Shown: positions 1-64,000 of the stretch, piece by piece
Layout of the letters: every line of letters begins with the position of its first letter
Numbering within the stretch: position 1 is the stretch's first letter
Virus record (IMG/VR): IMGVR_UViG_3300031227_000013
Source of the DNA: a virus
Direction: 5' to 3' (one strand)
DNA length: 64,000 bases
Notes under the pieces: generated by a model
Seen by the model: only the letters and a program-made list of their open reading frames with translations
Databases searched by the model: none
Told to the model about the DNA's origin: nothing
Program-made: the position numbers and the translations under genes

Positions 1-555
1 GTCCATTTCTTTTTCTTCGGCTGTCTTTTCAACTGCCGGAGCTGCTACTGGAGCTGCTACTGGAGCTGCTTCCTGTTTACTCTCAGCGTATTTGGACAAA
101 ATGAGATTGCCAAGATCCTGAGCTTTCTTTAATTCGTTAGTCATGTCTTTTTCCTCAGCTACTTTCATTTTCTCGGCTTCAACAGCACTCGGTGTATCGA
201 TCTTGGCACTTTCAACAGGGCCTTGATTAATATCCCCAGCGGCTCGTTCGTTATCCACCTTTTCGTTATTCTCTGCTTTCGGCTCTTCTACATCAGTAGC
301 TGCGATAGCTCCCGCTAAATCCCCTGATTTTTCTTTTCCGAATGCACCTTCACTTGCCTTTTCCTCTTCCTTAGTCTTGTCAGGATCGTTAACTACACTA
401 CCCTCGACAGATGCTGGAACGGTTCCGGCAGCTTCACCTCCGGTATCAGAAGTCGTGACAGTTATCGGAGATTCTTCCGCTGTCTTTTCTTCTTTTACTT
501 CGGTGAGGAAACTGTCGATAAAGGACAAAGTCTGTTCATCACTAATTTTTTGCAT
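1..555 (-). CDS. Acidic low-complexity scaffold-like head protein (partial, runs off window start)
   Basis: Translated by hand (not in ORF track): ATG at 555 after CAGGAG RBS, MQKISDEQTLSFIDSFLTEVKEEKTAEESP..., open to position 1; E/A/P-rich with EKTA motifs; directly downstream of the putative prohead protease. Confidence 0.6.
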   Translation of the reverse strand, partial: MQKISDEQTLSFIDSFLTEVKEEKTAEESPITVTTSDTGGEAAGTVPASVEGSVVNDPDKTKEEEKASEGAFGKEKSGDLAGAIAATDVEEPKAENNEKVDNERAAGDINQGPVESAKIDTPSAVEAEKMKVAEEKDMTNELKKAQDLGNLILSKYAESKQEAAPVAAPVAAPAVEKTAEEKEMD

Positions 556-657
556 GGCAAAAAACTCCTGTTAATTAATTTAACCTTTTCTTTACAATAA
601 GCTAAAAAAAGCCTAATTGCAACTAAATTGTCTACCATGGTAGAAAATTGATACTTT

Positions 658-2112
658 TTATACAACTTTCTGCACAACAGCCAATTTCTGAACATCTTCT
701 TCCTTATCCCTACAAAAGGACAGCAAGTACTTACCGTACTCTCTAGCGAGGAAATTGGCGGGACCACTAACAGCTTCCGAAGAAGCTTTCTTAATAGTCT
801 CAACCGACGGTCCCGACCCGGGCTCCTTACGAATCATCGATACTGTGATGCGTTTCCTAAGGGGCTCGTCTGCCAGAGAATGGGACTCGGTCAAACCGCC
901 AACTTCGTCTTTTATGTTTCGGAGAAGACATGGTGCTCCGTCATACGTACCGTCCCCCAGGAACTCGTCCAGCCCGTCGTTTGATTCTATATCCCTAAAA
1001 AGACTCGGCATCTTAGACTTCGCCTCTTTAATATGAGGTTCAATCTCGTCTGCTTTGTTTCCGAGAGCGAGCTTAAAAAATAACTCTAAAGGTAAAACTA
1101 CCTTCGCTCTACCCATCTCGGACAAGGACTGATCTGTGTCAGCCCCTAATTTAGATAATACATTAGGCGATATTTCATCAAATCCGGAGCCACCGCAAAA
1201 AGCGTACTTAGCTATTCCTAGAGGGCTGTCATCGGACACCCCGTCAATTACTTCTTCCATAGCGGCAAGTTTCTTAAGAACCTGCCTTCTGTCATATTTT
1301 TTACCGGTAAGGTAGATGTCCGTGAATTCGACAGGAATCGAATAGCGAGACATTTCGGCGAGTTCCGCGGAAGATACAACTCCGTTAGCTACTTTACGCA
1401 GTCCGAAGGCAATCTTATCCGCAGGCCGGAACACTCCACTAATATCGTGGAATCCGGGTTTATCATTATAGACAAATACCTGATTGGCATTCTTGTCCAT
1501 TTGAAGCATTTCATTTTTCATGTGATGACAGTACTGGTCTCTTGTAGTTGATACGTTGTTACATATCGAACAGATATCGTATGGAACCCCAGCCCCAATA
1601 CTGAAATAAATCGATTCATCGTTAGCGAGTTTATTAAGTTCACTTTCCCACTTATTATTATCCAGTTCAACAATAAGTTCTCCCCGTTCCATCTTAGGGT
1701 TATATGTTTCAAATTTAATTGAACCGCTGGATTTATTCTTATCCTTATTATCCTTGTGATGTTTGTATACAGCCCCGGTCTTCATAAAGGTCTTATGATA
1801 CTCTTTAAGACCTCCTGCCAGCATCCTTTTAGAAGAGGCTCCTTTTTTAGGATGCGGGAAAGTAACTTCTCTAGCTTCTTTATTAAAAAAGTCAGAGTTA
1901 TTATTACTTCCATATGTTTCCCCAGCCCCAGTAGTAATTAGATGGATACAGGTCTTACCCTTTTCAGGTTTTATCTGATCTTTGATATCGTCAAACATAG
2001 CAGCCCTTTTAGACATCCAGTTACTGTCTATACCTTTAGAATGGATCTCTATAAGCTTCGCTGTGGGTTCGTCCATATTGAAACTGTGTGGCTGTATAAG
2101 TTTAGTTATCAT
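658..2112 (-). CDS. Putative prohead (head maturation) protease
   Basis: Motifs HLITTGAGETYGSNNNSDFF, SIGAGVPYDICSICNN...YCHH and FHDISGVFRPADKIA resemble large-phage head protease domains; context among head genes. Confidence 0.6.
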   Translation of the reverse strand: MITKLIQPHSFNMDEPTAKLIEIHSKGIDSNWMSKRAAMFDDIKDQIKPEKGKTCIHLITTGAGETYGSNNNSDFFNKEAREVTFPHPKKGASSKRMLAGGLKEYHKTFMKTGAVYKHHKDNKDKNKSSGSIKFETYNPKMERGELIVELDNNKWESELNKLANDESIYFSIGAGVPYDICSICNNVSTTRDQYCHHMKNEMLQMDKNANQVFVYNDKPGFHDISGVFRPADKIAFGLRKVANGVVSSAELAEMSRYSIPVEFTDIYLTGKKYDRRQVLKKLAAMEEVIDGVSDDSPLGIAKYAFCGGSGFDEISPNVLSKLGADTDQSLSEMGRAKVVLPLELFFKLALGNKADEIEPHIKEAKSKMPSLFRDIESNDGLDEFLGDGTYDGAPCLLRNIKDEVGGLTESHSLADEPLRKRITVSMIRKEPGSGPSVETIKKASSEAVSGPANFLAREYGKYLLSFCRDKEEDVQKLAVVQKVV

Positions 2113-3391
2113 TTTTGCCCGCTAGTTGACTGACTGGTATACTCACATTAGTTGTTTTATTCTCTTCTGTGCGAGGTTCCGCAGGTTTAGACTTCTTATC
2201 CCCATATATAGAAGACATCATATCGACATGCTGCTTCTGGGAGCCTGTGCGGGCTGTTTCTGCCTGCATCATATCTTTAAGCTCGAACGGGTCTGCTGCT
2301 TTACCCTGTGTAAGCATTCTGCGCATAGAAGCACGCATCCATGCTTTGTTGTTAGCCAGAGAAGGCGTGGTATCTGCTACCTCGTTGTACATATCGATAA
2401 CATCCTCGAAAGGATACGATTTTATAATCGGATCGAATCTGTACAGTGTATATAAAGTTTTCTTAGCTTGTAGGTCTTTAAGGTAGTTATCCCATACAGG
2501 ACTCATACCTGTCTGCGGATCTACAAAGCCTTCCTGTTCGGGGGCTTTAGTTTTAGCTTTTCCCTGCGGAACACCTGCACCTATAAGACTTAGGAGGTCA
2601 GCGTCAGCCTGCTTATCGAAGCTATCGATATCTCTGGAAGTCTTTACAAGATTCTTTCCGTGTTCGAAAGCGTTAGCTACAGATATAAAAGGTTCGCACG
2701 CGGGGAAGACAGCAGCGTGTGCTGTTTTTTCCACGACGGGTAAACACTCTTTAAACATCCGCTTGTTAACATCGTTTATAAATTTAACCCCTTGCTCTCC
2801 GTGTGCATTGACGATGAGTCGGGCTGTTTTCTTAAGGTCTTTTTCCGGAGCTACCTGACAGTATTCGGCTACTTTACGTATAGCCGTCTCCAGGTTGTCC
2901 CTCTCCGAAGCGTATTTATTAAACATATCGGACTGAATCTGTCTGCTTAGATACGTAAATTCTGTAGCTTCTTTAAAGACACTTCCGGGATCTCTTTCAC
3001 AGGAGCTTACTCTCGGAACAGTTTTCTTTTCTTCCGTAGCTGTCTTCTCCAGTACTGTATACGAGCGTGTCGTCGAATAGTTTCTCATCGAGAAAGATCC
3101 GTCGGATGCCTGTTTCTCTACAGTTCCGTAAATACCCTGAATAATAGTTTTTGAATCTGCCAGAGGAAAATCCCCAGCCCTATTTTCAGACGAAGCTTTT
3201 TTCAGGAATGCGACAGACTTGGCCTTATTATATGTCTCGGACACTCTGCATATTTCCTGAGGAGTGAGCTGAAATTCTTTAGCTACCTTTGTTAATACAA
3301 GATTCGGATCCATACCGGCTCTTGAAAGGTTAGCCGCTTTGTCTAAGGATTTCAGTAATCTTTTTTCATTGCTTTTAGACATTTTTTCCAT
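2102..3391 (-). CDS. Hypothetical virion-associated protein with several KxA motifs
   Basis: 429 aa ORF tightly packed with neighbours; EKQAS, EKTAT, EKTAH and DKQAD motifs. Confidence 0.6.
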   Translation of the reverse strand: MEKMSKSNEKRLLKSLDKAANLSRAGMDPNLVLTKVAKEFQLTPQEICRVSETYNKAKSVAFLKKASSENRAGDFPLADSKTIIQGIYGTVEKQASDGSFSMRNYSTTRSYTVLEKTATEEKKTVPRVSSCERDPGSVFKEATEFTYLSRQIQSDMFNKYASERDNLETAIRKVAEYCQVAPEKDLKKTARLIVNAHGEQGVKFINDVNKRMFKECLPVVEKTAHAAVFPACEPFISVANAFEHGKNLVKTSRDIDSFDKQADADLLSLIGAGVPQGKAKTKAPEQEGFVDPQTGMSPVWDNYLKDLQAKKTLYTLYRFDPIIKSYPFEDVIDMYNEVADTTPSLANNKAWMRASMRRMLTQGKAADPFELKDMMQAETARTGSQKQHVDMMSSIYGDKKSKPAEPRTEENKTTNVSIPVSQLAGKNDN

Positions 3392-3398
3392 TTTGAGC

Positions 3399-4223
3399 CT
3401 ACCGCTTCTTTTTAGTTAATCTTGCTTCTTTCTCTGTACTTTTAATTTTATCCGGATCAGCCAGTACGACTAACCCTTCCACCTCTTTAACAGCCTTTAT
3501 GATAGCTGCATCATCTTCCGAAGGACCTCCGTCTACCTGTCCTGCTGACGGTGATGCTGTTGAACCAAGATCCAGATTCTGTTTTTCAAGCAGAACTTTC
3601 AAATCATTATCAGGAGTCTCGTCTATCAATGTATATCTTTTAAACGTCGTCCACCAAGCTGTCTGTGCCTGCATATTGACTCGATCTGTATCATAATCCT
3701 GTTTATCCGAACGGGTCATCTTAGACCTGTTAAACACAGTTGAATCAAAAAATTCAAATCCCATGATACCTGCTATATACTTCCAGCCCATATCATATCG
3801 CTCTACATTCTTAATGGATTCACATAATCCGGATATATTTCTAATATATACCTTTTTTGTGTCTTTGTCACGTACATCGAAAAATAATTTACAGAATGTG
3901 TTTACTATTTCCGGTTTTTCTATGTACGCGTAATCCGCTATCTCCTTATCAGATAAGTCTGTCAGGGCCAGTGCTTCTATAACCCATCTGGGGCTGAACT
4001 GGTCTTCCCTGTAAAATATCATTCTTGCGTCATGTATAAACGGGTATTTCTTACGGGCTCCCGTTTTATGAGCAGCATCGTAAAATAAGTATTCGGTATA
4101 TTTTACGATAAACTTATCTTCGTTCTCTTCGAACTCGACCTTATCGAAATCGAAAGCCCCTGATTGCTTCCTGTAATCACCCGCCAAATTATGACGCCAC
4201 TCTGGACGTCTATTTGGGTTCAT
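3399..4223 (-). CDS. Hypothetical protein
   Basis: 274 aa ORF in an operon-like arrangement. Confidence 0.6.
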   Translation of the reverse strand: MNPNRRPEWRHNLAGDYRKQSGAFDFDKVEFEENEDKFIVKYTEYLFYDAAHKTGARKKYPFIHDARMIFYREDQFSPRWVIEALALTDLSDKEIADYAYIEKPEIVNTFCKLFFDVRDKDTKKVYIRNISGLCESIKNVERYDMGWKYIAGIMGFEFFDSTVFNRSKMTRSDKQDYDTDRVNMQAQTAWWTTFKRYTLIDETPDNDLKVLLEKQNLDLGSTASPSAGQVDGGPSEDDAAIIKAVKEVEGLVVLADPDKIKSTEKEARLTKKKR

Positions 4224-4238
4224 GTTAAATACCCTCTG

Positions 4239-6527
4239 TTATTCTACGTTTCCTAAATCTTCTGACAGATCTCCTCGTTCTCCACTGAATAGAGATTCGA
4301 AATCTACTGATTTTTCTTTAAGGAAAAGAACTAAGTCGCCTGTGGATTCAAAAACTTCTCTCAATGATTCTTCCAACTCAACCAGTTCCTGATTTCCGTA
4401 TTGGTCTCTGAACTCTTCTTCATGCCAGTAGAACATAAATAACATTCTACCGAGTCTGTCCATCGCTTTAATAAGATCGGTCACATATGTCCCCATCAAC
4501 TCCAGAGAATGCGAAGTACCTGCAAGAGAAGCCAGAATAGATGTATCCATAACTTCCTTTACTCCCTTGTTGGAAGCGCCTACAGCTGTTTCCAGAGCTT
4601 GTGCTGGCATGTCGTCGTATTCTATTTCCCTCGGAGCTTCGCTTGATGCAGAAGGATTATCCCGTGGGTCTCCGGCATTGAGGTCGTTTAGATCTGCCTG
4701 TTTTACAAAGTATCGTTTAGAGACAGGAATACCGCCTCTGTCTGTAGCCTCTTTAATCATCTTCTTAGCGAGAGATGCCTGAATACCCTGATTGGATATC
4801 AGATTAAGCAGAGCAGCATTCTTATTAAGATTATAAGTCTGCTCTTTAGTAGAGGTAATAGAGTATCCGTTACGGTCTGAATAGATCTTAAGATCCATAA
4901 GGTTAGCACTCTTACGCATGTGATACATGAATGTATTGACGTCCCCTAATGTATAAGGACAGGTATCTCCTTCGAAGAAAGCTGCGCCTTCCGGAACATA
5001 CACCATATTCTTATCGACAATCAAACGTCCGTCTTTACCTGTAAATCGGATATGTGCATCGCTATCTCCGATCTTTAAAGTATCTCCGGTGTGTTTGGTA
5101 GTGGTGCTGTATGGATAGTCGATGATAATAGCGTTGTGCTTCTTATCGATGACTAAGCATGTACTGAATTTAGCATCAATATATTTCTGACGTGTGAACT
5201 TCTGCAGATTCTTCATCTTGTTGTACAGATCGTCCGGAAGTCTAGCTGAAGGTTTACACAGTACATCTCTTGTTTTAGCACTGTAGTATTTATCGGGGTG
5301 AGCAAGATCGACCAGACATATCTTAGAATCCAGCCCGGTGGAACTTCTCCGACAGTAACTAGGACTTTTGTCGTCCGAGTAAGTTCTACTTTTAACCTGT
5401 TTGTTCGGGAATATGATAAGCATTGGAATGCCTGTCCCGTCAGCCAGAAGAACTTCGAAAAGTCCTGTTGAAGTAGGATTACTGTATGTGCCTGTGTTTA
5501 CTTCCGTATTAAATACAGTTGAAGTATCAGAACGTTTATCCTTTACAAAGATACCGTCCCGCATTAAAATTTCTTTTTCCTTATCCGTCAATGTTGACGC
5601 CTCGGCACTTGAAGGGCTGGTGATAACGGTAAGCTCGTCTGTCTTCATAGACTTTTTAGAACCGTCTACCTTAGCATCTTCGGGGACATCCGTAGTCTTT
5701 TCTTTAACTCCTTTAATAGCTTCGTTGTCGGAAGGTATTTCTTCGTCCGGAGTAGGAAGAACTATCGTTGTCTCTGTCTTGGTGTCTGTAGTCTCCATAG
5801 ACTCTATAATAGCTTTAGCCAGGAGATTCTCTGCATCGTCAGCCTTGTCTGTAAGTTCTGTTTCGGGCTGTTCAGGATCTATTTTCTTATCTTCCTTCTT
5901 ATCGATGCTCTTAGCATTCAGATCGATCTGTTCGGCCATCTTACGAAGATCAGCAGGAGTATAAAAATTAAATACGGCATTAGCGAACTCGCCGTTATTT
6001 TCCATGGATTTAACAAAGGATACAAAGGCTGTCTTACCCAGCTTAGGCAGTTCAGTCTTAAGGTCGCTCTGTAATTCAGCGAACTTTGTGAACATCTTTT
6101 TAACTGTATCGTTGTCTATAAGAGAGTTCTGTTCGTTGGATATCTTCTCGTGCGGAGACATTACCAAGTCTATCATGTCAGGTCTCTGCAGTTTAAGGTC
6201 TTTCTTGTCCACTCCATTACCCAGCAGTTTCATTTCCCCCTTCTGTATGAAGGAAATCCAGCTGTCCTTTAGAGGGACGAACATATCTTTATTTTTGACA
6301 TACAGCATCTCCAGCCCTTTTAGAGCTCCTTTAATGAAAAAGGCGGGAGCATATAACCACTGCCCGTCAACGATGAATGCCATTACCCCTACACCTTTAT
6401 CCTGTGTGTCATTGACATCGATCAATTGAAAACCGACTCTGTTTGGATACAGGGAGGGGACCTTCTCCTGTAGACGTGTGTCCACAAGCTGCGCGAACTT
6501 CAGTTCGAAATTAGAGTCGAAAGCCAT
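4239..6527 (-). CDS. Large hypothetical (probably virion) protein
   Basis: 762 aa ORF with AAGGA RBS, an acidic linker and KSAN/KQAD motifs. Confidence 0.6.
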   Translation of the reverse strand: MAFDSNFELKFAQLVDTRLQEKVPSLYPNRVGFQLIDVNDTQDKGVGVMAFIVDGQWLYAPAFFIKGALKGLEMLYVKNKDMFVPLKDSWISFIQKGEMKLLGNGVDKKDLKLQRPDMIDLVMSPHEKISNEQNSLIDNDTVKKMFTKFAELQSDLKTELPKLGKTAFVSFVKSMENNGEFANAVFNFYTPADLRKMAEQIDLNAKSIDKKEDKKIDPEQPETELTDKADDAENLLAKAIIESMETTDTKTETTIVLPTPDEEIPSDNEAIKGVKEKTTDVPEDAKVDGSKKSMKTDELTVITSPSSAEASTLTDKEKEILMRDGIFVKDKRSDTSTVFNTEVNTGTYSNPTSTGLFEVLLADGTGIPMLIIFPNKQVKSRTYSDDKSPSYCRRSSTGLDSKICLVDLAHPDKYYSAKTRDVLCKPSARLPDDLYNKMKNLQKFTRQKYIDAKFSTCLVIDKKHNAIIIDYPYSTTTKHTGDTLKIGDSDAHIRFTGKDGRLIVDKNMVYVPEGAAFFEGDTCPYTLGDVNTFMYHMRKSANLMDLKIYSDRNGYSITSTKEQTYNLNKNAALLNLISNQGIQASLAKKMIKEATDRGGIPVSKRYFVKQADLNDLNAGDPRDNPSASSEAPREIEYDDMPAQALETAVGASNKGVKEVMDTSILASLAGTSHSLELMGTYVTDLIKAMDRLGRMLFMFYWHEEEFRDQYGNQELVELEESLREVFESTGDLVLFLKEKSVDFESLFSGERGDLSEDLGNVE

Positions 6528-6556
6528 CTTTTAAATCCTTGTTTGTTGTGTTAGAT

Positions 6557-6919
6557 TTATTTATTTATTGAATTAAGTAAATTAAGACCTTTAATATTCA
6601 TAAGCTTCTGAGCTTTTGCCGGTGCTGCTTTTAATTCATGACGAACACCTTTAGCCATACCTGTTAAATCCTTTACTATACCGGGTGAAGCTGTGTGTTT
6701 AAGCTCTGGAGTTAGAGCTTTTAAAAAACCCGACTTCCGATTAAGTATTTTTGCTTCAAGATTTGTTAATGCTCTTGTAGCCATATTTCCAGGTAATAAA
6801 TTAGGGGACCTTCCACTTTTGGCTCCACGTTCCGCTAATCTTTTAAGCCATCTAATAAGGGGTTCTCCACGAGCTGCTTCCTTCTCCATATACCCTTTAT
6901 AGTATGCTAGTTTGTTCAT
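6557..6919 (-). CDS. Leader-family protein (MNKLAYYKGYMEKEA), basic cargo
   Basis: Shared N-terminal leader. Confidence 0.7.
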   Translation of the reverse strand: MNKLAYYKGYMEKEAARGEPLIRWLKRLAERGAKSGRSPNLLPGNMATRALTNLEAKILNRKSGFLKALTPELKHTASPGIVKDLTGMAKGVRHELKAAPAKAQKLMNIKGLNLLNSINK

Positions 6920-6951
6920 TTCTTCTTGTCCTTCTTAATATTTTTATATAA

Positions 6952-7605
6952 TTATGTTAAATTTACCTTGTACTTCATCTTCAATTGAGGATTAGACCTA
7001 CTTAATTCAAGTAGTTTTTTCAGTCTATAAGATCTCATTTTCTGCTCAGAAGTTGCCTTCTCATTTCTTATGCCGAATGGTCCTGACATGATATTATTAA
7101 AATACTTCTTCATTTCCCTATTCTTCTTCTGCCATTCAGGATTGGCTGCTAAATCTGGATGTACTCCAGCTGAACCATACCTAGTTTCTTGTCCTGATTT
7201 TGCACCTTGCTTAGCTCCCCCAATAGGATCTTTAGCTGTTTGAGCTCCTATTGTTGCTCCGACAGTTATTGGATTAAATGCCTCTTTCTCCATAACAGGT
7301 CGAGGTGTATGTTTTCCAAATACTAATGGAATACTCCTTTTCAATGAATTACTCCATCCTAAGTTTCCTTTAGAAATATTACCTATATCCACTTTAAAAT
7401 CATGTATGCTTTTATCTACATTTTCTGGAACTTCCTTTGCTATACCTCCTGCTACTCCTCCAGTTACAAAATCTCGTAACCATGATGCAGACCTCTGCTT
7501 CAGTTCCCTATTACGCATATGCCTATCAAGTTCTTCCTGTCGTGTAGGCATAATCCCTAAAGCTTCCTTCTCCATATACCCTTTATAGTATGCTAGTTTG
7601 TTCAT
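6952..7605 (-). CDS. Leader-family protein (MNKLAYYKGYMEKEA)
   Basis: Leader DNA is identical to that of 6557..6919; internal VMEKEAF motif. Confidence 0.7.
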   Translation of the reverse strand: MNKLAYYKGYMEKEALGIMPTRQEELDRHMRNRELKQRSASWLRDFVTGGVAGGIAKEVPENVDKSIHDFKVDIGNISKGNLGWSNSLKRSIPLVFGKHTPRPVMEKEAFNPITVGATIGAQTAKDPIGGAKQGAKSGQETRYGSAGVHPDLAANPEWQKKNREMKKYFNNIMSGPFGIRNEKATSEQKMRSYRLKKLLELSRSNPQLKMKYKVNLT

Positions 7606-9890
7606 TTTCTTTTGTCCTTAATATTTTTATATAGTTCTTGTCCACTGACAACACTCGGGATATATGATGTGCCTCCCCCTTCTGATGTGGCTCCTTTTTG
7701 AGCTGCATCTAAAAAAGACTTCTTAAGATCGAATCCTCCGAGGCGTGTTACCCAGTCCGGATCTGTTGATACAATGTCCCGGACACGGGATACAAACGGT
7801 TCAAATGGAGGGACATCCCTGTGTACTACTATATTACCTGTTTTAGCAGAAGACAACTTTTTTGCGACATTAGCTGTGATTTTAGTGCCTATAGAATAAT
7901 GCAGTACCGGTTTCTCCAGATACATTCCTACCGACTGTTTAGGATTCTGTAACGTCGAAGTAGGTCTGGGTCTATAATCTCTGACAACATCGTCGTAGGG
8001 TATAACATCGTTAATAAAATGTCCTTCGTATCCGTTAGGATCCGTTACCCGAACTCTGTTTATAAATCCACGGGAGATAGCTTCTATATTACGTCTATGG
8101 TTACCAGCCCCGTTATCCTTTAAAATCTTATTGTACCTCTCTGTGAAGTAGCGTCTGCCCTCTCCGATGCCTTTGTATTTGACAACCTCTCCTGGATTAG
8201 GAACTCCGGAAGATAAAGCATCTCCCGCTTCCATACGCTGTCCTGTCTTTACTTCTAACTTTCTATCTCCGGGTACATAATGTTCCTCGGAGTTGATATG
8301 TACATACCAGCCCCCTTGTGGAGCATCTTCTATCTTTCCTATGGAACCGTCTGTAGAAGCTAATGTAGCGGAGCCTATAAAATTCTTAGGAACCTGTACG
8401 AACTGGTCTATCTCTTTAAACCCTGTTACCTTCTTATCGTCTTCTCCGACAACCCCACCACTATGTTTACTGCTGTTGGATACTATCATTCCGTTAGCCA
8501 ATACAAAGAGATGATCTCTGCTATCTACTTCGAGATCGTATGTCTGTACTTCTCTGAGTCCTTCGCAATAACTCATCCAGCCCAGTACATTCTCTCCGGA
8601 CCTTTTAAATATAGCTGTGCCCAGAGACAGCAGAGGAATTATTTTATGTTTATTAAGTTCGCAGTCCCCCATAGGGAAGCCTAGTACTTTATGTTCCTTG
8701 GTAGCTATTAGATATTCACTGAATTTAACATCCAGACTTGCGAATATAGTATGGTAGCATTCTTTGATACCGTTGTTAAAAACGTTAAGAACTTTTACAG
8801 GGGATGTATTACATTGTACATCAGACCCCATAACAGATTCTCCAACCTGTATATCCTTGATCTTCCTGACAGATCCGTCTGCCATTCTTACAAGAGTGTT
8901 TTCTTCTAAACATAGTCCTGCCTGTGTAGTAGGTTCCGCGATAGCTCTGGCAGCTGTAACTCCTACAGCATCCCCTATATCAGGGAATTCTCCCCCTTCT
9001 CTGCGTCCGGAACATTTAGAACATATTCCTGTAGCGGCCTGACAGGTAGCTGCGGAACGCACATAAACAGGTTGGTCTTCCAGTAAAGGAAGATGTTCCT
9101 TATTTATTTCTGTTCCTGCAGGTAATCCGTTAACAGGTTTAGCGAGAATAGATCCGACATTGTCCGAATCATCCCCGTCTACTTCCAGCCCGACCTCTTG
9201 TGCTCCGCAATCATTCTCTGTAACTACTACTCTATGTGCGGCTTGTGTTAACTGCTTACCAAAATACCCACTGTCTGCTGTAGCGAACTGTACATCGCTA
9301 TACCCTTTTCTAGAGCCATACGAAGCGGCCCAGTATTCAATCGGAGACACACCCTCTCCATACCCGTGGAGTCCCGGAATAGGGACAGGTTTATTTTTAT
9401 GGTCGAGAACGAGCATGTCTCCGAACATTAGCTGCATGAGCTGGGCTGTGTTACCTCTAGCCCCTACACGAACCTGCTCTGTGAAACTGTTTTTGCCTCC
9501 GCCCGATCTTAGAAGGAGATTCTGAACTTTCTTCATTTCGGGAACAAGCAGTTTAACTATTTTTTCGCCCTTCTGATCGGAAGTTAGAGTCGGGCTGTTA
9601 GCTATCCTGGCAACATCGTCTCTGTATTTATTTCTGAGCTGTTTAATGGCAGGGGGCAGTTTAAGATCGTTAAGAGATAAACTTGCGGTCCTGCCATAGT
9701 CATTGACAGCCATTCGGGATACATCGCTTACCTTCTGTAAGGTATCTATATATCCATCGGGGTCGTCTTCAGCTACACTTGATAACAGAGCAGACAGAGA
9801 CTTCTTATCGAGTTCTCTGCCTTCATCTCTGTATTTCTCAGGAAGCGCTCTGTTAAAAAGCACTTTACCTATTGTTGTAGTATCGGGCAT
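7602..9890 (-). CDS. rpoC: DNA-directed RNA polymerase beta' C-terminal subunit, with mini-intein
   Basis: TTIGKVLFN, GARGNTAQLMQL, SYGSRKGYSDVQFATADSGYFGKQL (bridge helix), DCG...RSAATC...ICSKC Zn site, trigger loop EPTTQAGL/SSKHSGG, VTGFKEIDQF (cf. ITGGLPRV). Confidence 0.92.
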   Translation of the reverse strand: MPDTTTIGKVLFNRALPEKYRDEGRELDKKSLSALLSSVAEDDPDGYIDTLQKVSDVSRMAVNDYGRTASLSLNDLKLPPAIKQLRNKYRDDVARIANSPTLTSDQKGEKIVKLLVPEMKKVQNLLLRSGGGKNSFTEQVRVGARGNTAQLMQLMFGDMLVLDHKNKPVPIPGLHGYGEGVSPIEYWAASYGSRKGYSDVQFATADSGYFGKQLTQAAHRVVVTENDCGAQEVGLEVDGDDSDNVGSILAKPVNGLPAGTEINKEHLPLLEDQPVYVRSAATCQAATGICSKCSGRREGGEFPDIGDAVGVTAARAIAEPTTQAGLCLEENTLVRMADGSVRKIKDIQVGESVMGSDVQCNTSPVKVLNVFNNGIKECYHTIFASLDVKFSEYLIATKEHKVLGFPMGDCELNKHKIIPLLSLGTAIFKRSGENVLGWMSYCEGLREVQTYDLEVDSRDHLFVLANGMIVSNSSKHSGGVVGEDDKKVTGFKEIDQFVQVPKNFIGSATLASTDGSIGKIEDAPQGGWYVHINSEEHYVPGDRKLEVKTGQRMEAGDALSSGVPNPGEVVKYKGIGEGRRYFTERYNKILKDNGAGNHRRNIEAISRGFINRVRVTDPNGYEGHFINDVIPYDDVVRDYRPRPTSTLQNPKQSVGMYLEKPVLHYSIGTKITANVAKKLSSAKTGNIVVHRDVPPFEPFVSRVRDIVSTDPDWVTRLGGFDLKKSFLDAAQKGATSEGGGTSYIPSVVSGQELYKNIKDKRK
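8475..8912 (-). mobile_element. Mini-intein (146 aa) in the beta'-C trigger loop
   Basis: Starts CLEENTLVRMADG, ends TYDLEVDSRDHLFVLANGMIVSN, followed by Ser; no endonuclease domain. Confidence 0.9.
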
Positions 9891-10588
9891 TATACTCCAA
9901 GTAGTTTTTTTAAACTTTTCTCTGTCATTACTTCTTCGGGTAGCTTCTTAGAAACTATCCCTCCCATTTTTAGCGCAGCCTTATTAGAGACTCTAGTTTT
10001 TCCATATTTAAATCCGGGAAGAACCTTTTCCAACATTGGACGACTGCTATCTATATTCCTCATATGAGTAAAAAAATCTTTAACAGCTTTATATTTTTTA
10101 GGTAAAGAAGCTATCATATTACTTTCCTGAATAACTACTTCAGGCCCTCTATGCCCATGCCATAATTGAAAGGGTTTAGATAAGACCTGTTTACGTTCTA
10201 ATCCCTCATGCATAACTGAAAGGCGATTAATCATTTCTCTATTTATAGGTATTTTTGCATCGGGGTTAAAAAAATTCACCGCTGGGATATTTAAGATATC
10301 TCCTCTGGATATTATCTTACCTGGAGGAACATTAGGCATTTTAGGCATTTTCTTTCTTAAAACAGATGGAATATTTTGAGATGTTATAGCCCCTATACTA
10401 ATCAATGGCTCTTTATTACTAGACAATATTTTTTTAGTAAATCCTGTGAGGTTGGTATTCTCATTTATAAAAGGAGCTCGTCTAATCCAATCCCCTGACC
10501 GTCTAAGGAGTTTAGAGGCTTTACGGACTCCTTTTATATCTATAGCTTTCTTTTCAAGATATCCTATATGAAATGCTAATTTATTCAT
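9890..10588 (-). CDS. Leader-family protein (MNKLAFHIGYLEKKA), basic cargo
   Basis: Shared leader. Confidence 0.65.
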   Translation of the reverse strand: MNKLAFHIGYLEKKAIDIKGVRKASKLLRRSGDWIRRAPFINENTNLTGFTKKILSSNKEPLISIGAITSQNIPSVLRKKMPKMPNVPPGKIISRGDILNIPAVNFFNPDAKIPINREMINRLSVMHEGLERKQVLSKPFQLWHGHRGPEVVIQESNMIASLPKKYKAVKDFFTHMRNIDSSRPMLEKVLPGFKYGKTRVSNKAALKMGGIVSKKLPEEVMTEKSLKKLLGV

Positions 10589-10598
10589 TCGACATTAT

Positions 10599-10988
10599 TT
10601 ACCTATTAGAAGCGTATTGATTTTGCTGTGGATACGGATTAGGTGGAATGGGCTGTATCTTATTTGACGGTTTACCTCCGGCATAATTAAACTGTTGGAA
10701 CATGGAGGGTCCCTTTCTTTTAGGTATCGGAATACTGGTAGACATTTTGCTTTTTGTAGGAGAAAGCGTATTTTTAGCTACCGTTAAAGGAGATGTAGCT
10801 TCCACCTTCTGTTTCTGAGTGTCAGCAATCTGCCGGGGTATATTTTCTGTAGAGGAAGGAGATCCTATAGCTCCTCCGTAATTAACAGCCCCTGTCTGAC
10901 CTTCTGTAGGATTGCCACTGATTGCACTTTTTAATGCATCCGTAGCATTCTTATCTATATATCCCTGATAAAATGCTAGTTTATTCAT
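10599..10988 (-). CDS. Leader-family protein (MNKLAFYQGYIDKNA), P/S/T-rich
   Basis: Shared leader. Confidence 0.65.
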   Translation of the reverse strand: MNKLAFYQGYIDKNATDALKSAISGNPTEGQTGAVNYGGAIGSPSSTENIPRQIADTQKQKVEATSPLTVAKNTLSPTKSKMSTSIPIPKRKGPSMFQQFNYAGGKPSNKIQPIPPNPYPQQNQYASNR

Positions 10989-10989
10989 T

Positions 10990-11832
10990 TTAGCTCCTGA
11001 GGTTTTTAATAAGATCCTGTATCTTCATAACAGATGATTTACGCTGTCTACTCGAAGCCATTACAGGCATTCCAGGCATTCCTTGAGGAGGCATTCCAGG
11101 AGGAGGCATTCCAGGCATAGGGGGCTGTGCTCCGCCCATACCCATCGCTGCTGGATCTTCTTCCGGAGGTTCAGCTGCTGCTTCTAATGCTTCAGGAGTC
11201 ATTCCATCTTGAATTTCTTCGGGAACTTCTGTGGTTTCTTCTCCGAGAGGGGGAGATGTTGTATCTTCTTCTACAACTCCGAGATCTTCCGGAGCGACAG
11301 GAGGAGCCATTCCAACAGCCCCCATAACTTCCATTACCTGATTTTCAACTTCATCCACTCGGGCTTCTAAGTCTGCTTTAGTAGGCTCTCCGGATTTTTC
11401 CTTATCCATTTCTTCGATAGCTTTAGGAAGGATTTCCAAAAAACGTTCTTCGGTAAGAGGTGTTCCTACAGGTTCTTCAACAGGAGGTGCGCCCATCATC
11501 GCAGGATCCATAGGAGGCATTCCACCCATCATCGCTGGGTCCATCGGAGGAGGGGGCATTCCACCCATCATAGCAGGATCCATAGGAGGTGCTCCGCCCA
11601 TCATAGCAGGATCCATAGGAGGAGGCATTCCGCCCATCATAGCTGGGTCCATCGGCATTGGAGGTGCTCCGCCCATTGGGGGTGGCATTCCACCCATCAT
11701 AGAGGGGTCCATTGGTGCTCCGCCCATCATTGCCGGGTCCATCGGAGGAGCTACAGGTGCCGGACCCATAGGGACAGCAGCTTCTTTGTTCATCAAATCT
11801 TTTACTTGTCTAAGTAATTTTAAATCAATCAT
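10990..11832 (-). CDS. Pro/Met/Gly-rich low-complexity protein
   Basis: 7 copies of MDP[AS]MMG after an NKEA motif; acidic C-terminal half. Confidence 0.7.
   Translation of the reverse strand: MIDLKLLRQVKDLMNKEAAVPMGPAPVAPPMDPAMMGGAPMDPSMMGGMPPPMGGAPPMPMDPAMMGGMPPPMDPAMMGGAPPMDPAMMGGMPPPPMDPAMMGGMPPMDPAMMGAPPVEEPVGTPLTEERFLEILPKAIEEMDKEKSGEPTKADLEARVDEVENQVMEVMGAVGMAPPVAPEDLGVVEEDTTSPPLGEETTEVPEEIQDGMTPEALEAAAEPPEEDPAAMGMGGAQPPMPGMPPPGMPPQGMPGMPVMASSRQRKSSVMKIQDLIKNLRS
11490..11750. repeat. Degenerate tandem repeat encoding PPMDPAMMGG units
   Basis: Recurring cc[ga]cccatcat..c.gg.tccat.ggagg units of about 30-40 nt. Confidence 0.8.
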
Positions 11833-11901
11833 TTCCAGATCTCCTTTTATCTTTTAATATATAATATAAAACTATTTTTTACCACTATTTATCATATAGT
11901 T

Positions 11902-11927
11902 AAAAAAAGGGAGGTTAATCCCTTTTT
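11902..11927 (-). terminator. Intrinsic terminator ending the 11979-13015 cassette
   Basis: Hairpin AAAAAGGGA-TTAACC-TCCCTTTTTTT followed by AACT on the minus strand. Confidence 0.75.
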
Positions 11928-11978
11928 AGTTCTTATAGTAATCTAATTCTCATATTATCCCCCTGTGTTTTTTAAACG

Positions 11979-12215
11979 TTACTGCTCTGTGGTATCCTTG
12001 CCTAAGTAAATTGTGGGTTCCTCGTATTCCAACACCTCTGTTGGAATCTTCACCCATACCGCATCTCCACCGCGCGTAGATAAAAACTTTTGAGCCAGAA
12101 TGCTTGTATCTAACTCAGAGCAACCATTGTACCCGTACTTCTCAACAAAGATTTTTATTATCTCTGTTGGTCTGTAGAATGCTGGTGCTTCTTTCAATAA
12201 TTCTTTTCTTTTCAT
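11979..12215 (-). CDS. Hypothetical protein (accessory cassette)
   Basis: 78 aa ORF with ATGA overlap to the upstream gene. Confidence 0.55.
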   Translation of the reverse strand: MKRKELLKEAPAFYRPTEIIKIFVEKYGYNGCSELDTSILAQKFLSTRGGDAVWVKIPTEVLEYEEPTIYLGKDTTEQ

Positions 12216-12679
12216 ACCGATACCCAGCCCCTCTTTTTATTAAACCATATCTTCTTCTTAACTCCCTCAAAAGATACTTCTTTTAAAGACTTATCGACAG
12301 TGTATCTAATACAGCTCTTTTTAGATAAATACACTATATCCCCTTTACTGAGCTGTCCTTTATATATAATAGGTTTATTTAAAGGACAACATAATATCTT
12401 AATTCTTAGTTTTTCTGTTAGATCATTACAGTCATTACAGTCCTTACAGCGTGTGCAATTCACACAATCTAAACAATTCATGCAGTCTCTGCAATTCACA
12501 CAATCGATGCAATTCGTACACTGCTGACAATCCGTACAATTTGTACATCTACTGCAGTGGGCACAATTATGGCAATTAATTAAAGTCTTGCTATAAGCTA
12601 TTGCGTTCTCTTTCGTATATTTAATTGCGATCCATCTATTGTTATTACTATCTACCCAATACTCCCCTACTAATCTCAT
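12212..12679 (-). CDS. Cys-repeat (CxxCxxC) protein fused to a C-terminal GQL/GW family domain
   Basis: NCHNCAHCSRCTNC... run of Cxx units, then LNKPIIYKGQLSKGDIV...KKRGWVSV. Confidence 0.7.
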   Translation of the reverse strand: MRLVGEYWVDSNNNRWIAIKYTKENAIAYSKTLINCHNCAHCSRCTNCTDCQQCTNCIDCVNCRDCMNCLDCVNCTRCKDCNDCNDLTEKLRIKILCCPLNKPIIYKGQLSKGDIVYLSKKSCIRYTVDKSLKEVSFEGVKKKIWFNKKRGWVSV

Positions 12680-12691
12680 AATCCTCCCTCT

Positions 12692-13015
12692 TTAAATACC
12701 TTTTACTCTAACTGGTTTTGTACCTTTTAACCACTTAAAACCACCTACTATAAAATCTTCATTCCTATAACACCACCCTATTCCTTCTTTGAAATAGAGT
12801 ATCATACAATCATTTAAGACAAGTCCTCGGGAATGCGGTTGTTCCTCTAGTAAACCCCTATCCCCTTTAAAACTGCGTATCTTAAATACACGGTGTCTAT
12901 CATATCCCTCAGTCCCCGCATAAGCTACATCATTATTATTAAGTTGACCCTTATATTTAATAGGGGCTTTATTTGCACCGAATAAAATATGGTGTCCTTC
13001 AACTTGAGTGCTCAT
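12692..13015 (-). CDS. Divergent GQL/GW family protein outside the main array
   Basis: NKAPIKYKGQLNNND...FKEGIGWCY. Confidence 0.65.
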   Translation of the reverse strand: MSTQVEGHHILFGANKAPIKYKGQLNNNDVAYAGTEGYDRHRVFKIRSFKGDRGLLEEQPHSRGLVLNDCMILYFKEGIGWCYRNEDFIVGGFKWLKGTKPVRVKGI

Positions 13016-13050
13016 CTACCTCCTTTAAATTAGTAGTTATATACTTACAG

Positions 13051-13082
13051 TATATAATGCCAATAAAAGGAGATTAATTAAG
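13051..13082 (-). promoter_or_regulatory. Conserved promoter (CTTAAT-N17-CATTAT)
   Basis: One of 7 copies; lies about 35 nt upstream of 13015 and its AAAGGAGG RBS. Confidence 0.75.
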
Positions 13083-13089
13083 GAGTTAC

Positions 13090-13695
13090 TTATTCACCTC
13101 TTCTAACAGCCCGTGCTTTGTTAGCGTTGACAACAGCTTGTCTGCTTATAGGGGCTTTGTGGGCTGTATTCTCGCGTCTGGTAAGATTAGCATTTATAAC
13201 TTCCTGCTTGCTAATGGGGGCTCCTGTATTCATTACTCTTCCTGTCTTATTCTGATAATCCAGATAATTCTTTGTTATATCCTGTAGAGCACTATATGTT
13301 CGAGCCCCTGTGACTCCTGCAGCTACTATTGGTTTAGCATTGTCTGAATAACCTTCCCACATTCTTCTGGGAGTACTCTGTTTAAGAGATTCCTTCATAG
13401 TTTTATCTGCGTTGCGTTTTATATTCTTTAATATATCTTTATTCCAGCCCTTTGTAGGATCTTTAAAAACTTGCTTTCCAAAATCGTATGCTGTGAAGGC
13501 TGCATTAGTAGTAGGTTTACTTACTCCGTAATCAACCCCTCTATTAGCAGTACCTAACCTAACAGCTTCCTCTACGCCCCCTTCAACTAACTTAGACTTA
13601 TCATATAGCTTTTTAAAAGTAGTTCCCATACTATATGGAGCCGAGTTAAAAGCTTCCTTCTCTATATATCCCTGATAGTACGCTAGTTTATTCAT
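13090..13695 (-). CDS. Leader-family protein (MNKLAYYQGYIEKEA)
   Basis: Shared leader; TAATG overlap with the RNAP stop codon. Confidence 0.7.
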   Translation of the reverse strand: MNKLAYYQGYIEKEAFNSAPYSMGTTFKKLYDKSKLVEGGVEEAVRLGTANRGVDYGVSKPTTNAAFTAYDFGKQVFKDPTKGWNKDILKNIKRNADKTMKESLKQSTPRRMWEGYSDNAKPIVAAGVTGARTYSALQDITKNYLDYQNKTGRVMNTGAPISKQEVINANLTRRENTAHKAPISRQAVVNANKARAVRRGE

Positions 13696-16600
13696 TATAC
13701 TCCTCGTTTCCTGATCTTAACAGGTGTATCTATATCTATTTTACCTGTCTTGTATGCTTTGACAGCATCGGCTTCTGTTTCGAAAACAACCGGAGTTCCT
13801 TTGAGAGGAGTCTTTGTGGCAAGATGTGCTCCCTGTACATATTCCTGATCGGGTTTATACATCAGATTAAAATCTCTTGCTCCGAACAGAATCTTTTCCG
13901 GCATCATTTTATCTCTAGCTTCCGCAACTGCTTTAGCAGAGGAAGGCACATGTATCGTCATTGTATCTCCGTCGAAGTCCAGGTTAAACCCTTTAACTAT
14001 ATGCGGAGGTACTTGTAGAGTATCTCCCTTTGTAAGAATAGGATTAGCCGCAAGTATACTCCACTTGTGCATTGTCGGAGCTCTATTCATTAGAATAGGA
14101 CGTTCCTCCATAACAGCCCGCAGAGCGACCAAAGCGTCACCTTTTCTTTCAGATACAGATTTAGCGGCTTCTGTCGCTTTGTATCCCCCGCGCACCATAT
14201 GTCTTATAACGAAAGGCTCGTACAGTTCCCATGCTCTGTTCTCGGGCAATCCAACCTGATTTAATTTGAGAGAAGGATTAGGAGTTACTACAGCTCTCGA
14301 GGAAAGGTCAACAGCCCCTCCTACCATACGACGCTGCATCATCCCGTGCTTCGGACTTCCTTTTCCAAAGATAGTCTTTAAAAGCCCTCCAACACGCTTC
14401 TCCTGTAGTTCGACGCTATCGGGGTCTCCCAACCCTGAGATAGCTTTAAAGCTGTTATACAGCCGTTCCCGTACTTCAGGAAGATATTCGTCGGGTAGAG
14501 TAGTCTTGGCATCTCTTAGATCGTTTCTGCTGTGCAGGAGTTCTCTATATAGAATATTGAAGTCCGAAGACATATTCATATCGTCTGTTACAACAATAGG
14601 TCTGAACTTAGGAGGCAGTACAGGAACACGGGTCAGCATAAATTCGGTCGGGCTGACTTTATGTTCTTTCATAGACTGCAGAGCTCTGAGTCTTTTAACA
14701 GCGTTGTCTCTTCTGGAGGCTGATGCTGTCTTGACGTCGTTTAATGCGCTGCGTGTTTCCTGATCGACATCTATTTCGGAAAGCATCTTATACATAGCTT
14801 TCCCGCCTTTAACTCCTTTATACTCTTTACGTCCTGCTAGAAGATCTGTATACTCCTTCTGTTTGAGATTGAGTATTCTCCTCAGGAAGTCTTCCATCAC
14901 TGGATTTGGAACAGGCTCGTCTAGTTTGATGTACGAGAATCTGTTTCCTTCCGCTCCTCCTGTTAAGGTTTCGTCGAACAGTCCGCCTTTAACCGGCTTG
15001 AACTGTTTGGGATCGAATGTATCTGCGGTCTGTATCTGTCTGGTTCCTGTAAGTTCTTTGGCGTTCTCATTCGTCATCGCAAATATATTAAGTTTGTTCT
15101 TATCCTTATGTATATTAACTCCGGCAGCCTGTATCATCGCAAGGAACTTCTTGTATATAAAGCTTTCGTCGGGAACCGTAGGAGTACGACCCATTTTAAG
15201 ATCGCGCCAGTAGTCGTCGTTTTTAGACCCTCTTATCAGTTTGGCGTCTTTCATTATCTCTTTAGCGCCGTGGCTTACAAGGGCTGCAATTTCCATGCTA
15301 TTACTAACAAGAACTCCTCCCGCAGTATATGAATGTGTTTTATCAACAGTAAAATCATAAACATTAATTTCGTCTATTCCCGGTTTATCATGTTTATAAG
15401 GTCTAATATCTTTAATAGATACCGGAACTTTACCCATTCTATTAACAATATCCAATTTACGGGGAGGATTTACCAGTTGTCTCTCAGCTACCAGCTTTTT
15501 TAATTTCTTTTTTGTTTTAGGAATAATAGAGGCAGGAACATTTCTGGCTAACATATCTATCAGTATCCAACAAGATTCTGCTGTTAAATAAATAAACCAC
15601 TCTTCTTCCCGTCCTGAAGCTTTGTATATTTTTAGAGAAGATATATTTAATTTATTACCCAGCCATCTATGTAAAAGAACAACTTCTTCGTAAGTAAATC
15701 CATGGGTAGCTATTGCACCTTGTAAAGCAACCCCTCCCTTGACTTTAGAACGATTGGAAATAGATCCATCATCCAATACCCACATACAGATACCTAATTC
15801 ATCCACATGGCTCAGCCATTCTTCAGTTACATGTTTTTTACCGTCTTTTAAACAAACTGCTTTCATCTGATCAACTACATAAGCAGTAGGCATTGTTACT
15901 AATCCACGTCCATAACTTTTACCTGTTCTTTTTAAAAAACTAGGCTTACAATCACTTCTATAAGCCATCAGCCCCGCCAGAACCTTCTGCTTAAAATCCA
16001 TGTATTCTATTTGCTTTGTAGAATGCATAATCTGGATAACACTATTAAAATAGGAATCCCCCAACATACCTCCATACAATACATCCAGCTGATCTTTTGT
16101 TACCAGAGGCCCCCATGAAATAAGTTTATCATCAACTGTTAAATCACCGGCAAGTAATTCACATCCGTCAAATGTATATACCTTATGATTTTTAGTAGGA
16201 TATAAACAGGAGGTATACTTTATCTTTCTGTCTCCTGTCTCACAGGGAATACCTGATACTTCAACACACAATATATCTTCTATTTTAGCTCGATAAGTAA
16301 ACCAGTCCGTAATGGGTTTAAATGTCCACTCCTCCTTATCTTCATCAAATGTCCAGACCTGCTCGGCAAAACGTTTTTCAACTAATCTACCTATTTGTAT
16401 TTCTCCATGAATAGTTTTTATTTTTTGACCTGCTGGAAAGCAACCTATTCTCTTACTCTTCCCACCGCCTGTAGAGGGCTGTTCGTCCATTGTATATCCT
16501 GAGAACGACTTACCTCCGGACTTGGCTTCCGCGGTATGCTGTAACTTAAAAAAGTGTGAAACTCCGTTAAATACTTTAGGTATCTTACGTCCTGTTGTAG

Positions 16601-19600
16601 GGTCGTATATATCGTCTGTATCGCTAAGCCCATGCTTCTTGAGTTCCGTCTGTGCTAGATCTATAAAGGATTCGTCCGGGTCGTCTGTAAAACTTGGTAA
16701 TATATAAGGTTTACCTGTCTTGGTAGCTACCTTACCCAGTGACGATTCTATGAGCTGTGATGAATTCGTTCTGGATATTACACCTACAGGGTTAAGAATA
16801 ATTTCGTAAGGCTTACCGTCCTTATCGTGAATCATTTTGTTATCGGGAATTATATCTCCGACAACGCCCTTACCTCCGTAGAAATTTGCCAGTTTGTCGC
16901 CCCGCTTAGTTGTAGCGTTGGCTCGGACATAGACTTTCCAGCCCTCTTTATTCTTAACAACATCTGTGACAACGCCCGGGTCTTCATGCTCCCACTTCAC
17001 AGAAGAGTCTCTTGTTAGCCTACGACCCATTGTTCCGGGTCCGGGCTGTCTTGTCTTTGTAGATAGAATAAGCGGATCTCCCTGTCTGACGAGAGTTCCC
17101 GGTTTGACTGTACCTTCTTTACCGATAGTCTTGAACTGTTCCGCGGTAAACGTTCCCGGAAACATTGCTGTATACTTATCTTTAAGAACTTCCACTCCGC
17201 TTTCTTCACGAAGCTTATTAGCATACATATGTTCTGAGTTTAGTTTCTTCGCGGCACTTTCTGATATGACTATAGCATCTTCATGCACAGCCCCTTTATA
17301 AGGCATGTAAGCTACCCGGAGATTAAGTCCCAGAGCTGCTGTACCCTTATCGTCTGTAAAGTTAGATCCTGCGATAGCCTGTCCTTTTTTAACACGTTGT
17401 GCTCCCTTTACAAAAGGAATTGTACGCACGGATGTTTTTCTGCTGAAAGGAAAGTTATCGTAGGTATCGTACGAGGATGTTGTTCCGTCGTCGTTCTGTG
17501 TAGTTATCTTATCTTTGCTTATGGATTTAACGATACCATCTTTTTCAGAAGTTATTCTACCCATATGCGGGCTGATGTAATCGTATATATCCTTAGTACC
17601 GATTCTTGTACGGACAAGAGGAGCTTCTCTGTTTGTAAGAGGAAGCGCCTGATTGTGCATTTTCGACCCCATTAGCAAACGCATAGCTTTTATCCCGGAA
17701 GCCATAGGCACCAAGTTAGCTCCTGTACTGAAGAGATCGGAACCGCTGTTTATCATGTAATCCACAGATGTTCGGGGAACATACTTTATACCCTCTCCCT
17801 TTACCATCGCAGGAATAAACTTACCTTTGTATTTAAAACTTTCCGGAAAGGCTACAATAGATCTGGATGCTGTTACAGAATCCACATACTCCTGCTTACC
17901 TGTTTTTGTATTCAGGAACTTCTGATATACTTTACCGTCTTTCCCGTACTGAGTTCCCTGAGCCATCTTCATATCGACACCGACCCTTAGAGAGTTACCG
18001 CACCAGAAAGCTTTGCCTTTACGTCTTACATATACAAGACCTCCCTGAACAGTAGCACAATACACTACACCTTTATATTCTTTTTCGAAAGTATCGTTCT
18101 TTAGAATATAAATAATACCTCCGTCGATTTCCATATTAAAACCTTTACCCAGAATATCTTCGGCAAGCGTCATAACATATCCTATACCATTAGTCTTAAC
18201 ACGCATTCTATGATTAGGAGTAACAAGGAAGTTAACCTGTTTTTTACAACCTATCATCAGCCCGTCGTAATCGTAAGACTGAAGTCCTTCCGGAGTCTTA
18301 TAATAGACACAGTCATGAATACGGCAGGCCAGTTCGTCCTGCATTGTGATATCTTTAAATAGTTTCCAGCCCGTACTTGTTTTGATTTCTGTCTTGTCGT
18401 CGTAACATTCAGGACTTCTCACCATATCTACATACCCACGATATGTGGGCTGTACAGCTCTTGCTTCGTCAGGTACTGCATCCAGAGAGCTTATTCCACC
18501 CTCTCCCATTCTGGTAACCCTGTACGATTGATCTAAAGCGTCTAGAGGATTTATCTCCTCGAGCATCTGACTCAGCCCAGATGTATTGAACAGGCTGTCC
18601 ACATGTTTATTAAGCATTCCGGATTGTAAAGAGGATAAGTTACCCTGATTGGTAATCTTCCATAGTTTATTCCTGAGTACATTACCCGGATCTTTGAGTA
18701 TACGTTCGGCGAAATAGTTATGGGGCCCGTACATTCTCTGGAACTCCATAGAATCCCTATCGTCTGATTTGGCTGTTCCTCTGGATATGTTCAAAAGCTT
18801 TTTAGTAACATCTAGGAAAAGACCTGAACCGACATTGGAATGCGGAGCACCTAATGTTGTCTGTGTAGCGTCCGGGTCCAGCTCCATAGCATTAAAAGAT
18901 TGTTTAAGTGTTTCTATATCTCCCGCTTCCGGACCCATCATCTTTACTTCGGCTGTCTTATTCATACGCATGTGCTTAGGGATAAGGGTCTGTATAGCAC
19001 TGTGTACAGCTTGAGTTGTAGTACCGGCTCTGTTCCTCTTAAGGATTTCCGGCCCCCATGCATCTTCCAGTAAACTGTCCTGAACGCCTAGCGCCTGCAG
19101 TACCGGATAGAGTTTGATCTTTCTACCTCCGGATCTGATGTAGAACTCGGCTGTCTTAGGATTCATGGATACTTTAAAACTGTTTCCTGTTCCCTGTCTG
19201 ACATTGACGTGGGATTCGTATGTACCGTCTCCGGCTACTTTACTGTATACATTAGGAATAAGTCTAAACTGATTGATAAGGGATTGTTCGACTCCGTTAC
19301 GGACGAAGGTCCCTCTTTCTGTAAGATAAGGTACATTGAGTACAGTACGTTTACTTGTACGGTCTATGACTTTACCTGTCTCGTTGTCTCTGAGAGTCCA
19401 GTTACCCTGCAGTTTCTTTGTAAGAGACCTGTTGTTAAGGATAGCTTCCTTCTGCTCTTTGTATGAAAAACGTTTCGTATCTTTGTAGGAAGGATTATCC
19501 AACTCCAGGGTATATCTCTGATTGGATAAAGGAAAGCGTTGTTTAACAGCGTCTATAGAATAATCAAAAATCTGCTGTCTACGGTTATCGTAGTCGTCGA

Positions 19601-19691
19601 AAGACGTAAGGACACCTTTATCTTTCGATAGGGTGTCCGAGATAAATTTCATCCCCGTTGAAGCAGGGGGAGTCGAAGGATTGATAGGCAT
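13695..19691 (-). CDS. rpoBC: DNA-directed RNA polymerase beta fused to the beta' N-terminal half, with two inteins
   Basis: Beta motifs PYLTERGTFVRNGVE, MGSKMHNQA, RGDKLANFYGGKGVV, LQHTAEAK, KRIG/SMEIAAL; beta' motifs PVLPPKFRP, NRAPTMHKWSI and catalytic NLDFDGD. Confidence 0.95.
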   Translation of the reverse strand: MPINPSTPPASTGMKFISDTLSKDKGVLTSFDDYDNRRQQIFDYSIDAVKQRFPLSNQRYTLELDNPSYKDTKRFSYKEQKEAILNNRSLTKKLQGNWTLRDNETGKVIDRTSKRTVLNVPYLTERGTFVRNGVEQSLINQFRLIPNVYSKVAGDGTYESHVNVRQGTGNSFKVSMNPKTAEFYIRSGGRKIKLYPVLQALGVQDSLLEDAWGPEILKRNRAGTTTQAVHSAIQTLIPKHMRMNKTAEVKMMGPEAGDIETLKQSFNAMELDPDATQTTLGAPHSNVGSGLFLDVTKKLLNISRGTAKSDDRDSMEFQRMYGPHNYFAERILKDPGNVLRNKLWKITNQGNLSSLQSGMLNKHVDSLFNTSGLSQMLEEINPLDALDQSYRVTRMGEGGISSLDAVPDEARAVQPTYRGYVDMVRSPECYDDKTEIKTSTGWKLFKDITMQDELACRIHDCVYYKTPEGLQSYDYDGLMIGCKKQVNFLVTPNHRMRVKTNGIGYVMTLAEDILGKGFNMEIDGGIIYILKNDTFEKEYKGVVYCATVQGGLVYVRRKGKAFWCGNSLRVGVDMKMAQGTQYGKDGKVYQKFLNTKTGKQEYVDSVTASRSIVAFPESFKYKGKFIPAMVKGEGIKYVPRTSVDYMINSGSDLFSTGANLVPMASGIKAMRLLMGSKMHNQALPLTNREAPLVRTRIGTKDIYDYISPHMGRITSEKDGIVKSISKDKITTQNDDGTTSSYDTYDNFPFSRKTSVRTIPFVKGAQRVKKGQAIAGSNFTDDKGTAALGLNLRVAYMPYKGAVHEDAIVISESAAKKLNSEHMYANKLREESGVEVLKDKYTAMFPGTFTAEQFKTIGKEGTVKPGTLVRQGDPLILSTKTRQPGPGTMGRRLTRDSSVKWEHEDPGVVTDVVKNKEGWKVYVRANATTKRGDKLANFYGGKGVVGDIIPDNKMIHDKDGKPYEIILNPVGVISRTNSSQLIESSLGKVATKTGKPYILPSFTDDPDESFIDLAQTELKKHGLSDTDDIYDPTTGRKIPKVFNGVSHFFKLQHTAEAKSGGKSFSGYTMDEQPSTGGGKSKRIGCFPAGQKIKTIHGEIQIGRLVEKRFAEQVWTFDEDKEEWTFKPITDWFTYRAKIEDILCVEVSGIPCETGDRKIKYTSCLYPTKNHKVYTFDGCELLAGDLTVDDKLISWGPLVTKDQLDVLYGGMLGDSYFNSVIQIMHSTKQIEYMDFKQKVLAGLMAYRSDCKPSFLKRTGKSYGRGLVTMPTAYVVDQMKAVCLKDGKKHVTEEWLSHVDELGICMWVLDDGSISNRSKVKGGVALQGAIATHGFTYEEVVLLHRWLGNKLNISSLKIYKASGREEEWFIYLTAESCWILIDMLARNVPASIIPKTKKKLKKLVAERQLVNPPRKLDIVNRMGKVPVSIKDIRPYKHDKPGIDEINVYDFTVDKTHSYTAGGVLVSNSMEIAALVSHGAKEIMKDAKLIRGSKNDDYWRDLKMGRTPTVPDESFIYKKFLAMIQAAGVNIHKDKNKLNIFAMTNENAKELTGTRQIQTADTFDPKQFKPVKGGLFDETLTGGAEGNRFSYIKLDEPVPNPVMEDFLRRILNLKQKEYTDLLAGRKEYKGVKGGKAMYKMLSEIDVDQETRSALNDVKTASASRRDNAVKRLRALQSMKEHKVSPTEFMLTRVPVLPPKFRPIVVTDDMNMSSDFNILYRELLHSRNDLRDAKTTLPDEYLPEVRERLYNSFKAISGLGDPDSVELQEKRVGGLLKTIFGKGSPKHGMMQRRMVGGAVDLSSRAVVTPNPSLKLNQVGLPENRAWELYEPFVIRHMVRGGYKATEAAKSVSERKGDALVALRAVMEERPILMNRAPTMHKWSILAANPILTKGDTLQVPPHIVKGFNLDFDGDTMTIHVPSSAKAVAEARDKMMPEKILFGARDFNLMYKPDQEYVQGAHLATKTPLKGTPVVFETEADAVKAYKTGKIDIDTPVKIRKRGV
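15300..16442 (-). mobile_element. Intein (381 aa) with LAGLIDADG-type homing endonuclease
   Basis: Starts CFPAGQKIKT, ends VYDFTVDKTHSYTAGGVLVSN, followed by Ser; internal GGMLGDSYF and GICMWVLDDGS motifs. Confidence 0.92.
17994..18407 (-). mobile_element. Mini-intein (138 aa) in the beta subunit
   Basis: Starts CYDDKTEIKTSTGWK, ends VYCATVQGGLVYVRRKGKAFWCGN, followed by Ser. Confidence 0.9.
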
Positions 19692-20776
19692 TAAACACTC
19701 CCGAGTAATTCCTGAAGTTCTGGATCATCTACGGCAGCAGAAACTGTAGGAGCTTCCGTTCCGCCCTTTGTGTTCTTTATAATGTCCGCCTCTTTTGTTT
19801 TCTTAGATTTCTTAACAGGAGAGGTTGTACGCAGTTTCTGCATAGCCACCATTTCTTCTGGACTGAAAGACGTCTCTGATATATTGACAGGGGCATTATG
19901 CATACGAGATACTCTTTCCAGTGTAGCTCTGTATTTCTTAAGGTCCTGAATATTTTTTGAAGCTTCGTCTCCCTGCTCTTTACCTGCCGCATACATAGGT
20001 ACACTGGCACTGGCTCCGAGAATAGCTAGAGAGGTGGGTACTGGGTTATCCAGAACAGTTTTACCGGCTGTTGCCAGCATGCTCTTGAGTCCGGATGTCT
20101 TTAAAATATCCGCTTCCTCTTTTAAAGCAGTCGGCTCTATATTAAATTCACCGAGCATTGACTGTCTGAATTTCTGATTGTATTTAGACCTTAAAGTCTT
20201 GATCTGCTCCATAAGTTCTTTTTTCTTTTCCAGGTCTCTGACTTCTTTTAAATCCTGAAAAGCTTTGTGCCCTATAATACCTGAACCCGCAGCTAGACTA
20301 GCTCCTATAATAGCAGCATTACCTTTGAGACCTGCCTGTTTACCGAAAACATCTTTGTCGGATGAAATATCTGACTGCAGTTCTTTGAGGGACAGATTTG
20401 TTTCAATCTTTTTCTTTTCGTTAAGAGCTTCTTTATTGCCTTTTATCTTATCCTCGAGAGCACTGTAAGCAGCCCCTCCACCTACTCCAACAGCAGTAGC
20501 TCCGGCACTTAACCCACCTATTGTTTTAAGGGATGACACATCTTTCTTATGCCCTGAAAGAATCTGAGCCAGAATAGCTTTCTGTTTCAGATAGTCCGTG
20601 ACGGTCGCACTTCCGGGAACACCTAACTTTTGTGCAGCCTTATACTTCTTATAAGCTTCTTTAAGAGGAACTTTAGCCTCTGAGACTCTCTGTTTAATAT
20701 TACGGATACGTTGTATATAATCAGCTATATCATCGAAAGAAGAAACTATATCGCCTAGGCTTGCTGTCTTATTCAT
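19691..20776 (-). CDS. Hypothetical protein with MNKTA start and Gly/Ala-rich hydrophobic segments
   Basis: 361 aa; KTAS, KQAG and KEAD motifs. Confidence 0.6.
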   Translation of the reverse strand: MNKTASLGDIVSSFDDIADYIQRIRNIKQRVSEAKVPLKEAYKKYKAAQKLGVPGSATVTDYLKQKAILAQILSGHKKDVSSLKTIGGLSAGATAVGVGGGAAYSALEDKIKGNKEALNEKKKIETNLSLKELQSDISSDKDVFGKQAGLKGNAAIIGASLAAGSGIIGHKAFQDLKEVRDLEKKKELMEQIKTLRSKYNQKFRQSMLGEFNIEPTALKEEADILKTSGLKSMLATAGKTVLDNPVPTSLAILGASASVPMYAAGKEQGDEASKNIQDLKKYRATLERVSRMHNAPVNISETSFSPEEMVAMQKLRTTSPVKKSKKTKEADIIKNTKGGTEAPTVSAAVDDPELQELLGSV

Positions 20777-21101
20777 CTTGGATACCTTCCGGGTTTGTAA
20801 ATGACAGGTCCATCCATCTCAGGAGTATCCGCCATGACTTTATATCTTTATCGTATATTTTTTCCTCGAACGAAATTATCGCCACCTCGTCCGCAACCTT
20901 CTGCATAATCTCTTCCCATTCAACCATATCATCGGGAACACTTAAATTAAACTGCCTGACATGCACAGTCTGTACCATAACGGGCTGCTTCTCTTCGGGA
21001 TCTGATTCTTTCCTATCGTATATGACCCCTTCGTAAGGAAGCCCTTCAAATGTATTCGGACCGTATTTCTCTTTAAATCCTGAGGGTTGCGTTGTTTCCA
21101 C
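20769..21101 (-). CDS. Hypothetical protein
   Basis: GTG start with AAGGAG RBS. Confidence 0.6.
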   Translation of the reverse strand: METTQPSGFKEKYGPNTFEGLPYEGVIYDRKESDPEEKQPVMVQTVHVRQFNLSVPDDMVEWEEIMQKVADEVAIISFEEKIYDKDIKSWRILLRWMDLSFTNPEGIQDE

Positions 21102-21381
21102 CTTGACGCTCCTTCATCTGTTCCATCTTTTTACGTTTGTCCAGATCGGATATAGCCTGCTCCAGTTTCTTCCTGACATACTGGGCCTGAATTAATTTAG
21201 TTTCCTGAGAGGATGGTTCCTGTACTTTAGAATGCATTCTACCTGCCAGATAACTGACACCTGCCGGAGCTGCTACAAGTGCTCCTGTATTCGTTAAAGT
21301 TTTCTTTATAAGATCCGTAGCTGATCCCGCTACTTTAGGGATGCCTTCCATATATCCTGTATAAAATGCCATCTTGTCCAT
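21073..21381 (-). CDS. Leader-family protein (MDKMAFYTGYME..PKVA)
   Basis: Shared leader. Confidence 0.65.
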   Translation of the reverse strand: MDKMAFYTGYMEGIPKVAGSATDLIKKTLTNTGALVAAPAGVSYLAGRMHSKVQEPSSQETKLIQAQYVRKKLEQAISDLDKRKKMEQMKERQGGNNATLRI

Positions 21382-21398
21382 TGTATATAATCCTTATA

Positions 21399-22334
21399 TT
21401 ATTGTAAAAACCCTTTAAACTTATTTAATATAGGCCCTGTCAGCCCTGAATTCAATATAGCCCCACCGATCATCCCGTAATTACCCATCTTTGATTTCAT
21501 CGCAGGAGGTTGTGAGAAGATAGTTCCCATTATGTTACCCAGCCCCAATCCGGCTACTGCGCCTACTCCTACCCTTGCCAATCCTTTAGCGATATCCATA
21601 CCGCTTATCATTCCTGAATCTTCGGGGCTGGCATTATCTATTCCTGCCACCAGTCGGGCTGTGAGGTCCGGTCCTAATATAGGAGCCTGTGTCTGTAGAA
21701 GATCCATAGAACTCATTTTAGGAATAGTAGGGTCTCCTATAAATTCTATAGCCCGTACTTTAGGTAATACAAAATCTTTACCAAGAGCAAAATCATTAGG
21801 GTTTCCATACGGAGAGTGTGAAGGTAATCCATAATCAGCAAGCTTCTGTAAAAGATTTTCTACCATGGTAGACTTTTCAATCGTGGTAGACTTTTCAGAA
21901 CTTATCTTAGGAAATCTATCTAAAGGTAGTTTATTGTTGAACAGAGGGGCTGAAAGATCTGATAAACTCCCTGTGTCCTCAAACTTCTTGTATGATCTCT
22001 GAAAAGGTTTGATTGTCTGTGTTAATGGAAGGGCTGCTCCTACCGCTCCGCCTATTCCTGCTAACCAAGGTTCCATCTTATCTCTCCTCTTAATATAATC
22101 CTGCCACGCCTGATTCTGCATCCCCGGATTATCTTTATGTGCTTTACGGATATGCATTCCGGCGAATTTATCCGACAGATATCTGTATCCGTACTTAGTT
22201 CCGAAATATCCAACTGTACCCATAAGCAGAGATCGTACAGCCGGATTGACTGTAGCTTTATTAAAAGCGCCCTGGATATCGGGGAGAGTAAGATCCCCTA
22301 TTCCAGCTTCTTTATTTATAGGTGCATTCTGCAT
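21399..22334 (-). CDS. Hypothetical membrane-associated protein with glycine-zipper segments
   Basis: Likely start MQNAPINKEA at 22334 (TAATG overlap); the ORF-track extension to 22532 overlaps the upstream gene. Confidence 0.6.
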   Translation of the reverse strand: MQNAPINKEAGIGDLTLPDIQGAFNKATVNPAVRSLLMGTVGYFGTKYGYRYLSDKFAGMHIRKAHKDNPGMQNQAWQDYIKRRDKMEPWLAGIGGAVGAALPLTQTIKPFQRSYKKFEDTGSLSDLSAPLFNNKLPLDRFPKISSEKSTTIEKSTMVENLLQKLADYGLPSHSPYGNPNDFALGKDFVLPKVRAIEFIGDPTIPKMSSMDLLQTQAPILGPDLTARLVAGIDNASPEDSGMISGMDIAKGLARVGVGAVAGLGLGNIMGTIFSQPPAMKSKMGNYGMIGGAILNSGLTGPILNKFKGFLQ

Positions 22335-22963
22335 TATCGTATATTCATTTCCTGAGGTGTTCCCTGTTGTAATCCTATCCCTAGTTGATCTCGAGGTATA
22401 TATCCTTTTGTAGGTCCGGCGTAATACATTCCTCCGCCTCCGGGCATATTCTGTCCTTGTGCCTGTCCTTTTCCTCCGCCTCCGAACAACATGGAACCTA
22501 AACCTAATGCTCCTATACCTCCAAGTACCCAAGGCATCGTCTTCAGTATAGTTTCTTTACTGGGAGTCATAGACTTAATTCCGGATTTTATATCACTCTT
22601 AGCTGTATCGAAAGGATGCTGTATATAATTTAAAGTCTTATGAGCCGCCTCTGGACTCATAACAGAAGTCATTCCTTTTCCTAAAACAGTACCTGCGGCA
22701 TTTATAGTATTACGCGGTAGATTGGCAACGTTATCTGCATATCCCTGCGCTGTATTATTCGCAAAACCGGCGACACTGCCTGGTTTTGTATATGCCCCTC
22801 CGGAGTAATCTGTAACCTTACCACTGGGACGCATAGAAAATTGTGCTCCTGACTCCGCCTGCTTCTGCAGACCTGCAGTATATGCTTTAATAAAAGCAGA
22901 CTTCCGCATAGCGGGATAATCCGACTTAACTCCGTATCCTAATAGAAAAGCTTCTTTATTCAT
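22334..22963 (-). CDS. Leader-family protein (MNKEAFLLGY), Gly-rich with one TM segment
   Basis: Leader variant; internal RKSAF and QKQA motifs. Confidence 0.6.
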   Translation of the reverse strand: MNKEAFLLGYGVKSDYPAMRKSAFIKAYTAGLQKQAESGAQFSMRPSGKVTDYSGGAYTKPGSVAGFANNTAQGYADNVANLPRNTINAAGTVLGKGMTSVMSPEAAHKTLNYIQHPFDTAKSDIKSGIKSMTPSKETILKTMPWVLGGIGALGLGSMLFGGGGKGQAQGQNMPGGGGMYYAGPTKGYIPRDQLGIGLQQGTPQEMNIR

Positions 22964-22967
22964 TATA

Positions 22968-24860
22968 TTATACTCCGCCTGGAGGGATTTGTCCCTGCCT
23001 GGTTAGATTGACTCCGGTCTGAGCAGCCTGTTGTTCAAGCTCCTTAAGTTTAGATGTCACCATAGCATGGAGAGCATCGTCCGAATGTTTAAGATTAACC
23101 AACTCACTTCTTCGTGTAGTCGGATCCATTGTTAATATTTGCTGAGCGATCTGTTCTGCCTGTATCGCCATTTCATCTAGAGACTGAGGTCCACCCATAG
23201 GGGTAGGTCCTGCTCCCATAGGCATAGCTCCACCCATCTGGGATTCACCTGGCATCGGCATAGACATCCCACCCGGAGCCGGTCCACCCATAGAAGCCAT
23301 ATCCATCGGCATTCCCGGAGGAGGCATTCCACCCATTCCACCCGGTGCAGGTGCGGGCTGATCCATCATAGCCTGCCCCTCTTGATCTTTACCTGTACTT
23401 CTGGCAAGATCTGCAGCCTTCTCGTCGAACATCTGCTGTTCCAGAAGAATCTTATCGACTTCGTATTCGTAATCGATATTGAAAGCACTGAGGGCTGTCT
23501 GATTGGATACTTTGTTAGCACCCAGTAAATTTAGTTTGGTCTGTCTGACAAGATCATCTTCCAATACTGATGTTCTGGTAAGTTCTGCTCCAAGATCCTC
23601 CCACATCAGATGTTTACTGCATTGTCCCATCATCCAGTCCAGCCAGTTATTCATCTGCGAGATAAAATGTATCCAAGTTCTTTCGAACATTCTGAGACCT
23701 ATTGGAGGTCCTCCCTGTACAAGGTTACCTGAATAGAATTCCTGAGGTATCCCCATTGAATTAAGAAGTTCGTCCAGAGCAAGCTGAAGAAGTTCTGTAG
23801 GTGCCAGATTCTTAGCCTCTCCACCCAGAGCCTGATATTCCACAGGGTATGGGATCGAGTGTATAGCTGTAGGATCCTTGCGATGCTGTTTTATCATCCC
23901 TTCGACAGAACGCATGAAGCGTCCGCTGTCGATAGTCAATAAAGGGTCGTTACCCGGGCCACTGCCTTTACGGGTACCCGGAGAAATAAATCTAAAAGGA
24001 ACGATCATATCCATGGCGATGGCTTCGTTGTACTTAGTAAGCATCTGCAGATGGATGACCTGTTCGAAATTGGAAAGGAACGGAGGAAGTCCCCAGCCGT
24101 TCATCTTTGTAGTAAGAGAAGCTGCGGCCTCGCATTTGATATGATAGATCTCGCCCTTCTTGAACATAAACTTTTCGTCTTTAGCGATAGCATCCAGTAT
24201 CTCCCATGGAGTATGTTCCAGATACATCTTATTACCGCTTGTAATGTATCCTCTGACCTTACTCTGCGGTTCGTAGTAATATCTGGTCTCTCCGCTGATA
24301 TCGTGGTACTCCAACTCTATTGATCGTGGGTTCCAGCGGGTTATTCTGAGGTCGTCCTGTTCGTTAGGTATATCCTTGACAAGGAACTTACCCTTCTTAT
24401 TACACTTAGGGCAGGGGCCTTCGAAGCCGAAATCAGCCCACTCGTACTTTACCTGCTCTATAGGATGCATTGTCTTACAGTTTTTACATATAAGATTACG
24501 ATTGAAAGGTCTGTATACAGAAGTGAATGAATTACCGTATGCCATGAGATCGTCCCCCATAAGGGACATGACATCCAGAATGTGTAGATTGTCTGTAAGG
24601 AACTCCGCATACTTCTTCTTGATATTAAAATCGGAAGTACCTGTTATCTCTACTTTTGTAATGAAGTAGCGAACAGCCCGCTGGATGGCTTTGGAATATA
24701 CTCCCTGATGGAGCCATAGATATTCCGCCCAGTTGAATACTTCTTTTAGATTCCTCGGGTAATGAGCTCTGGCATATGTAGCGAAAGGACTGCCGAAGTC
24801 TTTCTGTCCGATAATATCCTGTGTAAGACTGAAAGGATTGGATTGTGAATAGTTAGCCAT
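22968..24860 (-). CDS. Putative portal protein with Zn-ribbon insertion and P/M/G-rich tail
   Basis: 630 aa; DLMAYGNSF portal-like motif; CKNC...CPKC; located in the head gene cluster. Confidence 0.55.
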   Translation of the reverse strand: MANYSQSNPFSLTQDIIGQKDFGSPFATYARAHYPRNLKEVFNWAEYLWLHQGVYSKAIQRAVRYFITKVEITGTSDFNIKKKYAEFLTDNLHILDVMSLMGDDLMAYGNSFTSVYRPFNRNLICKNCKTMHPIEQVKYEWADFGFEGPCPKCNKKGKFLVKDIPNEQDDLRITRWNPRSIELEYHDISGETRYYYEPQSKVRGYITSGNKMYLEHTPWEILDAIAKDEKFMFKKGEIYHIKCEAAASLTTKMNGWGLPPFLSNFEQVIHLQMLTKYNEAIAMDMIVPFRFISPGTRKGSGPGNDPLLTIDSGRFMRSVEGMIKQHRKDPTAIHSIPYPVEYQALGGEAKNLAPTELLQLALDELLNSMGIPQEFYSGNLVQGGPPIGLRMFERTWIHFISQMNNWLDWMMGQCSKHLMWEDLGAELTRTSVLEDDLVRQTKLNLLGANKVSNQTALSAFNIDYEYEVDKILLEQQMFDEKAADLARSTGKDQEGQAMMDQPAPAPGGMGGMPPPGMPMDMASMGGPAPGGMSMPMPGESQMGGAMPMGAGPTPMGGPQSLDEMAIQAEQIAQQILTMDPTTRRSELVNLKHSDDALHAMVTSKLKELEQQAAQTGVNLTRQGQIPPGGV

Positions 24861-25081
24861 TATAGTCCCTCTTTGATGATAGATGCGGCTGTGTCTATAC
24901 AGGATCTTAAAGTATCCGGCAGTTCAACAGCTTCGGAGGCAGTCTTCATCTCTCTCTTGTTATAAGATAAAAGTTCCTTACAGAGGGAACAGTAGTCTGT
25001 CCCGTCTGCGACGGTATTACTACAATGCAGACATACTCTGCGTTCATCGTTCTCTTTAGCTATCATTTTTTCCATCCACAA
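24860..25081 (-). CDS. Small Zn-finger protein
   Basis: CLHC...CSLC; KTAS motif. Confidence 0.55.
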   Translation of the reverse strand: MWMEKMIAKENDERRVCLHCSNTVADGTDYCSLCKELLSYNKREMKTASEAVELPDTLRSCIDTAASIIKEGL

Positions 25082-25718
25082 GTAAAACTGTTACTTTCTT
25101 AGTTGTATCCGGGAACATAAAAGATATTCCAACCGAATACGCTCTTACTGTATTATTGTCGAACTCGACATCAAAACCTACATCGTTCCGCGGCGGGCTG
25201 TATAGCATAACCGATCCATCTGTTTCCGCTATCAGAACAAGTGTTATTCCGGAAAAGAATACTTTCTCGTACGGCACTGTCGTTTCTCCGAAATCTCCCG
25301 AGAATGTCACCATCGTTACAGGAACATACTTCTCTACCGGTATATCTTTCTTCTTAGACGTTCTCTTTCTCTTCTTAGTGACAGGCTCTTCTACAACAGC
25401 CTCTGTTGGAGAAAGAATCTCCTCCGCCTCGTGGACACCTCTATCAGGAGCAGTAGAGCTATCCGGCGGAGGAGATAAAAAATTAACCTCTGGAACAGTG
25501 TCTTCTCCTGTCTTCTCGACTCCGTCCTTATCCATATTAAATTTCTGTACTGTTACTTCGGGATACTTCATATATTCTCCCGGGCCTCCAAATCCTCCGA
25601 GGCCTGATGTTTCCGGAAGTACTGTACGTCCCATATCCCCTGATTCATATTTTCCAGGGGTACTGGACTGCTCTTTGAACACACCGCTCCTGTTAGTCTG
25701 TACAAAATCTCCTGACAT
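25056..25718 (-). CDS. Hypothetical protein
   Basis: 220 aa ORF with AGGAGA RBS. Confidence 0.6.
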   Translation of the reverse strand: MSGDFVQTNRSGVFKEQSSTPGKYESGDMGRTVLPETSGLGGFGGPGEYMKYPEVTVQKFNMDKDGVEKTGEDTVPEVNFLSPPPDSSTAPDRGVHEAEEILSPTEAVVEEPVTKKRKRTSKKKDIPVEKYVPVTMVTFSGDFGETTVPYEKVFFSGITLVLIAETDGSVMLYSPPRNDVGFDVEFDNNTVRAYSVGISFMFPDTTKKVTVLLVDGKNDS

Positions 25719-25736
25719 ATTAATCTCCTGTTATTT

Positions 25737-26258
25737 TTAGTACTTCTTCAATTCCCATGGATTAGGTTTAAAGTTAGCCTCTCCTATATCAAAATCTATA
25801 GGCCCATCTGTACTTGCTCTGAATCTATTTTGATATGAAGGTTCATCTTTATATTGTCTGTTAGGTAGCATATCCAGAGGTCTCTGACGGGGATTAAAAG
25901 CTCCATACTGCTGATTAGCGTCTGGGGCTTTAGTCTTACCTGCTATAAGTTTATTGATCCATTTGTACATCTCAGGGCTGTAGAATCCACCGAGACCGCC
26001 TAAACCTGCTCCAGCCAAGGCTCCCTTCATTCCGCCCATAGCGTAACCACCGAGACCACCTGCTACTGCGCCTCCAGCTCCTAGAAGCATCTTCTTGTAT
26101 TTAGGATCGGCCCATATCTTCTCTAGAAACTTCATATCCAGAGCCAGCTTTTCTGTAGCTTCTTTATCGAGTGCCCCGGGTTCCCCATAGTGCTCTCTGT
26201 ATATAACTAGAGCTTCTTTAGGGTTGTGGTATGCGAAGTAAAACGCTGTCTTATTCAT
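25737..26258 (-). CDS. Leader-family protein (MNKTAFYFAY..PKEA) with glycine zipper
   Basis: Leader variant; GAGGAVAGGLGG segment. Confidence 0.65.
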   Translation of the reverse strand: MNKTAFYFAYHNPKEALVIYREHYGEPGALDKEATEKLALDMKFLEKIWADPKYKKMLLGAGGAVAGGLGGYAMGGMKGALAGAGLGGLGGFYSPEMYKWINKLIAGKTKAPDANQQYGAFNPRQRPLDMLPNRQYKDEPSYQNRFRASTDGPIDFDIGEANFKPNPWELKKY

Positions 26259-26415
26259 CTTTTATATCCTTTATAGTAGTATCATTGTAATAAGGCATTG
26301 TCGGTAAAGTGCCTTCTTCGAACTGTCTTAGTATCTCCAGAGCTTCCTCTGGTAATTCGAACAGACTATACGGGTCTTTCGGTATAGTCTGTTTAGCTAT
26401 CTTTTCTTCAGACAT
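26251..26415 (-). CDS. Small hypothetical protein (54 aa)
   Basis: Translated by hand: MSEEKIAKQTIPKDPYSLFELPEEALEILRQFEEG...; TAATG overlap with the upstream gene. Confidence 0.5.
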   Translation of the reverse strand: MSEEKIAKQTIPKDPYSLFELPEEALEILRQFEEGTLPTMPYYNDTTIKDIKDE

Positions 26416-26915
26416 TATTTCTTTTCAGCATCTATGCTTTTCTTAACAGCGTATCCGACACCTGCAGCTGGAGCTGCTACTGCTGTACCACCTACCAGTT
26501 GTCTAATTAACTTGTCTTTATTAAATTTCTTAGGTTCGGCAGATACAGCTTTAGTTTTATTTAATTTATCAAGTACAATCTTTAAATCATTTTTAACTGC
26601 ATTAGCGGCTCCCCTTCCAACAGCTATAGGAGCATCTATCAATGCTTTCTTAGTTCCTTGGACTGCTGCATTGACTCCCTTACCTACCTGTTTTCCACTA
26701 TTCAAAGCTAACTTCCCACTTTTGAGAGCTCCTTTACCCGCTAATTTCCCACTTTTTAAGCCTAGTTTCCCGCCTCCTATAATAGCGCCCCCCAGCCCTT
26801 CCAATGCCAGACCTCCAGCCTTAAAAGGAATTTTAGCGACATCTGTAATGAGTCCAGATTCTTTGGTAAGGTTATCAAGCTCCATATATCCCGTATAAAA
26901 TGCTATCTTATCCAT
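26415..26915 (-). CDS. Leader-family protein (MDKIAFYTGYME), K/G/A-rich
   Basis: Shared leader. Confidence 0.65.
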   Translation of the reverse strand: MDKIAFYTGYMELDNLTKESGLITDVAKIPFKAGGLALEGLGGAIIGGGKLGLKSGKLAGKGALKSGKLALNSGKQVGKGVNAAVQGTKKALIDAPIAVGRGAANAVKNDLKIVLDKLNKTKAVSAEPKKFNKDKLIRQLVGGTAVAAPAAGVGYAVKKSIDAEKK

Positions 26916-27229
26916 TATTTATCCTTATCTTTCTTCTTCCCTTTAGTTGCCTGAGCAATACCTGCACCAGCTGCTACTACTCCTGCACCAGTACCATATC
27001 TAACTAACTTCTGCATGTCTTCTGCATTAGCTACATCTGCACCTGCTTGTGTTAAAACAGGCGGGGGCACATATCTTCCTGTAACGGCCTTAATCTTTTC
27101 TAGAGCTTCTCTCAATTTATTAACGTTAGCATTGCCCATATGTTTTGCATAGCTTTTAGCCATCTGTATAGGCCCGGCTTCTTTTTCGATGACATCCATA
27201 TATCCTGTGTAAAATGCTATCTTATTCAT
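26915..27229 (-). CDS. Leader-family protein (MNKIAFYTGYMDVIEKEA)
   Basis: Shared leader. Confidence 0.65.
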   Translation of the reverse strand: MNKIAFYTGYMDVIEKEAGPIQMAKSYAKHMGNANVNKLREALEKIKAVTGRYVPPPVLTQAGADVANAEDMQKLVRYGTGAGVVAAGAGIAQATKGKKKDKDK

Positions 27230-27325
27230 TTCTTATCCTTTAAATTTAATAATTGCTGTTGATATAATATACCTGTTAATTTATTCGTATACAATATTTA
27301 TTGTGTTACAGTTAAAAGAAAGTCG

Positions 27326-27499
27326 TTAAACTTTCTTTTTATAGATTCTTCTGTACTTATCAAGTATCTCTTTTACTTTCGGATCGTAAGGGCAGGGCTG
27401 TCCCGTCAGTTGTCTACGTCCTTTATCGCTTACAGATTTAACAGCAGATCCTTTGTAAGGGCCTGTTCCGTCTCTAACTCCTCGTATTGCATTACTCAT
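27326..27499 (-). CDS. Small basic protein with RDGTGP motif (57 aa)
   Basis: Translated by hand: MSNAIRGVRDGTGPYKGSAVK...; AAAGGT RBS. Confidence 0.5.
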   Translation of the reverse strand: MSNAIRGVRDGTGPYKGSAVKSVSDKGRRQLTGQPCPYDPKVKEILDKYRRIYKKKV

Positions 27500-27514
27500 T
27501 TTCTTACCTTTAGT

Positions 27515-27540
27515 TAAAAGAAGGGGTTATACCCCTTCTG
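27515..27540 (-). terminator. Intrinsic terminator ending the 27542-28999 cassette
   Basis: AGAAGGGG-TATAA-CCCCTTCT followed by TTTAACT. Confidence 0.8.
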
Positions 27541-27541
27541 T

Positions 27542-28501
27542 TTATTTATCTCTGGACATATACTTCGATGCTTCTTTCAAATTATCGAAGTATACAGCCC
27601 CATTATTCTTCACCATAGTAGCTACAGCCCCAAGAGACTTCAACTGACCCTCTGTGAACTTCCGGTCACCATCCTCTGTTAATATTACCAGAACTGTTCT
27701 GTCGGGACGTTTGTTGCTGTCATCAACTACTTCAGCAACAGCATAAGAACCTGTCATCTTAGGAGTTATTGTATACAAGCAGTAGTCACATATTTCTCTC
27801 TGCTTCAATTCCTCCCGCATACATTCAAGTGTCCCGTCGTCTTCGACCACCGGATTATAATAATCCAGCCCGTCCTCACTAAGATGTATCATCATTCTAT
27901 TCCGCCAGGTACTTTCGTTACAAGTACCTCCTAGAAATACATGCTTCTTAACATGTACTACAGCCCCGGCACCTATTATAACTCCGGCACCTACTTCAGC
28001 CCCTTCCTGTATTATAGCTCCTATACCTATTTCAGCCTTCTTACCTATTATAGCTTTGGAATGTACTACAGCCCTAGCTATTATAACTCCCTCGTGTACG
28101 ACAGCTCCGTCACCTACTATAGTCTCCGCAAGTATTTCAGACCCCGCACCTATTTTAGCCTCTGCGTATATTTTAGACTTAGCATTTATTATAGCTCCGT
28201 CACCTACTATAGCTCCGGTACCTACTATAGCTCCGGTATATATTATAGCCCCGTTACATATTTTAGCCTCAGAAGCTATTTCAGCCCCCGCATACACTAT
28301 AGCCCCTTTACATATTTTAGCTTTAGAATGTATTATAGCTTTAGAATGTATTATAGTATGAGCGCCTATCTCAACCCCTTCATGTATTTCAGCTCCTTCT
28401 TCTATCAGGGCTGTTTTATGTATTATAGCTCCTTTGTATATTCTTCTAGCTTCCTCTATTGGTAGAATCATATTTTCTCCTTTCATATTCTCAATTAACA
28501 A
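27542..28501 (-). CDS. Hexapeptide-repeat (left-handed beta-helix) protein fused to a nucleoside 2-deoxyribosyltransferase-like domain
   Basis: More than 20 [IV]xxxAx hexapeptides, then HVFLGGTCNESTWR...YYNPV...GSYAVAE (Nuc_deoxyri_tr2-like). Confidence 0.7.
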   Translation of the reverse strand: MLIENMKGENMILPIEEARRIYKGAIIHKTALIEEGAEIHEGVEIGAHTIIHSKAIIHSKAKICKGAIVYAGAEIASEAKICNGAIIYTGAIVGTGAIVGDGAIINAKSKIYAEAKIGAGSEILAETIVGDGAVVHEGVIIARAVVHSKAIIGKKAEIGIGAIIQEGAEVGAGVIIGAGAVVHVKKHVFLGGTCNESTWRNRMMIHLSEDGLDYYNPVVEDDGTLECMREELKQREICDYCLYTITPKMTGSYAVAEVVDDSNKRPDRTVLVILTEDGDRKFTEGQLKSLGAVATMVKNNGAVYFDNLKEASKYMSRDK

Positions 28502-28761
28502 ACAGATGCGTTAACAACACATTGTACCGGAGTTTCTTCGAGCTCGATAAGCTCTATATGTCCATTACACATATACACGGTACCGCATCCCATGCACTTT
28601 ACGTTATAAGCAAAATCGGCGTCTATATGACAAGAAGCGCCGCATTTACAATGGATATCCATACAGACATCTGTACCTTTCCATTGTATCCAACCGTGTG
28701 GCTTATCTTTGTACATCTCCTGCATATCCCATGCTTCTTTAGCATTCTTTGCTTTCTTCAT
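28495..28761 (-). CDS. Small Cys-rich (probable Zn-binding) protein
   Basis: WIQWKGTDVCMDIHCKCG...KCMGCG. Confidence 0.6.
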   Translation of the reverse strand: MKKAKNAKEAWDMQEMYKDKPHGWIQWKGTDVCMDIHCKCGASCHIDADFAYNVKCMGCGTVYMCNGHIELIELEETPVQCVVNASVC

Positions 28762-28999
28762 AATCCCTCTCCTTTATAAGTTTTTTGTTGCATTCTACAC
28801 TATAATCGAAACTTTTAATGTTAATTGAAAAACTACAATCTTTAAAAGTATATATGCGTCCCTCAGTTTCTATTTTAATAGTATTGAGTATTCCGCTAAA
28901 TTCGGCAAATGTAAGAGATTCACAAGAACTTCCCGGTTCAAATGATATCATTTTCCCAGCTACTTCTGTATCATTTCCTATCTTTAATTTATCTTTCAT
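28739..28999 (-). CDS. Hypothetical protein (first gene of accessory cassette)
   Basis: AAAGGAGGAG RBS downstream of the conserved promoter. Confidence 0.6.
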   Translation of the reverse strand: MKDKLKIGNDTEVAGKMISFEPGSSCESLTFAEFSGILNTIKIETEGRIYTFKDCSFSINIKSFDYSVECNKKLIKERDYEESKEC

Positions 29000-29033
29000 A
29001 CTCCTCCTTTAAATTAGAGTTATATATTTCTAG

Positions 29034-29065
29034 TATATAATGCCAATAAAAGGAGATTAATTAAG
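29034..29065 (-). promoter_or_regulatory. Conserved promoter (CTTAAT-N17-CATTAT)
   Basis: 32 nt identical to 13051..13082. Confidence 0.75.
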
Positions 29066-29536
29066 CTTCTCCTGTGTTATCTTGCTCTGCTTGTTCTTAG
29101 GAAGTTTCTTCTCGATACGGAAGCTTAGAAGCTTTCGACCGTTGACTGTGGGCTGTCCCAGTTCGTCTGTCCCTATATCTTTAACTTCCATCCGTTTGTT
29201 CTTGAACCTTCCGCCTAAAAGAATATCTCCTTTATTTATATCCAGGTCCAAAGCAGTCTTACCTATATATCCCATGTAGTATGCTGTCTTGTGCATAGAT
29301 CCTATCTTTCTGAGTTTGGATAAAGCGTCTGTATCGAATCCTACTGTAGTCTCCGCAAGATACTTGAGTCCTTCTCTGGTCTTGAAGAAGTCGTAGGGTA
29401 TAACAGCCCTAAGAGCCTCTTTAGCTTTACGAGCCTTAGCACTCCTACTCTGCAGCTGGGACATAGTAAGTCCCGTAGCTCTGGCATAGTCGTGTATGTT
29501 TCCTGCGAAGTTACGGAAGGAGGCTGTCTTGTTCAT
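29057..29536 (-). CDS. Protein with N-terminal MNKTA and an internal second leader (MHKTAYYMGYIGKTA)
   Basis: The internal leader precedes the domain DINKGDILLGGRFKNKRMEVKDIGTDELGQPTVNG. Confidence 0.65.
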   Translation of the reverse strand: MNKTASFRNFAGNIHDYARATGLTMSQLQSRSAKARKAKEALRAVIPYDFFKTREGLKYLAETTVGFDTDALSKLRKIGSMHKTAYYMGYIGKTALDLDINKGDILLGGRFKNKRMEVKDIGTDELGQPTVNGRKLLSFRIEKKLPKNKQSKITQEKLN

Positions 29537-31859
29537 TTCTTTTCTCCTTCTTATCTCTGAGTATATCTATAAGTTTGTGTACAGAATATCCTATAGGAAG
29601 ACTCGCCAGCCCCAACAGGCCTGCTCCCCTCAATGTCTTCATACGTTTAGCATTCCTGATAAGTCTAGGTAAATGTGTCTTCCTTAACTTACCTGCTCCT
29701 TTAGACATATTCCTGAGTAACTGCCTGCTCCTTATAACCAGATCCTTTTCAGATACCTTGTCATCAAAAATAACTTTAATCCATTCCTCGGGAGTCTGGG
29801 CCATAGATACTCCCTTATACTTACTCGCCAGTATTTTATTACCTTTATTCCACCAATCAAGATCCACATGCGTCATACGTTCTAAAGCTTTTTTCGAATC
29901 TCCCGGAAAATCTTTCCACAACATGTTGGGTATAGTACCTGGCTTGGATATTAATTTAAATTCTAAATCCCTTAAAGCATTCTGGGCTGGGTGTAATATA
30001 AGTTTAGAAGGTAAGCCCAGAGATTCGAATAAAGAAGATGTACCGCTACTTCCTATAATGGTATCACTGATACGCTGGGTGGCAATATATGCATCTCTGG
30101 GGAGTCTGTCGAAACCTATAATATCCGGCAGTTTATGCACTAAGCCTCCCAGAGGACTTGTCCCTCCCGCCATTACAGCCACTATCTGTACATCATCCAG
30201 TCTGCCTATCTTCTTAAGGGCTGTTCTTAATTTCAAAGCTCTGTATGCCACCTGGTCTCCCCGGCCTGACCCTACTATTGTAACAATACGTTTATTACCT
30301 ATGTTTTTAAACAACATGCTATTCTTGGGGCTGATAGCTACATCGGGGTTATTAAGGATTATCTTGTTAAGAGCATCTACTTTACTTATAGTGGAGATTT
30401 TCTTAGTCACACCTATATCCAATAAAGAAGGGCCCTTATCCGATGTCATCAACTGCTTCATATCTTTAGCTGTATCTCCAGTATCTCCCCAGGTTATCAT
30501 TTTATCTTTAATCAGTGGCTTTTTATGATTTCTTATAACCTTCTGTTCTTTATAAGGAGTGGTTTCTGCCATTTCACCTGCGTCTGTTAAGTATCCCACA
30601 TATCCTCCAGGAGCTATTTTACGACTCACATTACTTACTTGATGTCCTCCTATAAGTCTTCGAAATGGGTTCTCAATAGCTCCTGAATCTACGGCAGCTC
30701 CCATCCCTGTGGAGAAATACAGATCGAAAGGAGTATTGGATAGATTGGCAGGGACCAGCCCTGCTTTACCTCTTATGTCTTTAATAAGTTTAACTCTTTT
30801 ATCATTAGCTGTTAGACCCTCTAGCATATTTTCCAGGACTTTCCCCGGAGTCTTATGTCCCGCACCCCACTGAGCTTGTTCCCCCCAAGACAGCCCTACA
30901 TTAAGAGGACGCCTGATAGTTCCTACTCCGTGAGCTGCAAGTCCTGTACCACCTACTAATCCGGCGGCAGGTATGATTGTATTATCTGCTATACCTTCGG
31001 AAGCTTTCTTAAGAACAGATTTCTCTCCCTGTTTCCTGCGTAACAAAGCAGCCAGTCCCAAGATAGTCATAGCTCCTCCGGCAATAACAGCTCCCAGCCC
31101 TGCCTTTTTAAGTTTAGGGAATATTTTGTTTATAGTCGGATTGATAGTCTGTGAATATACGGAAGACCACCCACGTAAACTATCTTTAGCACTCCCCCCT
31201 ATCTGCAAAAAAGCATGTCTTAATTTATCCACTACCTTTTTGTAAGTTTCCGGACTCATCTTATTAAGTTTGGATAATCTTGCAGATAGGGGAACATCCA
31301 TATCACTTAAAAATTTGTAATGTTCCGGTATATCTTCTCCGAAAGCATCCCAGATATGCTTATTGAACATATACTTCTTAGTAGCTTTTTGATTGGACTT
31401 ATAGAACATATTGTAATGGTGTAGAAGACTATTTTTTTCATCTGTAATATGCTTAGTATTGTAAGCGGCGTCCCAGATTTCCTGAGGGATATTAGATCTT
31501 GTCAACCGCATCGCTTTAAGTGTGAGCTTATCTCTTAAAATAGCCGCATTAGCTCCAGCAGATACTTTACCCTTTATAGCCCAGAGGGGGACAGGCATGC
31601 CCAGTATCTTACTGCGCAGAGTCTCCCGACCTCCTTTAACATACTTCTTAAGAGCTTTGTTATAGGAAGCCAGACTGGGAACTTCAGTATCTCCCAATAG
31701 ACCTGTACCTCTTTCCCAGTCTGTCAGGTGCATCCCGATATCCTGTATATCTCGGGATGCTTTCCCTGCGGCCAGGCCTGCTCCTGTTAGGCCAGTACCT
31801 CCAAGAATGTAGGATAATTCCTTTTTAGTAACAGCCGGATCTTTTTCAATAGTATTCAT
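29511..31859 (-). CDS. Membrane-anchored protein with a probable GT-B (MurG/family 28-like) glycosyltransferase C-terminal domain
   Basis: VTIVGSGRG...QIVAVMAG...IIGSSGTSSLFESLGLPSKLI resembles the MurG-type C-terminal Rossmann domain; several Gly-rich hydrophobic segments. Confidence 0.5.
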   Translation of the reverse strand: MNTIEKDPAVTKKELSYILGGTGLTGAGLAAGKASRDIQDIGMHLTDWERGTGLLGDTEVPSLASYNKALKKYVKGGRETLRSKILGMPVPLWAIKGKVSAGANAAILRDKLTLKAMRLTRSNIPQEIWDAAYNTKHITDEKNSLLHHYNMFYKSNQKATKKYMFNKHIWDAFGEDIPEHYKFLSDMDVPLSARLSKLNKMSPETYKKVVDKLRHAFLQIGGSAKDSLRGWSSVYSQTINPTINKIFPKLKKAGLGAVIAGGAMTILGLAALLRRKQGEKSVLKKASEGIADNTIIPAAGLVGGTGLAAHGVGTIRRPLNVGLSWGEQAQWGAGHKTPGKVLENMLEGLTANDKRVKLIKDIRGKAGLVPANLSNTPFDLYFSTGMGAAVDSGAIENPFRRLIGGHQVSNVSRKIAPGGYVGYLTDAGEMAETTPYKEQKVIRNHKKPLIKDKMITWGDTGDTAKDMKQLMTSDKGPSLLDIGVTKKISTISKVDALNKIILNNPDVAISPKNSMLFKNIGNKRIVTIVGSGRGDQVAYRALKLRTALKKIGRLDDVQIVAVMAGGTSPLGGLVHKLPDIIGFDRLPRDAYIATQRISDTIIGSSGTSSLFESLGLPSKLILHPAQNALRDLEFKLISKPGTIPNMLWKDFPGDSKKALERMTHVDLDWWNKGNKILASKYKGVSMAQTPEEWIKVIFDDKVSEKDLVIRSRQLLRNMSKGAGKLRKTHLPRLIRNAKRMKTLRGAGLLGLASLPIGYSVHKLIDILRDKKEKRNEQDSLLP

Positions 31860-31860
31860 A

Positions 31861-32361
31861 TTATACCTTAGGAGGGTTTTTATCTCCTGTAAGGATTTGA
31901 TATCCTTCAGGATCTTTTCTTTTAGCTTTGTTATTGAAGTTAATAGCCTTATGTTTGAGAGGCCCTACATTCTCTTTACGATATGTTGTCCACAGCATCT
32001 TATATTTATCTAGAAGATCTGTTCTTTCTTTATCGTATTCTCCGGACATATATCTACCTTTAAAAGGGCTTTCATTGGATAATCCCTTGACGTAATTCAT
32101 CTTACGGGTATTCTCCAGAGCGCCTCCGGCCTTATATCCTCCGTAGGCTGACCCGCCTGTGAGAACTATTTGAGCAAGTGCTGCCAGAAGGGGATGCTTT
32201 ATTTTCCCAGCCATTTTAAGTCCGGCTACAGATCCTCCGACACCTCCGGCAATGGCTCCGACATCTGAATAATTCTTACCTTTTCTTGTAAACTCCTGCT
32301 GCTCCGGATCGATCTCCGACAGCTTATTCATGTACGCTTGATAATATGCTAGTTTGTTCAT
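31861..32361 (-). CDS. Leader-family protein (MNKLAYYQAYMNKLS) with glycine zipper
   Basis: Shared leader; GAIAGGVGGSVAG segment. Confidence 0.65.
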   Translation of the reverse strand: MNKLAYYQAYMNKLSEIDPEQQEFTRKGKNYSDVGAIAGGVGGSVAGLKMAGKIKHPLLAALAQIVLTGGSAYGGYKAGGALENTRKMNYVKGLSNESPFKGRYMSGEYDKERTDLLDKYKMLWTTYRKENVGPLKHKAINFNNKAKRKDPEGYQILTGDKNPPKV

Positions 32362-33077
32362 TATGTCACCTTTCGTGCTATTTTATGTCTCTTCACGAAG
32401 AATGCAGACTCGCCTCTGGATTTAAGGAGCTTACCCATATCTTCGAAACTAATATAACATTCACTATCCATACCCCAGCCCTTACCCCAGCTGTTGTGCA
32501 GTGTGAATCGTTCCTTCTTAATATTAACTGCGTTACAGAGTATACAATGTCCGCCTAATCTGTCTCCGGTGACTTTGATGTATCCTTCGCTGTTGGGGCT
32601 GTACATTCCCTTATACCACGGTACTCCCAATACAGCAGGTCCGTTGTATCCTACTCCGAGCATCAGGTCTTCCAGCCCGAATCCCCATCTATAGCTTTCC
32701 ATCCATCCCAGCTTGTGTGCTATCTTGACACCTGCCAGAACACTGGAGCCTTCGTAGACAGGAGAGGCTCCGGGATAACTTCCTCCGGGCCATCTGTCTA
32801 TCTTCTGCGCTTCCCAGTATATCTGTTCCTTAGCATACTTATGAGTAAGCCCCTGTACTTCCGCGGGACGGGCTGCTAATTCATGCGCTATTCCATGACC
32901 CACACAACTCCCCTCATTTTTCTGATCCAGCCATGCCCTGCATCTCCATGTATAGGAGCGGGGTTTCTTCGCTGTCAGGATATCTGTTATAGGGAACTGT
33001 TTACTTCTTTCATCAAACTTCTCTATACGGTCCAGTCTTATATCTTCGGTAGTACCTTCTTTAAGTTTTATCGACAT
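32361..33077 (-). CDS. Papain-like (C1) cysteine peptidase
   Basis: LDQKNEGSCVGHG (Gln, Cys), GGHCIL (His), LHNSWGKGWG (Asn). Confidence 0.85.
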   Translation of the reverse strand: MSIKLKEGTTEDIRLDRIEKFDERSKQFPITDILTAKKPRSYTWRCRAWLDQKNEGSCVGHGIAHELAARPAEVQGLTHKYAKEQIYWEAQKIDRWPGGSYPGASPVYEGSSVLAGVKIAHKLGWMESYRWGFGLEDLMLGVGYNGPAVLGVPWYKGMYSPNSEGYIKVTGDRLGGHCILCNAVNIKKERFTLHNSWGKGWGMDSECYISFEDMGKLLKSRGESAFFVKRHKIARKVT

Positions 33078-33094
33078 TATATTTTCCTATAGTT

Positions 33095-33118
33095 AAAAGA
33101 AGGGGTGTAACCCCTTCT
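33095..33118 (-). terminator. Intrinsic terminator
   Basis: AGAAGGGG-TTACA-CCCCTTCT followed by TTTAACT; near-identical to 27515..27540. Confidence 0.8.
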
Positions 33119-33139
33119 ATAAATCTTACTACTTTACTA

Positions 33140-33649
33140 TTACTCTTCTTCTGTTTCGACTTCCTGCTCTGGTATTGGAGTATCGTTGAGAGCATCCGGA
33201 TACATCTTTAATAGTTTTTGAAGGGCTGAATAGACTATCTCTTCCCCTTCGTGCGGATCGACTCCCAGAGACTTATAAAACTCGTGCGCATTGTCGTCGT
33301 CCAGATTCTCCTGTGTGGCCATAAAGTCCAATATCATTTTGATATCATCAGGCCCCGGGTCTCCCAGCGTACTCTCCTCTTTAGCATCGTCTTCCATGTC
33401 TTCGAGTCTATTGTAGTAATCAGGTATCTCGTCTAGATGATCCTGTGAGATCTCTTCTGCTACATCGGGTGTATCTGTATGTTCCAGCTCTACAGCCCGA
33501 CCCTTCTGAGTCTGCTCTTCTATCTTCTCCGGATCTACCTGCTTCTCCTGTGCTATATCCTGTGTATCCTTACCGTCGGCTTTACCGCCTTCTATAAGTT
33601 CTTTCGCCTTCTTATTCATATATCCTTCGTAGTATGCTATCTTATTCAT
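33140..33649 (-). CDS. Leader-family protein (MNKIAYYEGYMNKKA) with DUF5661-like domain
   Basis: GGKADG...KGRAVELEHT...EEISQDHLDEIPDYYNRL. Confidence 0.7.
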   Translation of the reverse strand: MNKIAYYEGYMNKKAKELIEGGKADGKDTQDIAQEKQVDPEKIEEQTQKGRAVELEHTDTPDVAEEISQDHLDEIPDYYNRLEDMEDDAKEESTLGDPGPDDIKMILDFMATQENLDDDNAHEFYKSLGVDPHEGEEIVYSALQKLLKMYPDALNDTPIPEQEVETEEE

Positions 33650-33661
33650 TATTTATCCTTT

Positions 33662-34003
33662 TTATTTTAGTAAAGAACCTGCTTCAGCAAGTTTGGCTTT
33701 CTCGGCTTTTCTTGATATTGAAGACATAATATCAGTAGTATCGATAAGCATCTTTCCTACTTCTGTATTCAGCCCCTTCTTCTTCATATCTATGAGTTGT
33801 TTTGCGGCTGCTGAAATATCCTTATGCCCTCTGGGAAGATTAAATGTCTGTTTGGCAGAATCTAAAAATATAGGTATAGCTCCTTTAAAATGTTTATCCT
33901 TACCTTTAACCTTTTGAAGTAATCTTCCCATAGTTTTTAGATACATATCTGTTCTGGAGGCTTCCTTATTCATATATCCTTCGTAGTATGCTATCTTATT
34001 CAT
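33662..34003 (-). CDS. Leader-family protein (MNKIAYYEGYMNKEA), basic cargo
   Basis: Leader DNA is identical to that of 33140..33649. Confidence 0.7.
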   Translation of the reverse strand: MNKIAYYEGYMNKEASRTDMYLKTMGRLLQKVKGKDKHFKGAIPIFLDSAKQTFNLPRGHKDISAAAKQLIDMKKKGLNTEVGKMLIDTTDIMSSISRKAEKAKLAEAGSLLK

Positions 34004-34020
34004 TTATTTATCCTGTAGTT

Positions 34021-34044
34021 AAAAAAGAGGATAGTTCCTCTTTT
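34021..34044 (-). terminator. Intrinsic terminator at the end of the paralog array
   Basis: AAAAGAGGA-ACTA-TCCTCTTTTTT followed by AACT. Confidence 0.75.
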
Positions 34045-34264
34045 AATATATTACGTAAAACCAGCCCGACTCTTCATCAAATATCAGGGCTACACATCCT
34101 GTATAAGACGATGCTTCTCCACGATTCTTTTTGTCATTAATATATGTAACTTCCATAGGTCTATTTATACAAGCTTCAGGATTATTAGATACATAATCTC
34201 CTACACTTATCTGTCCTTTATGTCTAACATGCTGCCCCATCTCATTATATAATGTACAATGCAT
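34043..34264 (-). CDS. GQL/GW family paralog
   Basis: YNEMGQHVRHKGQISVGD...SGWFY. Confidence 0.8.
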   Translation of the reverse strand: MHCTLYNEMGQHVRHKGQISVGDYVSNNPEACINRPMEVTYINDKKNRGEASSYTGCVALIFDEESGWFYVIY

Positions 34265-34276
34265 AATAGCTCCTGT

Positions 34277-34522
34277 TTAACATATTACAAAAAACCAGCC
34301 CCGCTCTTTAACGAATGTCAGAGGTATACTGGGTCCTCCCATAGTTGACACCGCTTGTCCAATTCCCTTCTTGTTATTAACATATGCAACTCGCATAGCT
34401 GTTACGAAAAGACCGGGATTATCAGATATTGTATCTCCTACACATATCTGGCCCCTGTGTCTAATAAGTTGTCTCGTCTCATTATATATATTAAATAGCA
34501 TAATAGCTCCTGTTATAAACAC
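34277..34522 (-). CDS. GQL/GW family paralog
   Basis: YNETRQLIRHRGQICVGD...RGWFF. Confidence 0.8.
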   Translation of the reverse strand: MFITGAIMLFNIYNETRQLIRHRGQICVGDTISDNPGLFVTAMRVAYVNNKKGIGQAVSTMGGPSIPLTFVKERGWFFVIC

Positions 34523-34540
34523 TATATATATAATATATAG

Positions 34541-34744
34541 TTACTTCTTAGTTTTCCATATCTTATTGACTTCTTTCTCTACAGCATGCTCTTCCAGCCC
34601 CACCTTACTCCAGCCCTTCTTGACTGTCCCTACTTTACTCCATCCCATAATAAAGGAATAGCCTATTGCCACAGACAGTAAGAAGATAGCGAGAGATAGG
34701 ATTATCCACGCTTTAGGGGGAACACTTTTAAAATCTATTTCCAT
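34541..34744 (-). CDS. Small single-pass membrane protein (not a family member)
   Basis: AWIILSLAIFLLSVAIGYSFIM TM segment; GWSKVG duplicated. Confidence 0.55.
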   Translation of the reverse strand: MEIDFKSVPPKAWIILSLAIFLLSVAIGYSFIMGWSKVGTVKKGWSKVGLEEHAVEKEVNKIWKTKK

Positions 34745-34827
34745 TGTATATTTCCTTTTTATATTATATAAATATACCCTTTGTAGTAACTTCTTTCAAA
34801 GATATTATGTTATCCGGGCTGTAAATA

Positions 34828-35043
34828 TTACTCCTGTCCTATATATCTCCAGCCCACTCTTTCTATAAACCTTATAAGATGTACACTGTGATCAGTGTCA
34901 TTCATATATTCAACTCCTCCTCTGTCTCCTGTTATCCGGACAACTTTGAGAGGAACACCGTAACACGTTACTTCATCTCCTACAACTAACTGACCTCTAT
35001 ATCTAATACATTGATTCATTTCATTAAACAGTTGACATGTCAT
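34828..35043 (-). CDS. GQL/GW family paralog
   Basis: FNEMNQCIRYRGQLVVGD...VGWRY; start placed at the ATGA overlap. Confidence 0.8.
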   Translation of the reverse strand: MTCQLFNEMNQCIRYRGQLVVGDEVTCYGVPLKVVRITGDRGGVEYMNDTDHSVHLIRFIERVGWRYIGQE

Positions 35044-35252
35044 GTCTTCCAGCACCAGCCCTTTCCTTCTATAAAATACATATGAAAGTTATATCCATTA
35101 CGGATATTTTTAATGTTACCTTTATCTTCTTTTAATCGGATAACTTTATAATCACATGTATTGTCTTCCTTAAAACGTATTATATCCCCCAGACAGATCT
35201 GTCCCTTATGTCTAACGGGCTGGTTCATTCTATTATACAGTACATATGTCAT
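35040..35252 (-). CDS. GQL/GW family paralog
   Basis: YNRMNQPVRHKGQICLGD...EGKGWCW. Confidence 0.8.
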   Translation of the reverse strand: MTYVLYNRMNQPVRHKGQICLGDIIRFKEDNTCDYKVIRLKEDKGNIKNIRNGYNFHMYFIEGKGWCWKT

Positions 35253-35461
35253 GTTCCATACCCCCAGCCCACTCCTTCTTTAAACTGTATACTATAAGCA
35301 TATTTGGAAAGTATATGTTTAATTTCACCTGTACATACCTTTAATGCGACTACTATGTAGTAATTGTCGGTGCCATCCTCAAAATGCACTAAATCCCCTT
35401 TACTGATCTGACCCTTGTGTTTAACGGGCTGTCCCAGTTCATTATGTATTAAGAACATCAT
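35249..35461 (-). CDS. GQL/GW family paralog
   Basis: HNELGQPVKHKGQISKGD...EGVGWGY. Confidence 0.8.
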   Translation of the reverse strand: MMFLIHNELGQPVKHKGQISKGDLVHFEDGTDNYYIVVALKVCTGEIKHILSKYAYSIQFKEGVGWGYGT

Positions 35462-35675
35462 ACTCTACTCCCCAGCCCCAGCCCGTTCCTTCTACAAACT
35501 GTATGAAGTAACAGTAGCTGGAATGCTTTAGTTTAATTTCAGCTATATTATCCTTTAATTGGATAACTCTAAACATACGGGTCCAATCGTCACTGAAATG
35601 CACTAAATCCCCTTTACTCAGTTGTCCTCTATGTTTAATGGGCTGCTTCATTGCATTATACAATACGTATGTCAT
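35442..35675 (-). CDS. GQL/GW family paralog
   Basis: YNAMKQPIKHRGQLSKGD...EGTGWGW. Confidence 0.8.
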   Translation of the reverse strand: MTYVLYNAMKQPIKHRGQLSKGDLVHFSDDWTRMFRVIQLKDNIAEIKLKHSSYCYFIQFVEGTGWGWGVEYDVLNT

Positions 35676-35901
35676 ATGACTCCCCCAAGAAGGACCACCA
35701 GCCCCAGCCCTTACCTTCTACAAAGTCTATATCCCATGTATCTTTATAGCGTTCAATTATGCCTATATCATCTTTTAGATTTATAACCTTATATATTATA
35801 TGTCCGCTGCTTATAAAATGTATCTTATCTCCTACACTAACCTGTCCCTTATATTTTATACGCTGTCCCATTTCATTGTACATCAAACTAAGTTTTCTCA
35901 T
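35656..35901 (-). CDS. GQL/GW family paralog
   Basis: YNEMGQRIKYKGQVSVGD...EGKGWGW. Confidence 0.8.
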   Translation of the reverse strand: MRKLSLMYNEMGQRIKYKGQVSVGDKIHFISSGHIIYKVINLKDDIGIIERYKDTWDIDFVEGKGWGWWSFLGESYDIRIV

Positions 35902-36119
35902 GTCGTTACCTCCACCCAGCCCGTTCCTTTTATATATCTAATACAGTAGTATACATTTTTATTCCGTGTGTTCTTAATCATACCTATGTTTTTCTTCAGT
36001 TCGATAACTTTATAATCACAGGCGTTGCTACTGGAAGTATAAGATACTATATCTCCTACACTGAGTTGCCCCTTGTAATTAATAGTCTGTCTCATCTCAT
36101 TGTATAGGCTGTATATCAT
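35898..36119 (-). CDS. GQL/GW family paralog
   Basis: YNEMRQTINYKGQLSVGD...KGTGWV. Confidence 0.8.
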   Translation of the reverse strand: MIYSLYNEMRQTINYKGQLSVGDIVSYTSSSNACDYKVIELKKNIGMIKNTRNKNVYYCIRYIKGTGWVEVTT

Positions 36120-36331
36120 ATTACATACCCCCAGCCCGTTCCTTCTACAAACTTTACATCAAATAAATCCCCGTGCATTATATGTTTAATTGTACCTGTA
36201 TTTCCTTTTAATTTAATAACTTTATAATCACCGAAACTGCTGTTATTAGTGAACCAGACTACATCTCCTACACAGAGCTGTCCTCTATACTTTATAATCT
36301 GTCCTAGTTTATTATGCATTTTAGATATCAT
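36116..36331 (-). CDS. GQL/GW family paralog
   Basis: HNKLGQIIKYRGQLCVGD...EGTGWGY. Confidence 0.8.
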   Translation of the reverse strand: MISKMHNKLGQIIKYRGQLCVGDVVWFTNNSSFGDYKVIKLKGNTGTIKHIMHGDLFDVKFVEGTGWGYVI

Positions 36332-36543
36332 CTCGTCACATACCCCCAGCCCACTTTTGTAAAGGATACAGGGAATTCATCCCCGAGCTCTGTATATTTA
36401 ACTATACCTGTATTTTCCTCTAATTTAATAACTTTATATCCCCCAAAGTCGTGGGTTTTAGCGAAATATATTATATCTCCCAGACAGAGTTGTCCCTTAT
36501 ACTTTATAGGTTGTCCCATTTCATTATACATTTTAGTTATCAT
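36328..36543 (-). CDS. GQL/GW family paralog
   Basis: YNEMGQPIKYKGQLCLGD...KVGWGY. Confidence 0.8.
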   Translation of the reverse strand: MITKMYNEMGQPIKYKGQLCLGDIIYFAKTHDFGGYKVIKLEENTGIVKYTELGDEFPVSFTKVGWGYVTR

Positions 36544-36779
36544 GCCCTCGATCCTCCTTCTGATTCCCAGCCCCAGCCCACTCCTTCTGTAAACTCTACA
36601 TGGTCGTAGTATCTATACTTATCCCACGCATGTTGAATTGTACAGAAGCTTCCCTTCAGGTCCATAACTATATAATTACTGGCTATGCCCCCATCAGTGA
36701 AGTGTACTATGTCTCCGTTACATAGTTGCCCTTTGTGTATAAGGGGCTGTTTTAATGCATTGTATAGTTTGTATATCAT
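36540..36779 (-). CDS. GQL/GW family paralog
   Basis: YNALKQPLIHKGQLCNGD...EGVGWGW. Confidence 0.8.
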   Translation of the reverse strand: MIYKLYNALKQPLIHKGQLCNGDIVHFTDGGIASNYIVMDLKGSFCTIQHAWDKYRYYDHVEFTEGVGWGWESEGGSRA

Positions 36780-36970
36780 GTCAATAACCAGCCCCTTTCT
36801 TCTGTAAACACTATAGGCATTATACCATATGTATATTTAATCCTACCTTCATTTCCCTTTAACTCAATAACAGGGTGCATACCTCCTTCAAGGCTAACTC
36901 TAACCTTATCTCCTTTACATATCTGTCCCTTGTATCTAATGGGCTGTTTTAACGCATTATATATTTTCAT
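36776..36970 (-). CDS. GQL/GW family paralog
   Basis: YNALKQPIRYKGQICKGD...EERGWL. Confidence 0.8.
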   Translation of the reverse strand: MKIYNALKQPIRYKGQICKGDKVRVSLEGGMHPVIELKGNEGRIKYTYGIMPIVFTEERGWLLT

Positions 36971-37164
36971 AAGAACATCCAGCCCCTTTCTTCTGTATAC
37001 CCCAGATTATATATATTGCTATGTAATCTGCTTTGTACTCTAGCTCTATTTCCTTTTATTCTAATAACTTTATAATTAAGACCGCTATCTGTTCCGGCGC
37101 GTATATAATCTCCTAAATCCAGCTGTCCTTTATACATTATACGTTGTCTCATATGATTATACAT
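36967..37164 (-). CDS. GQL/GW family paralog
   Basis: YNHMRQRIMYKGQLDLGD...EERGWMF. Confidence 0.8.
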   Translation of the reverse strand: MYNHMRQRIMYKGQLDLGDYIRAGTDSGLNYKVIRIKGNRARVQSRLHSNIYNLGYTEERGWMFL

Positions 37165-37379
37165 TATGCTTCTCCTCCCCAGCCCTGTCCTTCTACATAT
37201 TTTATATCACACGTATTGTGATCCATTATATGTTTAATTGTACCTGTATTATTATTTATGTTAGTTACCTCGTAATCAGGATAGTTCCAGTTTGCAGTAC
37301 CACTTACCTTATCTCCTACACTGACCTGTCCCTTATGTATTATCTGCTGTCTATTTCTATTGTATAGTCTAAAGCTCAT
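37164..37379 (-). CDS. GQL/GW family paralog
   Basis: YNRNRQQIIHKGQVSVGD...EGQGWG. Confidence 0.8.
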   Translation of the reverse strand: MSFRLYNRNRQQIIHKGQVSVGDKVSGTANWNYPDYEVTNINNNTGTIKHIMDHNTCDIKYVEGQGWGGEA

Positions 37380-37575
37380 ACTGTCACCCAGCCCCTTCTT
37401 TCTATATATATTATAGGGTATATACTAAGCCTGTTAAGAAATTTAAGTCTACCTGTGTTCCCTTTAACTCAATAACTTTATGGGGGCAGCTACAGACGTA
37501 TACTGTATCTCCTACATCTAACTGCCCTTTGTGTTTAACGATCTGTCCTATCTCATTGTATATTCTATACATCAT
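37376..37575 (-). pseudogene. Frameshifted GQL/GW paralog (1-nt deletion)
   Basis: MMYRIYNEIGQIVKHKGQLDVGD...ELKG, then the -1 frame continues NTGRLKFLNRLSIYPIIYIERRGWVTV to a TGA overlapping the next ATG. Confidence 0.75.
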
Positions 37576-37576
37576 A

Positions 37577-37780
37577 TCACCAGACCCAGCCCCTTCCTTT
37601 TATAAACCTTATTCGGCGTACAACAGTACTGTTTAGGGATTTAGCTCTACCTACATATTTCCATATTCTATATACCTCGTAACGATCTTCGCCCCCACGG
37701 TTAAAATGTATCATATCTCCTTCACACAGCTGTCCCTTGTGTATAATGGGCTGTTCCAGTTCATTAAGTATATTACTTAT
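37577..37780 (-). pseudogene. GQL/GW paralog lacking a canonical start (ATA at the expected position)
   Basis: Open frame ISNILNELEQPIIHKGQLCEGD...KGRGWVW; no upstream in-frame ATG/GTG before a TAG. Confidence 0.65.
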
Positions 37781-37979
37781 AGTAACACCAGCCCTTTCCT
37801 TCTATAAACATTATAGGGTGTTTACTCCCTATATTCAATACAAGAATCCTCCCTGCGTCTTCTCTAATATTCAGTACTTTTAAACTTATACCAGCCGGGC
37901 TGGTATATACTTTATCTCCTACACAGAGCTGTCCCCTATATATAATAGGTTGTTGCATTTCGTTATATAATGTAGTCAT
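37773..37979 (-). CDS. GQL/GW family paralog
   Basis: YNEMQQPIIYRGQLCVGD...EGKGWCY. Confidence 0.8.
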   Translation of the reverse strand: MTTLYNEMQQPIIYRGQLCVGDKVYTSPAGISLKVLNIREDAGRILVLNIGSKHPIMFIEGKGWCYYK

Positions 37980-38242
37980 CGTATACCCCAGACCTTTCTT
38001 TCTTTTTTAAGGATAAAATAAGGATAGTAATACGGGACTTGAGCCCCGTGATCCAGCATAAATCCCTGGTCATCTCTGTCTATACATATTTTATAGACTT
38101 TACTTACATGTTGCTTCATACCACCTACAAACATATTGTTCCAGCCCTTCTCGAAGCTCTCGCAGTCTCCTGTAACCAATACAGAGTCTCCTACCTTCAG
38201 TCCGGACGCTTTGTGTCCTTTCAGATATTCTTCTTTACTCAT
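37976..38242 (-). CDS. Hypothetical protein (not a family member; GLKVGDSV motif)
   Basis: 88 aa ORF coupled to both neighbours by ATGA overlaps. Confidence 0.6.
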   Translation of the reverse strand: MSKEEYLKGHKASGLKVGDSVLVTGDCESFEKGWNNMFVGGMKQHVSKVYKICIDRDDQGFMLDHGAQVPYYYPYFILKKERKVWGIR

Positions 38243-38487
38243 ATTGTATACTCCCTTCTATATTCCCATATCCAGCCCCTTCCTCTTATAAAGAATATAG
38301 GTATTGTGTAGGCTGTGTTATTATACTGCAGATTTGCCTTAATCCCTTTTATACTCTTTATTTTAGCCGGGAGTATATCAGCCCTCCCCACAGACCATCT
38401 TTTTCTATATACAGAGTCACCATTATTCAGCTGCCCTTTATATAGTATGGGCTGTCCATTTATATTATGTAAAACTCCCTGTTCCAT
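38239..38487 (-). CDS. GQL/GW family paralog
   Basis: HNINGQPILYKGQLNNGD...RGRGWIW. Confidence 0.8.
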   Translation of the reverse strand: MEQGVLHNINGQPILYKGQLNNGDSVYRKRWSVGRADILPAKIKSIKGIKANLQYNNTAYTIPIFFIRGRGWIWEYRREYTI

Positions 38488-38518
38488 TAGTAGTCTCCTT
38501 TACTGTTGTATAGTAGTA

Positions 38519-38716
38519 TCAATAGGATGTTTGTATATACCAGCCCAACCCTTTTTTATATATTATAGGGTTTTTATCGGGACCTACATCCAGTATGATT
38601 AATGTACCTGTATCTCCCTTTAATGAGATAACTGTAAAGGTTATATTCCCCCACAGGGTAACACTCACTTCATCCCCTACACTTAACTGCCCTTTGTGTT
38701 TAACGGGCTGTCCCAT
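38519..38716 (-). CDS. GQL/GW family paralog (frame extends upstream to ATA at 38743)
   Basis: (ISEYILHNK)MGQPVKHKGQLSVGD...KGLGWY. Confidence 0.7.
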   Translation of the reverse strand: MGQPVKHKGQLSVGDEVSVTLWGNITFTVISLKGDTGTLIILDVGPDKNPIIYKKGLGWYIQTSY

Positions 38717-38739
38717 CTTGTTATGTAATATGTATTCAC

Positions 38740-38964
38740 TTATAATTCGTGTATTAATAGCCAGCCCATCCCTTTTTCATGCTTTATAGTATATACCACG
38801 AAACTTAATTTATGTTCGACTATACCTCTATCTCCTTGCAGCCCAACGACTTCGAAAAAGAAATCCCTTCCAGGAGTTAAACTTACCATATCTCCCAGAC
38901 TAAGCTGTCCCTTATATACAATAGGCTGTTCCATCCCATTGTATAACATATGTCGTGTCCTCAT
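38740..38964 (-). CDS. GQL/GW family paralog
   Basis: YNGMEQPIVYKGQLSLGD...KGMGWL. Confidence 0.8.
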   Translation of the reverse strand: MRTRHMLYNGMEQPIVYKGQLSLGDMVSLTPGRDFFFEVVGLQGDRGIVEHKLSFVVYTIKHEKGMGWLLIHEL

Positions 38965-39176
38965 ACAGACACCCAGACCCAGCCCGTTCCTTCTTTAAAC
39001 TTTATTGTATGTACATCCCTATCCCAGGCATGTGTAATCTTACCTGTGTCTTCCTCTAGTTCTATTACTAAGTAATGGAAAGATCTAGTGGGATGAAGTA
39101 ATACTGTATCCGCTCTACTGAGCTGCCCCTTATATTTAATGGGCTGCTCTAACTTATTATATAATACCCTACTCAT
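38961..39176 (-). CDS. GQL/GW family paralog
   Basis: YNKLEQPIKYKGQLSRAD...EGTGWVW. Confidence 0.8.
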   Translation of the reverse strand: MSRVLYNKLEQPIKYKGQLSRADTVLLHPTRSFHYLVIELEEDTGKITHAWDRDVHTIKFKEGTGWVWVSV

Positions 39177-39177
39177 A

Positions 39178-39384
39178 CTAATATACCCAGCCCTTCCCTT
39201 TTATATATTTTATATTATATGTATTTGACGGGTTATGGTTGAATATAAGTTTACCTGTATCCCCTTCTACTTCTAACACTTCAAGATCAGTGCTATGGCA
39301 TCTTACTTCATCTCCTTTACAGAGCTGTCCCCTATACTTTATAACCTGCCCTAACTTATTAAACAACATATATTCTCTTCTCAT
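39178..39384 (-). CDS. GQL/GW family paralog
   Basis: FNKLGQVIKYRGQLCKGD...KGKGWVY; start placed at the ATGA overlap. Confidence 0.8.
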   Translation of the reverse strand: MRREYMLFNKLGQVIKYRGQLCKGDEVRCHSTDLEVLEVEGDTGKLIFNHNPSNTYNIKYIKGKGWVY

Positions 39385-39593
39385 ATCGACCTCCAAAACC
39401 AACCATGCCCTTTTCTATACCTTATAGTATAGTTTAAAGGGCGATAAAGATTTTTAATTTTAGCTGTATCTCCTTCCAGCTCAACGACTTTGTAAGAAAC
39501 AGTACTGGTAGATCTAAGGTATATCTTATCCCCTTTATTTAACTGCCCCCTGTGTTTAATGGGCTGTCCTATTAGATTAAATAACGGATGCAT
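39381..39593 (-). CDS. GQL/GW family paralog
   Basis: FNLIGQPIKHRGQLNKGD...KGHGWFW. Confidence 0.8.
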   Translation of the reverse strand: MHPLFNLIGQPIKHRGQLNKGDKIYLRSTSTVSYKVVELEGDTAKIKNLYRPLNYTIRYRKGHGWFWRSI

Positions 39594-39793
39594 CACCAGC
39601 GCCAACCATTTCCTTTTGTATACATCACAACATATATACTACCTGTACGAACTTTTTTAATCCTAGCGATGTTCCCTGCTATTTTAAGCACTGTGTAGAT
39701 GTTCCTACCATTCGGGTAGGCCCTTACTTTGTCCCTTACATTAAGCTGTCCCTTATGTTTAATCTGCTGTCCCATTTCATTGTATAATCTCAT
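39593..39793 (-). CDS. GQL/GW family paralog
   Basis: YNEMGQQIKHKGQLNVRD...KGNGWRW. Confidence 0.8.
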   Translation of the reverse strand: MRLYNEMGQQIKHKGQLNVRDKVRAYPNGRNIYTVLKIAGNIARIKKVRTGSIYVVMYTKGNGWRW

Positions 39794-39794
39794 A

Positions 39795-40016
39795 CTACCA
39801 GCACCAGCCCTTCCCGTCTACGTATAGTGTAAAATACTTACTACCTGTTTTGGGCTTTATCATTACACCTCGTTTGTTTCTTAGTTTTTTAATAACAGCT
39901 CTATTATTTACATCGTAGACGTGTAGACGTATTTGATCCCCTATGTTTAGCTGTCCTTTATGTCTAAGGGGCTGTCCATTTATATTATGTAATATAGTAC
40001 CTCCAAAAGCAGCCAT
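39795..40016 (-). CDS. GQL/GW family paralog
   Basis: HNINGQPLRHKGQLNIGD...DGKGWCW. Confidence 0.8.
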   Translation of the reverse strand: MAAFGGTILHNINGQPLRHKGQLNIGDQIRLHVYDVNNRAVIKKLRNKRGVMIKPKTGSKYFTLYVDGKGWCW

Positions 40017-40057
40017 ATTTATTCTCCTTTCCTGAATTTTCTACCATGGTAGACTTT

Positions 40058-40284
40058 TCATATGTTAGTACTTACTATCCAGCCTTCGTCTTCAAAGTGT
40101 ATCTCGTGCTCACGCTTTGTGATAGAAGTCTGAACTATACCTATGCTACCCTCCAGATGAATTACCTTCATTACATACCATCTCTCCATAAAAACACTTT
40201 GTATATATATATATCATCACCAGCTAACAGCTGTCCTTTATGTGTGATAGGTTGTTTCATCGTATTATGTGCCATATATCGCAT
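40058..40284 (-). pseudogene. GQL/GW paralog frameshifted within a (TA)6 microsatellite
   Basis: MRYMAHNTMKQPITHKGQLLAGDD then a premature TAA; removing one TA unit at 40202-40214 restores a 74 aa ORF ending HFEDEGWIVSTNI. Confidence 0.75.
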
Positions 40285-40486
40285 GTATTAACCAGCCCCT
40301 TCCTTCTTTAAACTGTATCGGGTACATGTAAGGCTTTTTAATGTTATGTTCAGCTGTGCCTGTACTTCCCCTTACTTTAACAACTGTGTAATAGAAAACT
40401 GACTTGGGAACAGTCCTTACTATATCTCCTTTACTGAGTTGTCCCTTATACTTTATGCGCTGTCCCATTTCATTAAATAATCTCAT
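40265..40486 (-). CDS. GQL/GW family paralog
   Basis: FNEMGQRIKYKGQLSKGD...EGRGWL. Confidence 0.8.
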   Translation of the reverse strand: MRLFNEMGQRIKYKGQLSKGDIVRTVPKSVFYYTVVKVRGSTGTAEHNIKKPYMYPIQFKEGRGWLIHAIYGT

Positions 40487-40487
40487 A

Positions 40488-40688
40488 CTACCACACCCAG
40501 CCCCTTCCTTTTTTAAACGCTATAGGAAATACACCCATAGAATATTTAACAGAACCTATATCTCCGTTTAGTTCGATAACTTTGAGACAAGCCCTACCAT
40601 AGCTGGTATCACTTATCATATCCCCTTTATTTAATTGACCTTTATGTATAATGGGCTGTCCTAATTTATTATATATAAAATGTCTCAT
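40488..40688 (-). CDS. GQL/GW family paralog
   Basis: YNKLGQPIIHKGQLNKGD...KGRGWVW. Confidence 0.8.
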   Translation of the reverse strand: MRHFIYNKLGQPIIHKGQLNKGDMISDTSYGRACLKVIELNGDIGSVKYSMGVFPIAFKKGRGWVW

Positions 40689-40689
40689 A

Positions 40690-40890
40690 CTACCACACCC
40701 AGCCCCTTCCTTTTATAAACTGTATCGGGTACCTGCTATACTCTCGGCAGCTCTCCACCCTACCTTCGGTTCCTTTTAATTTGACAACTATGTAGTAGTT
40801 AGTTCTCAGAGGACCGGTCTTTACTGTATCTCCCAGACAGAGCTGTCCCTTATGTATTATGTGCTGTCCCATTTCATTAAATAATCTCAT
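40690..40890 (-). CDS. GQL/GW family paralog
   Basis: FNEMGQHIIHKGQLCLGD...KGRGWVW. Confidence 0.8.
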   Translation of the reverse strand: MRLFNEMGQHIIHKGQLCLGDTVKTGPLRTNYYIVVKLKGTEGRVESCREYSRYPIQFIKGRGWVW

Positions 40891-41096
40891 GCTAACAAGA
40901 ACCAACCCTTCCCTTTTTTAAACTCTATAATATATGTAAGCCTACCATTATGATGTGAGTATCCAACTCTGCCCATATCTCCCTTTAGTTCGATAACTTT
41001 AAAATAAGTAACACTGCATATTACAGTATCTCCTTTACTAACCTGTCCCTTATGTTTTATATGCTGTCCCATTTCATTCTTCAGAATAAATCTCAT
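40887..41096 (-). CDS. GQL/GW family paralog
   Basis: KNEMGQHIKHKGQVSKGD...KGKGWF. Confidence 0.8.
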   Translation of the reverse strand: MRFILKNEMGQHIKHKGQVSKGDTVICSVTYFKVIELKGDMGRVGYSHHNGRLTYIIEFKKGKGWFLLA

Positions 41097-41097
41097 A

Positions 41098-41307
41098 TTA
41101 TCTCACCCAAAACATCCAGCCCTTTTCTTTTGTAAACGATATATGATATGTACAGCCTAGATTACTCATAACCACACCTACAGCTTTACCTAGTTTAATT
41201 ACCTTATAGGGGCGGTCGGAGTAAAGGATAGATACCTTATCATTTATACAGAGCTGTCCCTTGTGTATAAGGGGCTGTCCTAGCTTATTATATAGTTTAT
41301 GTGTCAT
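41098..41307 (-). CDS. GQL/GW family paralog
   Basis: YNKLGQPLIHKGQLCIND...EKGWMFW. Confidence 0.8.
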   Translation of the reverse strand: MTHKLYNKLGQPLIHKGQLCINDKVSILYSDRPYKVIKLGKAVGVVMSNLGCTYHISFTKEKGWMFWVR

Positions 41308-41531
41308 ATATTTAAAATACGCTCCGCGTACCAACCGTTTATTTTCGTAAAAAGAATTTCAAATTTCATAATCCTCGGCCCCGCTAAACTTATAATGCCT
41401 TTCTTACCTTTAAGTTCTATTACTTTAAAATCAGGATTGGGCCATCCGGAAGAACAGCTTACCATATCCCCTTTACTAAGCTGTCCCATATGTCTAACGG
41501 GCTGCTGCATTGTATTATATAATATCTGCAT
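41304..41531 (-). CDS. GQL/GW family paralog
   Basis: YNTMQQPVRHMGQLSKGD...INGWY. Confidence 0.8.
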   Translation of the reverse strand: MQILYNTMQQPVRHMGQLSKGDMVSCSSGWPNPDFKVIELKGKKGIISLAGPRIMKFEILFTKINGWYAERILNI

Positions 41532-41544
41532 TCATCCCTCCTAG

Positions 41545-41736
41545 TTAAGTCGTTGTACTTTCAATTTCAGCCTTATATTCTCTTTCTTCATCCAGAGTGT
41601 TTGACTCCCTGTATTGAGACATTACCCACTCCTCAATATCCGCTTCTGATATCTCAACTCTATCCTCCTTCATAAAGCCATAGCCATTCTCATTCTTAAC
41701 TTTACGACTACTATATATCGATACTATGTGTATCAT
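41545..41736 (-). CDS. Small acidic hypothetical protein
   Basis: 63 aa ORF with ATGA overlap. Confidence 0.5.
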   Translation of the reverse strand: MIHIVSIYSSRKVKNENGYGFMKEDRVEISEADIEEWVMSQYRESNTLDEEREYKAEIESTTT

Positions 41737-41921
41737 TCGTCCTCCAAAGTTGCCAGTTCACCCAGAGCCAGCAGAGTGCTGACTAACTTCCAGTGGACTT
41801 CTTTACAATGACGTTCAAAGCATACATCCCTGAAAACACAGATGTTCTCAAGGAACAAGTAGCAGGCTAAGACTCTTCTCCTGCATACAGGTAGCTCAAA
41901 TATTAATTTATACAGCTTCAT
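41733..41921 (-). CDS. Small hypothetical protein
   Basis: 62 aa ORF with AAGGAGG RBS. Confidence 0.5.
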   Translation of the reverse strand: MKLYKLIFELPVCRRRVLACYLFLENICVFRDVCFERHCKEVHWKLVSTLLALGELATLEDE

Positions 41922-41952
41922 TTTCCCTCCTTAAACCTTTCTTTTGTTGATT

Positions 41953-42324
41953 TCATTCTTCTGGGTAAAAGTCGTCACAGTTAATTTCTTCGGATAGCTT
42001 ATCTGTACTATCAACGCCATCCCAGTGACCCATAGCACACCAAAGCTCCGGGAAAGGCTGATCGAAACTGGGTGATATATATTTTAACCACGCACATTTA
42101 TCACAGCTTTTCTTTTCTTCTTCCTTATACGAATCCATTCTGAGGTTAAACAACTCCTCATCCAACTTACCAATATGTTTAGTCTTTTTTAAGAGTTCGT
42201 TTTCATACTTACATATTGTGCTCCATAGTCTTTCATACTGCATTAAATAACATACAAAATACCCTGTGAATAAACATGCCGCACAGCTCGCTATATAGAA
42301 AAATGTTACTCCGTCCATTGCCAT
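41953..42324 (-). CDS. Membrane-anchored protein with coiled coil and Cys-rich C-terminus
   Basis: N-terminal TM segment; CDKC...WCAMG...C. Confidence 0.55.
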   Translation of the reverse strand: MAMDGVTFFYIASCAACLFTGYFVCYLMQYERLWSTICKYENELLKKTKHIGKLDEELFNLRMDSYKEEEKKSCDKCAWLKYISPSFDQPFPELWCAMGHWDGVDSTDKLSEEINCDDFYPEE

Positions 42325-42348
42325 ACTCCTTTGTTAGTTTCTATTTCA

Positions 42349-42558
42349 TTAGTTCCACACCCAGCCCTTCCCGTCTATAAACTTTATATAAGTTATATCA
42401 TCATCATCTAGGCCTCGAATCTCACCTTCGTCTCCATCTAAGTCAAACACCTCAAAATCAGGGTCTGACCATCCGGAAGAACAACTTACTTCATCTCCTA
42501 TACTCAGCTGCCCCTTATACATTATAGGTTGCTGCATTTTATTATATATGTTATTCAT
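42349..42558 (-). CDS. GQL/GW family paralog
   Basis: YNKMQQPIMYKGQLSIGD...DGKGWVW. Confidence 0.8.
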   Translation of the reverse strand: MNNIYNKMQQPIMYKGQLSIGDEVSCSSGWSDPDFEVFDLDGDEGEIRGLDDDDITYIKFIDGKGWVWN

Positions 42559-42776
42559 TATACGGAGGCTGGATTAAGTAGCCAGCCCTTCCCTTTTATA
42601 AACTTTATAAGATATACATAATTCTGAGTTCTTGCTTTTCCTGTATTTTCTTCAATATATGTTATATTCAGGACATTTCTTGATCTCAATGTTACACGAT
42701 CTCCTATACTAAGTTGTCCTTTATGCTTTATCTTCTGATCCATCTTATTATATAAATTATATGTATATGCTGCCAT
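42558..42776 (-). CDS. GQL/GW family paralog
   Basis: YNKMDQKIKHKGQLSIGD...KGKGWL. Confidence 0.8.
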   Translation of the reverse strand: MAAYTYNLYNKMDQKIKHKGQLSIGDRVTLRSRNVLNITYIEENTGKARTQNYVYLIKFIKGKGWLLNPASV

Positions 42777-43028
42777 TTAATTAGCCTCCTCCTCTACTAA
42801 AATATCCTCCAAATAATCTTTGACTCCCCAGCACCAGCCCTTTCCTTCTATAAACCATATAGGGATCTTACTTGTTCCGGTAGTCATAACTCCGGTATTT
42901 CCGTTGAGGTTAGTAATAGTTCTTTCTATCCGTACCAGCCCTTCAGCATATCGATATACAATATCTCTTAAAACCAACTGCCCCCTATACATTATAGGTT
43001 GCTGCATTTTATTATATATGTTATTCAT
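42777..43028 (-). CDS. GQL/GW family paralog
   Basis: YNKMQQPIMYRGQLVLRD...EGKGWCW. Confidence 0.8.
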   Translation of the reverse strand: MNNIYNKMQQPIMYRGQLVLRDIVYRYAEGLVRIERTITNLNGNTGVMTTGTSKIPIWFIEGKGWCWGVKDYLEDILVEEEAN

Positions 43029-43243
43029 TATATGGAACTGGGGTTAAGTAACCAGCCCGTTCCTTCTATAAACTTTATAGAGTATGAATGCCAATCGGAG
43101 CTTACTGTCCCGTTATTCCCTTCAATACGTAGTACATTCAGCTCAGTTTCTTTTACCATTATATTATCTCCTACACTAAGCTGTCCTCTATGCTTTATAT
43201 CCTGCTTCATTTTATTAAATAAGGTGTATGTGTACCCTGCCAT
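43028..43243 (-). CDS. GQL/GW family paralog
   Basis: FNKMKQDIKHRGQLSVGD...EGTGWL. Confidence 0.8.
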   Translation of the reverse strand: MAGYTYTLFNKMKQDIKHRGQLSVGDNIMVKETELNVLRIEGNNGTVSSDWHSYSIKFIEGTGWLLNPSSI

Positions 43244-43307
43244 TTAATTAGTCTCCTTCTGTGCTTGTAGTTATAATAAAGAGAGGGCTGCTAACCCTCT
43301 CTCTCCA

Positions 43308-43802
43308 TCATTCATTACATATTATTATTATTCCTATAGCCCCGCAGAAAAGCATTACTAAAGTGCCCCATCCGAATATCGCGAACAGCGCATTAAACGG
43401 ATATACACTTATTCCTTCGGGAACTAATACGCTTTTCTCCCCCTTGGAATACATTATACTCCCCCTTAATTTTAGCAACACGCTGCTTTTTGTCAGCATA
43501 TTCGCATCTTTAGGCATCTTCTTAAGCTCCTCTTTGGCCGCTAATATATTCGTGTACCAGAACTGAATATCCTCAGAAGGGTCCTCAAATGTTATAGAGG
43601 TATACCCGTTGGTAAGTTCATTGTCTTTAAGATATTTAAGGGCTATCTCCAGCTCCTGTACAGCTAAAGGTACTGTGGTAGCGTCTGAGGCTCTTTTTAG
43701 ATGTCCTTCACAAGCTATCTTAAAATTAGCGGATTTTGTCGTTCTTATAACAACCCATAATAGAAACGGAGCTATTAACATCAGACACAATACTACTTTC
43801 AT
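43308..43802 (-). CDS. Two-TM membrane protein
   Basis: Hydrophobic N- and C-terminal segments. Confidence 0.6.
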   Translation of the reverse strand: MKVVLCLMLIAPFLLWVVIRTTKSANFKIACEGHLKRASDATTVPLAVQELEIALKYLKDNELTNGYTSITFEDPSEDIQFWYTNILAAKEELKKMPKDANMLTKSSVLLKLRGSIMYSKGEKSVLVPEGISVYPFNALFAIFGWGTLVMLFCGAIGIIIICNE

Positions 43803-43867
43803 ACTTACTCTCCTAGTTTGTTTGGGTTTACTCCATTTTCTACCATGGTAGACTTTTTACTTCTAGA

Positions 43868-44143
43868 CTATGCAACTTCTTTAACAAGACATTCCAGTAC
43901 TCCGGGAGCACAACTGCATCCCCCTGTATGACACTCTGTTACTATGTACTCTTCACCATCTTCAGATTTTTCAATATCATAATGAAGGAGTTCATCATCA
44001 AGAGTATCTTCTTCAATACCGTTCCAACAGGATATCATTTCTTCGGGGCATTCTAGAAATTTCCAGTCAATATTTTGATCCGCAACATCTCCACGATCTA
44101 CGGCACGTAATATTTTGTTTACGAATTCTTTGTTTTTCTGCAT
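43868..44143 (-). CDS. Acidic hypothetical protein
   Basis: 91 aa ORF with AAAGGA RBS. Confidence 0.55.
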   Translation of the reverse strand: MQKNKEFVNKILRAVDRGDVADQNIDWKFLECPEEMISCWNGIEEDTLDDELLHYDIEKSEDGEEYIVTECHTGGCSCAPGVLECLVKEVA

Positions 44144-44159
44144 GATATGTTCCTTTAGT

Positions 44160-45398
44160 TTAGTTTGTTTTTAGAAAACCTAATGTCGTCATGTTCGCAT
44201 GACGCATTCCTTCGTAATTCTGATCCATTATAGTACAGCTGTTATCCGGAGCTAATACTTTGTTCAGCTTAGTTCCGTGTCTCGCTTTATTATTCAGAGT
44301 TATAAATACTAATCCGTCTTTCTCCGTATTATCAACCAACTTATTTATAGCGTCCCATCTCCTTTGTATTAAAGGTCCGTTATAGTCTAAGTGGCTGACT
44401 CTGAACTTGTTATGTATTTCTCCATCAAGAATAAGCTTATCGACATCTCCCTTTAAAAGAGGCATATCCATTCCCATATTCTTCTTAATTAAATGTTGTA
44501 GTATACGATACTGCATCTGATACAACTCAACACCTAAGCTATTTTCTATATCTATATTAAAGGCTTTCGATATACGTAGCAGTTCTCTGCCGTTTCCCGG
44601 AAGCGATAGGAAGTTGAAATCATTTCCCACATATTTACCGATAATATCAAACATCATCTCTGTCACATTCTCTTTACCGGGAGTAGAATACCTGTCATTA
44701 TCCTCGAGGAGAGTATTATATTTCTTGTTACTCCCACGGGAAGCTTTAAGGTCTATATAACATTTCCATGGACAGCCTTGTCCATTAACTACATGATTAT
44801 ATACGTCTTTAGTGAAAACAGTTTTACATTCATTACATATAATATCTGACAAAAAAACCCTATAGTTACCATACTTGTTCTTTGACGTTATACGTTTACA
44901 AATGGAATAATCATAATTAGTACCATTTATTTTTAAACCTTTCCTAATAATACTAAGTATTTTTGGCTTTCCCTCATTATCATAGCATACATGTGGACAA
45001 CCCTGCCCTTGTAAATGATTATCGGGTTTTTGTTTAAAAATATTTTCACATTCATTACATATTATTAAAATCTTTTTATGAATGCCTTTATATTTAGCTT
45101 TAGAATAACTATAATTATTACCATGTACTTTGAAACACCTGTTACGAAATTCTTCTTCAGTAAACCTAGTGCTCTTTGCCCAGCATCTTTTAGGACATCC
45201 ACCTGCAGAATTCATCAAATGGTTTTTAGGAGATAGTAGGAATTCTGTATGGCATTTATTACATATTATAAGTATTTTGGTAATCCTGTTTATATAAACC
45301 ATTCTTGAATAATTAAACTTATTGCCGTGTTTTTTTATAAAATCAGCTGTTGCCTGTTCTTGTGTTTTAGGCTTTGGACCTTTTCTCTTTTTAACCAT
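44160..45398 (-). CDS. Triple Zn-ribbon repeat protein (homing-endonuclease-type DNA-binding repeats) with a methyltransferase-like Rossmann C-terminus
   Basis: 3x (HG..Y.YS...IICNxC..F....NH..G.GCP); C-terminal FLSLPGNG...LGVE...KGDV...HLDYNG. Confidence 0.5.
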   Translation of the reverse strand: MVKKRKGPKPKTQEQATADFIKKHGNKFNYSRMVYINRITKILIICNKCHTEFLLSPKNHLMNSAGGCPKRCWAKSTRFTEEEFRNRCFKVHGNNYSYSKAKYKGIHKKILIICNECENIFKQKPDNHLQGQGCPHVCYDNEGKPKILSIIRKGLKINGTNYDYSICKRITSKNKYGNYRVFLSDIICNECKTVFTKDVYNHVVNGQGCPWKCYIDLKASRGSNKKYNTLLEDNDRYSTPGKENVTEMMFDIIGKYVGNDFNFLSLPGNGRELLRISKAFNIDIENSLGVELYQMQYRILQHLIKKNMGMDMPLLKGDVDKLILDGEIHNKFRVSHLDYNGPLIQRRWDAINKLVDNTEKDGLVFITLNNKARHGTKLNKVLAPDNSCTIMDQNYEGMRHANMTTLGFLKTN

Positions 45399-45415
45399 AA
45401 TTTTCCTTCATAATA

Positions 45416-45443
45416 AAAGGGAGTGTACTTGTTGTACACTCCC
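45416..45443 (-). terminator. Hairpin/terminator between the radical SAM and Zn-ribbon genes
   Basis: GGGAGTGTAC-AACAA-GTACACTCCC followed by TTTT. Confidence 0.6.
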
Positions 45444-45455
45444 AGCCCTTTTAAA

Positions 45456-46286
45456 CTATATATCCAATCCCCGCTCTTTCAGGGGCTCCAGCCCCAGTAA
45501 AGGCCTCAGATCGGAAGCCCATCTTATTTTTTTGTCCTTCCCGTACTTAGCATACAATTCTTTAATCCTGTCTTCATCCTTTTCAGTCAGCAATTCATTC
45601 ATCCTGTCCATATATGTAGCATCATTGTCCGTGTTGCGTTTTATACGGACTTCGGGATGACGTATTACCCCTATCCATATGTCTCTTGATGTTATGTTAC
45701 GGACATCTCTGACAACTGCTTCGATATTATTGTCGAGCATTGGAATCGTAGACACACTTGTATGAAATCCAGCTCCTGTCATATAGGTAAGACACGCTAT
45801 CCGTTCTTCATATTCAGGTGCTCCGGGTTCCCAGAAGTCCAGAATACTCTGGTCCTTAGAACCTATTGTAACTCTGATCTCGATATTTTTTTGATAGTCC
45901 CTCAGCCTATCAATTACTTTACGGGTACACCCAAGATTAGGCTTAGTCACCAGAAGAATCTTAGCTACAGCCTTACGCTCCATTATCTTCTTAATCACCT
46001 CAATACTGTAATCAATAGTGTTCTCTGTTATATCGTGAGTGTTAGGGAACATTATTGTTGCTGGCTTACCTATAAGTTTTATTTTTCCCGGGGCCAGTTC
46101 TGATAATATACTGGACATTTTACGGGGTGTCGGTATATACTTATTTTTACTATTTATCTGTTTTAACTGTAATTTACGACAACTTGCATAACAATATCTG
46201 CAACCATATTCGCATCCATTGAATGCTCCCATGTTAATATGACTCCACATATTAGCTCCAGCAGGTGTTCGTTTTACTTTTTCCAA
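45456..46286 (-). CDS. Radical SAM protein (spore photoproduct lyase-like/DUF5131-like)
   Basis: GCEYGCRYCYA CxxxCxxC motif; LLVTKP; FWEPGAPEYEERI. Confidence 0.8.
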   Translation of the reverse strand: MEKVKRTPAGANMWSHINMGAFNGCEYGCRYCYASCRKLQLKQINSKNKYIPTPRKMSSILSELAPGKIKLIGKPATIMFPNTHDITENTIDYSIEVIKKIMERKAVAKILLVTKPNLGCTRKVIDRLRDYQKNIEIRVTIGSKDQSILDFWEPGAPEYEERIACLTYMTGAGFHTSVSTIPMLDNNIEAVVRDVRNITSRDIWIGVIRHPEVRIKRNTDNDATYMDRMNELLTEKDEDRIKELYAKYGKDKKIRWASDLRPLLGLEPLKERGLDI

Positions 46287-46330
46287 AATGTAATACTCCT
46301 GTTAAATTTAGTTTCTATGATGAATCTGCT

Positions 46331-46573
46331 CTATCCAGAACTCTGACTGTCCCATTCCCAACCTCTATCTTTATTAAAGTATATTTTATATTTTGTAGGA
46401 TTTGTGATTCTACCGGTGTAACATATTACACCGATCCTGCCCTTAAGCTCTATTACCTTAAAATCCGGAGTTCCTCCGGGGCAACAGCTCACCTCATCCC
46501 CCATAGTCAGCTGTCCTTTATATTTAATGTATTGTCCCTTATAATTATGTAAAGAATTTAAACTCTTACTCAT
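46331..46573 (-). CDS. GQL/GW family paralog
   Basis: HNYKGQYIKYKGQLTMGD...DRGWEW. Confidence 0.8.
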   Translation of the reverse strand: MSKSLNSLHNYKGQYIKYKGQLTMGDEVSCCPGGTPDFKVIELKGRIGVICYTGRITNPTKYKIYFNKDRGWEWDSQSSG

Positions 46574-46584
46574 ATCTCCTCCCT

Positions 46585-46830
46585 TTATTCATACGAATAA
46601 CCTTCGTGATCCGTCCAGCGCCAGCCCTCTTCTTTTGTAAATGTAATATCATTCACATCGGTAGCGTCTACTTTGTTTTCCACTGTTCCCTTATTCTTAT
46701 TAATAGATCTTATAATCCCATGAAACATCGTAGACGGAGGAGGTGAATAATATATCTCATCCCCCACACTTATCTGACCCCTGTGTCTAAGGGGCTGTCC
46801 CAGCATATTGTATAACCGTTTTTTAGACAT
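46585..46830 (-). CDS. GQL/GW family paralog
   Basis: YNMLGQPLRHRGQISVGD...EEGWRW. Confidence 0.8.
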   Translation of the reverse strand: MSKKRLYNMLGQPLRHRGQISVGDEIYYSPPPSTMFHGIIRSINKNKGTVENKVDATDVNDITFTKEEGWRWTDHEGYSYE

Positions 46831-46844
46831 AATACCCCTTTCTA

Positions 46845-47234
46845 TTAAATAACTCTGAATACATTATTTAGTATCCACCATATCTTCTTACCTGTATAAG
46901 CCATCCAGCCCGTTCCCTCAATATACTTTAGACTATACGTATTAGCATTTCGTATTGCTATTCCTTTACTACCTTTTATACTGAATACGAACACCGTATA
47001 GTCATAGGGGGAGTAACCATATCTTACCTCATCCCCTTTAACCAGTTGCCCTTTATACTTTATAACTTGTCCTTTTTCATTAAATATATTACACATTCTC
47101 GCGTTAAAGACGTTAGTTATAGAATCCCGAACAAACTCCTCAACCACTAAAGCCAAAACACTTACACTGAATATAAGTGCAGGTAATATATAAAGACCTG
47201 TTCTAAGTAATAGAATTCGTTCTTCCAGACACAT
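46845..47234 (-). CDS. GQL/GW family paralog with a possible N-terminal TM extension
   Basis: Hydrophobic N-terminus, then FNEKGQVIKYKGQLVKGD...EGTGWM; alternative start at 47096. Confidence 0.7.
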   Translation of the reverse strand: MCLEERILLLRTGLYILPALIFSVSVLALVVEEFVRDSITNVFNARMCNIFNEKGQVIKYKGQLVKGDEVRYGYSPYDYTVFVFSIKGSKGIAIRNANTYSLKYIEGTGWMAYTGKKIWWILNNVFRVI

Positions 47235-47269
47235 TGGGATTCCCCCCTTTCTCTTAATTTAATATATGA

Positions 47270-47467
47270 CTATTGAAATTCGAAACGCCGGGGACATTTA
47301 CCCGATCTGTTCATCCTTCTGCTTATACATCTTCCACAGAATATTCTCTTACGCACCAGACGTTTAAAGGCTTCTTCCGTCAAGCTGTTACTCACCCGTA
47401 TATTTCTATAACATTTATCGCAGTGTATTTGTACCCCTGAAAATTTTCTTGCTAACATCTTAAACAC
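47270..47467 (-). CDS. Small basic Zn-finger protein
   Basis: HCDKC...FCGRC. Confidence 0.55.
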   Translation of the reverse strand: MFKMLARKFSGVQIHCDKCYRNIRVSNSLTEEAFKRLVRKRIFCGRCISRRMNRSGKCPRRFEFQ

Positions 47468-48061
47468 TCACCTTTCTGTATCCTGTATATAGTATTCTCT
47501 TGTACCCCTCAGCTGTTCTGCATTATAAAACTCTCCCGACTGTCTATTGTAGAATGTATTGAGTATCTCAGGAGTAAAGCGGTATGTCTCCGGAGTAGTG
47601 TGGTATGTGGCAGGGATATTCATAGCAGCCATCATCTGATCTTGAGCGTGCTGTAAATACCACGCCAGACCATCTTTATACACCCAGCCCTTCCCGTCTA
47701 TAAACTCCAGATCACGCTTAATTCCTAGGAAGTTTTCCACTATCGTACAGTTATCTTTACATTCAATAACTATATACCTATCAATATCTTCTGAATTAAA
47801 ATATATAGTATCTCCTTTATTTAACTGTCCCTTATGTATAATTGGCTGCTTCATTTCATTATATACTTTCGTATATGTATAGTTCACAACGCTTACACAA
47901 TTAGTCTCCTCCGGCGTACTATTAGAAACACACTCTATGTGTCCCTGCTGATTTCCCAGAATTATAAAATTAATAATGCACCTCCATAATACTACTACTG
48001 AAGAAATCAAGATCAGAGCAGTTATTATAACTATTAATATATCTATTATCATTATATACAT
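47468..48061 (-). CDS. GQL/GW family domain fused to an N-terminal TM anchor and a C-terminal extension
   Basis: Strongly hydrophobic N-terminus; YNEMKQPIIHKGQLNKGD...DGKGWVY. Confidence 0.75.
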   Translation of the reverse strand: MYIMIIDILIVIITALILISSVVVLWRCIINFIILGNQQGHIECVSNSTPEETNCVSVVNYTYTKVYNEMKQPIIHKGQLNKGDTIYFNSEDIDRYIVIECKDNCTIVENFLGIKRDLEFIDGKGWVYKDGLAWYLQHAQDQMMAAMNIPATYHTTPETYRFTPEILNTFYNRQSGEFYNAEQLRGTREYYIQDTER

Positions 48062-48073
48062 TATAACTCCTTA

Positions 48074-48352
48074 TTAAAATCTAAATGTGACTGTGTCTAT
48101 GTTCATTGTTGTTCCATTAAGAGTCAGGCTCGGTGCACTCCAGTAACGGGAACCTGTATTCCTCCAGCCTTTCCCTTCTATAAATGTTATATCACGTTTA
48201 AACCCTACGAAGCTTTTTATTACTCCAGAGCCATCTTTACATTCGGTAACCTTATAAGGGGCACCTCCTGCCTCTATGTATACTATATCTCCTTTACATA
48301 TCTGCCCCTTGTGTTTAATGGGCTGCTTCATTTCATTATATATTATACTCAT
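48074..48352 (-). CDS. GQL/GW family paralog
   Basis: YNEMKQPIKHKGQICKGD...EGKGWR. Confidence 0.8.
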   Translation of the reverse strand: MSIIYNEMKQPIKHKGQICKGDIVYIEAGGAPYKVTECKDGSGVIKSFVGFKRDITFIEGKGWRNTGSRYWSAPSLTLNGTTMNIDTVTFRF

Positions 48353-48355
48353 TAG

Positions 48356-48574
48356 CTATCTCCGTTTAGTCCACGTCCAGCCATAATCTTTTACGAACTT
48401 TATATCATACACTATACCTTTAGGACTTATGACTTCACCTATGTCCCCCTTAAGGAGACGTATTCTTCTTTTACATGACATATGTCTACCTTTGTAAACT
48501 ACATCTCCTTTACATAGTTGCCCTTTATGCACTATCCTCTGCTTATTTTCATTATACAGATCTCCAGTACTCAT
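48356..48574 (-). CDS. GQL/GW family paralog
   Basis: YNENKQRIVHKGQLCKGD...YGWTW. Confidence 0.8.
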   Translation of the reverse strand: MSTGDLYNENKQRIVHKGQLCKGDVVYKGRHMSCKRRIRLLKGDIGEVISPKGIVYDIKFVKDYGWTWTKRR

Positions 48575-48849
48575 TAGTCCTCCTCCGAAGAAGACGACTC
48601 AGAAGAGGAAGAGGACATATCATAGTAAAAACTATAAGTAAGTTCCCAAACCCATCCGGACGTATCGAAAAAGTTCAAGACATATTCGGAACCTCCTCTA
48701 TCTCTACCGTTTCCATAAGCGCCGTTCAATCCATATACAACTATACTATTCCGTCGACGTATATCTGTGTCCAGGTATGCCATATCATCCACACTTAGCT
48801 GTCCTTTATACCTTATTTTCTTACCCAGTCTATTATATAAATTATTCAT
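48574..48849 (-). CDS. GQL/GW family paralog with Ser/Glu tail
   Basis: YNRLGKKIRYKGQLSVDD...SGWVW...SSSSSESSSSEED. Confidence 0.8.
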   Translation of the reverse strand: MNNLYNRLGKKIRYKGQLSVDDMAYLDTDIRRRNSIVVYGLNGAYGNGRDRGGSEYVLNFFDTSGWVWELTYSFYYDMSSSSSESSSSEED

Positions 48850-48885
48850 ACTTTCCTTTGTTTATAACAGTTAAAATTATATGTA

Positions 48886-49233
48886 TCATCTTCTCCCCCA
48901 TGTAGCCTGAACTTGCGGAGGAGGTGTATATCTGCGAGTTCCTGCTGACGCTTCATCGTCAGCAAGCCAGTAGGAACCATATGTGGCATCATATGTGCCA
49001 AACTCTCTTATTTCTTCATAAGGTGATAGAGTGGACCACTCCCAGCCATTATTTTTATCAAAGCTGAGATTATATATTTTTGTGTCCCTTTTAGCCCGCC
49101 CTAGCTTACCTATAACTTTTGTAACCATCAGAGGGAAACTGCTTGCCTCTTTATATACCGCATCTCCCACAGTCAGCTGCCCCCTATACTTTATAGGCTG
49201 CCTTAATCTATTATATAATTTTCCAGTATCCAT
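48886..49233 (-). CDS. GQL/GW family paralog with C-terminal extension
   Basis: YNRLRQPIKYRGQLTVGD...NGWEW. Confidence 0.8.
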   Translation of the reverse strand: MDTGKLYNRLRQPIKYRGQLTVGDAVYKEASSFPLMVTKVIGKLGRAKRDTKIYNLSFDKNNGWEWSTLSPYEEIREFGTYDATYGSYWLADDEASAGTRRYTPPPQVQATWGRR

Positions 49234-49246
49234 ATATTATCCTTTA

Positions 49247-49477
49247 TTAGTGACACGCTATTACCCAGCCCGTTCCTTCTATAAACCGTATATCATGTTC
49301 ACCGTAGTCCTCATCGATATCCCTTACAGTACCTTGATTCTCCTGCATCTTCTGTACGTCGAACTCACAGGGATCTCCTGTACCGCAACCAGTACATAAT
49401 ACCTCGTCCTTCTCATTCAATTGCCCTTTATACTTTATGGGCTGATGCATTCTGTTACTTAAAAGATAATTAGACAT
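49247..49477 (-). CDS. GQL/GW family paralog
   Basis: SNRMHQPIKYKGQLNEKD...EGTGWV. Confidence 0.8.
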   Translation of the reverse strand: MSNYLLSNRMHQPIKYKGQLNEKDEVLCTGCGTGDPCEFDVQKMQENQGTVRDIDEDYGEHDIRFIEGTGWVIACH

Positions 49478-49679
49478 TGTTGTAAGGACACCCCCCTTTA
49501 AATACCCAGCCCTCTCCTTTTCTAAATATTATAGGGTAGTGGAACATATTACCTGTATCTCCCTTTATTGTTACCTTATTAAAATGACACGCATGCTCTT
49601 CACACCTACAATTTACTTTATCCCCTGTGTTCAACTGCCCCTTGTGTTTAAGTAGTTGATTCAGATTATTTCTTAGCAT
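49470..49679 (-). CDS. GQL/GW family paralog (first gene of the array)
   Basis: RNNLNQLLKHKGQLNTGD...KGEGWVF; AGGAG RBS. Confidence 0.8.
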   Translation of the reverse strand: MLRNNLNQLLKHKGQLNTGDKVNCRCEEHACHFNKVTIKGDTGNMFHYPIIFRKGEGWVFKGGCPYNNV

Positions 49680-49692
49680 ATAAAGCTCCTAT

Positions 49693-49719
49693 GTTTATAG
49701 TTTACTGTAAACTATAAAC
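49693..49719. promoter_or_regulatory. Perfect 27-bp palindrome between the array promoter and the first RBS
   Basis: GTTTATAGTTTAC-T-GTAAACTATAAAC. Confidence 0.6.
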
Positions 49720-49747
49720 TAAAAATATTTATAGTTATTGTCTACAG

Positions 49748-49783
49748 TTATTATGCCAATAAAAAGAGTTTTATTAAGTAGCT
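49748..49783 (-). promoter_or_regulatory. Conserved promoter likely driving the paralog array (CTTAAT-N17-CATAAT)
   Basis: Motif copy directly upstream of the array. Confidence 0.75.
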
Positions 49784-50016
49784 AAAAGAAGAGACATTTA
49801 CCCTCTCTCTCCTTCCCCACTCGCACTAAGCCCCGTGAGGGACCCTGCTTTTCTCCTTGGCCAAAAGGAGACGGGCTGAGTTTAACTTCACACCTCGTAG
49901 GTGCGGATCCCCGGTACAACAGTGTCTTTCGACATGGAAAGAGTTTTTTACCCATACCCACTAAGTATAGAACCTCGGGATGATCAGTCCGTTGGGTAGA
50001 GATGCTATTCTCTACT
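49784..50016 (-). ncRNA. Putative structured ncRNA (~230 nt)
   Basis: Sits between the promoter at 50018-50053 and a hairpin/U-tract; GC-rich with multiple stems, including GTAGAGA/TCTCTAC, TGTC-GAAA-GACA, CACCT/AGGTG and CTCCTT/AAGGAG. Confidence 0.6.
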
Positions 50017-50017
50017 A

Positions 50018-50053
50018 ATATATACTGCCAAAAAAACAGCATTAATTAAGTAG
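50018..50053 (-). promoter_or_regulatory. Conserved promoter (CTTAAT-N17-CAGTAT)
   Basis: Motif copy. Confidence 0.65.
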
Positions 50054-50473
50054 TTTTTTTAGAGATAGTCCTTCCTTCCTCATGTGTTTTGCCTGCCAGG
50101 GATATTCTTTACCTCTGGGGACTACCCCTTTTTGACGCCATTCACATTTAAACTTTATGCATGCATAAGGGCGTCTTTTTTTATACTCAGTACAAATCCC
50201 CCTGACTTTATCGTACTTCAGGCATGTAAAATGGAACGACATCTTATCGCAATTATCTATCGAACGACATCCGACTTTTCTAAAATTTTTCTCCATAAAG
50301 TCAAGATCCTTGTGAATAGCATCCTCCCTAGCATGTTCTGCTTCCCAGTCAGGTTCTTGAGAGGCTGTGCTTATTAGGCTAATACAAAATCTATAACAAC
50401 ACCAGCCCCTACACTCTTTACATACATCTTTTTTATTCATCGGGCACCTTCTTAATAATACTGGGAATGGCAT
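50042..50473 (-). CDS. YkgJ-family (CxxCxxCC) Zn/Fe-chelating protein
   Basis: CKECRGWCC...CLKY...ICTEYKKRRPYACIKFKC; true start is probably MNKKD. Confidence 0.65.
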   Translation of the reverse strand: MPFPVLLRRCPMNKKDVCKECRGWCCYRFCISLISTASQEPDWEAEHAREDAIHKDLDFMEKNFRKVGCRSIDNCDKMSFHFTCLKYDKVRGICTEYKKRRPYACIKFKCEWRQKGVVPRGKEYPWQAKHMRKEGLSLKKLLN

Positions 50474-50621
50474 AACCTACCACTACCATAGCCAGTACGA
50501 TGTTAAACCAACTTCCCTCATAGTTGAAGTTGATTACATCATACTTCATGCAGATGATATTTCCAGCCACTAGAAACCCAGCTAGAAATATCATCAAACT
50601 TGCAATTATTTTATACCACAT
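50433..50621 (-). CDS. Small two-TM membrane protein
   Basis: Two hydrophobic helices. Confidence 0.5.
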   Translation of the reverse strand: MWYKIIASLMIFLAGFLVAGNIICMKYDVINFNYEGSWFNIVLAMVVVGYAIPSIIKKVPDE

Positions 50622-50781
50622 CCGCTACCTGTAGCTTAGCCAGTTGTTTCTTACTCTCTCCAGGTCTTATCTGGAGGACAGAGATTTTCTCTGCCATGGA
50701 TAGCGCTTTCCACTCTGCTAACCGAGCTTCCGCCTCTGTCTTACGGACAGCTTTTGCTGCTGTTCCTTTTCTTGCACTCAT
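50611..50781 (-). CDS. Small basic helical protein (56 aa)
   Basis: Translated by hand: MSARKGTAAKAVRKTEAEARLAEWKALS...; AAGGAG RBS downstream of the promoter. Confidence 0.55.
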   Translation of the reverse strand: MSARKGTAAKAVRKTEAEARLAEWKALSMAEKISVLQIRPGESKKQLAKLQVADVV

Positions 50782-50818
50782 TCCCTATCTCCTTATGTTA
50801 GGGGTTATTTGTTTCTAG

Positions 50819-50856
50819 TATATAATGCCAACAAAAGGAGTTTTATTAAGTAGCTA
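50819..50856 (-). promoter_or_regulatory. Conserved promoter (CTTAAT-N17-CATTAT)
   Basis: Motif copy. Confidence 0.75.
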
Positions 50857-50881
50857 AAAGAAAGCCCAATACCGGGCTTTC
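50857..50881 (-). terminator. Intrinsic terminator
   Basis: AGAAAGCCC-GGTATT-GGGCTTTCT followed by TTT. Confidence 0.8.
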
Positions 50882-51000
50882 TAATCAGCTAAGCCTGTAG
50901 AGCTCAGCTGTTGCGCCCCTATTTTTTATATTCGGTGAAAAAATAGGGAATAACACCATCTCTATACAGAGGGCCTTCTTCCATGACATAAAGGGATCCT
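50882..51000 (-). ncRNA. Putative small RNA (or 34-codon ORF) in its own promoter-terminator unit
   Basis: Hairpins CCCTATTTTTT/AAAAAATAGGG and CAGCTGAGC/GCTTAGCTG; flanked by promoter 51007-51043 and terminator 50857-50881. Confidence 0.45.
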
Positions 51001-51006
51001 CATCAG

Positions 51007-51043
51007 TATATAATGCCAATAAAATGGATTTAATTAAGTAGCT
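51007..51043 (-). promoter_or_regulatory. Conserved promoter (CTTAAT-N17-CATTAT)
   Basis: Motif copy. Confidence 0.75.
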
Positions 51044-51071
51044 AAAAAAGAGTGTCGTACGACACTCTTTA
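51044..51071 (-). terminator. Intrinsic terminator after Nampt
   Basis: AAAGAGTGTCG-TA-CGACACTCTTT followed by TTT. Confidence 0.8.
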
Positions 51072-51076
51072 ATATA

Positions 51077-52444
51077 TTATAACTTGGCATTCTCTCTGAC
51101 TTCATCGAAAGACATATCCCGCTTCAACTCCCCGTTCTCAAATACTACTTCGAGAAGATCTTCTCCTGAAGTCTGTTGTGAAACGGTGCGGAAAGTCTTG
51201 CCTTCCTTGATAAGCTTAAGTTTCCCGCGCTTACTGACTTTACTTTTGTCAACGGGATCCTTCCAGATATCATGCCAAATACCTTTACGGCGTTGTGCCG
51301 AAGACTTGAAAGCGAACCGCTGTGTATCACGATTAACCTTCTGTAACAGCCCTCCTCCCATACCGAAAACGATACAGTCGGAACTCCACCCATATGACTT
51401 TAGAGTATCCAGGATATGATTGATTCCTTCTTTATCAATCCCATCCCCCCAGAGAACTCCAATATTCGGATGTAGTGCTTTGTAGCCCTTACTGTTCTTA
51501 TAGCTACCAAACTTCTCTGCTAGAAGCTCAACAACTTTAAGGCTAGTACGTACAGGCTCCCCGGAATCCGGGCGAAAAACTACTTTACATTTACCTGTCA
51601 TTATCTTATTACCATATGCCTTGTGTGTATTCTCTATGAACTTTATGTAGTCGTATGAATCAATAACCACACTGAGTATACCTTCAGGATACTTATCAAG
51701 CAAACTTCCCATCATTTCCATCTCTCCGGCTTCCCCGAGAGCGGTCATTATACTGTGCTCAGTAGCTGGAACAGAATAAGCACATACAGGAGCGTTGTAA
51801 TACTCCATAGCAAACTCCAGAGCTTGTATAGTATCTGTGCCCTGGAAGTTTACAAGATGTCCTGCTCCTCCGGATCCTGCACTCTCCACACTGGATACTC
51901 CTCTGAACCCGAAATCATGCAGCATGAAATCAAGACGCTCCATGTTCTCTGAGGTGTTATTCAGATAGTTCTTCATCATCTTCTTACATTCCCGACTCAA
52001 CGTAGCTACTGTAGACGCGTACCACAAGTGCGTCAGCACAGTCTCAATGTATCCAGTTAACCACGGTGATTCGGTGTCAGTGTTCTGAACAGACATCATA
52101 ATATTATCTATGCTTATGGGTGTCCCCTCAGGAACGGCTTTTATGCGTACAGGTAACATGCCTTGATGCTTATCCAGCATGTTCTCCCATCCCTCTCTGT
52201 TGAAAGCTCCGGGACCTAGATGTGTATCTATTACAGCTTGTGCCTGCTGTATCTTACCAGCAGTCAGAACACTCCCTGTGAAGTATTCTTTAAGCAGATA
52301 CTGCAGCCCGAAGAATACAGTATTATTGAATGTCGCACCCTTTCTTGCTTCCATGTAACTGTATACATACTCGGTGCCTTCAGGCAGCATGGAAAAATGC
52401 CCCATTTTATATGAATCTGAAAGTAAACATATGTTATTTTTCAT
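51077..52444 (-). CDS. nadV: Nicotinamide phosphoribosyltransferase (Nampt)
   Basis: LSDSYKMGH, LHDFGFRGVSS, SVPATEHS, SVVIDSYD, VFRPDSGEP, LWGDGI, FGMGGGLLQKVNRDTQRFAFK; start placed at MKNNICLL. Confidence 0.93.
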   Translation of the reverse strand: MKNNICLLSDSYKMGHFSMLPEGTEYVYSYMEARKGATFNNTVFFGLQYLLKEYFTGSVLTAGKIQQAQAVIDTHLGPGAFNREGWENMLDKHQGMLPVRIKAVPEGTPISIDNIMMSVQNTDTESPWLTGYIETVLTHLWYASTVATLSRECKKMMKNYLNNTSENMERLDFMLHDFGFRGVSSVESAGSGGAGHLVNFQGTDTIQALEFAMEYYNAPVCAYSVPATEHSIMTALGEAGEMEMMGSLLDKYPEGILSVVIDSYDYIKFIENTHKAYGNKIMTGKCKVVFRPDSGEPVRTSLKVVELLAEKFGSYKNSKGYKALHPNIGVLWGDGIDKEGINHILDTLKSYGWSSDCIVFGMGGGLLQKVNRDTQRFAFKSSAQRRKGIWHDIWKDPVDKSKVSKRGKLKLIKEGKTFRTVSQQTSGEDLLEVVFENGELKRDMSFDEVRENAKL

Positions 52445-52446
52445 TT

Positions 52447-53424
52447 TTATTTTCCCTCTGAAAATTGATTGTTGCCTAATGAAGATGTTTTTAGTCTTCC
52501 TATAACCCATCCGTTATGAGTATATTTAGGTAATTCCAATAGTGAAATCCTTTTAGAACTATCTTTTTCATTATTCATCCATACAGTATTTTTCATCTTT
52601 TTAGATATTTTATCTTTCTGAGACTGTGAAAAAATCTTTCTACCTTTAGTGCCTCCTTTTGCCCAACCCTCTTTTAAATATTCAGATAATTGACTAGAGT
52701 TTATTCTTGTTTGTCTATTATTTTTAGTAATGACTATACATCCTTTTACAGTACCTAAATTTTTTGTATTTATTCTCCCTCTCACCCATCCATCTTCTAA
52801 ATAATTAGTAAGTCGCACACCTTTAGCCATTTTATCAATCCCGTCCTTATTTATCCAAACGGTATTTTTACCCCCCTCTGATATTTTCTGTTTCACCTCA
52901 AGTCCATGAATATGTCCTTTATTTCCAAGCCCTATTTTATCTCTGGTAATTTGGCTATGGGTTTTCCTATGTAAAATAATTCTACCTTTAACCCAGCCCT
53001 TCTCGACATATTTATCCATTTCTTCTTGAACAATACGCCTACAAGTATCCCCTCTCTTTACCCATATCTTTTTTTTGTTTGTCTCAGAAATTTTTAATTT
53101 CCACTCATCATTCTCCTTAAGCATTTTTATATACCTGTCTCGAGCGTATTTATATATATGTGAGTTTGGTCTATCCCCTAAAGACATGCAAAAGCTATTA
53201 AAAGCATATATCAGTTTAAAATTTCCCCTATGTATTTTAACTAATATCCAATGGGCTAGAAAATGTTCTCTTGCTGTGAGTAGAACCAGATTATTTATAT
53301 CATTGGTTCCATTCATACATTTAGGTATAATATGATGACGCTCATAATAGATATCATCATCTATACTTCTGTTAGACTGCTGTGCTTTAGAAATTAAATT
53401 GTTGTATAGTCCTACGTTGTTCAC
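52447..53424 (-). CDS. Free-standing HNH homing endonuclease with NUMOD-like repeats
   Basis: YYERHHIIPKCMNGTNDINNLVLLTAREHFLAHWIL; repeated W[MI]N...GW.xGR modules. Confidence 0.85.
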   Translation of the reverse strand: MNNVGLYNNLISKAQQSNRSIDDDIYYERHHIIPKCMNGTNDINNLVLLTAREHFLAHWILVKIHRGNFKLIYAFNSFCMSLGDRPNSHIYKYARDRYIKMLKENDEWKLKISETNKKKIWVKRGDTCRRIVQEEMDKYVEKGWVKGRIILHRKTHSQITRDKIGLGNKGHIHGLEVKQKISEGGKNTVWINKDGIDKMAKGVRLTNYLEDGWVRGRINTKNLGTVKGCIVITKNNRQTRINSSQLSEYLKEGWAKGGTKGRKIFSQSQKDKISKKMKNTVWMNNEKDSSKRISLLELPKYTHNGWVIGRLKTSSLGNNQFSEGK

Positions 53425-53435
53425 TTAGTACCTCC

Positions 53436-53468
53436 GTGTGTTAGCTTATATCATATAAGCTAACACAC
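53436..53468 (-). promoter_or_regulatory. Perfect 15-bp hairpin abutting the HNH gene RBS
   Basis: GTGTGTTAGCTTATA-TGA-TATAAGCTAACACAC, followed by GGAGGT and a GTG start. Confidence 0.55.
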
Positions 53469-53485
53469 AAAAGATACAATTACAA

Positions 53486-54394
53486 CTATACTATAGAATC
53501 TCCCTCCATTATTAATAATCCCATCCCCAATAGTTTTTCCATTAGCGGACGGTGTACCTCATTGATTTCCTCTACTTTGATATGTGTCATATCAAACCAC
53601 TTCAGCCCGCATATATCATCCATCGGTTTAGGAGAGCCGAATACATACTTGGCTTTAAAGAATGTCGTTACGATATTGTCCTGTTCACCCTTATATCTCC
53701 AATCATCGATAGGCAAGCTGCAGATATATTCCATATCTCCAACTTCCAATCCTGTCTCCTCCAACACCTCTCTGCGGGCATCTACGTCAAAAGACGTCTT
53801 ACCGTCCGCGAAACCCCCTACGAAGCGCCACGTGTCCTCTCCGGGCTTCTGTGCAAGAAGTACCTCATTATCCCTGATTATAGCGATATCCACTGTAGGA
53901 ATACATCTGGGGTATTGATGGTATGCTCTCCATATGACACCCATTCTGAATTCCTGAGAAGAAACTACCTTAGAACTTACCTTCTCCCGCTCCTGAGAAC
54001 CGGAGATATATATCTCAGGCTCCAGCTCTACTACAGGGAAATAACCTGAATAATGCTTAATGAAAGCATCTCTGCCTCCATACAGGGTTACGTTTTCCGC
54101 GGGACTCTTGAGTTTGTTGATCTCTCTGTCCAGGGTTGTAGACCATACTTCGTCGTTACGCATGTCCTGTATATACCCTACAATGATCTCCGGAAATGTC
54201 TGGAGTATCATCTGCTTACGGGCTTCGTAATCTAGAGGGTTGTTCTTTGTCCCGACACATACAGACAGCCCTAGAAATATAATAACCTTATTGTGCTCGT
54301 TCCGGACACTTTGAATTAACTGCTTGTGTCCCTCGTGCAGTTCGGCTACCTGAAACCTACCGACTATTACTCCTACGTTTACTTTTGTTTTCAT
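53486..54394 (-). CDS. natV: Bifunctional NMN adenylyltransferase / Nudix (ADP-ribose) hydrolase
   Basis: VGRFQVAELHEGH (HxGH), NPLDYEARKQMI, ISGSQER; Nudix box GGFADG...ARREVLEETGL. Confidence 0.9.
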   Translation of the reverse strand: MKTKVNVGVIVGRFQVAELHEGHKQLIQSVRNEHNKVIIFLGLSVCVGTKNNPLDYEARKQMILQTFPEIIVGYIQDMRNDEVWSTTLDREINKLKSPAENVTLYGGRDAFIKHYSGYFPVVELEPEIYISGSQEREKVSSKVVSSQEFRMGVIWRAYHQYPRCIPTVDIAIIRDNEVLLAQKPGEDTWRFVGGFADGKTSFDVDARREVLEETGLEVGDMEYICSLPIDDWRYKGEQDNIVTTFFKAKYVFGSPKPMDDICGLKWFDMTHIKVEEINEVHRPLMEKLLGMGLLIMEGDSIV

Positions 54395-54407
54395 TAATTC
54401 TCCATTG

Positions 54408-54629
54408 TTAAGTCCAGCTAAACGCTTTACCAATCATATCGTTGAGTTGATTTTCAAAATAAGTACCCACATACCTTTCATCACCGCCGTAATTCGGGAC
54501 TTCAAATAGTAAATACATATCGTTACACCTATAACAAACCGCACCTCCATCTTGAAAAGTGTTAAAGTAGCAATGCTCCCCATTCTTTAAGTTCTCTATT
54601 TTTTCAGAGGCTTGTTTTTGTGTTTTCAT
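54408..54629 (-). CDS. Hypothetical protein
   Basis: 73 aa ORF with ATGA overlap. Confidence 0.55.
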   Translation of the reverse strand: MKTQKQASEKIENLKNGEHCYFNTFQDGGAVCYRCNDMYLLFEVPNYGGDERYVGTYFENQLNDMIGKAFSWT

Positions 54630-54811
54630 TTCTTTTCACCGTGTAACGTTTCTCTAATCTCTGTGGCTTTATTGTAGTCCTCTTCAGAATCTTCTCCACA
54701 TAATCTATCACGAATCACTTCAATAGCCATCATCATCTGTACCTTATTGATATATGACTGAGTGCCGAGTTCCTTCTTAAATGAATCAAGTAAATCAGAT
54801 ATTGTTTTCAT
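54626..54811 (-). CDS. Hypothetical protein
   Basis: 61 aa ORF. Confidence 0.5.
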   Translation of the reverse strand: MKTISDLLDSFKKELGTQSYINKVQMMMAIEVIRDRLCGEDSEEDYNKATEIRETLHGEKK

Positions 54812-55328
54812 TTCCCTCTCTTATATATACATTACATTCTCTGAGCATTTCCAGAGCAATAGTACAATCCTCTTTCCAACGCTCCGGTATTTCATTTTCA
54901 ACCGTAATAACTTCAACGATTCCAGCCTGAATAATAGCTCTGGCACAATCACAGCACGGTGGTAGACTATTGATGTAAATCTTACACCCTTTTAGTGTCA
55001 TCTCTGCATTATAAATAGCATTACGCTCAGCATGCTCAGTCCACTTATACTTCAATGGACGCTCATACCTCTTCGACATTATATCTGCCAAATGTTGCTT
55101 TACTGCAACTGTATCGACAGAACCATTCTTTTTTTTATGTAGCTTACAGAGCTGTATGTAGGCATCGTTGTCAACCTTATCAATAGCTCCGCGAGGAAAA
55201 CCATTGAAGCCGACACTTCGGACCTTGTTGTCCTGACTGACAATAACAGCCCCAACTTTGGTACTTAAGTCTTTCGACTTCTGTGCGATACAATCACACA
55301 TATTAATAAAAAGATGATCCCACTTCAT
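54795..55328 (-). CDS. dCMP deaminase
   Basis: SKDLSTKVGAVIV, VGFNGFPRG, HAERNAI, PCCDCARAIIQAGI; start placed at MKWDHLF after a GAAAGGA RBS. Confidence 0.9.
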   Translation of the reverse strand: MKWDHLFINMCDCIAQKSKDLSTKVGAVIVSQDNKVRSVGFNGFPRGAIDKVDNDAYIQLCKLHKKKNGSVDTVAVKQHLADIMSKRYERPLKYKWTEHAERNAIYNAEMTLKGCKIYINSLPPCCDCARAIIQAGIVEVITVENEIPERWKEDCTIALEMLRECNVYIREGNENNI

Positions 55329-55568
55329 ACTGTAATTCCTTTCTGTTAAATAAAATATGTTTATAATAGTAATGGTTATTGTTAGCTTTGGTTGGAAGCT
55401 TTTTTCACCCATAGCGTCTTGGTCAGTGATCTGATTATTTTTCTCATGATATCAGGAAACATATCAATCCTCTGTACTATAATCTCTTTTGACCATCTTC
55501 CAACTGCAAGTACCCAGAACAGTACCATCGGTAACATCTTTCGCCTCCTGCCTATTACAAACAAAAAA

Positions 55569-55677
55569 TGGCGAGTAGTGGCGGGATTTATTACCCGCGA
55601 TTCAGTGCCTCTGTTGTCAACCATCAGCAGACACCTTCCCTCCTTCTCAAGAGGAGCCTTTCTTGCATACACTACTC
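55569..55677 (-). tRNA. Atypical tRNA-Ser(UGA)-like gene with 8-bp acceptor stem, long variable arm and encoded CCA
   Basis: GAGTAGTG/CACTACTC+G+CCA; anticodon arm CTCCT-CTTGAGA-AGGAG; T arm GCGGG-TAATAAAT-CCCGC; collapsed D arm. Confidence 0.65.
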
Positions 55678-55683
55678 ATAAAA

Positions 55684-55771
55684 TGGACGGTGCAGGACTT
55701 GTCCGTTAGAACCTGGACTCACCTGCATTCTCCGGTTTAGAGGACCGGTGCTATTATCAGCCAGACCGTCC
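55684..55771 (-). tRNA. Atypical tRNA-Arg(UCU)-like gene with C33 and a hairpin inserted in the T loop
   Basis: GGACGGT/ACCGTCC acceptor; GCT/AGC D stem; CCGGT-CCTCTAA-ACCGG; GCAGG...CCTGC enclosing GTCC-AGGTTCTAAC-GGAC. Confidence 0.55.
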
Positions 55772-55781
55772 AAAAACTATA

Positions 55782-56342
55782 CTACTTCCTCGATTTTATT
55801 TTAACCTTGAATTTCGATGGGGTATTATCCGGCCTACACCAGCCCCCTGAACCATCAGGGACTACAGGGAATGGGAAGGTGGTTACTTTATGTTCCGTAT
55901 ATATCGGAGTAACACTCCCGTCACTCTGTACAAAGAGTACCCAGGTTCCATCTGTATTCTTAGAGGAGAATAAGCCATTCGGCTCCGCCTGTTCTATCAC
56001 AGCATCGGCAAGGTGTCTTCCACTATATTTTTGAAGCGGATTTGTCAGGCTTGTATCAACCGGTATCCCATATCCAATCGATACGCCATGAAACTTAGTC
56101 ATGCCTGTGATCGATTCGATGATGGTGTAGGTTGTATACGCCTTGGTTGTCACTACCTCGTAAATCTGGGTATAGACATCCCGTGGAATACTGTGGTCGA
56201 AGAACGGCAACGGGTGCACCTTTCCATACTGCCCCTGCTGCTTGTTAACCAGCTCCTGATCTTTAGCATCACTGCTTTTGTCGTCACACCCAGTTAGAAA
56301 GATAACCTGGATGATGAGTATTAACGCTATAAAACGTTTCAT
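55782..56342 (-). CDS. Putative lipoprotein
   Basis: Signal peptide with lipobox FLTGC. Confidence 0.7.
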   Translation of the reverse strand: MKRFIALILIIQVIFLTGCDDKSSDAKDQELVNKQQGQYGKVHPLPFFDHSIPRDVYTQIYEVVTTKAYTTYTIIESITGMTKFHGVSIGYGIPVDTSLTNPLQKYSGRHLADAVIEQAEPNGLFSSKNTDGTWVLFVQSDGSVTPIYTEHKVTTFPFPVVPDGSGGWCRPDNTPSKFKVKIKSRK

Positions 56343-56354
56343 AACTTTACTCCC

Positions 56355-56711
56355 TTATTCGTGATAGTTAATTATTTTTTGAACTTCTGACGGAATGTCT
56401 TTTCCATGCATCTTTTCTCGTTCGATCTTTAGTTTTTCGATGATACATACTTGTTGTGATTTTAGTGCTTCTATTAGTTTTTCAGAATCAGTTTTGGCTA
56501 TCTCAATTTCAAGTCTGTTATATTCAGACGCCAACTGCATCATCTGGGCTGTCTTACCCTCCTTGTAAGGCAACGATTCTTTAACTGCTTCGCGTTCCAG
56601 AGAATACACATACCTCTTGAGATACAGTGCTCCGAAGAACGTACCGACCATAACCGCAATAATTAATATAGCGGCTACACATAGACCAACTACTCGTAGA
56701 AAATTTGCCAC
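56355..56711 (-). CDS. Membrane-anchored coiled-coil protein
   Basis: N-terminal TM segment, then a helical domain; adjacent to the lipoprotein gene. Confidence 0.6.
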   Translation of the reverse strand: MANFLRVVGLCVAAILIIAVMVGTFFGALYLKRYVYSLEREAVKESLPYKEGKTAQMMQLASEYNRLEIEIAKTDSEKLIEALKSQQVCIIEKLKIEREKMHGKDIPSEVQKIINYHE

Positions 56712-56772
56712 TCTGTACTCCTTTGTTATTTTCCTTTTCTTATAAATGGTTACTGCTCTACCTGTCCAAAAT

Positions 56773-57009
56773 CTATTTCTCAGGTATTTCCCAGTTTACT
56801 ACCTTTGCTCTTGGCTTGGGGGTAATTATTTCGCCCTTAATAATAAGAAGTTTATCTTCCCAGTTCTCAGTGTCGCCGTCTCTTCCTTTTACATCTTTCA
56901 CAAACTCCGGTTCACCATACCGACCTTCATCTAGATTTTTCACTAACTCTTGTTCGGTTACTTCCTTAACAAATGTATCTCCTTCTGAAGTACTAACTAC
57001 ATATATCAT
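56773..57009 (-). CDS. Hypothetical acidic protein
   Basis: 78 aa ORF with GAAAGGA RBS. Confidence 0.55.
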   Translation of the reverse strand: MIYVVSTSEGDTFVKEVTEQELVKNLDEGRYGEPEFVKDVKGRDGDTENWEDKLLIIKGEIITPKPRAKVVNWEIPEK

Positions 57010-57111
57010 ATATCATATATCCTTTCTGGTTAATGGTTAAGATGGATGGGCAGCACTTACTTATATCTTTTCCGTTAGTTTAACGTTTTTAGAGACCACC
57101 CATCCAAAAAG

Positions 57112-58233
57112 TTATGAACTGTTAAACTCCTCTATGTTTTTTGAGTCATTACTCCTACTTATGAGTACGTTATCTATTCCCAATGTACTGGAAATAAATG
57201 TAATGAAGTCTGACTCATTATTACATCGTAGGAAACAACCTTTATAATAAAGACAATACTCCGACAGATGGTCGAGACATGTTACTACCAATGTCCGGGA
57301 ACCTGCGTTACGAATAACATCATCTTTATTAATAGCATACTCGAGCATAGACACATCGAGTATAGCTCTTCGAAACTCCCCCTGATACTTACCTGTTTGG
57401 TTTGTTTCCAGGGGGTCTGTCAATATATTATGTTTGATATCTTCCTTAGACATAAATCCGTTACCGTGCCTGGTCTGATAGGCTCTGGTTACCAGATATA
57501 TATGAAAGTCGGATGAACCTTGTATAGCGACAGCATTCTTACTTCCCGTGTTTGAACGTGTGACATTCGGGAAAAACCCAAAGTTCTGATCCAGTAGTAA
57601 TCCCTGTGACCCCTCGTAAATAGTAGAAGAATACTCAGGCATCTCGTGGACCAGTTTTATATCATCACATCTTGCTATCTTCTCACAGCTTTCATAGAAT
57701 GCAGTGAGAGAATATGTATCTCTTTTCTTAGTCATGTAATAATGTGCGATGAGACGAATTCTTTTTTTTAGAATCTCCGGATAGAACAAATCCATGAAAG
57801 TTAAGGAATAATGATCCTCTTCTCTCTGGAAAGTCTGCCCTACTCCAACACCACACGAACCATGCTTATTGACCTCTTCTGTTTCTCTGTTACTTCCTAT
57901 ATCATTAGGAGTAGTCACAGGACACTTGGCATCTATATAAATTACAGGCTTCAAACCTTTACTCTTAAGTAATTCATATTCTACCATCAAACCTACAGGC
58001 TCCACTGTACAATACTTAGACCAGTATGTAGGTAATCCCCTGAAAGTACCCGAACCGAAATTAGAGAATACATGTCTAAAATCCCCGGATACAACAGTAT
58101 GCCCAGCTTGGTGACCCCCTGAAAACCTAATGTTGAGGGCTTTAGTGGAAAACCAGGAATGAGCTAAGTAGTCTGTCACCAGACCCTTAGCTTCATCCCC
58201 TGCTCCCAGCCCCACGACGAGGCTACTGATCAC
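57112..58233 (-). CDS. Adenylosuccinate synthetase-like (PurA family) protein
   Basis: GLGAGDEAKG, RFSGGHQAGHT, GSCGVGVG, YEGSQGLLLD, PNVTRSNTG, TRAYQTRHGNG. Confidence 0.85.
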   Translation of the reverse strand: MISSLVVGLGAGDEAKGLVTDYLAHSWFSTKALNIRFSGGHQAGHTVVSGDFRHVFSNFGSGTFRGLPTYWSKYCTVEPVGLMVEYELLKSKGLKPVIYIDAKCPVTTPNDIGSNRETEEVNKHGSCGVGVGQTFQREEDHYSLTFMDLFYPEILKKRIRLIAHYYMTKKRDTYSLTAFYESCEKIARCDDIKLVHEMPEYSSTIYEGSQGLLLDQNFGFFPNVTRSNTGSKNAVAIQGSSDFHIYLVTRAYQTRHGNGFMSKEDIKHNILTDPLETNQTGKYQGEFRRAILDVSMLEYAINKDDVIRNAGSRTLVVTCLDHLSEYCLYYKGCFLRCNNESDFITFISSTLGIDNVLISRSNDSKNIEEFNSS

Positions 58234-59090
58234 AGGATAATTTCAGGTTCTGCAGTAGGTGCTGCTACAGGCGCTGAAAGAACTTCTTCAGCAACAGCCC
58301 CTTTACTGACAATACCACTTATAATAGAAGAGACATCATCCTTATTCTCCACTATTATTAGATTATCCTGCATCAGCTGTTTCCAGCGGTCTATAACAAT
58401 TTGTCTCGCACCGGAGGTTGTTTCCTTGATATGCAGATGATACACGTTATATGTTTTACGTGCTTCATCCAACAATTCAAGACTTGTGAAGCTTTCACAC
58501 TGCTTCAGCCCCATTATGGTCTTGATACTTCGGCTAGGGATATTGTCTAAGACATGTTCATCCCCGATTGTAAATAGAAACCCCTTCTTCTGGCGTTTCT
58601 CGAAACAGTCAAGAGCAGTATGCTTCGCAGCGAAATACCAAGCGAGCATATAACTCTCCCCATCGTTACCACCACCTCCGCCTTCGAGGTAGATAGTTGT
58701 CAGCCATTTGTCGAGCAGTTCATCACTCGATTCAAATTGACCGACTTGCAGAGGCGCTTGGTCGCACTCGTGATCTCCAATACCCAGAAAGAGTAGTTGA
58801 GGATCCTCGATACCGGACTTTATGATACTATCCATGATATCAGGTAAGCCTTGCTTTACCAGAGCGTGCGGGATAGATCCCATAGACCCTGTTACATCCA
58901 GAGCCAGTATAATGGGTACGCTGTTTGGATGTTCTTGTGAATCCCGAGACTCTCTCAGTTTTATTCCGCCTGGGTCCATTGCATTGTTAATAGACCTGCT
59001 CTGAAATAACTCCTGGGAAGACTTTGTTGTGTATCCCAGAGAAGCTGAGCGAGTCATCCTATTTCTTGTAGAATAACCTCCGCCACCCAT
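58230..59090 (-). CDS. vWA (MIDAS) domain protein
   Basis: LALDVTGSMG (DxTGS MIDAS motif), GGGGNDGESY, FTIGDE. Confidence 0.8.
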   Translation of the reverse strand: MGGGGYSTRNRMTRSASLGYTTKSSQELFQSRSINNAMDPGGIKLRESRDSQEHPNSVPIILALDVTGSMGSIPHALVKQGLPDIMDSIIKSGIEDPQLLFLGIGDHECDQAPLQVGQFESSDELLDKWLTTIYLEGGGGGNDGESYMLAWYFAAKHTALDCFEKRQKKGFLFTIGDEHVLDNIPSRSIKTIMGLKQCESFTSLELLDEARKTYNVYHLHIKETTSGARQIVIDRWKQLMQDNLIIVENKDDVSSIISGIVSKGAVAEEVLSAPVAAPTAEPEIIL

Positions 59091-59461
59091 TACTGACTCC
59101 CTCCAAACAGACTATTATATCTATCCTGAGCAATTCCGAGTTTGATCTCATCATTTCTGATTTTTACGCCTAACTCTATATCTTTAGCGCAAAACTCTGA
59201 AGAATCAAAGTCACTGGCAAGCACAAGACTCTGAGCTGTTGTAGGAGACAGATCCATCATGTTCTCCCGCTCCCTTTTCATTTTTCGTATGTTTATTTCG
59301 AGATCTTCAATAGTTCTCTTGTAGATTGTCTGAGTATCTTCGCTAATACTCTCAGCCCGATCTGCCCTTATTTGTTTATTATTCCTTTTTAAGGACTGTA
59401 TGAAAGCTCCCTCTGTCAGTGCTGCTCCTGTATCAGGTACTACGATTATTTCTTCTGGCAT
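59090..59461 (-). CDS. Coiled-coil hypothetical protein
   Basis: TAATG-coupled to the vWA gene. Confidence 0.6.
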   Translation of the reverse strand: MPEEIIVVPDTGAALTEGAFIQSLKRNNKQIRADRAESISEDTQTIYKRTIEDLEINIRKMKRERENMMDLSPTTAQSLVLASDFDSSEFCAKDIELGVKIRNDEIKLGIAQDRYNSLFGGSQ

Positions 59462-59494
59462 GTTACTTTCTCCTTGTTTGTTAAGGTTAATGTT

Positions 59495-59830
59495 TTATCT
59501 AGAATCCATTAAATATCGAAAACGATCTCTTTTAGAAGCAGTTTCAGGATCGTTTTCCGATATCATCCGGTGCCCCTGTGACAATCTTATTCCCCAACTC
59601 CCCATTTTTCCCGGAGGATCTGCGGAAGGTATTCCACCGTGTTTCCAGCAATATGAAACAGGGGTTTCCATATCATATGTCTTCTGGAAGGATTTGTTTT
59701 TCTTTAAGCACTCCATACAGAGTCTGCCCGTATATTTGTACTTAAGATAATTTGGGATGTGTTTATTACATTCCCCACAATACACCTCCCCTGGAATTTC
59801 CAGCTCAGTTACAGGCGAAATATTCTTCAT
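59495..59830 (-). CDS. Cys-rich hypothetical protein
   Basis: CGEC...CMEC...CWKH. Confidence 0.5.
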   Translation of the reverse strand: MKNISPVTELEIPGEVYCGECNKHIPNYLKYKYTGRLCMECLKKNKSFQKTYDMETPVSYCWKHGGIPSADPPGKMGSWGIRLSQGHRMISENDPETASKRDRFRYLMDSR

Positions 59831-59969
59831 CTAACCGCCCGTTGAGTACTAATCTCTCTATTTTGCTTTCACAACAGACCTCAGGTATTATCTGTAAAGG
59901 ACCTCTTTCGTCCTCTCTGCGTAACTTTGCTTCTTCCGGACTCACCATCAATTGTGTCGCCCATTCCAT
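59805..59969 (-). CDS. Small hypothetical protein (54 aa)
   Basis: Translated by hand: MEWATQLMVSPEEAKLRREDERG...; GAGGAG RBS. Confidence 0.45.
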   Translation of the reverse strand: MEWATQLMVSPEEAKLRREDERGPLQIIPEVCCESKIERLVLNGRLDEEYFACN

Positions 59970-59981
59970 AATCTTCTCCTC

Positions 59982-60278
59982 TTAATTAATTTGATTTTTA
60001 ACTTCTGTGATAAATATTAATGAAAACTCTCTGTTAGTCAGGTGGAACCAACTGAATATATCATCCTTCAGAAACATAACAGCAACACAGCCCTTCTTGG
60101 GTCTACATGCTAATCGTTCTGAAGGATGATATCCGATAGCATACTTTCTTAAAGTATGCTTTTTGTTTATTAAGTTACTTTCCCTGCAGACACATCCGAA
60201 CATAGCCCGGACATCGCACCGTCTCCAACGAAGCCAGTGAAAACTATCAGCAGGTATCAAGCTTAGCGATTCTGTCAT
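59982..60278 (-). CDS. Hypothetical protein
   Basis: 98 aa ORF. Confidence 0.5.
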   Translation of the reverse strand: MTESLSLIPADSFHWLRWRRCDVRAMFGCVCRESNLINKKHTLRKYAIGYHPSERLACRPKKGCVAVMFLKDDIFSWFHLTNREFSLIFITEVKNQIN

Positions 60279-60744
60279 ACATCACTTCCAAATCTTGATT
60301 TAGATTACCGCTGTATATCAACCTGCAGTATCTGAAATTTAAACCAATATCGTTACCCCTCTTAAAGAGGTCATCCACAATAGAAGGCTTTTTTGTCAGG
60401 ATAATTATTTCATCCCCTGAGAAACACCTGCCTATTATATTTGTCTCGATAAAGGGACTGAACAAATCCCTGAATTTTTCATTGACGTTAAGATATCCCC
60501 AAGTTGTATTAAGGATAGATACATCGAAGAAATCCATTAAAATGAGTTGATAGCCAAAGAAGTCTCCCCCTTCGGCTAGTTTATATTCAAACCCGTTCCG
60601 GGTAAGGATTCCGAAGGCTTTGTCCTGACATAGATTATCTATAAGATCCTTACAAACTTCGCACTCCACTATTAAGTTCCTCCACTTTATTTGAGTAGAA
60701 AATACACACATCGAGGCAGCTTTCCCGACATATACGATTCTCAA
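60247..60744 (-). CDS. Hypothetical protein (true start probably downstream of 60744)
   Basis: ORF whose 5' end overlaps the radical SAM gene. Confidence 0.45.
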   Translation of the reverse strand: MRIVYVGKAASMCVFSTQIKWRNLIVECEVCKDLIDNLCQDKAFGILTRNGFEYKLAEGGDFFGYQLILMDFFDVSILNTTWGYLNVNEKFRDLFSPFIETNIIGRCFSGDEIIILTKKPSIVDDLFKRGNDIGLNFRYCRLIYSGNLNQDLEVMYDRIAKLDTC

Positions 60745-61648
60745 TTGTTCTGTTTGCTTTAACCCATTCCAGACGCTCCCTGCGTATCTGGGTCATTGTC
60801 TTACCCTGAACAGTGCCTATGGGTTCAGCCCCTTCCCGCATAGCAATAATGCATGGGAAGTGATAGTTACCGGCAATCGCCATATCGTCCAGAGCTAACC
60901 AGCATCTGTCACAATCAGTATCCTTTATTCCCCTGACATTGTTATTATTACAATAATTTTCTACCCTATACTTGAGGATAGGGTAGTCTGTAATATTAAC
61001 TCCAGTGTCTAATAGAAGATTTTTTATATCTTCTTTAGAATTCCACTGTGCTGAGGATACTATTCTTATATCCTTAACTCCCAGAGAAGCCGCGAACTTG
61101 ATAATATCAAGAAGCTCTCCTAGATTATCCTCTGTCATTACCACCCCTACTGTTACATAGGTATGCTCCGACAGGAATTTGATATTCTCCTTTACGATAT
61201 CCCACGAGCCTTGTACACCTCCGGACATCATATCCCCCGTAGAAGCACAGCATGCATCCAGGGATATAGAGAAATCATTGACTCCGGCATTCAGCAGCTC
61301 TTCATATAGGGCTGTTTCTGCAGAACCGTTCGTTGAGATTGCTATCCTCCCCACTCCTCTAGCCCGAGTGTGTCTTACAAGCTTAGGAAGATACTCAACC
61401 ATAGTAGGTTCTCCACCGGAGAAACGAATATTCTTAAGTCGGTGAGAAGACCATAAGTCAACAACATGCTTGGCTTCCTCATCAGTCAATTCTCCCTTGG
61501 TGTATCCATTTGATCCCCTACAGTACGGACAGGAGAAATTACATTTGTCCGTTAACAAAAGCTCACATCTCCAGAGCGGGCTGTCTAAAGAAACATTTGC
61601 AGCCCTTCTATCCTCCAGAGTATAAAACCCAATCTCCTCCAGTTTCAT
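60650..61648 (-). CDS. Radical SAM protein (MoaA/NifB/PqqE-like)
   Basis: CNFSCPYC, RFSGGEPT, ISTNGS, SISLD. Confidence 0.85.
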   Translation of the reverse strand: MKLEEIGFYTLEDRRAANVSLDSPLWRCELLLTDKCNFSCPYCRGSNGYTKGELTDEEAKHVVDLWSSHRLKNIRFSGGEPTMVEYLPKLVRHTRARGVGRIAISTNGSAETALYEELLNAGVNDFSISLDACCASTGDMMSGGVQGSWDIVKENIKFLSEHTYVTVGVVMTEDNLGELLDIIKFAASLGVKDIRIVSSAQWNSKEDIKNLLLDTGVNITDYPILKYRVENYCNNNNVRGIKDTDCDRCWLALDDMAIAGNYHFPCIIAMREGAEPIGTVQGKTMTQIRRERLEWVKANRTIENRICRESCLDVCIFYSNKVEELNSGVRSL

Positions 61649-62034
61649 ACTTCTCCTTTTTGATTTAAATAATATTCAAATATTAATAATTTATCTCTTA
61701 ATCGATTTGCTTTTAGTTGCATAACTTTTGGTGTTCTATTTGAACGACAGTTTGTCAATATACAAGTATCACAAATATCACTATTAACATTGGAGCAATT
61801 ATTATTAATAAACTGCTCCATGAACTTATCTAGACAGGTACGGCAAGTATATTCCTCTGTCTGTATCCATGACCCCTTGTTATTTATCCAATCAAATGGC
61901 TTATCGCTTGCTTCCCAGCTGTATGCTATGTCCCCTGTTTGACCACACTTATTACAGGTCATATAATACGTGTGGTCAGATTCATCTAATATTCTCCATT
62001 CAATTTTTGGTGGTTTCATTACCCCTATTTTCAT
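61645..62034 (-). CDS. Cys-rich hypothetical protein
   Basis: Start placed at MKIGVMK after an AAGGAGG RBS; CNKC, CRTC and CDTC motifs. Confidence 0.55.
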   Translation of the reverse strand: MKIGVMKPPKIEWRILDESDHTYYMTCNKCGQTGDIAYSWEASDKPFDWINNKGSWIQTEEYTCRTCLDKFMEQFINNNCSNVNSDICDTCILTNCRSNRTPKVMQLKANRLRDKLLIFEYYLNQKGEV

Positions 62035-62049
62035 ACCCCCCCCCTCCTT

Positions 62050-62275
62050 TTTAAAGATTAAAGTAAAATAAATACCGCTGGATTCCCAGACGCATTTGGA
62101 CTGCACGACCTTCATATTCAGTGGGTTCCTATAGCGCCATAACTGAATAGATCCGGTATTTAAAGATTGAACGGCTTTACCCAGAGACCGAAAACTCCGT
62201 GACGCTACTTAGTCGACCTTTCGCGACATCCCGATTTAAGCATCGTTGAGAGGCTTAGGAGGTTAAAACCCTACG
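62050..62275 (-). ncRNA. Putative structured leader RNA/ncRNA
   Basis: Follows the promoter; multi-branch junction closed by AAATACCG/CGGTATTT with TATTCAGT/ACTGAATA, GCA/TGC and CTGG/CCAG stems. Confidence 0.5.
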
Positions 62276-62278
62276 TTA

Positions 62279-62313
62279 GTTATTATGCCAATAAACAGCC
62301 TTTAATTAAGCTA
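62279..62313 (-). promoter_or_regulatory. Conserved promoter (CTTAAT-N17-CATAAT)
   Basis: Motif copy. Confidence 0.75.
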
Positions 62314-62340
62314 AAAAGAGAGACGAGAGGTCTCTCTTTC
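62314..62340 (-). terminator. Intrinsic terminator
   Basis: AAAGAGAGAC-CTCTC-GTCTCTCTTT followed by TT. Confidence 0.8.
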
Positions 62341-62444
62341 CGGACCCCCGTTCGAAGGCCCTAAACACTAACAATTCAACTTTTCCGCTGTTCTCACATA
62401 CGGCTAGTATTCCCAGCGGAAAGGAACCTAACCTAGAAAACAAC

Positions 62445-62654
62445 CTAGGCTGTTTTCTGAATCTTCTTCATATCGGGAACACTTCTGGTCCCGACATTTA
62501 CGATAGCCCAGTAGTTCGGAAATCTCCGAACAAGCTTACGGACTTTACGTAATTTATTCTTCACTCGTTGGTTGCGGGAATTATATCCCATGTGAGAAGC
62601 CTTGCGCTTCTCTCTCCCTATCTTACGTGAGGAACCACCACTACTACCTGGCAT
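62445..62654 (-). CDS. Small highly basic protein
   Basis: R/K-rich 69 aa ORF with AAGGAG RBS. Confidence 0.55.
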   Translation of the reverse strand: MPGSSGGSSRKIGREKRKASHMGYNSRNQRVKNKLRKVRKLVRRFPNYWAIVNVGTRSVPDMKKIQKTA

Positions 62655-62666
62655 AAGTCTCCTTGG

Positions 62667-62828
62667 TTAAGGGGTTTCTGTAATTTCAGGCTCATCAACA
62701 GCCCGTCTATGCTCCAGCTCCTTATCTATAAGATAAAGACGCTCTTTACTTTTTTCGATAACATCTGCGGAATACTTAACTCTCAATCCCATAAGTTCCG
62801 CTACCGGCATTGCTTTTAAACTATTCAT
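62667..62828 (-). CDS. Small hypothetical protein (53 aa)
   Basis: Translated by hand: MNSLKAMPVAELMGLRVKYSADVIEK...; fills the gap between neighbours. Confidence 0.45.
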   Translation of the reverse strand: MNSLKAMPVAELMGLRVKYSADVIEKSKERLYLIDKELEHRRAVDEPEITETP

Positions 62829-62838
62829 ACTTGTTTCA

Positions 62839-64000
62839 CTACCCCTCCTGACTAGTACTAAGTTCTTTGTCTTTAAACTTAAGAATCTTTAACAGATTCT
62901 TAGCGAATATCTTCAGACCTTTCAGAGCTGTATAATTATCTACATAATCTCTGAACGATGAAGCCCTTCCGTCATACATCTCAAACATCAGAGCAGGACA
63001 TGTCATGCTTTTAACTATCATAGCGTATTCTTTACGCCCCAGCTTATTATTAAGATCTTCCTGTATGTACAACGTGTCATTATTTATCCTTAACAAGTAC
63101 TCGTCGTACACTTTCTTAAGAGGATTAAACAAGGGCATGAACTCAGGAAAATAAGAAAGAAATTCCTGTTCCTCCCCTAGAATAATCAACTGCAGGATAC
63201 ATCTCATACTGGCTCCCCCATGGTCTTTCATATGGGCTATTGCCACATGTGCTGGATTCTTGACTTTAAGCCGGGCGAAATTACCCTGCTCTCTCTTGTT
63301 GTAATTGACGACTACAAAACCTTCCTCTGTAGCTTCCATATCTTTATGCATCTGCAGTAACTCTTCAATGTTATCGAAGTTGTATAACTTGGGAAGCTTG
63401 ACAGTCGGTATATTAAGTCTACCATATTCTGACTGTATTTCCCTGTATTCAGACTCCTCGAAAGAAGATGCATCCCGCATGCCTAATAGATATAGTGTGT
63501 CTTCTTCGTACACCCGAACTACTTTGTTGTCCAGAGAAACCAGTTCGAATATATAGATGTATTCTTTGTTAAATCTATCGTAATACTTTGTATCCCTCAG
63601 AGTTCTTTCAAACAGGCTCTTAAAGGTTATATCATTAAACATCACCTGTCCTCTGCCTTCAATGCTGGAACGAGTCGACATATACCATCTGTCATGTCTA
63701 TGGAATAACGATATTATAGACCCATCTATCTTCTCCTGAGCTACAGCCCCGTTAAAATTAAAGCTGTCTGTTATCTCCAGCATCTCACCCTTATTAAAGA
63801 ATCTCCGGAATGCCATAGACACCAGATCCCATGTATCCTGTTCCAGTATCAGAGACCGGCACTCCTGTACTATAGTATTTGATTTAACGGAATTTATTTG
63901 AGAATAATTTAATATTATCATATCTTCATAGAGACCGAACTTAATCCCCAACTCCTCTTTTAACTCCTCCGGCGTTTTACCGCTACGAAGGTACTTCTGT
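62839..64000 (-). CDS. T4 Rnl1-like RNA ligase (5' end outside the window)
   Basis: QEKIDGS (KxDG adenylation motif), YIFELVS, EGFVVV, RLKVKNP; frame stays open to the window edge (QKYLRSGKTPEELKEEL). Confidence 0.85.
   Translation of the reverse strand, partial: QKYLRSGKTPEELKEELGIKFGLYEDMIILNYSQINSVKSNTIVQECRSLILEQDTWDLVSMAFRRFFNKGEMLEITDSFNFNGAVAQEKIDGSIISLFHRHDRWYMSTRSSIEGRGQVMFNDITFKSLFERTLRDTKYYDRFNKEYIYIFELVSLDNKVVRVYEEDTLYLLGMRDASSFEESEYREIQSEYGRLNIPTVKLPKLYNFDNIEELLQMHKDMEATEEGFVVVNYNKREQGNFARLKVKNPAHVAIAHMKDHGGASMRCILQLIILGEEQEFLSYFPEFMPLFNPLKKVYDEYLLRINNDTLYIQEDLNNKLGRKEYAMIVKSMTCPALMFEMYDGRASSFRDYVDNYTALKGLKIFAKNLLKILKFKDKELSTSQEG

Follow-up and report, generated by a model that had tools for sequence, protein, structure and literature searches.

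A fifteen-residue N-terminal leader on fourteen unrelated proteins of an uncultured phage, a candidate capsid-targeting propeptide ending in Lys-x-Ala

In phage T4, the capsid-targeting sequence (CTS) of the internal proteins IPI-III and Alt is removed by the prohead protease gp21 (PMC3012670, PMC5694885). In phiKZ and SPN3US, a protease, gp175 or gp245, likewise removes propeptides from head and ejection proteins, with cleavage at (S/A/G)-x-E (PMC5694885). Most of these propeptides exceed 100 residues, and they do not form a single stereotyped tag on many unrelated proteins, although SPN3US gp53 and gp54 have an identical 15-residue N-terminus. Herpesvirus assemblin, which is also of gp21 fold, cleaves at Ala-Ser, and the cargo-loading peptides of encapsulins, usually C-terminal and uncut, bind the shell directly without a protease being involved.

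The genome considered here belongs to an uncultured phage (185,256 bp, 269 ORFs), of which a stretch of 64,000 nt, hereafter the window, was analysed; the remainder amounts to 121 kb. A leader of 15 residues, M-N-K-L-A / Y-Y-x-G-Y / M-E-K-E-A, had been noticed on about 14 proteins, and a search of all 269 ORFs with a leader HMM bears this out, with 14 matches of 21.9-34.7 bits and a runner-up at 2.9 bits. In agreement, the core pattern K.A[FY][YFHL].[GA]Y matches 14 times in the window, where mononucleotide shuffles give 0.02, and has no additional match in the other 121 kb. All 14 copies lie on the minus strand between positions 6919 and 34003 of the window (27 kb), a region that also includes the genes of the portal and the RNA polymerase (Table 1). 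Thirteen are found at residue 1 of ORFs starting at 34003, 33649, 32361, 27229, 26915, 26258, 22963, 21381, 13695, 10988, 10588, 7605 and 6919, each preceded by an AG-rich ribosome-binding stretch, and the fourteenth begins at an in-frame ATG at 29296, within the ORF 29057-29536. Related contigs (L021, L023 and L035) encode free-standing 78-aa orthologues of this last gene with the leader at the start; the longer ORF to 29536 starts with MNKTAS and overlaps the upstream gene. The preliminary description had listed 20776 and the annotated start 29536 as leader variants, but these have only M-N-K-T-A in common with the leader and are not copies of it. The variant proposed at 22963, in turn, is a leader copy, now recognised as a tandem form (MNKEAFLLGY...MRKSAFIKAY) that is found at the equal position in L009, L016 and L017.

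Table 1. Leader genes and neighbouring features, in window positions
Feature	Coordinates	Strand	Basis
Leader gene, 113 aa, basic body (MNKIAYYEGYMNKEA)	33662..34003	-	leader HMM 30.5 bits
Leader gene, 169 aa, acidic body, DUF5661 match	33140..33649	-	PF18905, E 1e-11
Papain-like (C1) peptidase by sequence match, without leader, among leader genes	32361..33077	-	phrog_16701 E 4e-53; PDB 3ois, cathepsin B
Leader gene, 166 aa, Gly-rich hydrophobic stretch (MNKLAYYQAYMNKLS)	31861..32361	-	leader HMM
Leader gene from internal ATG, 79 aa (MHKTAYYMGYIGKTA)	29057..29296	-	23.7 bits at residue 81; orthologues
Leader gene, 104 aa, 3-residue insert before K-E-A	26915..27229	-	leader HMM 34.7 bits
Leader gene, 166 aa, Gly/Ala-rich, 5-residue insert and K-E-S	26415..26915	-	leader HMM
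Leader gene, 173 aa, glycine-zipper-like stretch (MNKTAFYFAYHNPKEA)	25737..26258	-	leader HMM
Portal protein, without leader	22968..24860	-	phrog_2739; 28-32% identity to Arash and D69 portals
Leader gene, 209 aa, directly after portal, tandem motifs (MNKEA.., MRKSA.., LQKQA)	22334..22963	-	leader HMM
311-aa gene, aromatic part of leader lost, P-I-N-K-E-A kept	21399..22334	-	orthologue comparison
Leader gene, 102 aa (MDKMAFYTGYMEGIPKVA)	21073..21381	-	leader HMM
RNA polymerase beta and N-terminal part of beta' (fusion), inteins, without leader	13695..19691	-	
Leader gene, 201 aa, start overlaps RNA polymerase stop	13090..13695	-	leader HMM 33.1 bits
Leader gene, 129 aa	10599..10988	-	leader HMM
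Leader gene, 232 aa (MNKLAFHIGYLEKKA)	9890..10588	-	leader HMM
RNA polymerase beta' C-terminal part, intein, without leader	7602..9890	-	
Leader gene, 217 aa, second internal V-M-E-K-E-A at residue 105	6952..7605	-	leader HMM
Leader gene, 120 aa	6557..6919	-	leader HMM
762-aa head protein, 8 hydrophobic-x-K-x-A sites (1.4 expected)	4239..6527	-	weak similarity to Arash gp218
429-aa protein upstream of protease, 11 sites (1.1 expected)	2102..3391	-	motif count
Prohead protease: gp21-fold domain 1-231, disordered linker with K240-V-A242, helical C-terminal domain	658..2112	-	AF2

Beyond the leader, no two of the proteins are similar (best blastp E 0.06) and none of their bodies matched any known virion protein family. 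The bodies were thus rightly described as unrelated, and the DUF5661-like one does match that family; 13 of the 14 are basic, the exception being the acidic product of 33140..33649. That all of these genes lie in a head module is true only loosely, since genes for a hexapeptide-transferase-like protein, a papain-like peptidase and small Cys-rich proteins are found there too. About six of the 14 bodies contain Gly/Ala-rich hydrophobic stretches; those of Gly-zipper type would be equally compatible with action at a membrane of the infected cell, which speaks against a CTS-like function. With regard to the DNA, identity among the leader genes drops from 72% within the leader to 35% upstream of it and 27% in the body, and 38% of the identical leader residues are encoded by different codons, which together point to selection on the leader at the protein level. 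Read directly from the sequence, the leader consensus MNKLAYYQGYMEKEA has no hydrophobic signal-peptide core of 7-15 residues, no twin arginine (RR) and no Cys or lipobox, and a secretion or lipoprotein signal peptide was therefore rejected. A full-text literature search for the tag strings found no paper.

The leader resembles the T4 CTS in being a short N-terminal peptide (10-20 residues) common to otherwise unrelated, mostly basic proteins, in ending in a motif that recurs in the capsid propeptide and in core or scaffold proteins, and in the presence of a protease of gp21 fold in the head module. In both cases, moreover, neighbouring genes carry identical leader DNA (44 identical bases in genes 6919 and 7605 here), which suggests cassette exchange. 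The tag sequence itself is different, and the predicted site is hydrophobic-x-Lys-x-Ala, whereas that of T4 is (L/I)-x-Glu, a consensus that the leader does not fit: position 14 varies (E, K, T, Q, R or S), K13 and A/S15 are conserved instead, and there is no conserved Glu before the boundary. Unlike the T4 CTS, and beyond what the preliminary description reported, the leader holds the motif twice, as M-N-K-L-A and as M-E-K-E-A, either side of the aromatic core. T4 has a handful of tagged genes, this genome 14; the phage falls within the Arash/D69-like group, for which IMG/VR has at least 463 relatives and in which a multisubunit RNA polymerase is packaged. phiKZ and SPN3US are alike in having a protease related to gp21, an RNA polymerase in the virion and many inner-head proteins that are processed, but P1 is Glu in those phages. 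In the case of assemblin, the likeness is that Ala would precede the cut and that many sites here read K-x-A-S, although the herpesvirus enzyme needs no conserved Lys at P3 and the cut position in the phage is a predicted one. As for encapsulin cargo, the likeness is a short conserved peptide on unrelated proteins, which in encapsulins directs entry into an HK97-fold shell and in the phage is predicted to do so, whereas the phage peptide is N-terminal and would be cut.

Evidence for a role of the terminal motif in head assembly comes from its distribution. Hydrophobic-x-K-x-A occurs 82 times in the head region against 26 expected, and elsewhere 69 times against 51; in four assembly proteins it occurs 32 times against 4.4 (429-aa protein, 11 against 1.1; protease, 9 against 1.0; 762-aa protein, 8 against 1.4; scaffold, 4 against 0.85). 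When the 400 possible hydrophobic-x-X-x-Z motifs were compared, K/A was the lone outlier. In proteins adjoining the gp21-fold protease the motif is 7-10-fold enriched, and the same is seen in Arash gp220, gp222 and gp223, in D69 0268, 0270, 0271 and 0273, and in relatives, where 46 genes lying upstream of the protease have 183 sites against 47 expected. Arash gp218, to which the 762-aa head protein is weakly similar, was annotated "structural protein" after virion mass spectrometry. The 429-aa protein may be part of the core or scaffold, in which case cleavage would reduce it to short fragments.

The N-terminal domain of the protease has the fold of T4 gp21 (VIA structure comparison, Z 11.2, rmsd 3.0 A, 149/166 residues of 5jbl_C; next match Z 5.0), in an AF2 model with pLDDT 88. 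His119 and Ser171 are invariant in 72 homologues and may well be the catalytic residues. K-x-A/S is conserved at five positions of the protease alignment, with conserved K-x-A sites in the low-confidence linkers 232-243 and about 430-450; some motif copies sit inside the folded domain, so that not all of them can be cut. At the N-terminus of the capsid protein, the motif reads I-R-K-E-A, and K26 and A28 are among just 14 invariant columns in 40 capsid proteins of relatives. Since the AF2 model places K26-A28 within helix 22-43 and not in a loop, this invariance could be structural. The earlier interpretation of the leader as an address tag ending at a K-x-A cleavage site is supported in part, by the discreteness of the leader as a protein-level module on unrelated bodies, by the motif counts and by the capsid N-terminus.

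Taken together, the tag module with its terminal K-x-A, the motif enrichment, the capsid invariance and the linker sites make a T4-CTS-like function with a different cut site the best fit and the most likely reading. We thus consider that the leader is probably an N-terminal propeptide of the T4 CTS kind, which would bring small, mostly basic proteins into the assembling prohead and then be clipped off by the gp21-fold protease. The group's protease appears to recognise hydrophobic-x-Lys-x-Ala, not the (L/I)-x-Glu of T4, and the motif would be the cut site, with cleavage after the Ala. In this model, the leader would consist of a first protease motif (M-N-K-L-A), an aromatic core (Y/F-Y-x-G-Y) that may act as the docking element and thereby do the targeting, and a second protease motif (M/I/L-x-K-x-A), at which conservation stops. 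The confinement of 14 copies with unrelated bodies to 27 kb near the portal and RNA polymerase genes is in line with packaging of the tagged proteins, and so is the presence of RNA polymerase genes among the leader genes: in the relative Arash, the subunits of this enzyme rank first in abundance among virion proteins, and the homologue of the beta/beta' fusion is the one detected most (PMC10585845). The tag would not be the sole route into the head, because the portal and the RNA polymerase subunits, which are expected there, do not carry it.

It is conceivable, but in our view unlikely, that the leader is purely a processing signal, with the prohead or another protease trimming it to activate or mature the proteins and another element of each protein directing head entry. 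The K-x-A motif, not the aromatic core, is indeed the best-conserved and most widely shared element of the leader, and small head-module proteins of relatives have varied N-termini ending in the motif (e.g., YLIKTA, WMQKKA). The aromatic core can also go missing in orthologues while the K-x-A/S site stays, an observation that counts in favour of the CTS-like reading too. One orthologue family has lost the core, which must then be dispensable for that protein if for no other, a point against the CTS-like reading. Orthologues of the 311-aa gene 21399..22334 have the full leader or are split in two, with a leader on either part; the L016 orthologue of gene 31861..32361 has a degenerate start, MSILKSYLDYIVKQAA. 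However, a cut site alone leaves unexplained both the two motif copies flanking the core and the near-invariance of A5, Y/F6, G9 and Y10 across 80 unrelated bodies. In metagenomes, about 80 distinct tagged N-termini are near-invariant at positions 1-15 and variable from 16 onward, and 46 of the 48 significant matches of the leader profile among 1.84 billion cluster representatives start at residue 1. None of the tag-bearing phages is cultured.

There is still less to recommend a leader that stays on the protein as a permanent docking motif for the scaffold, the portal, the inner capsid wall or DNA, hydrophobic-x-K-x-A being then a binding motif common to assembly proteins. Uncut encapsulin peptides offer a precedent, internal or tandem leader copies occur (three in P0001, and gene 22963), and the capsid K-x-A lies in a predicted helix. 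On the other hand, conservation ends exactly after the Ala of the second motif (residue 15), and the motif reaches its highest density in scaffold-like proteins and in the disordered linker that follows the gp21-fold domain, a distribution also seen for the cleavage sites of T4 and phiKZ (PMC5694885).

To a similarly low degree we would credit a tag unrelated to the virion, which would form an amphipathic helix at the N-terminus or govern the stability or degradation of proteins acting in the infected cell, for example at the membrane. The hydrophobic stretches of six bodies, the absence of matches to virion families and the lysis-type papain-like peptidase among the leader genes would suit such a role. 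The features of signal peptides are nevertheless missing from the tag, the leader genes are interleaved with those of the portal and RNA polymerase, with overlapping start and stop codons, and the tag has its motif in common with the capsid, scaffold and protease proteins.

The gene 32361-33077 is, by its match across the His and Asn-Ser-Trp-Gly region (alignments to the PDB cysteine protease 3ois and to cathepsin B span GGH...NSWG), a papain-like (C1) peptidase, and it is probably not the tag peptidase. That it removes the leader in place of the prohead protease, as the host cysteine protease Prp removes a shared N-terminal leader in staphylococcal phage 80alpha, is very improbable: the gene is flanked by leader genes on both sides, with its stop codon running into the start of one of them, but its homologues occur in 54 unrelated phage records, mostly of actinophages and several annotated beside a holin or as lysin, which leaves tag specificity unsupported, no copy was found in short tag-bearing contigs, and K-x-A enrichment tracks the gp21-fold protease in Arash and D69, whose portal-region loci are without the tag and gave no match to the peptidase.

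Building on the CTS-like reading, we propose, more tentatively, a broader scenario that falls somewhat short of being probable. The gp21-fold protease may have switched from Glu to Lys-x-Ala in the Arash/D69-like group, and one sub-lineage may then have assembled a portable tag in which two sites flank an aromatic docking core. Each genome would thereby load 14 or more unrelated proteins, fast-evolving and in several cases membrane-active, into the head for delivery to the host together with the multisubunit RNA polymerase; the tag would be a second, independent packaging signal usable as a tool.

If correct, the CTS-like reading would show the "address label" principle of T4 at work a second time, independently of sequence, in a group of phages with few studies of the members in culture, namely Arash and the Vibrio phages D69, D148 and D181. 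It would also predict a new specificity, Lys-x-Ala, for a gp21-fold protease, testable on the cultured relatives, and the tag could serve for loading proteins into phage heads. For the Arash/D69-like group, the motif is a simple flag for annotating scaffold, core and cargo proteins, and the tagged N-termini would point to some 80 proteins as candidates for packaging or ejection, with host takeover or counter-defence as their likely role.

The shared leader reported on unrelated proteins in the preliminary description is real. Fourteen matches to its core pattern lie at 6919-34003, all on the minus strand (0.02 in shuffles), and the other 121 kb of the genome contain none. A leader HMM searched against all 269 ORFs returned 14 matches at 21.9-34.7 bits, the next best reaching 2.9 bits. 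Thirteen copies start at residue 1, and an in-frame ATG (29296) opens the fourteenth, which is a free-standing 78-aa gene in related contigs. ORFs 20776 and 29536, previously listed as leader variants, should be removed, their common part being M-N-K-T-A only. The bodies that follow the leader are indeed unrelated (best blastp among them, E 0.06). Basic bodies predominate (13/14, pI 9-11), six contain hydrophobic Gly/Ala-rich stretches, one matches DUF5661 and none of the 14 matches a PHROG of known function. A paralogous family with a conserved N-domain is rejected in view of these dissimilar bodies, which have no common Pfam or PHROG family.

By sequence comparison, the leader is a protein-level module. 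At the DNA level the leader is 72% identical, compared with 35% for the upstream region and 27% for the body, and the codon differs in 38% of identical residue pairs. The region 5' of the leader genes is unrelated DNA except for an AG-rich ribosome-binding stretch. A regulatory repeat acting at the DNA or RNA level is discarded on the low upstream identity, the differing synonymous codons and the restriction of conservation to the leader's coding part. Within two adjacent gene pairs, 39-44 identical bases are held in common, and the identity stops at the K-E-A codons (7605/6919) or at the motif's Lys codon (34003/33649), which suggests recent duplication or conversion of leader DNA in both pairs.

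Orthologues can acquire or drop the tag. The gene at 21399-22334 (311 aa) starts with MQNAPINKEA in the window and carries the full tag in three related loci (L011, L015 and L026); it corresponds to two adjacent genes, each with its own tag, in L011 (5354-6330) and L022 (4405-5381). In the fused gene both aromatic cores are gone; all that is left is NKEA at its start plus EKST where the two parts join. The orthologue of gene 32361 in locus L016 starts with MSILKSYLDYIVKQAA. In both cases the aromatic core is lost but the K-x-A/S element is kept.

Beyond this genome, scanning DNA for the pattern located the tag on 4 contigs of IMG/VR and on 22 metagenome contigs from four samples, and a contig often carries several tagged genes. 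Searching 1.84 billion cluster representatives with a 30-column profile yielded 48 matches (E <= 0.001), 46 of them starting at residue 1 and again with unrelated bodies; a few proteins have internal or tandem copies. The consensus of 80 distinct N-termini is M-N-K-[LI]-A-[YF]-[YL]-x-G-Y-[MIL]-[EDN]-K-x-[AS], and conservation is lost from position 16 on. Searches of the cultured relatives Arash and D69 for the leader found none, and among 80 loci around protease homologues it occurs within 10 kb solely in L071. Three further genomes have weaker or variant tags, and a de novo search of relatives for other common N-termini gave two-member cases only (L047 and L050), ending Y-L-x-K-x-A. A literature search with the tag strings found no paper. 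Additionally, locus L120, from a GC-richer relative (G003), encodes the variant tags RRAAYLTGYMSGGMSKQA, EKAAFYAGYTSGGLRKTA and INKIAFMEGYMSKRA at 5637-7162 and 9562-10422, a few residues inside the N-terminus and adjoining the portal; the G003 capsid protein is 82% identical, whereas its protease is only 43% identical. A 674-aa metagenome protein (P0001) contains three in-frame leader copies, with HKEEHE ahead of both internal ones; it may represent a polyprotein that is processed at the tags, or else several genes fused in series.

The source genome is a 185,256-bp IMG/VR phage with terminal repeats, rated complete, and the window corresponds to its bases 114901-178900 read on the reverse strand. 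Nearly all genes of the window are transcribed from the minus strand, and small genes are numerous across 6.5-34 kb, alongside the portal, the polymerase genes and a papain-like peptidase; the tag is absent from polymerase and portal. Among cultured phages, Salmonella phage Arash and Vibrio phages D69, D148 and D181 are the closest relatives; their portals are 28-32% identical to that of the window, and they have the portal-polymerase synteny in common with it. In Arash virions, both polymerase subunits count among the most abundant detected proteins (PMC10585845). Other features were observed near the tagged genes: (i) Met/Pro/Gly-rich repeats (PPMDPAMMGG and similar) in a 280-aa protein (10990-11832) and the portal C-terminus (about 22968-23400), recurring in relatives (L071:2184-2912, L047:1-282) and, from these occurrences, representing unusual low-complexity sequence that the phage group has conserved; (ii) amid the tagged cluster, a fusion of a hexapeptide-repeat (left-handed beta-helix) domain with a nucleoside 2-deoxyribosyltransferase-like domain (27542-28486); and (iii) an extended array of small paralogues (34043-49679) adjoining the first leader gene.

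The motif hydrophobic-x-K-x-A occurs twice in the tag (M-N-K-L-A and M-E-K-E-A), and its counts in the genome and in relatives are given in the table. It is likewise enriched in D69 proteins 0268, 0270, 0271 and 0273; portals and polymerase subunits show no enrichment. When genes upstream of the protease were aligned, K-x-A was the sole a-x-b pair to reach conservation in 60% or more of the sequences. In a set of 40 capsid proteins, the most distant at 28% identity, only 14 columns are invariant; K26 and A28 are two of them, frequently in a context like the tag end (PGMEKTA, GMQKQA, VIRKEA). The AF2 capsid model places K26-A28 inside a predicted helix (22-43), not a loop, and is hence neutral for reading this position as a cut site. 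Far from the head module, a 339-aa protein has eight motif sites and may be one more scaffold, core or cargo protein, with its gene outside that module. The motif also stands at the extreme N-terminus of RNA polymerase beta in cultured relatives, as MPKSAS or MPKKAS (Arash gp206, L013:21920; D69 0261, L014:22050), and of the head-module protein D69 0272 (MFKSAS, L014:35751), resembling the M-N-K-T-A-S of ORFs 20776 and 29536.

Location of features and occurrence of the hydrophobic-x-K-x-A motif (window coordinates unless marked genome)
Feature or set	Coordinates	Strand	Motif observed	Motif expected	Remark
Portal	22968-24860	-			phrog_2739
RNA polymerase beta / beta'-N fusion	13695-19691	-			with inteins
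RNA polymerase beta'-C part	7602-9890	-			
Papain-like peptidase	32361-33077	-			
762-aa protein	4239-6527	-	8	1.4	beyond 6.5-34 kb, in direction of transcription
274-aa protein					beyond 6.5-34 kb, in direction of transcription
429-aa protein	2102-3391	-	11	1.1	beyond 6.5-34 kb, in direction of transcription
484-aa protease-like protein	658-2112	-	9	1.0	beyond 6.5-34 kb, in direction of transcription
Scaffold-like protein			4	0.85	directly outside window edge
Two decoration-like paralogues					directly outside window edge
334-aa major capsid protein					directly outside window edge
339-aa protein	genome G000:C1:59697-60716		8	0.9	outside window; p about 4e-6
Whole genome			151	77	
Head region	genome 144.8 kb to end		82	26	
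Genome outside head region			69	51	
Four assembly proteins pooled, K/A motif			32	4.4	
Runner-up among 400 hydrophobic-x-X-x-Z motifs			7	1.5	
Arash gp220			9	0.8	
Arash gp223			8	0.8	
Arash gp222			6	1.1	protease
46 genes upstream of protease in relatives			183	47	

The AF2 model of the protease (pLDDT 88) comprises a beta-rich protease domain (1-231), a disordered linker (232-243) that contains K240-V-A242, and a helical C-terminal domain; a low-confidence stretch near 430-450 holds another conserved motif site. Foldseek alone gave a weak result (E 0.37), and VIA-align matched the model to T4 gp21 (5jbl_C) with Z 11.2 and rmsd 3.0 A over 149/166 residues, the next match having Z 5.0. The model thus predicts a gp21-fold protease followed by a putatively cuttable linker, an arrangement reminiscent of SPN3US gp245 and related phage proteases, for which self-processing at the C-terminus has been reported (PMC5694885). 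Across 72 homologues, five positions retain K-x-A/S, which is more frequent than any other conserved a-x-b pair; some copies of the motif fall within the folded part of the protease domain. IMG/VR contains at least 463 relatives of this family; of the 80 listed, most are on contigs of roughly 100-210 kb. The papain-like peptidase, to judge from its sequence matches, is a genuine C1-type enzyme. Its candidacy as a tag-specific protease is not supported, and we leave it unlinked to the tag because its family is common to 54 unrelated phage records, several of which place it beside a holin or annotate it as a lysin.

In T4, a capsid targeting sequence of 10-20 residues on internal proteins is cut by gp21 and suffices to load foreign proteins (PMC3012670, PMC5694885). 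The tag of the window phage differs from it in sequence, in its two-site build and in the number of tagged genes, and the predicted site is Lys-x-Ala as opposed to x-Glu. The T4-like address tag proposed earlier is partly supported: there are good grounds for the tag and for its K-x-A end, and we infer packaging, cutting and ejection. A T4-like system is the simplest account of tag and motif: the protease would cut at hydrophobic-x-K-x-A sites in scaffold and core proteins, in the capsid propeptide and within itself, and where the cut falls relative to K-x-A is a guess by analogy. The tag would direct small basic proteins into the prohead and would then be removed. A stereotyped tag, in which two sites flank an aromatic core, would have spread to many such proteins in one sub-lineage.

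Follow-up and report, generated by a model that had tools for sequence, protein, structure and literature searches.

Host-parasite arms races in eukaryotic viruses and pathogens are typically marked by large repertoires of paralogs, which have hardly been described in phages. Examples are the ankyrin/PRANC families and "genomic accordions" of poxviruses and the ankyrin, BTB and F-box families of mimiviruses and pandoraviruses. Our literature search for a phage precedent of such arrays returned nothing relevant. The closest phage proteins are GoF, MotB.1 and Frd.2 of T4, early proteins described as having an "LSm-like fold" (Kim et al. 2025, PMC12152347). The family of small proteins presented here, encoded by the complete DTR genome (185,256 bp) of an uncultured phage, resembles them in several respects: the proteins are small and accessory, a small beta-barrel is predicted, a genome carries several of the paralogs, and their function is largely unknown. 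However, the three T4 proteins comprise 119-141 aa, carry extra C-terminal parts and form no tandem array, whereas the present family numbers 49 copies, each about 70 aa long, of which 46 lie in tandem. With the eukaryotic-virus expansions it shares the tandem arrangement, the lineage specificity, the use of one small domain (an interaction domain there) and deep divergence; it differs in the domain itself, in the host kingdom and in its lack of recent amplification (maximum identity 55%). Assuming about 300 genes, roughly one sixth of the genes of this complete and environmentally common phage belong to a single orphan family under selection.

Organization of the array

The layout of the array is presented in Table 1. 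In positions 34043-49679 of the window, the window being the whole 64,000-nt stretch of DNA that was analyzed, the ORF listing and an HMM based on the family members (48 profile matches; repeated with a second profile) retrieved 46 tandem family genes, the number proposed by the first-pass annotation. The N-terminal motif, written as a degenerate DNA pattern, matches 39 times against 0.00 expected. The two additional copies announced for 12.2-13.0 kb are real (E ~1e-10), and a 49th is located beyond the window (G000:C1:21666-21866), so that the family occupies about 6% of the 185-kb genome. Its supposed dominance of the 15.6-kb region holds for about 11.0 kb, but unrelated genes are interspersed. 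Forty-three of the 46 array copies are intact; the three reported as broken comprise two frameshifted genes and one that lacks a canonical start.

Table 1. Coordinates of family copies, interrupting genes and signals in the window.
Feature	Position	Strand	Evidence
Outlier copy; family domain (residues ~105-155) fused to Cys-rich repeat N-domain	12212..12679	-	PHROG 15341
Outlier copy, 107 aa, "long-form" subfamily	12695..13015	-	HMM
Terminator-like hairpin and T-run after last copy	34015..34040	-	read from sequence
Whole array region: 46 family genes (~11.0 kb) and 11 unrelated genes	34043..49679	-	
Family copies 1-2 (73 and 81 aa)	34043..34522	-	HMM, E 1e-19 to 1e-18
67-aa predicted membrane protein, non-family, without Pfam match	34541..34744	-	sequence
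12 adjoining family copies, overlaps mostly 4 nt (ATGA)	34828..37379	-	HMM
Family copy, hairpin codons 35-44 variable between strains (sister strain L016)	36967..37164	-	
Family copy with frameshift; N- and C-terminal halves in separate frames	37379..37599	-	HMM
Full-length family frame, no ATG/GTG/TTG before motif; non-canonical start or dead	37580..37801	-	HMM
Family copy; P28R in sister strain L016	37773..37979	-	HMM
88-aa non-family gene with GDxV-like segment, rejected as divergent member	37976..38242	-	hhalign probability 2.9%
8 family copies	38239..40016	-	HMM
Palindrome TCTACCATGGTAGA, 24 nt before start of gene 39795-40016	40040..40053	.	1 of 11 intergenic copies genome-wide
Frameshifted family copy	40061..40287	-	HMM
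6 family copies; junction 40471-40493 replaced in sister assembly L017	40265..41531	-	HMM
3 non-family ORFs (63, 62, 123 aa); 123-aa one with N-terminal hydrophobic helix	41545..42324	-	
4 family copies, duplicated two-gene unit, ~78% DNA identity between units	42349..43243	-	
Insert of 4 non-family genes	43308..46286	-	
Second copy of genome-wide palindrome, upstream of gene 43308-43802	43839..43852	.	
Strong terminator-like hairpin inside region	45419..45443	-	
3 family copies; 46845-47234 with N-terminal transmembrane helix	46331..47234	-	HMM
65-aa zinc-finger protein; homologue follows tandem copies in relative's contig L005	47270..47467	-	
7 family copies; 47468-48061 with N-terminal TM helix and 65-aa C-terminal extension	47468..49679	-	HMM

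The family includes two copies with a predicted membrane anchor, several with tails and one Cys-rich fusion, whose N-domain has homologues in Campylobacter CP220-like phages. The largest interruption encodes a 164-aa membrane protein, a 91-aa protein, a 412-aa treble-clef zinc-ribbon/endonuclease-like protein (DUF4379; DUF723 among the precomputed matches) and a 276-aa SplB/DUF5131-like radical-SAM protein. An association of the family with radical-SAM enzymes was rejected, because the neighbor of its relatives, a small NrdG/QueE-like activase, is a different enzyme. Rfam and tRNA scans of the array region gave no matches.

Gene junctions and expression signals

The chaining of the genes by ATGA-type overlaps is evident from the junctions, where an overlap of -4 occurs eight times, -1 four times and +1 five times, with others ranging from -13 to -31. 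SD-like purine runs precede 37 of 43 copies compared with 32% of random sites. The proposed single promoter found no support: sigma-70-like sites occur at chance frequency (75 vs 66 ± 8), and the candidate at 49777-49750 is weak with a 9/12 match. The hairpin proposed as the sole terminator exists downstream of the last copy, but further hairpin-plus-T-run sites lie within the array (45443-45419 and 43244-43307). These internal terminator-like hairpins, together with two copies of the genome-wide palindrome, leave co-expression as one operon unsupported on the evidence of the sequence.

A new observation concerns the rare-codon words GGGCTGG and CAGCCC, whose complementary sequences may form pairs from one side of a gene junction to the other. 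Covariation in such junction hairpins was searched for and rejected: genes with CAA at Q11 still stand opposite GGC, without compensatory change. The two words are conserved as nucleotides, and part of the conservation at the gene ends thus does not report on the protein.

Conservation and selection

Our comparison of the copies recovered the N- and C-terminal motifs as originally described, with G17, Q18, D23, G66 and W67 invariant and N7 and Q11 conserved in at least 90%. Pairwise identity ranges from 17 to 55% (mean 35%) without any near-identical pair, and the drop from 51% at the ends to 20% in the middle bears out the idea of a constant scaffold around a variable center. Neighboring copies are slightly more similar than others (0.388 vs 0.349; 0/5000 permutations). 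Predicted pI spans 4.1-10.9 with a median of 9.3; 25 of 43 copies exceed 8 and seven fall below 6.

Synonymous sites are saturated among the paralogs, too much for a rigorous test of positive selection; selection was read from codons and frames. Synonymous sites at the invariant residues are randomized, the codons of the invariant Gln residues correspond to the background, and Gly17 uses all four codons. With an off-frame stop frequency of 0.11, a 70-codon frame would stay open by chance with P ~2e-4. Both observations together indicate that every copy is under selection at the protein level. Judged from these sequences, the family is old and its copies are clearly maintained, each by purifying selection. 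Highly variable loops are also expected from relaxed constraint.

Fold and family assignment

The AlphaFold2 model (pLDDT 91.9) predicts six strands arranged as a small barrel of the SH3/KOW/Tudor type, and the Atlas model of another copy reached a pTM of 0.73. The best PDB matches in VIA-align (Z 4-5.4; rmsd 2.2-2.8 Å across 49-54 aligned residues) are the RapA N-domain (5.4), EF-P/eIF5A domain I (5.0-5.3) and Tudor, PWWP and KOW domains, with Spt5 KOW, CarD and the C-terminal Tudor domain of UvrD at about 4. The bent antiparallel five-stranded architecture of about 50-60 residues that characterizes the KOW/SH3/Tudor class is present in the predicted model, in agreement with the earlier guess of a KOW/SH3-like barrel. 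This flat list singles out no specific structural relative, and a Z of about 5 may reflect a common arrangement only. According to the model, the fold class is shared with EF-P/eIF5A domain I, NusG/Spt5 KOW, RapA, CarD, Mfd and UvrD Tudor-like domains, as are strand and turn motifs of the GDxV and GxxGxV type; the conserved N-terminal wrap of 20 residues and the C-terminal GxGW distinguish the family from these machinery-binding barrels.

The impression that this is not a described family was corroborated by searches with single copies and with all 41 aligned copies, which retrieved nothing recurrent from Pfam, PHROGs and NCBIfam. A PDB sequence search with the family profile (E up to 10) was without match, and Foldseek found nothing at E 1e-3 or better in PDB and BFVD. 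Several candidate families were rejected individually. None of 41 members scored above the gathering threshold of KOW (PF00467 and relatives; NusG/Spt5/L24), the sole match being KOW4_SPT5 in one copy (E 0.054; 13.8 bits vs a cut-off of 27). The same 41 members matched no SH3 family at E up to 1, which removes the SH3b/GW modules SH3_3 and SH3_8, and the Mind bomb SH3 repeat (PF18346, SH3_15) is absent from the Pfam matches at this threshold. The SH3_3-like repeat protein P0065 touches the family profile in its C-terminal half only (E 8e-4), a resemblance and not a membership. KilR, the FtsZ inhibitor of the Rac prophage of E. coli, obtained an hhalign probability of 0.36%, and its Atlas feature score of 0.81 was a mere lead; GoF and MotB.1 of T4 obtained 0.09% and 0.13%. 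DUF7205 (PF23835) was negative in a direct hmmscan (E up to 10) and in a genome search (E up to 1); one copy carries a precomputed "weak" flag for it.

Relatives and strain variation

About 17 foreign relatives were detected among 1.84 billion representatives, and they also occur in tandem. One example is contig L005 with seven family copies. The long-form relatives, in which H15 and K/R16 are not conserved, lie near portal-module genes (L006). No family member occurs in cultured phages. This also holds for the cousins Arash and Vibrio phage D69, the latter of which lacks synteny in the surroundings of its head module; a megablast search of cultured phages with the array and a tblastn of one copy were likewise without matches. 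A search of IMG/VR for related loci with single proteins retrieved none, and the motif pattern occurs in no other IMG/VR contig and in one 1.3-kb JGI contig. Within the assembly collection, 67 blocks list a protein that this phage encodes outside the array. The separate tandem sets of the relatives in the tree and the absence of the family from the sequences of Arash and D69 suggest lineage-specific birth and death. Co-occurrence with the ubiquitin-like system was rejected, as E1 is also present in the cousins that lack the family.

The comparison with sister strains revealed a hairpin patch in gene 36967-37164, where seven nucleotides and five amino acids differ from L016 within ten codons, all changes being nonsynonymous and none silent. 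The further replacements, L41R and P28R, are located in variable parts as well. Nine of ten SNPs are nonsynonymous, which is suggestive and, with such small counts, not significant. The numbers of differing positions inside and outside the array (21 vs one) carry no weight, since the contigs were retrieved via variant array proteins; this mode of retrieval biases the SNP counts as well. In sister assembly L017, a gene junction has undergone a 25-nt replacement. The differences of L018 are homopolymer indels and probably represent sequencing errors. Two mechanisms of variation were rejected: a DGR target, given that the complete genome has no RVT_1 match while control genomes were positive, and, for the hairpin patch, intragenomic gene conversion, for which the genome holds no donor copy.

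Function of the family

Our preferred explanation, to which we assign a probability of roughly 0.45, is a repertoire of binding modules, i.e. an old, maintained barrel family with accessory roles in counter-defence or host takeover, whose binding, targets and timing of expression we infer. The proteins would be produced within the infected cell as stand-alone SH3/KOW/Tudor-type barrels. Their scaffold would consist of the N-terminal wrap L-Y-N-x-M-x-Q-P-I-x-H/Y-K/R-G-Q-L-x-x-G-D-x-V, the strand residues that face inward, and the G-x-G-W at the C-terminus, whereas the K-G-x-x-G beta-hairpin, the loop that comes after it and the one behind the first barrel strand would be free to vary. The copies would thus differ in surface and charge (pI 4.1-10.9), and each could be aimed at its own host or competitor ligand. 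Most copies would be translated in chains through stop/start overlap, and recombination in the conserved gene junctions of about 100 nt would drive family growth and reshuffling. If the copies are binders, they constitute a natural library of scaffolds of about 70 residues and a source of new counter-defence or host-control activities.

A more specific version of this repertoire is doubtful. It proposes a germline-encoded library of SH3-like binders in which each copy neutralizes its own target among host defences or competitor proteins, selection on the hairpin keeps the diversity, junction recombination reshuffles it, and GGGCUG-CAGCCC junction hairpins couple translation for stoichiometric expression. 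If true, phages would have an equivalent of the repertoires of immune receptors or effectors.

The invariant residues are mostly polar (N7, Q11, Q18, D23, K/R16) and could form a common functional site instead of a scaffold. The copies may be KOW/Tudor/LSm-like modulators of the nucleic-acid machinery that bind RNA, ribosome or RNA polymerase through the polar N-terminal segment and tune specificity or strength through the variable parts. This is unlikely, although the top structural matches (RapA N-domain, EF-P/eIF5A, Spt5 KOW, CarD, UvrD) bind RNA polymerase or ribosome, basic copies prevail and the LSm-like early proteins of T4, linked to mRNA stability (PMC12152347), provide a phage precedent. 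Furthermore, the variable hairpin appears to lie roughly at the functional loop of EF-P/eIF5A, as estimated from only the first and last aligned residues. However, the flat list of Z values around 5 may mirror a common arrangement, the seven acidic copies do not fit, hhalign (0.1%) does not connect the family with GoF or MotB.1 in sequence, and 46 variants for one conserved machine are hard to explain.

Quite unlikely is also a role as adaptors, whose constant N-terminal motif and GW would dock on one phage partner, e.g. ubiquitin-like conjugation enzymes or a protease, while the variable face recruits targets. The F-box, BTB and ankyrin expansions of large eukaryotic viruses are a precedent of this type. 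The polar invariant residues reside in an irregular but confidently modelled segment, and E1 is encoded in the same genome; yet Arash and D69 carry E1 without any family member, so the ubiquitin-like system does not need the family, and H15 and K/R16 are not retained in the long-form relatives.

Delivery with the virion, as head cargo or decoration ejected into the cell, would agree with the position of the array next to the head module, with the outliers inside that module beside the RNA polymerase gene, and with the proximity of long-form relatives to portal-module genes. It is nevertheless very improbable: the array copies lack the N-terminal leader common to neighboring cargo candidates, two are predicted to be membrane-anchored, and it would be unusual for a cargo to comprise 46 distinct low-copy proteins. 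Least credible of all is a selfish or neutral expansion, in which unequal crossing-over acts on a region prone to repeats and the copies drift without individual function, as the conserved junction repeats, the weak similarity of neighbors, the three broken copies and the junction replacement between strains are opposed by 43 of 46 frames that are intact at 35% mean identity against the low chance of an open frame, by the lack of near-identical copies and by motif residues that are invariant while their codons vary.

Organization of the paralog array

The virus record, of which the window is a part, represents a complete genome of 185,256 bp with direct terminal repeats that encodes a two-chain multisubunit RNA polymerase, a portal and NAMPT. 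Its closest cultured relatives, all of them distant, are the Vibrio phages D69, D181 and D148 and the Salmonella phage Arash (portal identity ~28-32%). The ORF listing, a family HMM and a second profile gave 48 family matches on the minus strand of the array interval, which correspond to 46 genes. The 43 intact array genes encode proteins of 64-197 aa (median 73), and the 49 copies of the whole genome together occupy ~6.6% of its length. The N-terminal motif, written as a degenerate DNA pattern, has 39 matches versus 0.00 expected. The counts from ORF listing, HMM and DNA pattern therefore bear out the copy number, coordinates and motifs of the first-pass annotation. Within the interval, ~4.6 kb does not belong to the family; this part encodes small membrane proteins and a zinc-finger protein of 65 aa and also contains an 88-aa gene and an insert of four genes. 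The zinc-ribbon protein of this insert matches DUF4379 and PHROG endonuclease families (DUF723 in precomputed hits only), and the insert looks like a mobile or separately acquired cassette.

The first 90 residues of the outlier copy 12212-12679 form an N-terminal Cys-rich CxxCxxC-type repeat domain (PHROG 15341) that is fused to the family barrel and has homologues in Campylobacter CP220-like phages only. Low-complexity C-terminal tails rich in Ser/Asp/Glu or Thr/Asn/Tyr are present in several copies and in neighbours in relatives.

Coordinates of features in the window, in the complete genome (G000) and on metagenome contigs of relatives (L005, L010)
Feature	Position	Strand	Remark
Array of 46 family genes	34043-49679	-	
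Frameshifted family copy	~37379-37599	-	ORF listing and HMM
Frameshifted family copy	~40061-40287	-	ORF listing and HMM
Full-length family frame	37580-37801	-	without ATG, GTG or TTG ahead of the motif
Extra family copy	12212-12679		outside the array
Extra family copy	12695-13015		outside the array
49th family copy	G000:C1:21666-21866		beyond the window
Duplicated two-gene unit	42349-43243		n=1
Four-gene insert	43308-46286		splits the array; membrane protein, 91-aa protein, treble-clef zinc-ribbon endonuclease-like protein, SplB/DUF5131-like radical-SAM protein
Low-complexity tails, examples	48574-48849; L005 1056-1307; L010 2795-3034; G000:C1:21666-22050		
Junctions, examples	35222-35270; 36946-36985		predicted GGGCTG/CAGCCC pairing
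Palindrome TCTACCATGGTAGA	40040-40053; 43839-43852; 631; 21859		first two in the array region; seven more outside the window
Internal terminator-like hairpins	45443-45419; 43244-43307		
GC-rich segment of ~270 nt	49775-50045	-	listed as 86-aa ORF

Distribution and relatives of the family

Searched with the family profile, a set of 1.84 billion representative proteins yielded 65 matches, which comprise 37 copies of the own genome, four near-identical strain variants, ~17 true relatives and seven cases of repeat-protein noise. The first-pass annotation had not recognised a described family, and this is in agreement with the lack of any recurrent match over 41 members in Pfam, PHROG and NCBIfam. 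A PDB sequence search gave no match, nor did nucleotide and translated searches of cultured phages, and the motif DNA pattern was found in no other IMG/VR contig. The same profile that yields 51 matches in the home genome has none in the distant cousins Arash and D69. Judged from these comparisons, the array represents an orphan family of its own in a complete genome.

The true relatives stem from a few metagenomes, and they are arranged in tandem there too. One contig (L005) harbors seven family copies, after which comes a gene homologous to the zinc-finger gene of the window, and two others (L004 and L010) contain two to four copies. In the weakly resolved domain tree (69 columns) most window copies cluster, as do most copies of L005 and L010, thereby suggesting a lineage-specific expansion of the family. 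A separate long-form subfamily unites the outlier copies with foreign proteins; the latter have 139-212 aa, N-terminal extensions and Thr/Asn/Ser-rich tails. A 212-aa long-form member is also located, on the opposite strand, on the 12-kb contig L006 of a diverged relative (ENA ERZ27316532 k141_1485036), together with a portal-sized 629-aa gene, a DUF5661 gene, a Gly-zipper gene and two methyltransferases.

Predicted fold and functional readings

The AlphaFold2 model, calculated from a 41-sequence alignment (pLDDT 91.9, pTM 0.79), consists of a short N-terminal strand, a conserved segment (residues 5-23) that is irregular yet modelled with confidence, and five strands of the barrel. Foldseek retrieved no significant match from PDB and BFVD. 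Exhaustive structural alignment resulted in a flat list at Z 4-5.4, which includes the N-terminal domain of RapA, domain I of EF-P and eIF5A, HEX-1 and the TraI translocation-signal domain as well as SAWADEE, Tudor, PWWP and KOW domains, and no specific structural relative stands out from it. The earlier guess of a KOW/SH3-like small barrel is thus supported by model and structural alignment at the level of the generic SH3-like small-barrel class. The variable sites map to residues 27-35 (the loop that follows barrel strand 1), 43-46 (the K-G-x-x-G hairpin) and 51-55 (the next loop), and according to model and alignment every other strand position keeps a hydrophobic residue.

Our preferred reading, to which we assign a probability of about 0.45, is that the copies, built on a constant small-barrel scaffold, form a repertoire of binding modules that would act inside the cell as accessory factors for counter-defence or host control. 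The nearest published case is the "LSm-like" group GoF/MotB.1/Frd.2 of T4 (PMC12152347), which is alike in kind but has three members only and no sequence relation to the family. That the copies modulate RNA, RNA polymerase or the ribosome is unlikely, and it is slightly less likely still that they are adaptors for one common phage partner; a link to Ubl is unsupported, because Arash and D69 both carry E1 and lack the family. A role as virion or ejected proteins appears improbable.

Age and selection of the copies

Pairwise identity over the domain ranges from 17 to 55% (mean 35%) and amounts to 51% at the conserved ends versus 20% in the middle; G17, Q18, D23, G66 and W67 are invariant. The invariant Gln columns show background codon frequencies (CAG 33, CAA 10 vs 77:23), and the invariant Gly17 uses all four codons (GGA 24, GGG 14, GGT 4, GGC 1). 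This synonymous variation is indicative of an old divergence of the family and of a constraint that works at the protein level. Neighbouring copies are slightly closer to each other than random pairs (0.388 vs 0.349; 0 of 5000 permutations), and recent copies were not found among the array paralogs. The off-frame stop frequency of 11% of codons leaves an open 70-codon frame a chance of P ~2e-4; therefore, 43 open frames cannot come from drift, and this evidence and that of the codons make a neutral expansion of the array very improbable.

Strain variation

The phage is present in the samples ENA ERZ27316532, ERZ27316125 and ERZ27315837 and JGI 3300025698, and its further assemblies show 99.7-100% identity. 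In the assembly L016, seven of the eight differences lie within 29 nt of gene 36967-37164 and alter its hairpin (R35E, N39D, R40N, R42K, Q44R) with no silent change, and the eighth, P28R, affects the variable loop encoded by the adjacent gene. The genome contains no donor for this hairpin patch, and the complete genome has no reverse transcriptase. A second assembly (L015) differs by L41R in the hairpin of another copy and by one silent change. In a third (L017), the conserved C-terminal block of one gene and the conserved N-terminal block of its neighbour exactly flank a replacement of ~25 nt, which changes the end of the former gene and the start of the latter. The pattern, small in numbers, fits diversifying change of the hairpin and recombination at the junctions. 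The contigs were found via variant array proteins; because of this ascertainment bias, the rates of the array and the rest of the genome are not comparable.

Junction signals and regulatory layout

Gly66 is encoded by GGC in 38 of 44 copies (GGT 5, GGA 1, GGG 0), a codon that accounts for 11% of background Gly codons. The preceding codon ends with G in 36 of the 44, and where it encodes Thr it is always ACG (8% of background Thr codons); for Pro12, CCC is used by 17 of 24 copies versus 17% in the background. Two rare-codon words result, GGGCTG(G) for x-Gly-Trp with 47 occurrences and CAGCCC for Gln-Pro with 20, and each is the reverse complement of the other. RNA folding predicts that they pair over the junction and enclose stop, SD and start codon, with a pair probability of at least 0.74 at eight of the 12 junctions having both words. 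Because compensatory covariation between the two words was not found, we regard this pairing as hypothetical; the signal may reflect a hairpin for translational coupling, a motif used in recombination or the avoidance of G-runs. The codon bias indicates that the conserved protein motif is in part conserved as DNA or RNA.

SD-like purine runs are located upstream of 37 of the 43 copies versus 32% of random sites, and overlaps of 4 nt or 1 nt are frequent among the array genes, which fits translational coupling. The proposal of one promoter and one terminator is not supported, given sigma-70-like sites at chance level and internal hairpins and two palindromes within the region. A terminator-like hairpin lies directly 3' of the last copy and similar ones lie inside the region. 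The perfect 14-bp palindrome TCTACCATGGTAGA has 11 copies genome-wide, usually flanked by AAAAG...AAAAT; all 11 are intergenic and, wherever a start can be seen, lie a short distance upstream of the next one on the coding strand. The palindrome is a candidate for a phage promoter or operator class, and the array region probably comprises several regulatory units. The GC-rich segment 49775-50045 immediately upstream of the first array gene found no match in Rfam and tRNA searches. It ends in a stem and a U-run, and its folding energy (MFE -88.9 vs -77.2 in shuffles, z -2.5) makes it look like a structured RNA.

Follow-up and report, generated by a model that had tools for sequence, protein, structure and literature searches.

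What does the GC-rich segment of about 233 nt encode, if anything, that separates a three-gene operon from a 15-kb array of ~46 tiny paralogous genes in the genome of an uncultured phage? An initial annotation of this locus had proposed a novel phage non-coding RNA, and we followed this proposal through the ends of the putative transcript, its composition and fold, its coding capacity and its possible relatives. The window that was analysed, a stretch of 64,000 nt, is the reverse complement of genome bases 114901-178900 in a 185,256-bp IMG/VR virus record, which has direct terminal repeats and is rated 100% complete; positions below are those of the window unless they are marked as genome positions. 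Nearly all long ORFs were carried on the minus strand of the window, and for this reason the candidate unit was to be read on that strand, where its features were located at about 50016..49784. Upstream of it lies a 143-aa gene, which is the last of the three-gene operon, and downstream lies the array. The unit also adjoins NAD-salvage genes, and a NAMPT gene is present in the phage.

The phage carries a split multisubunit RNA polymerase with inteins. The beta subunit and the N-terminal part of beta' were found as one 1998-aa frame with a LAGLIDADG intein inside (13695-19691, minus strand), and the C-terminal part of beta' (762 aa), with a Hint/intein segment, was found at window 7602-9890 on the same strand. 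A protein at 57112-58233 (minus strand) matched PHROG 1211 (2-aminooxy adenylosuccinate synthetase, PurZ-like) with E = 3e-51, which hints that the phage may replace adenine by 2-aminoadenine. The phage portal showed 32% identity to those of Vibrio phages D69, D181 and D148 and 28% to that of Salmonella phage Arash; portal relatives further included two short contigs at 69% identity and many sequences at 25-38%, and none of the closest NAMPT relatives was above 49% identity. The nearest relative found has ~70% nucleotide identity across the portal region and is represented by two portal contigs of 4.7 kb and 11 kb (IMGVR_UViG_3300035698_021637 and 3300005935_006507). A repeat of ~55 nt, with 80-86% identity, was shared between a contig of the relative with the 69% portal (779-848) and six sites of the phage genome (genome 144884, 145240, 151652, 165202, 171280 and 171980), and probably represents a regulatory element conserved in the region of the structural genes.

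The unit had been described as having its own promoter, and one was indeed present at 50053..50020 (minus strand), with the form CTACTTAAT-N13-TTGGCAG-TATATA. Its -35-like element, CTACTTAAT (50053..50045), is located inside the final codons of the upstream 143-aa gene, and its extended -10 of the form TG-n-CAGTAT (50030..50022) is located 3' of a T-rich spacer. From the position of this promoter, transcription is predicted to start at about A50016/G50015. The same motif recurs in the genome as CTACTTAAT-N13-TTGGCAT-WATAWA, which can also be written CTTAAT-N13-TTGGCAT-WATAWA, and a 25-nt stretch of the unit's promoter was 96% identical to the promoter at genome 102393-102417. The core TTGGCA[TG]WATWH was found in 13 copies on the coding strand, one of which is that of the unit, and in no copy on the other strand, against a mean of 0.38 in shuffled genomes. 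A generic promoter scan read one copy, the array promoter, as TTAATA-16-TG-CATAAT, and the promoter class reads as sigma-70-like with an extended -10. The next promoter of this class (49781..49750, minus strand; CTACTTAAT at 49781..49773 and TTGGCAT at 49759..49753) drives the array of small paralogs, and the unit is thereby flanked on both sides by copies of the same motif. Since the promoter class is common to them, co-expression of the unit with the neighbouring small ORFs and the array is likely.

At the other end of the unit, a terminator-type hairpin was found at 49816..49782 (minus strand; -14.6 kcal/mol), with a purine-rich 5' arm and CUCUUCUU as its 3' arm, followed by TTTT (49787..49784) and AG. 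The same layout of a hairpin, TTTTAG and CTACTTAAT is shared by five other junctions of the genome, whose hairpins have -12.9 to -17.5 kcal/mol and whose T-runs are 4-7 long, and this agreement upheld the description of a terminator-like end, though a generic terminator scan gave no call at the 3' hairpin of the unit. The hairpin reads as a terminator of the phage's usual type, but a modest one; because it is modest and is followed by only four U, the 3' end of the unit may not be discrete. The end of the unit abuts the next promoter directly. No terminator was found between the upstream 143-aa gene and the unit, and the unit is for this reason also the 3'UTR of the upstream three-gene operon. 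As a sequence prediction, the locus thus presents a short transcription unit, whose promoter and intrinsic terminator are no more than ~250 nt apart and enclose no gene. Beyond this end, a perfect 12-bp AT-rich palindrome, TTTATAGTTTAC-A-GTAAACTATAAA (49694-49718, minus strand), lies downstream of the array promoter and ahead of the RBS that serves the first gene of the array (ATG at 49679). The palindrome could be an operator or a 5'UTR hairpin, and the Rfam scan gave only a chance-level match to RAGATH-27 overlapping it.

The candidate small RNA body enclosed by these two ends (49784..50016, minus strand; ~233 nt, 49% GC) forms a GC island. Its GC content was 0.50-0.56 against 0.22-0.34 in the non-coding flanks, which ranked it among the highest ~2% of 200-nt windows for a genome of 40% GC and bore out the description of a GC-rich unit in an AT-rich background. 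A 5'-terminal hairpin, GUAGAGA/UCUCUAC (49996..50015; 7 bp with a 6-nt loop), was obtained in every predicted fold and starts at the second base of the predicted transcript. The predicted folds further contained a hairpin CUAUACU/GGGUAUG (49952..49970), with several G-U pairs and the first CUUAGUG in its loop, a 7-bp hairpin CGCACCU-ACG-AGGUGUG with a triloop (49889..49905), and a 7-bp hairpin UCUCCUU-UUGGCC-AAGGAGA (49852..49871), all on the minus strand. Of the three hairpins named in the initial annotation, the 5' hairpin and the ACG-loop hairpin were present in the MFE or centroid structure, and the third, UGUC-GAAA-GACA with a GNRA loop (49923..49934, minus strand), is there in the sequence but was outcompeted in the folds by the alternative stem UCUUUC/GAAAGA (49942..49925, minus strand), which is part of the MFE. 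The two copies of CTTAGTG that had been pointed out were both found.

Two long-range pairings had been suggested as well, and they fared differently. The first, formed by AUCCC (49981..49977) and GGGAU (49911..49907) together with GGU/ACC, encloses a three-hairpin domain (49907..49981, minus strand); the 193-nt core (MFE and centroid) and the 261-nt fold both contain it, and in the 233-nt fold it gives way to other pairings. The second, CUCAGCCC/GGGCUUAG, is feasible with 7 bp and one mismatch but was absent from the MFE, where the segment pairs with the upstream ACGGACUGA. The segment in question, CUCAGCCCG (49872..49880, minus strand), has two possible partners, ACGGACUGA (49992..49984) and CGGGGCUUAG (49835..49826), only one of which it can engage at a time; the CUCAGCCCG-CGGGGCUUAG option is the second long-range helix of the annotation.

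The folding energy was -82.6 kcal/mol for the sense strand and -70.5 kcal/mol for the antisense strand. Against dinucleotide shuffles, the sense strand reached z = -1.9, with 7 of 200 shuffles as good, and the antisense strand -1.6; against windows of the same GC content from the phage's own genome, the unit was at -1.3 SD, the 8th percentile. Stability beyond chance was therefore marginal only. The mean base-pair distance of the ensemble was 31-43, with several competing helices. The thermodynamics are compatible with a structured RNA without demonstrating one.

The unit had not been assignable to any known family by eye, and the searches agreed with this. With Rfam 15 at gathering thresholds, no match was obtained in the whole window; with E up to 10 over 49500..50300, matches were at chance level only, and inside the RNA body the only one was to msiK, with 13.6 bits against a threshold of 33. 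ARAGORN detected no tRNA or tmRNA in the whole window, and an identity of the unit as either was rejected. A tRNA-like stretch at window 55568-55772 received no call from ARAGORN or Rfam. Outside the window, the genome holds a tRNA-Glu(UUC) at genome 758-834 and a group I intron above the Rfam threshold, with 58.9 bits, at genome ~98861-99115.

Collection of homologs had been proposed as a check of the RNA, and none was recovered. A covariance model, R1, was built on the 193-nt core of the unit. It found no match in 30 related whole phage records, in 80 NAMPT loci, in both contigs of the closest relative, or in 23 pattern-matched loci, and no second match in the phage's own genome, so that neither homologs nor paralogs emerged from ~130 related or pattern-matched loci and records or from the phage itself. 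A blastn search of the region against 50,697 phage records returned nothing, probes derived from the promoter, the array and the RNA gave chance matches at most when IMG/VR, JGI metagenomes and GTDB genomes were scanned for patterns, and scans for the array family in IMG/VR and metagenomes found none. The 143-aa upstream protein had no relatives in IMG/VR, phage records, Pfam or PHROGs, and its only database matches were frameshifted copies from the same phage. The sequence of the ORF that overlaps the unit was recovered in identical form on 26 contigs or assemblies from several sources, the longest of 185,416 bp. This recurrence means that the phage is real and recurrent; since the sequence was identical in 26/26 assemblies, the population yields no variation to compare. 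A decayed array member or another phage gene was also considered as the origin of the unit and was rejected, as its six-frame translations matched neither the rest of the genome nor the array-family profile.

An orphan of this kind may have no function of its own, being either what is left of an acquired gene in decay or chance filler between a promoter and a terminator, and transcribed as a long 3'UTR. The absence of relatives from every collection searched is consistent with such an origin, as is a fold stability that is unexceptional for the GC content, and a GC content above that of the genome together with a residual open frame would fit a degraded foreign coding sequence. Against it stands the dedicated promoter copy, positioned so that a hairpin begins at the 5' end, and phage genomes of such kind are tightly packed; the frame, moreover, has no detectable homolog by which a parent gene could be named. 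We consider a functionless segment unlikely, although it keeps appreciable weight.

The competing helices and the modest terminator bear on another reading, in which the unit would act in cis on the array as its leader or attenuator. Alternative pairings in the RNA would then determine whether a transcript started at the 50031 promoter ends at the 49784 hairpin or continues into the array, and the short RNA would be no more than a terminated by-product. The mutually exclusive pairing of the segments at 49992..49984, 49880..49872 and 49835..49826 would suit a switch of this type, and two AAGGAGA copies, one nearby and one in the 5' arm of the terminator, are likewise alternative partners for UCUCCUU; the terminator is itself weak with its four U. 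In phage 201phi2-1, 8 of 11 sRNAs come from premature termination in 5'UTRs (PMC11512511). However, the array has a full promoter of its own directly after the terminator and is for that reason independent of read-through, no riboswitch, aptamer or leader family known to Rfam matched, and ~100 nt of AT-rich DNA, including the separate palindrome, intervene between the terminator and the first RBS. Control of the array by attenuation within the unit is in our judgement distinctly improbable.

Other long leaders follow the same promoter class elsewhere in the genome, and a comparison of the unit with three of them showed no similarity. A GC-rich leader of ~130 nt at genome 65047-65175 is closed by the helix GGCGGGGA/UCCCCGUC and contains a U-run, with a very strong RBS downstream. 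This leader, for which Rfam gave nothing at gathering thresholds and which showed no resemblance to the unit, may represent either another small RNA or an attenuator. At window 62050-62291 (minus strand; promoter core at 62291), more than 200 nt follow the promoter without a good RBS and start codon, and this stretch too had no sequence similarity to the unit. A short unit with the same class of promoter at 50853-51041 (minus strand) contains GAGGA-N7-ATG, then 34 codons of open frame that are hydrophobic in the middle, and finally a clean terminator; it is probably the gene of a small peptide and not an RNA.

An open frame of 86 codons (49782..50042, minus strand) spans the candidate RNA, and the unit could accordingly be the gene of a small basic protein of 57-86 aa, translated either by coupling to the upstream gene, whose stop codon the ATG overlaps (TAATG, 50042), or from GTG 49961 or ATG 49955. 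A stop-free frame of such length covers the whole unit with P ~0.04 in shuffles, the internal GTG at 49961 is preceded by GAGG 11 nt upstream (-7.1 kcal/mol), and the neighbouring short unit at 51019..50853 seems to specify a peptide of 34 aa, for which there is a fair RBS. At the ATG of the frame, however, the SD energy was +2.2 kcal/mol against a median of -8.2 kcal/mol for 42 array genes, in agreement with the earlier remark that the ORF has no credible RBS. The codon score of the frame was -0.05, against 0.215 +/- 0.078 for the 42 array genes; this is ~3.4 SD below their mean, lower than the lowest real small gene (-0.02) and within the range of spurious ORFs. The promoter copy itself makes up the first 10 codons, and the frame continues through the terminator hairpin into TTTTAG; in the NAMPT and 34-aa units, the junctions of which were both read, the stop codon precedes the terminator hairpin.

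Searches with the frame product pointed the same way. The frame itself was the only match both when 1.84 billion representative proteins were searched exhaustively with HMMER and in a word search of 5.8 billion proteins. AlphaFold gave no confident fold, with a pLDDT of 38.9, which is weak evidence because it came from a single-sequence run. With no SD, non-native codon usage and no match but itself, and with the open frame as the only point in its favour, the frame was judged not to be a gene and was rejected as a small protein gene. The unit is probably untranslated, and for translation only a small residual chance is left.

The suggestion that the RNA is a putative dedicated partner, as scaffold, decoy or regulator, of the ~46 SH3/LSm-like barrel proteins of the array, expressed early from the same promoter class as part of a phage-specific RNA-protein system, is a speculation drawn from adjacency alone and is highly improbable; the finding that a GoF mutant of LSm-like T4 proteins stabilises a reporter mRNA, with no more shown (PMC12152347), is a lead for RNA binding by array proteins and not a support for it.

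Taken together, we favour, at about even probability, a non-coding candidate sRNA of ~233 nt that doubles as the 3'UTR of the upstream operon and would act through protein binding or on host RNA. The proposal of a novel phage ncRNA is thus retained for a separate, apparently non-coding unit that matches no known family; a conserved structured RNA is not established, and the predicted long-range helices are mutually exclusive. Transcription would start at ~50016 from the sigma-70-like promoter that overlaps the last codons of the upstream gene, and the predicted transcript would carry the 5' hairpin from its second base and end at the hairpin and U-run at ~49784, in the layout of a 3'UTR small RNA with its own internal promoter. 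The unit would presumably not be translated, and it would be made together with its neighbours of the same promoter class, namely the NAD-salvage neighbourhood, several small ORFs and the array. More speculatively, the RNA may act in trans, whether by binding protein, as a decoy, or on transcripts of the host. Such an action is preferred over pairing with phage mRNAs because complementarity to the phage genome was no higher than in shuffles: a scan for antisense targets in the sense strand gave 38 ten-mers against 34.7 in shuffles, with no enrichment.

If real, a fairly long sRNA with multiple stems would join a very short list from large lytic phages, for which no functions are known. It could also be a handle on early host takeover, since the unit heads the unusual 15-kb array and stands beside NAD-salvage genes. 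Its main value is as a precise target for transcript mapping, with predicted ends at 50016 and 49784 that come from a single genome. The unit is, on this reading, a plausible orphan phage small RNA, and the kind of element is already known.

Several known systems offer points of comparison. T4 encodes two stable RNAs, C and D (species 1 and 2), which are small RNAs of a large lytic phage that are processed from a tRNA cluster and whose function is unknown; unlike them, the unit is ~5.5 kb away from the tRNA-like stretch and has its own promoter. The prohead RNA of phi29 (pRNA, RF00044) is a stand-alone multi-helix phage RNA of 120-174 nt that has its own promoter and binds a phage protein. The unit differs from it in having no match to RF00044, in the type of phage and the context, and in that nothing links it to packaging.

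A comparable layout is that of bacterial sRNAs derived from 3'UTRs, such as MicL and DapZ, which are transcribed from a promoter within the final part of the preceding coding sequence and end at the terminator of the operon. The unit has its promoter in the same kind of position, and it too shares the operon terminator. RNAs of the MicL and DapZ type act by Hfq-dependent seed pairing and are usually shorter; in contrast to them, the unit has no enriched pairing target in the phage genome, and its U-tail is only four residues long.

Further parallels are found in giant phages, where units of <250 bp from promoter to terminator are documented sRNAs, both intergenic and 5'UTR-derived, with no known function (PMC11512511). 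Transcript mapping of Pseudomonas phage 201phi2-1 revealed 11 sRNAs, one of which is conserved across genera, in phiKZ, EL and PA3 (PMC11512511); in phiKZ, a single predicted small RNA was left unconfirmed by Northern blot (PMC8244752). Unlike the sRNAs of 201phi2-1, the unit is known from sequence prediction alone, lacks any detectable relative and has no sequence in common with them. Like the phage described here, however, 201phi2-1 has its own multisubunit RNA polymerase, and its sRNAs, like the unit, are <250 bp, have a phage promoter and an intrinsic terminator and lie between or ahead of protein genes; with ~233 nt and several stems, the candidate would take its place at the long end of their range.
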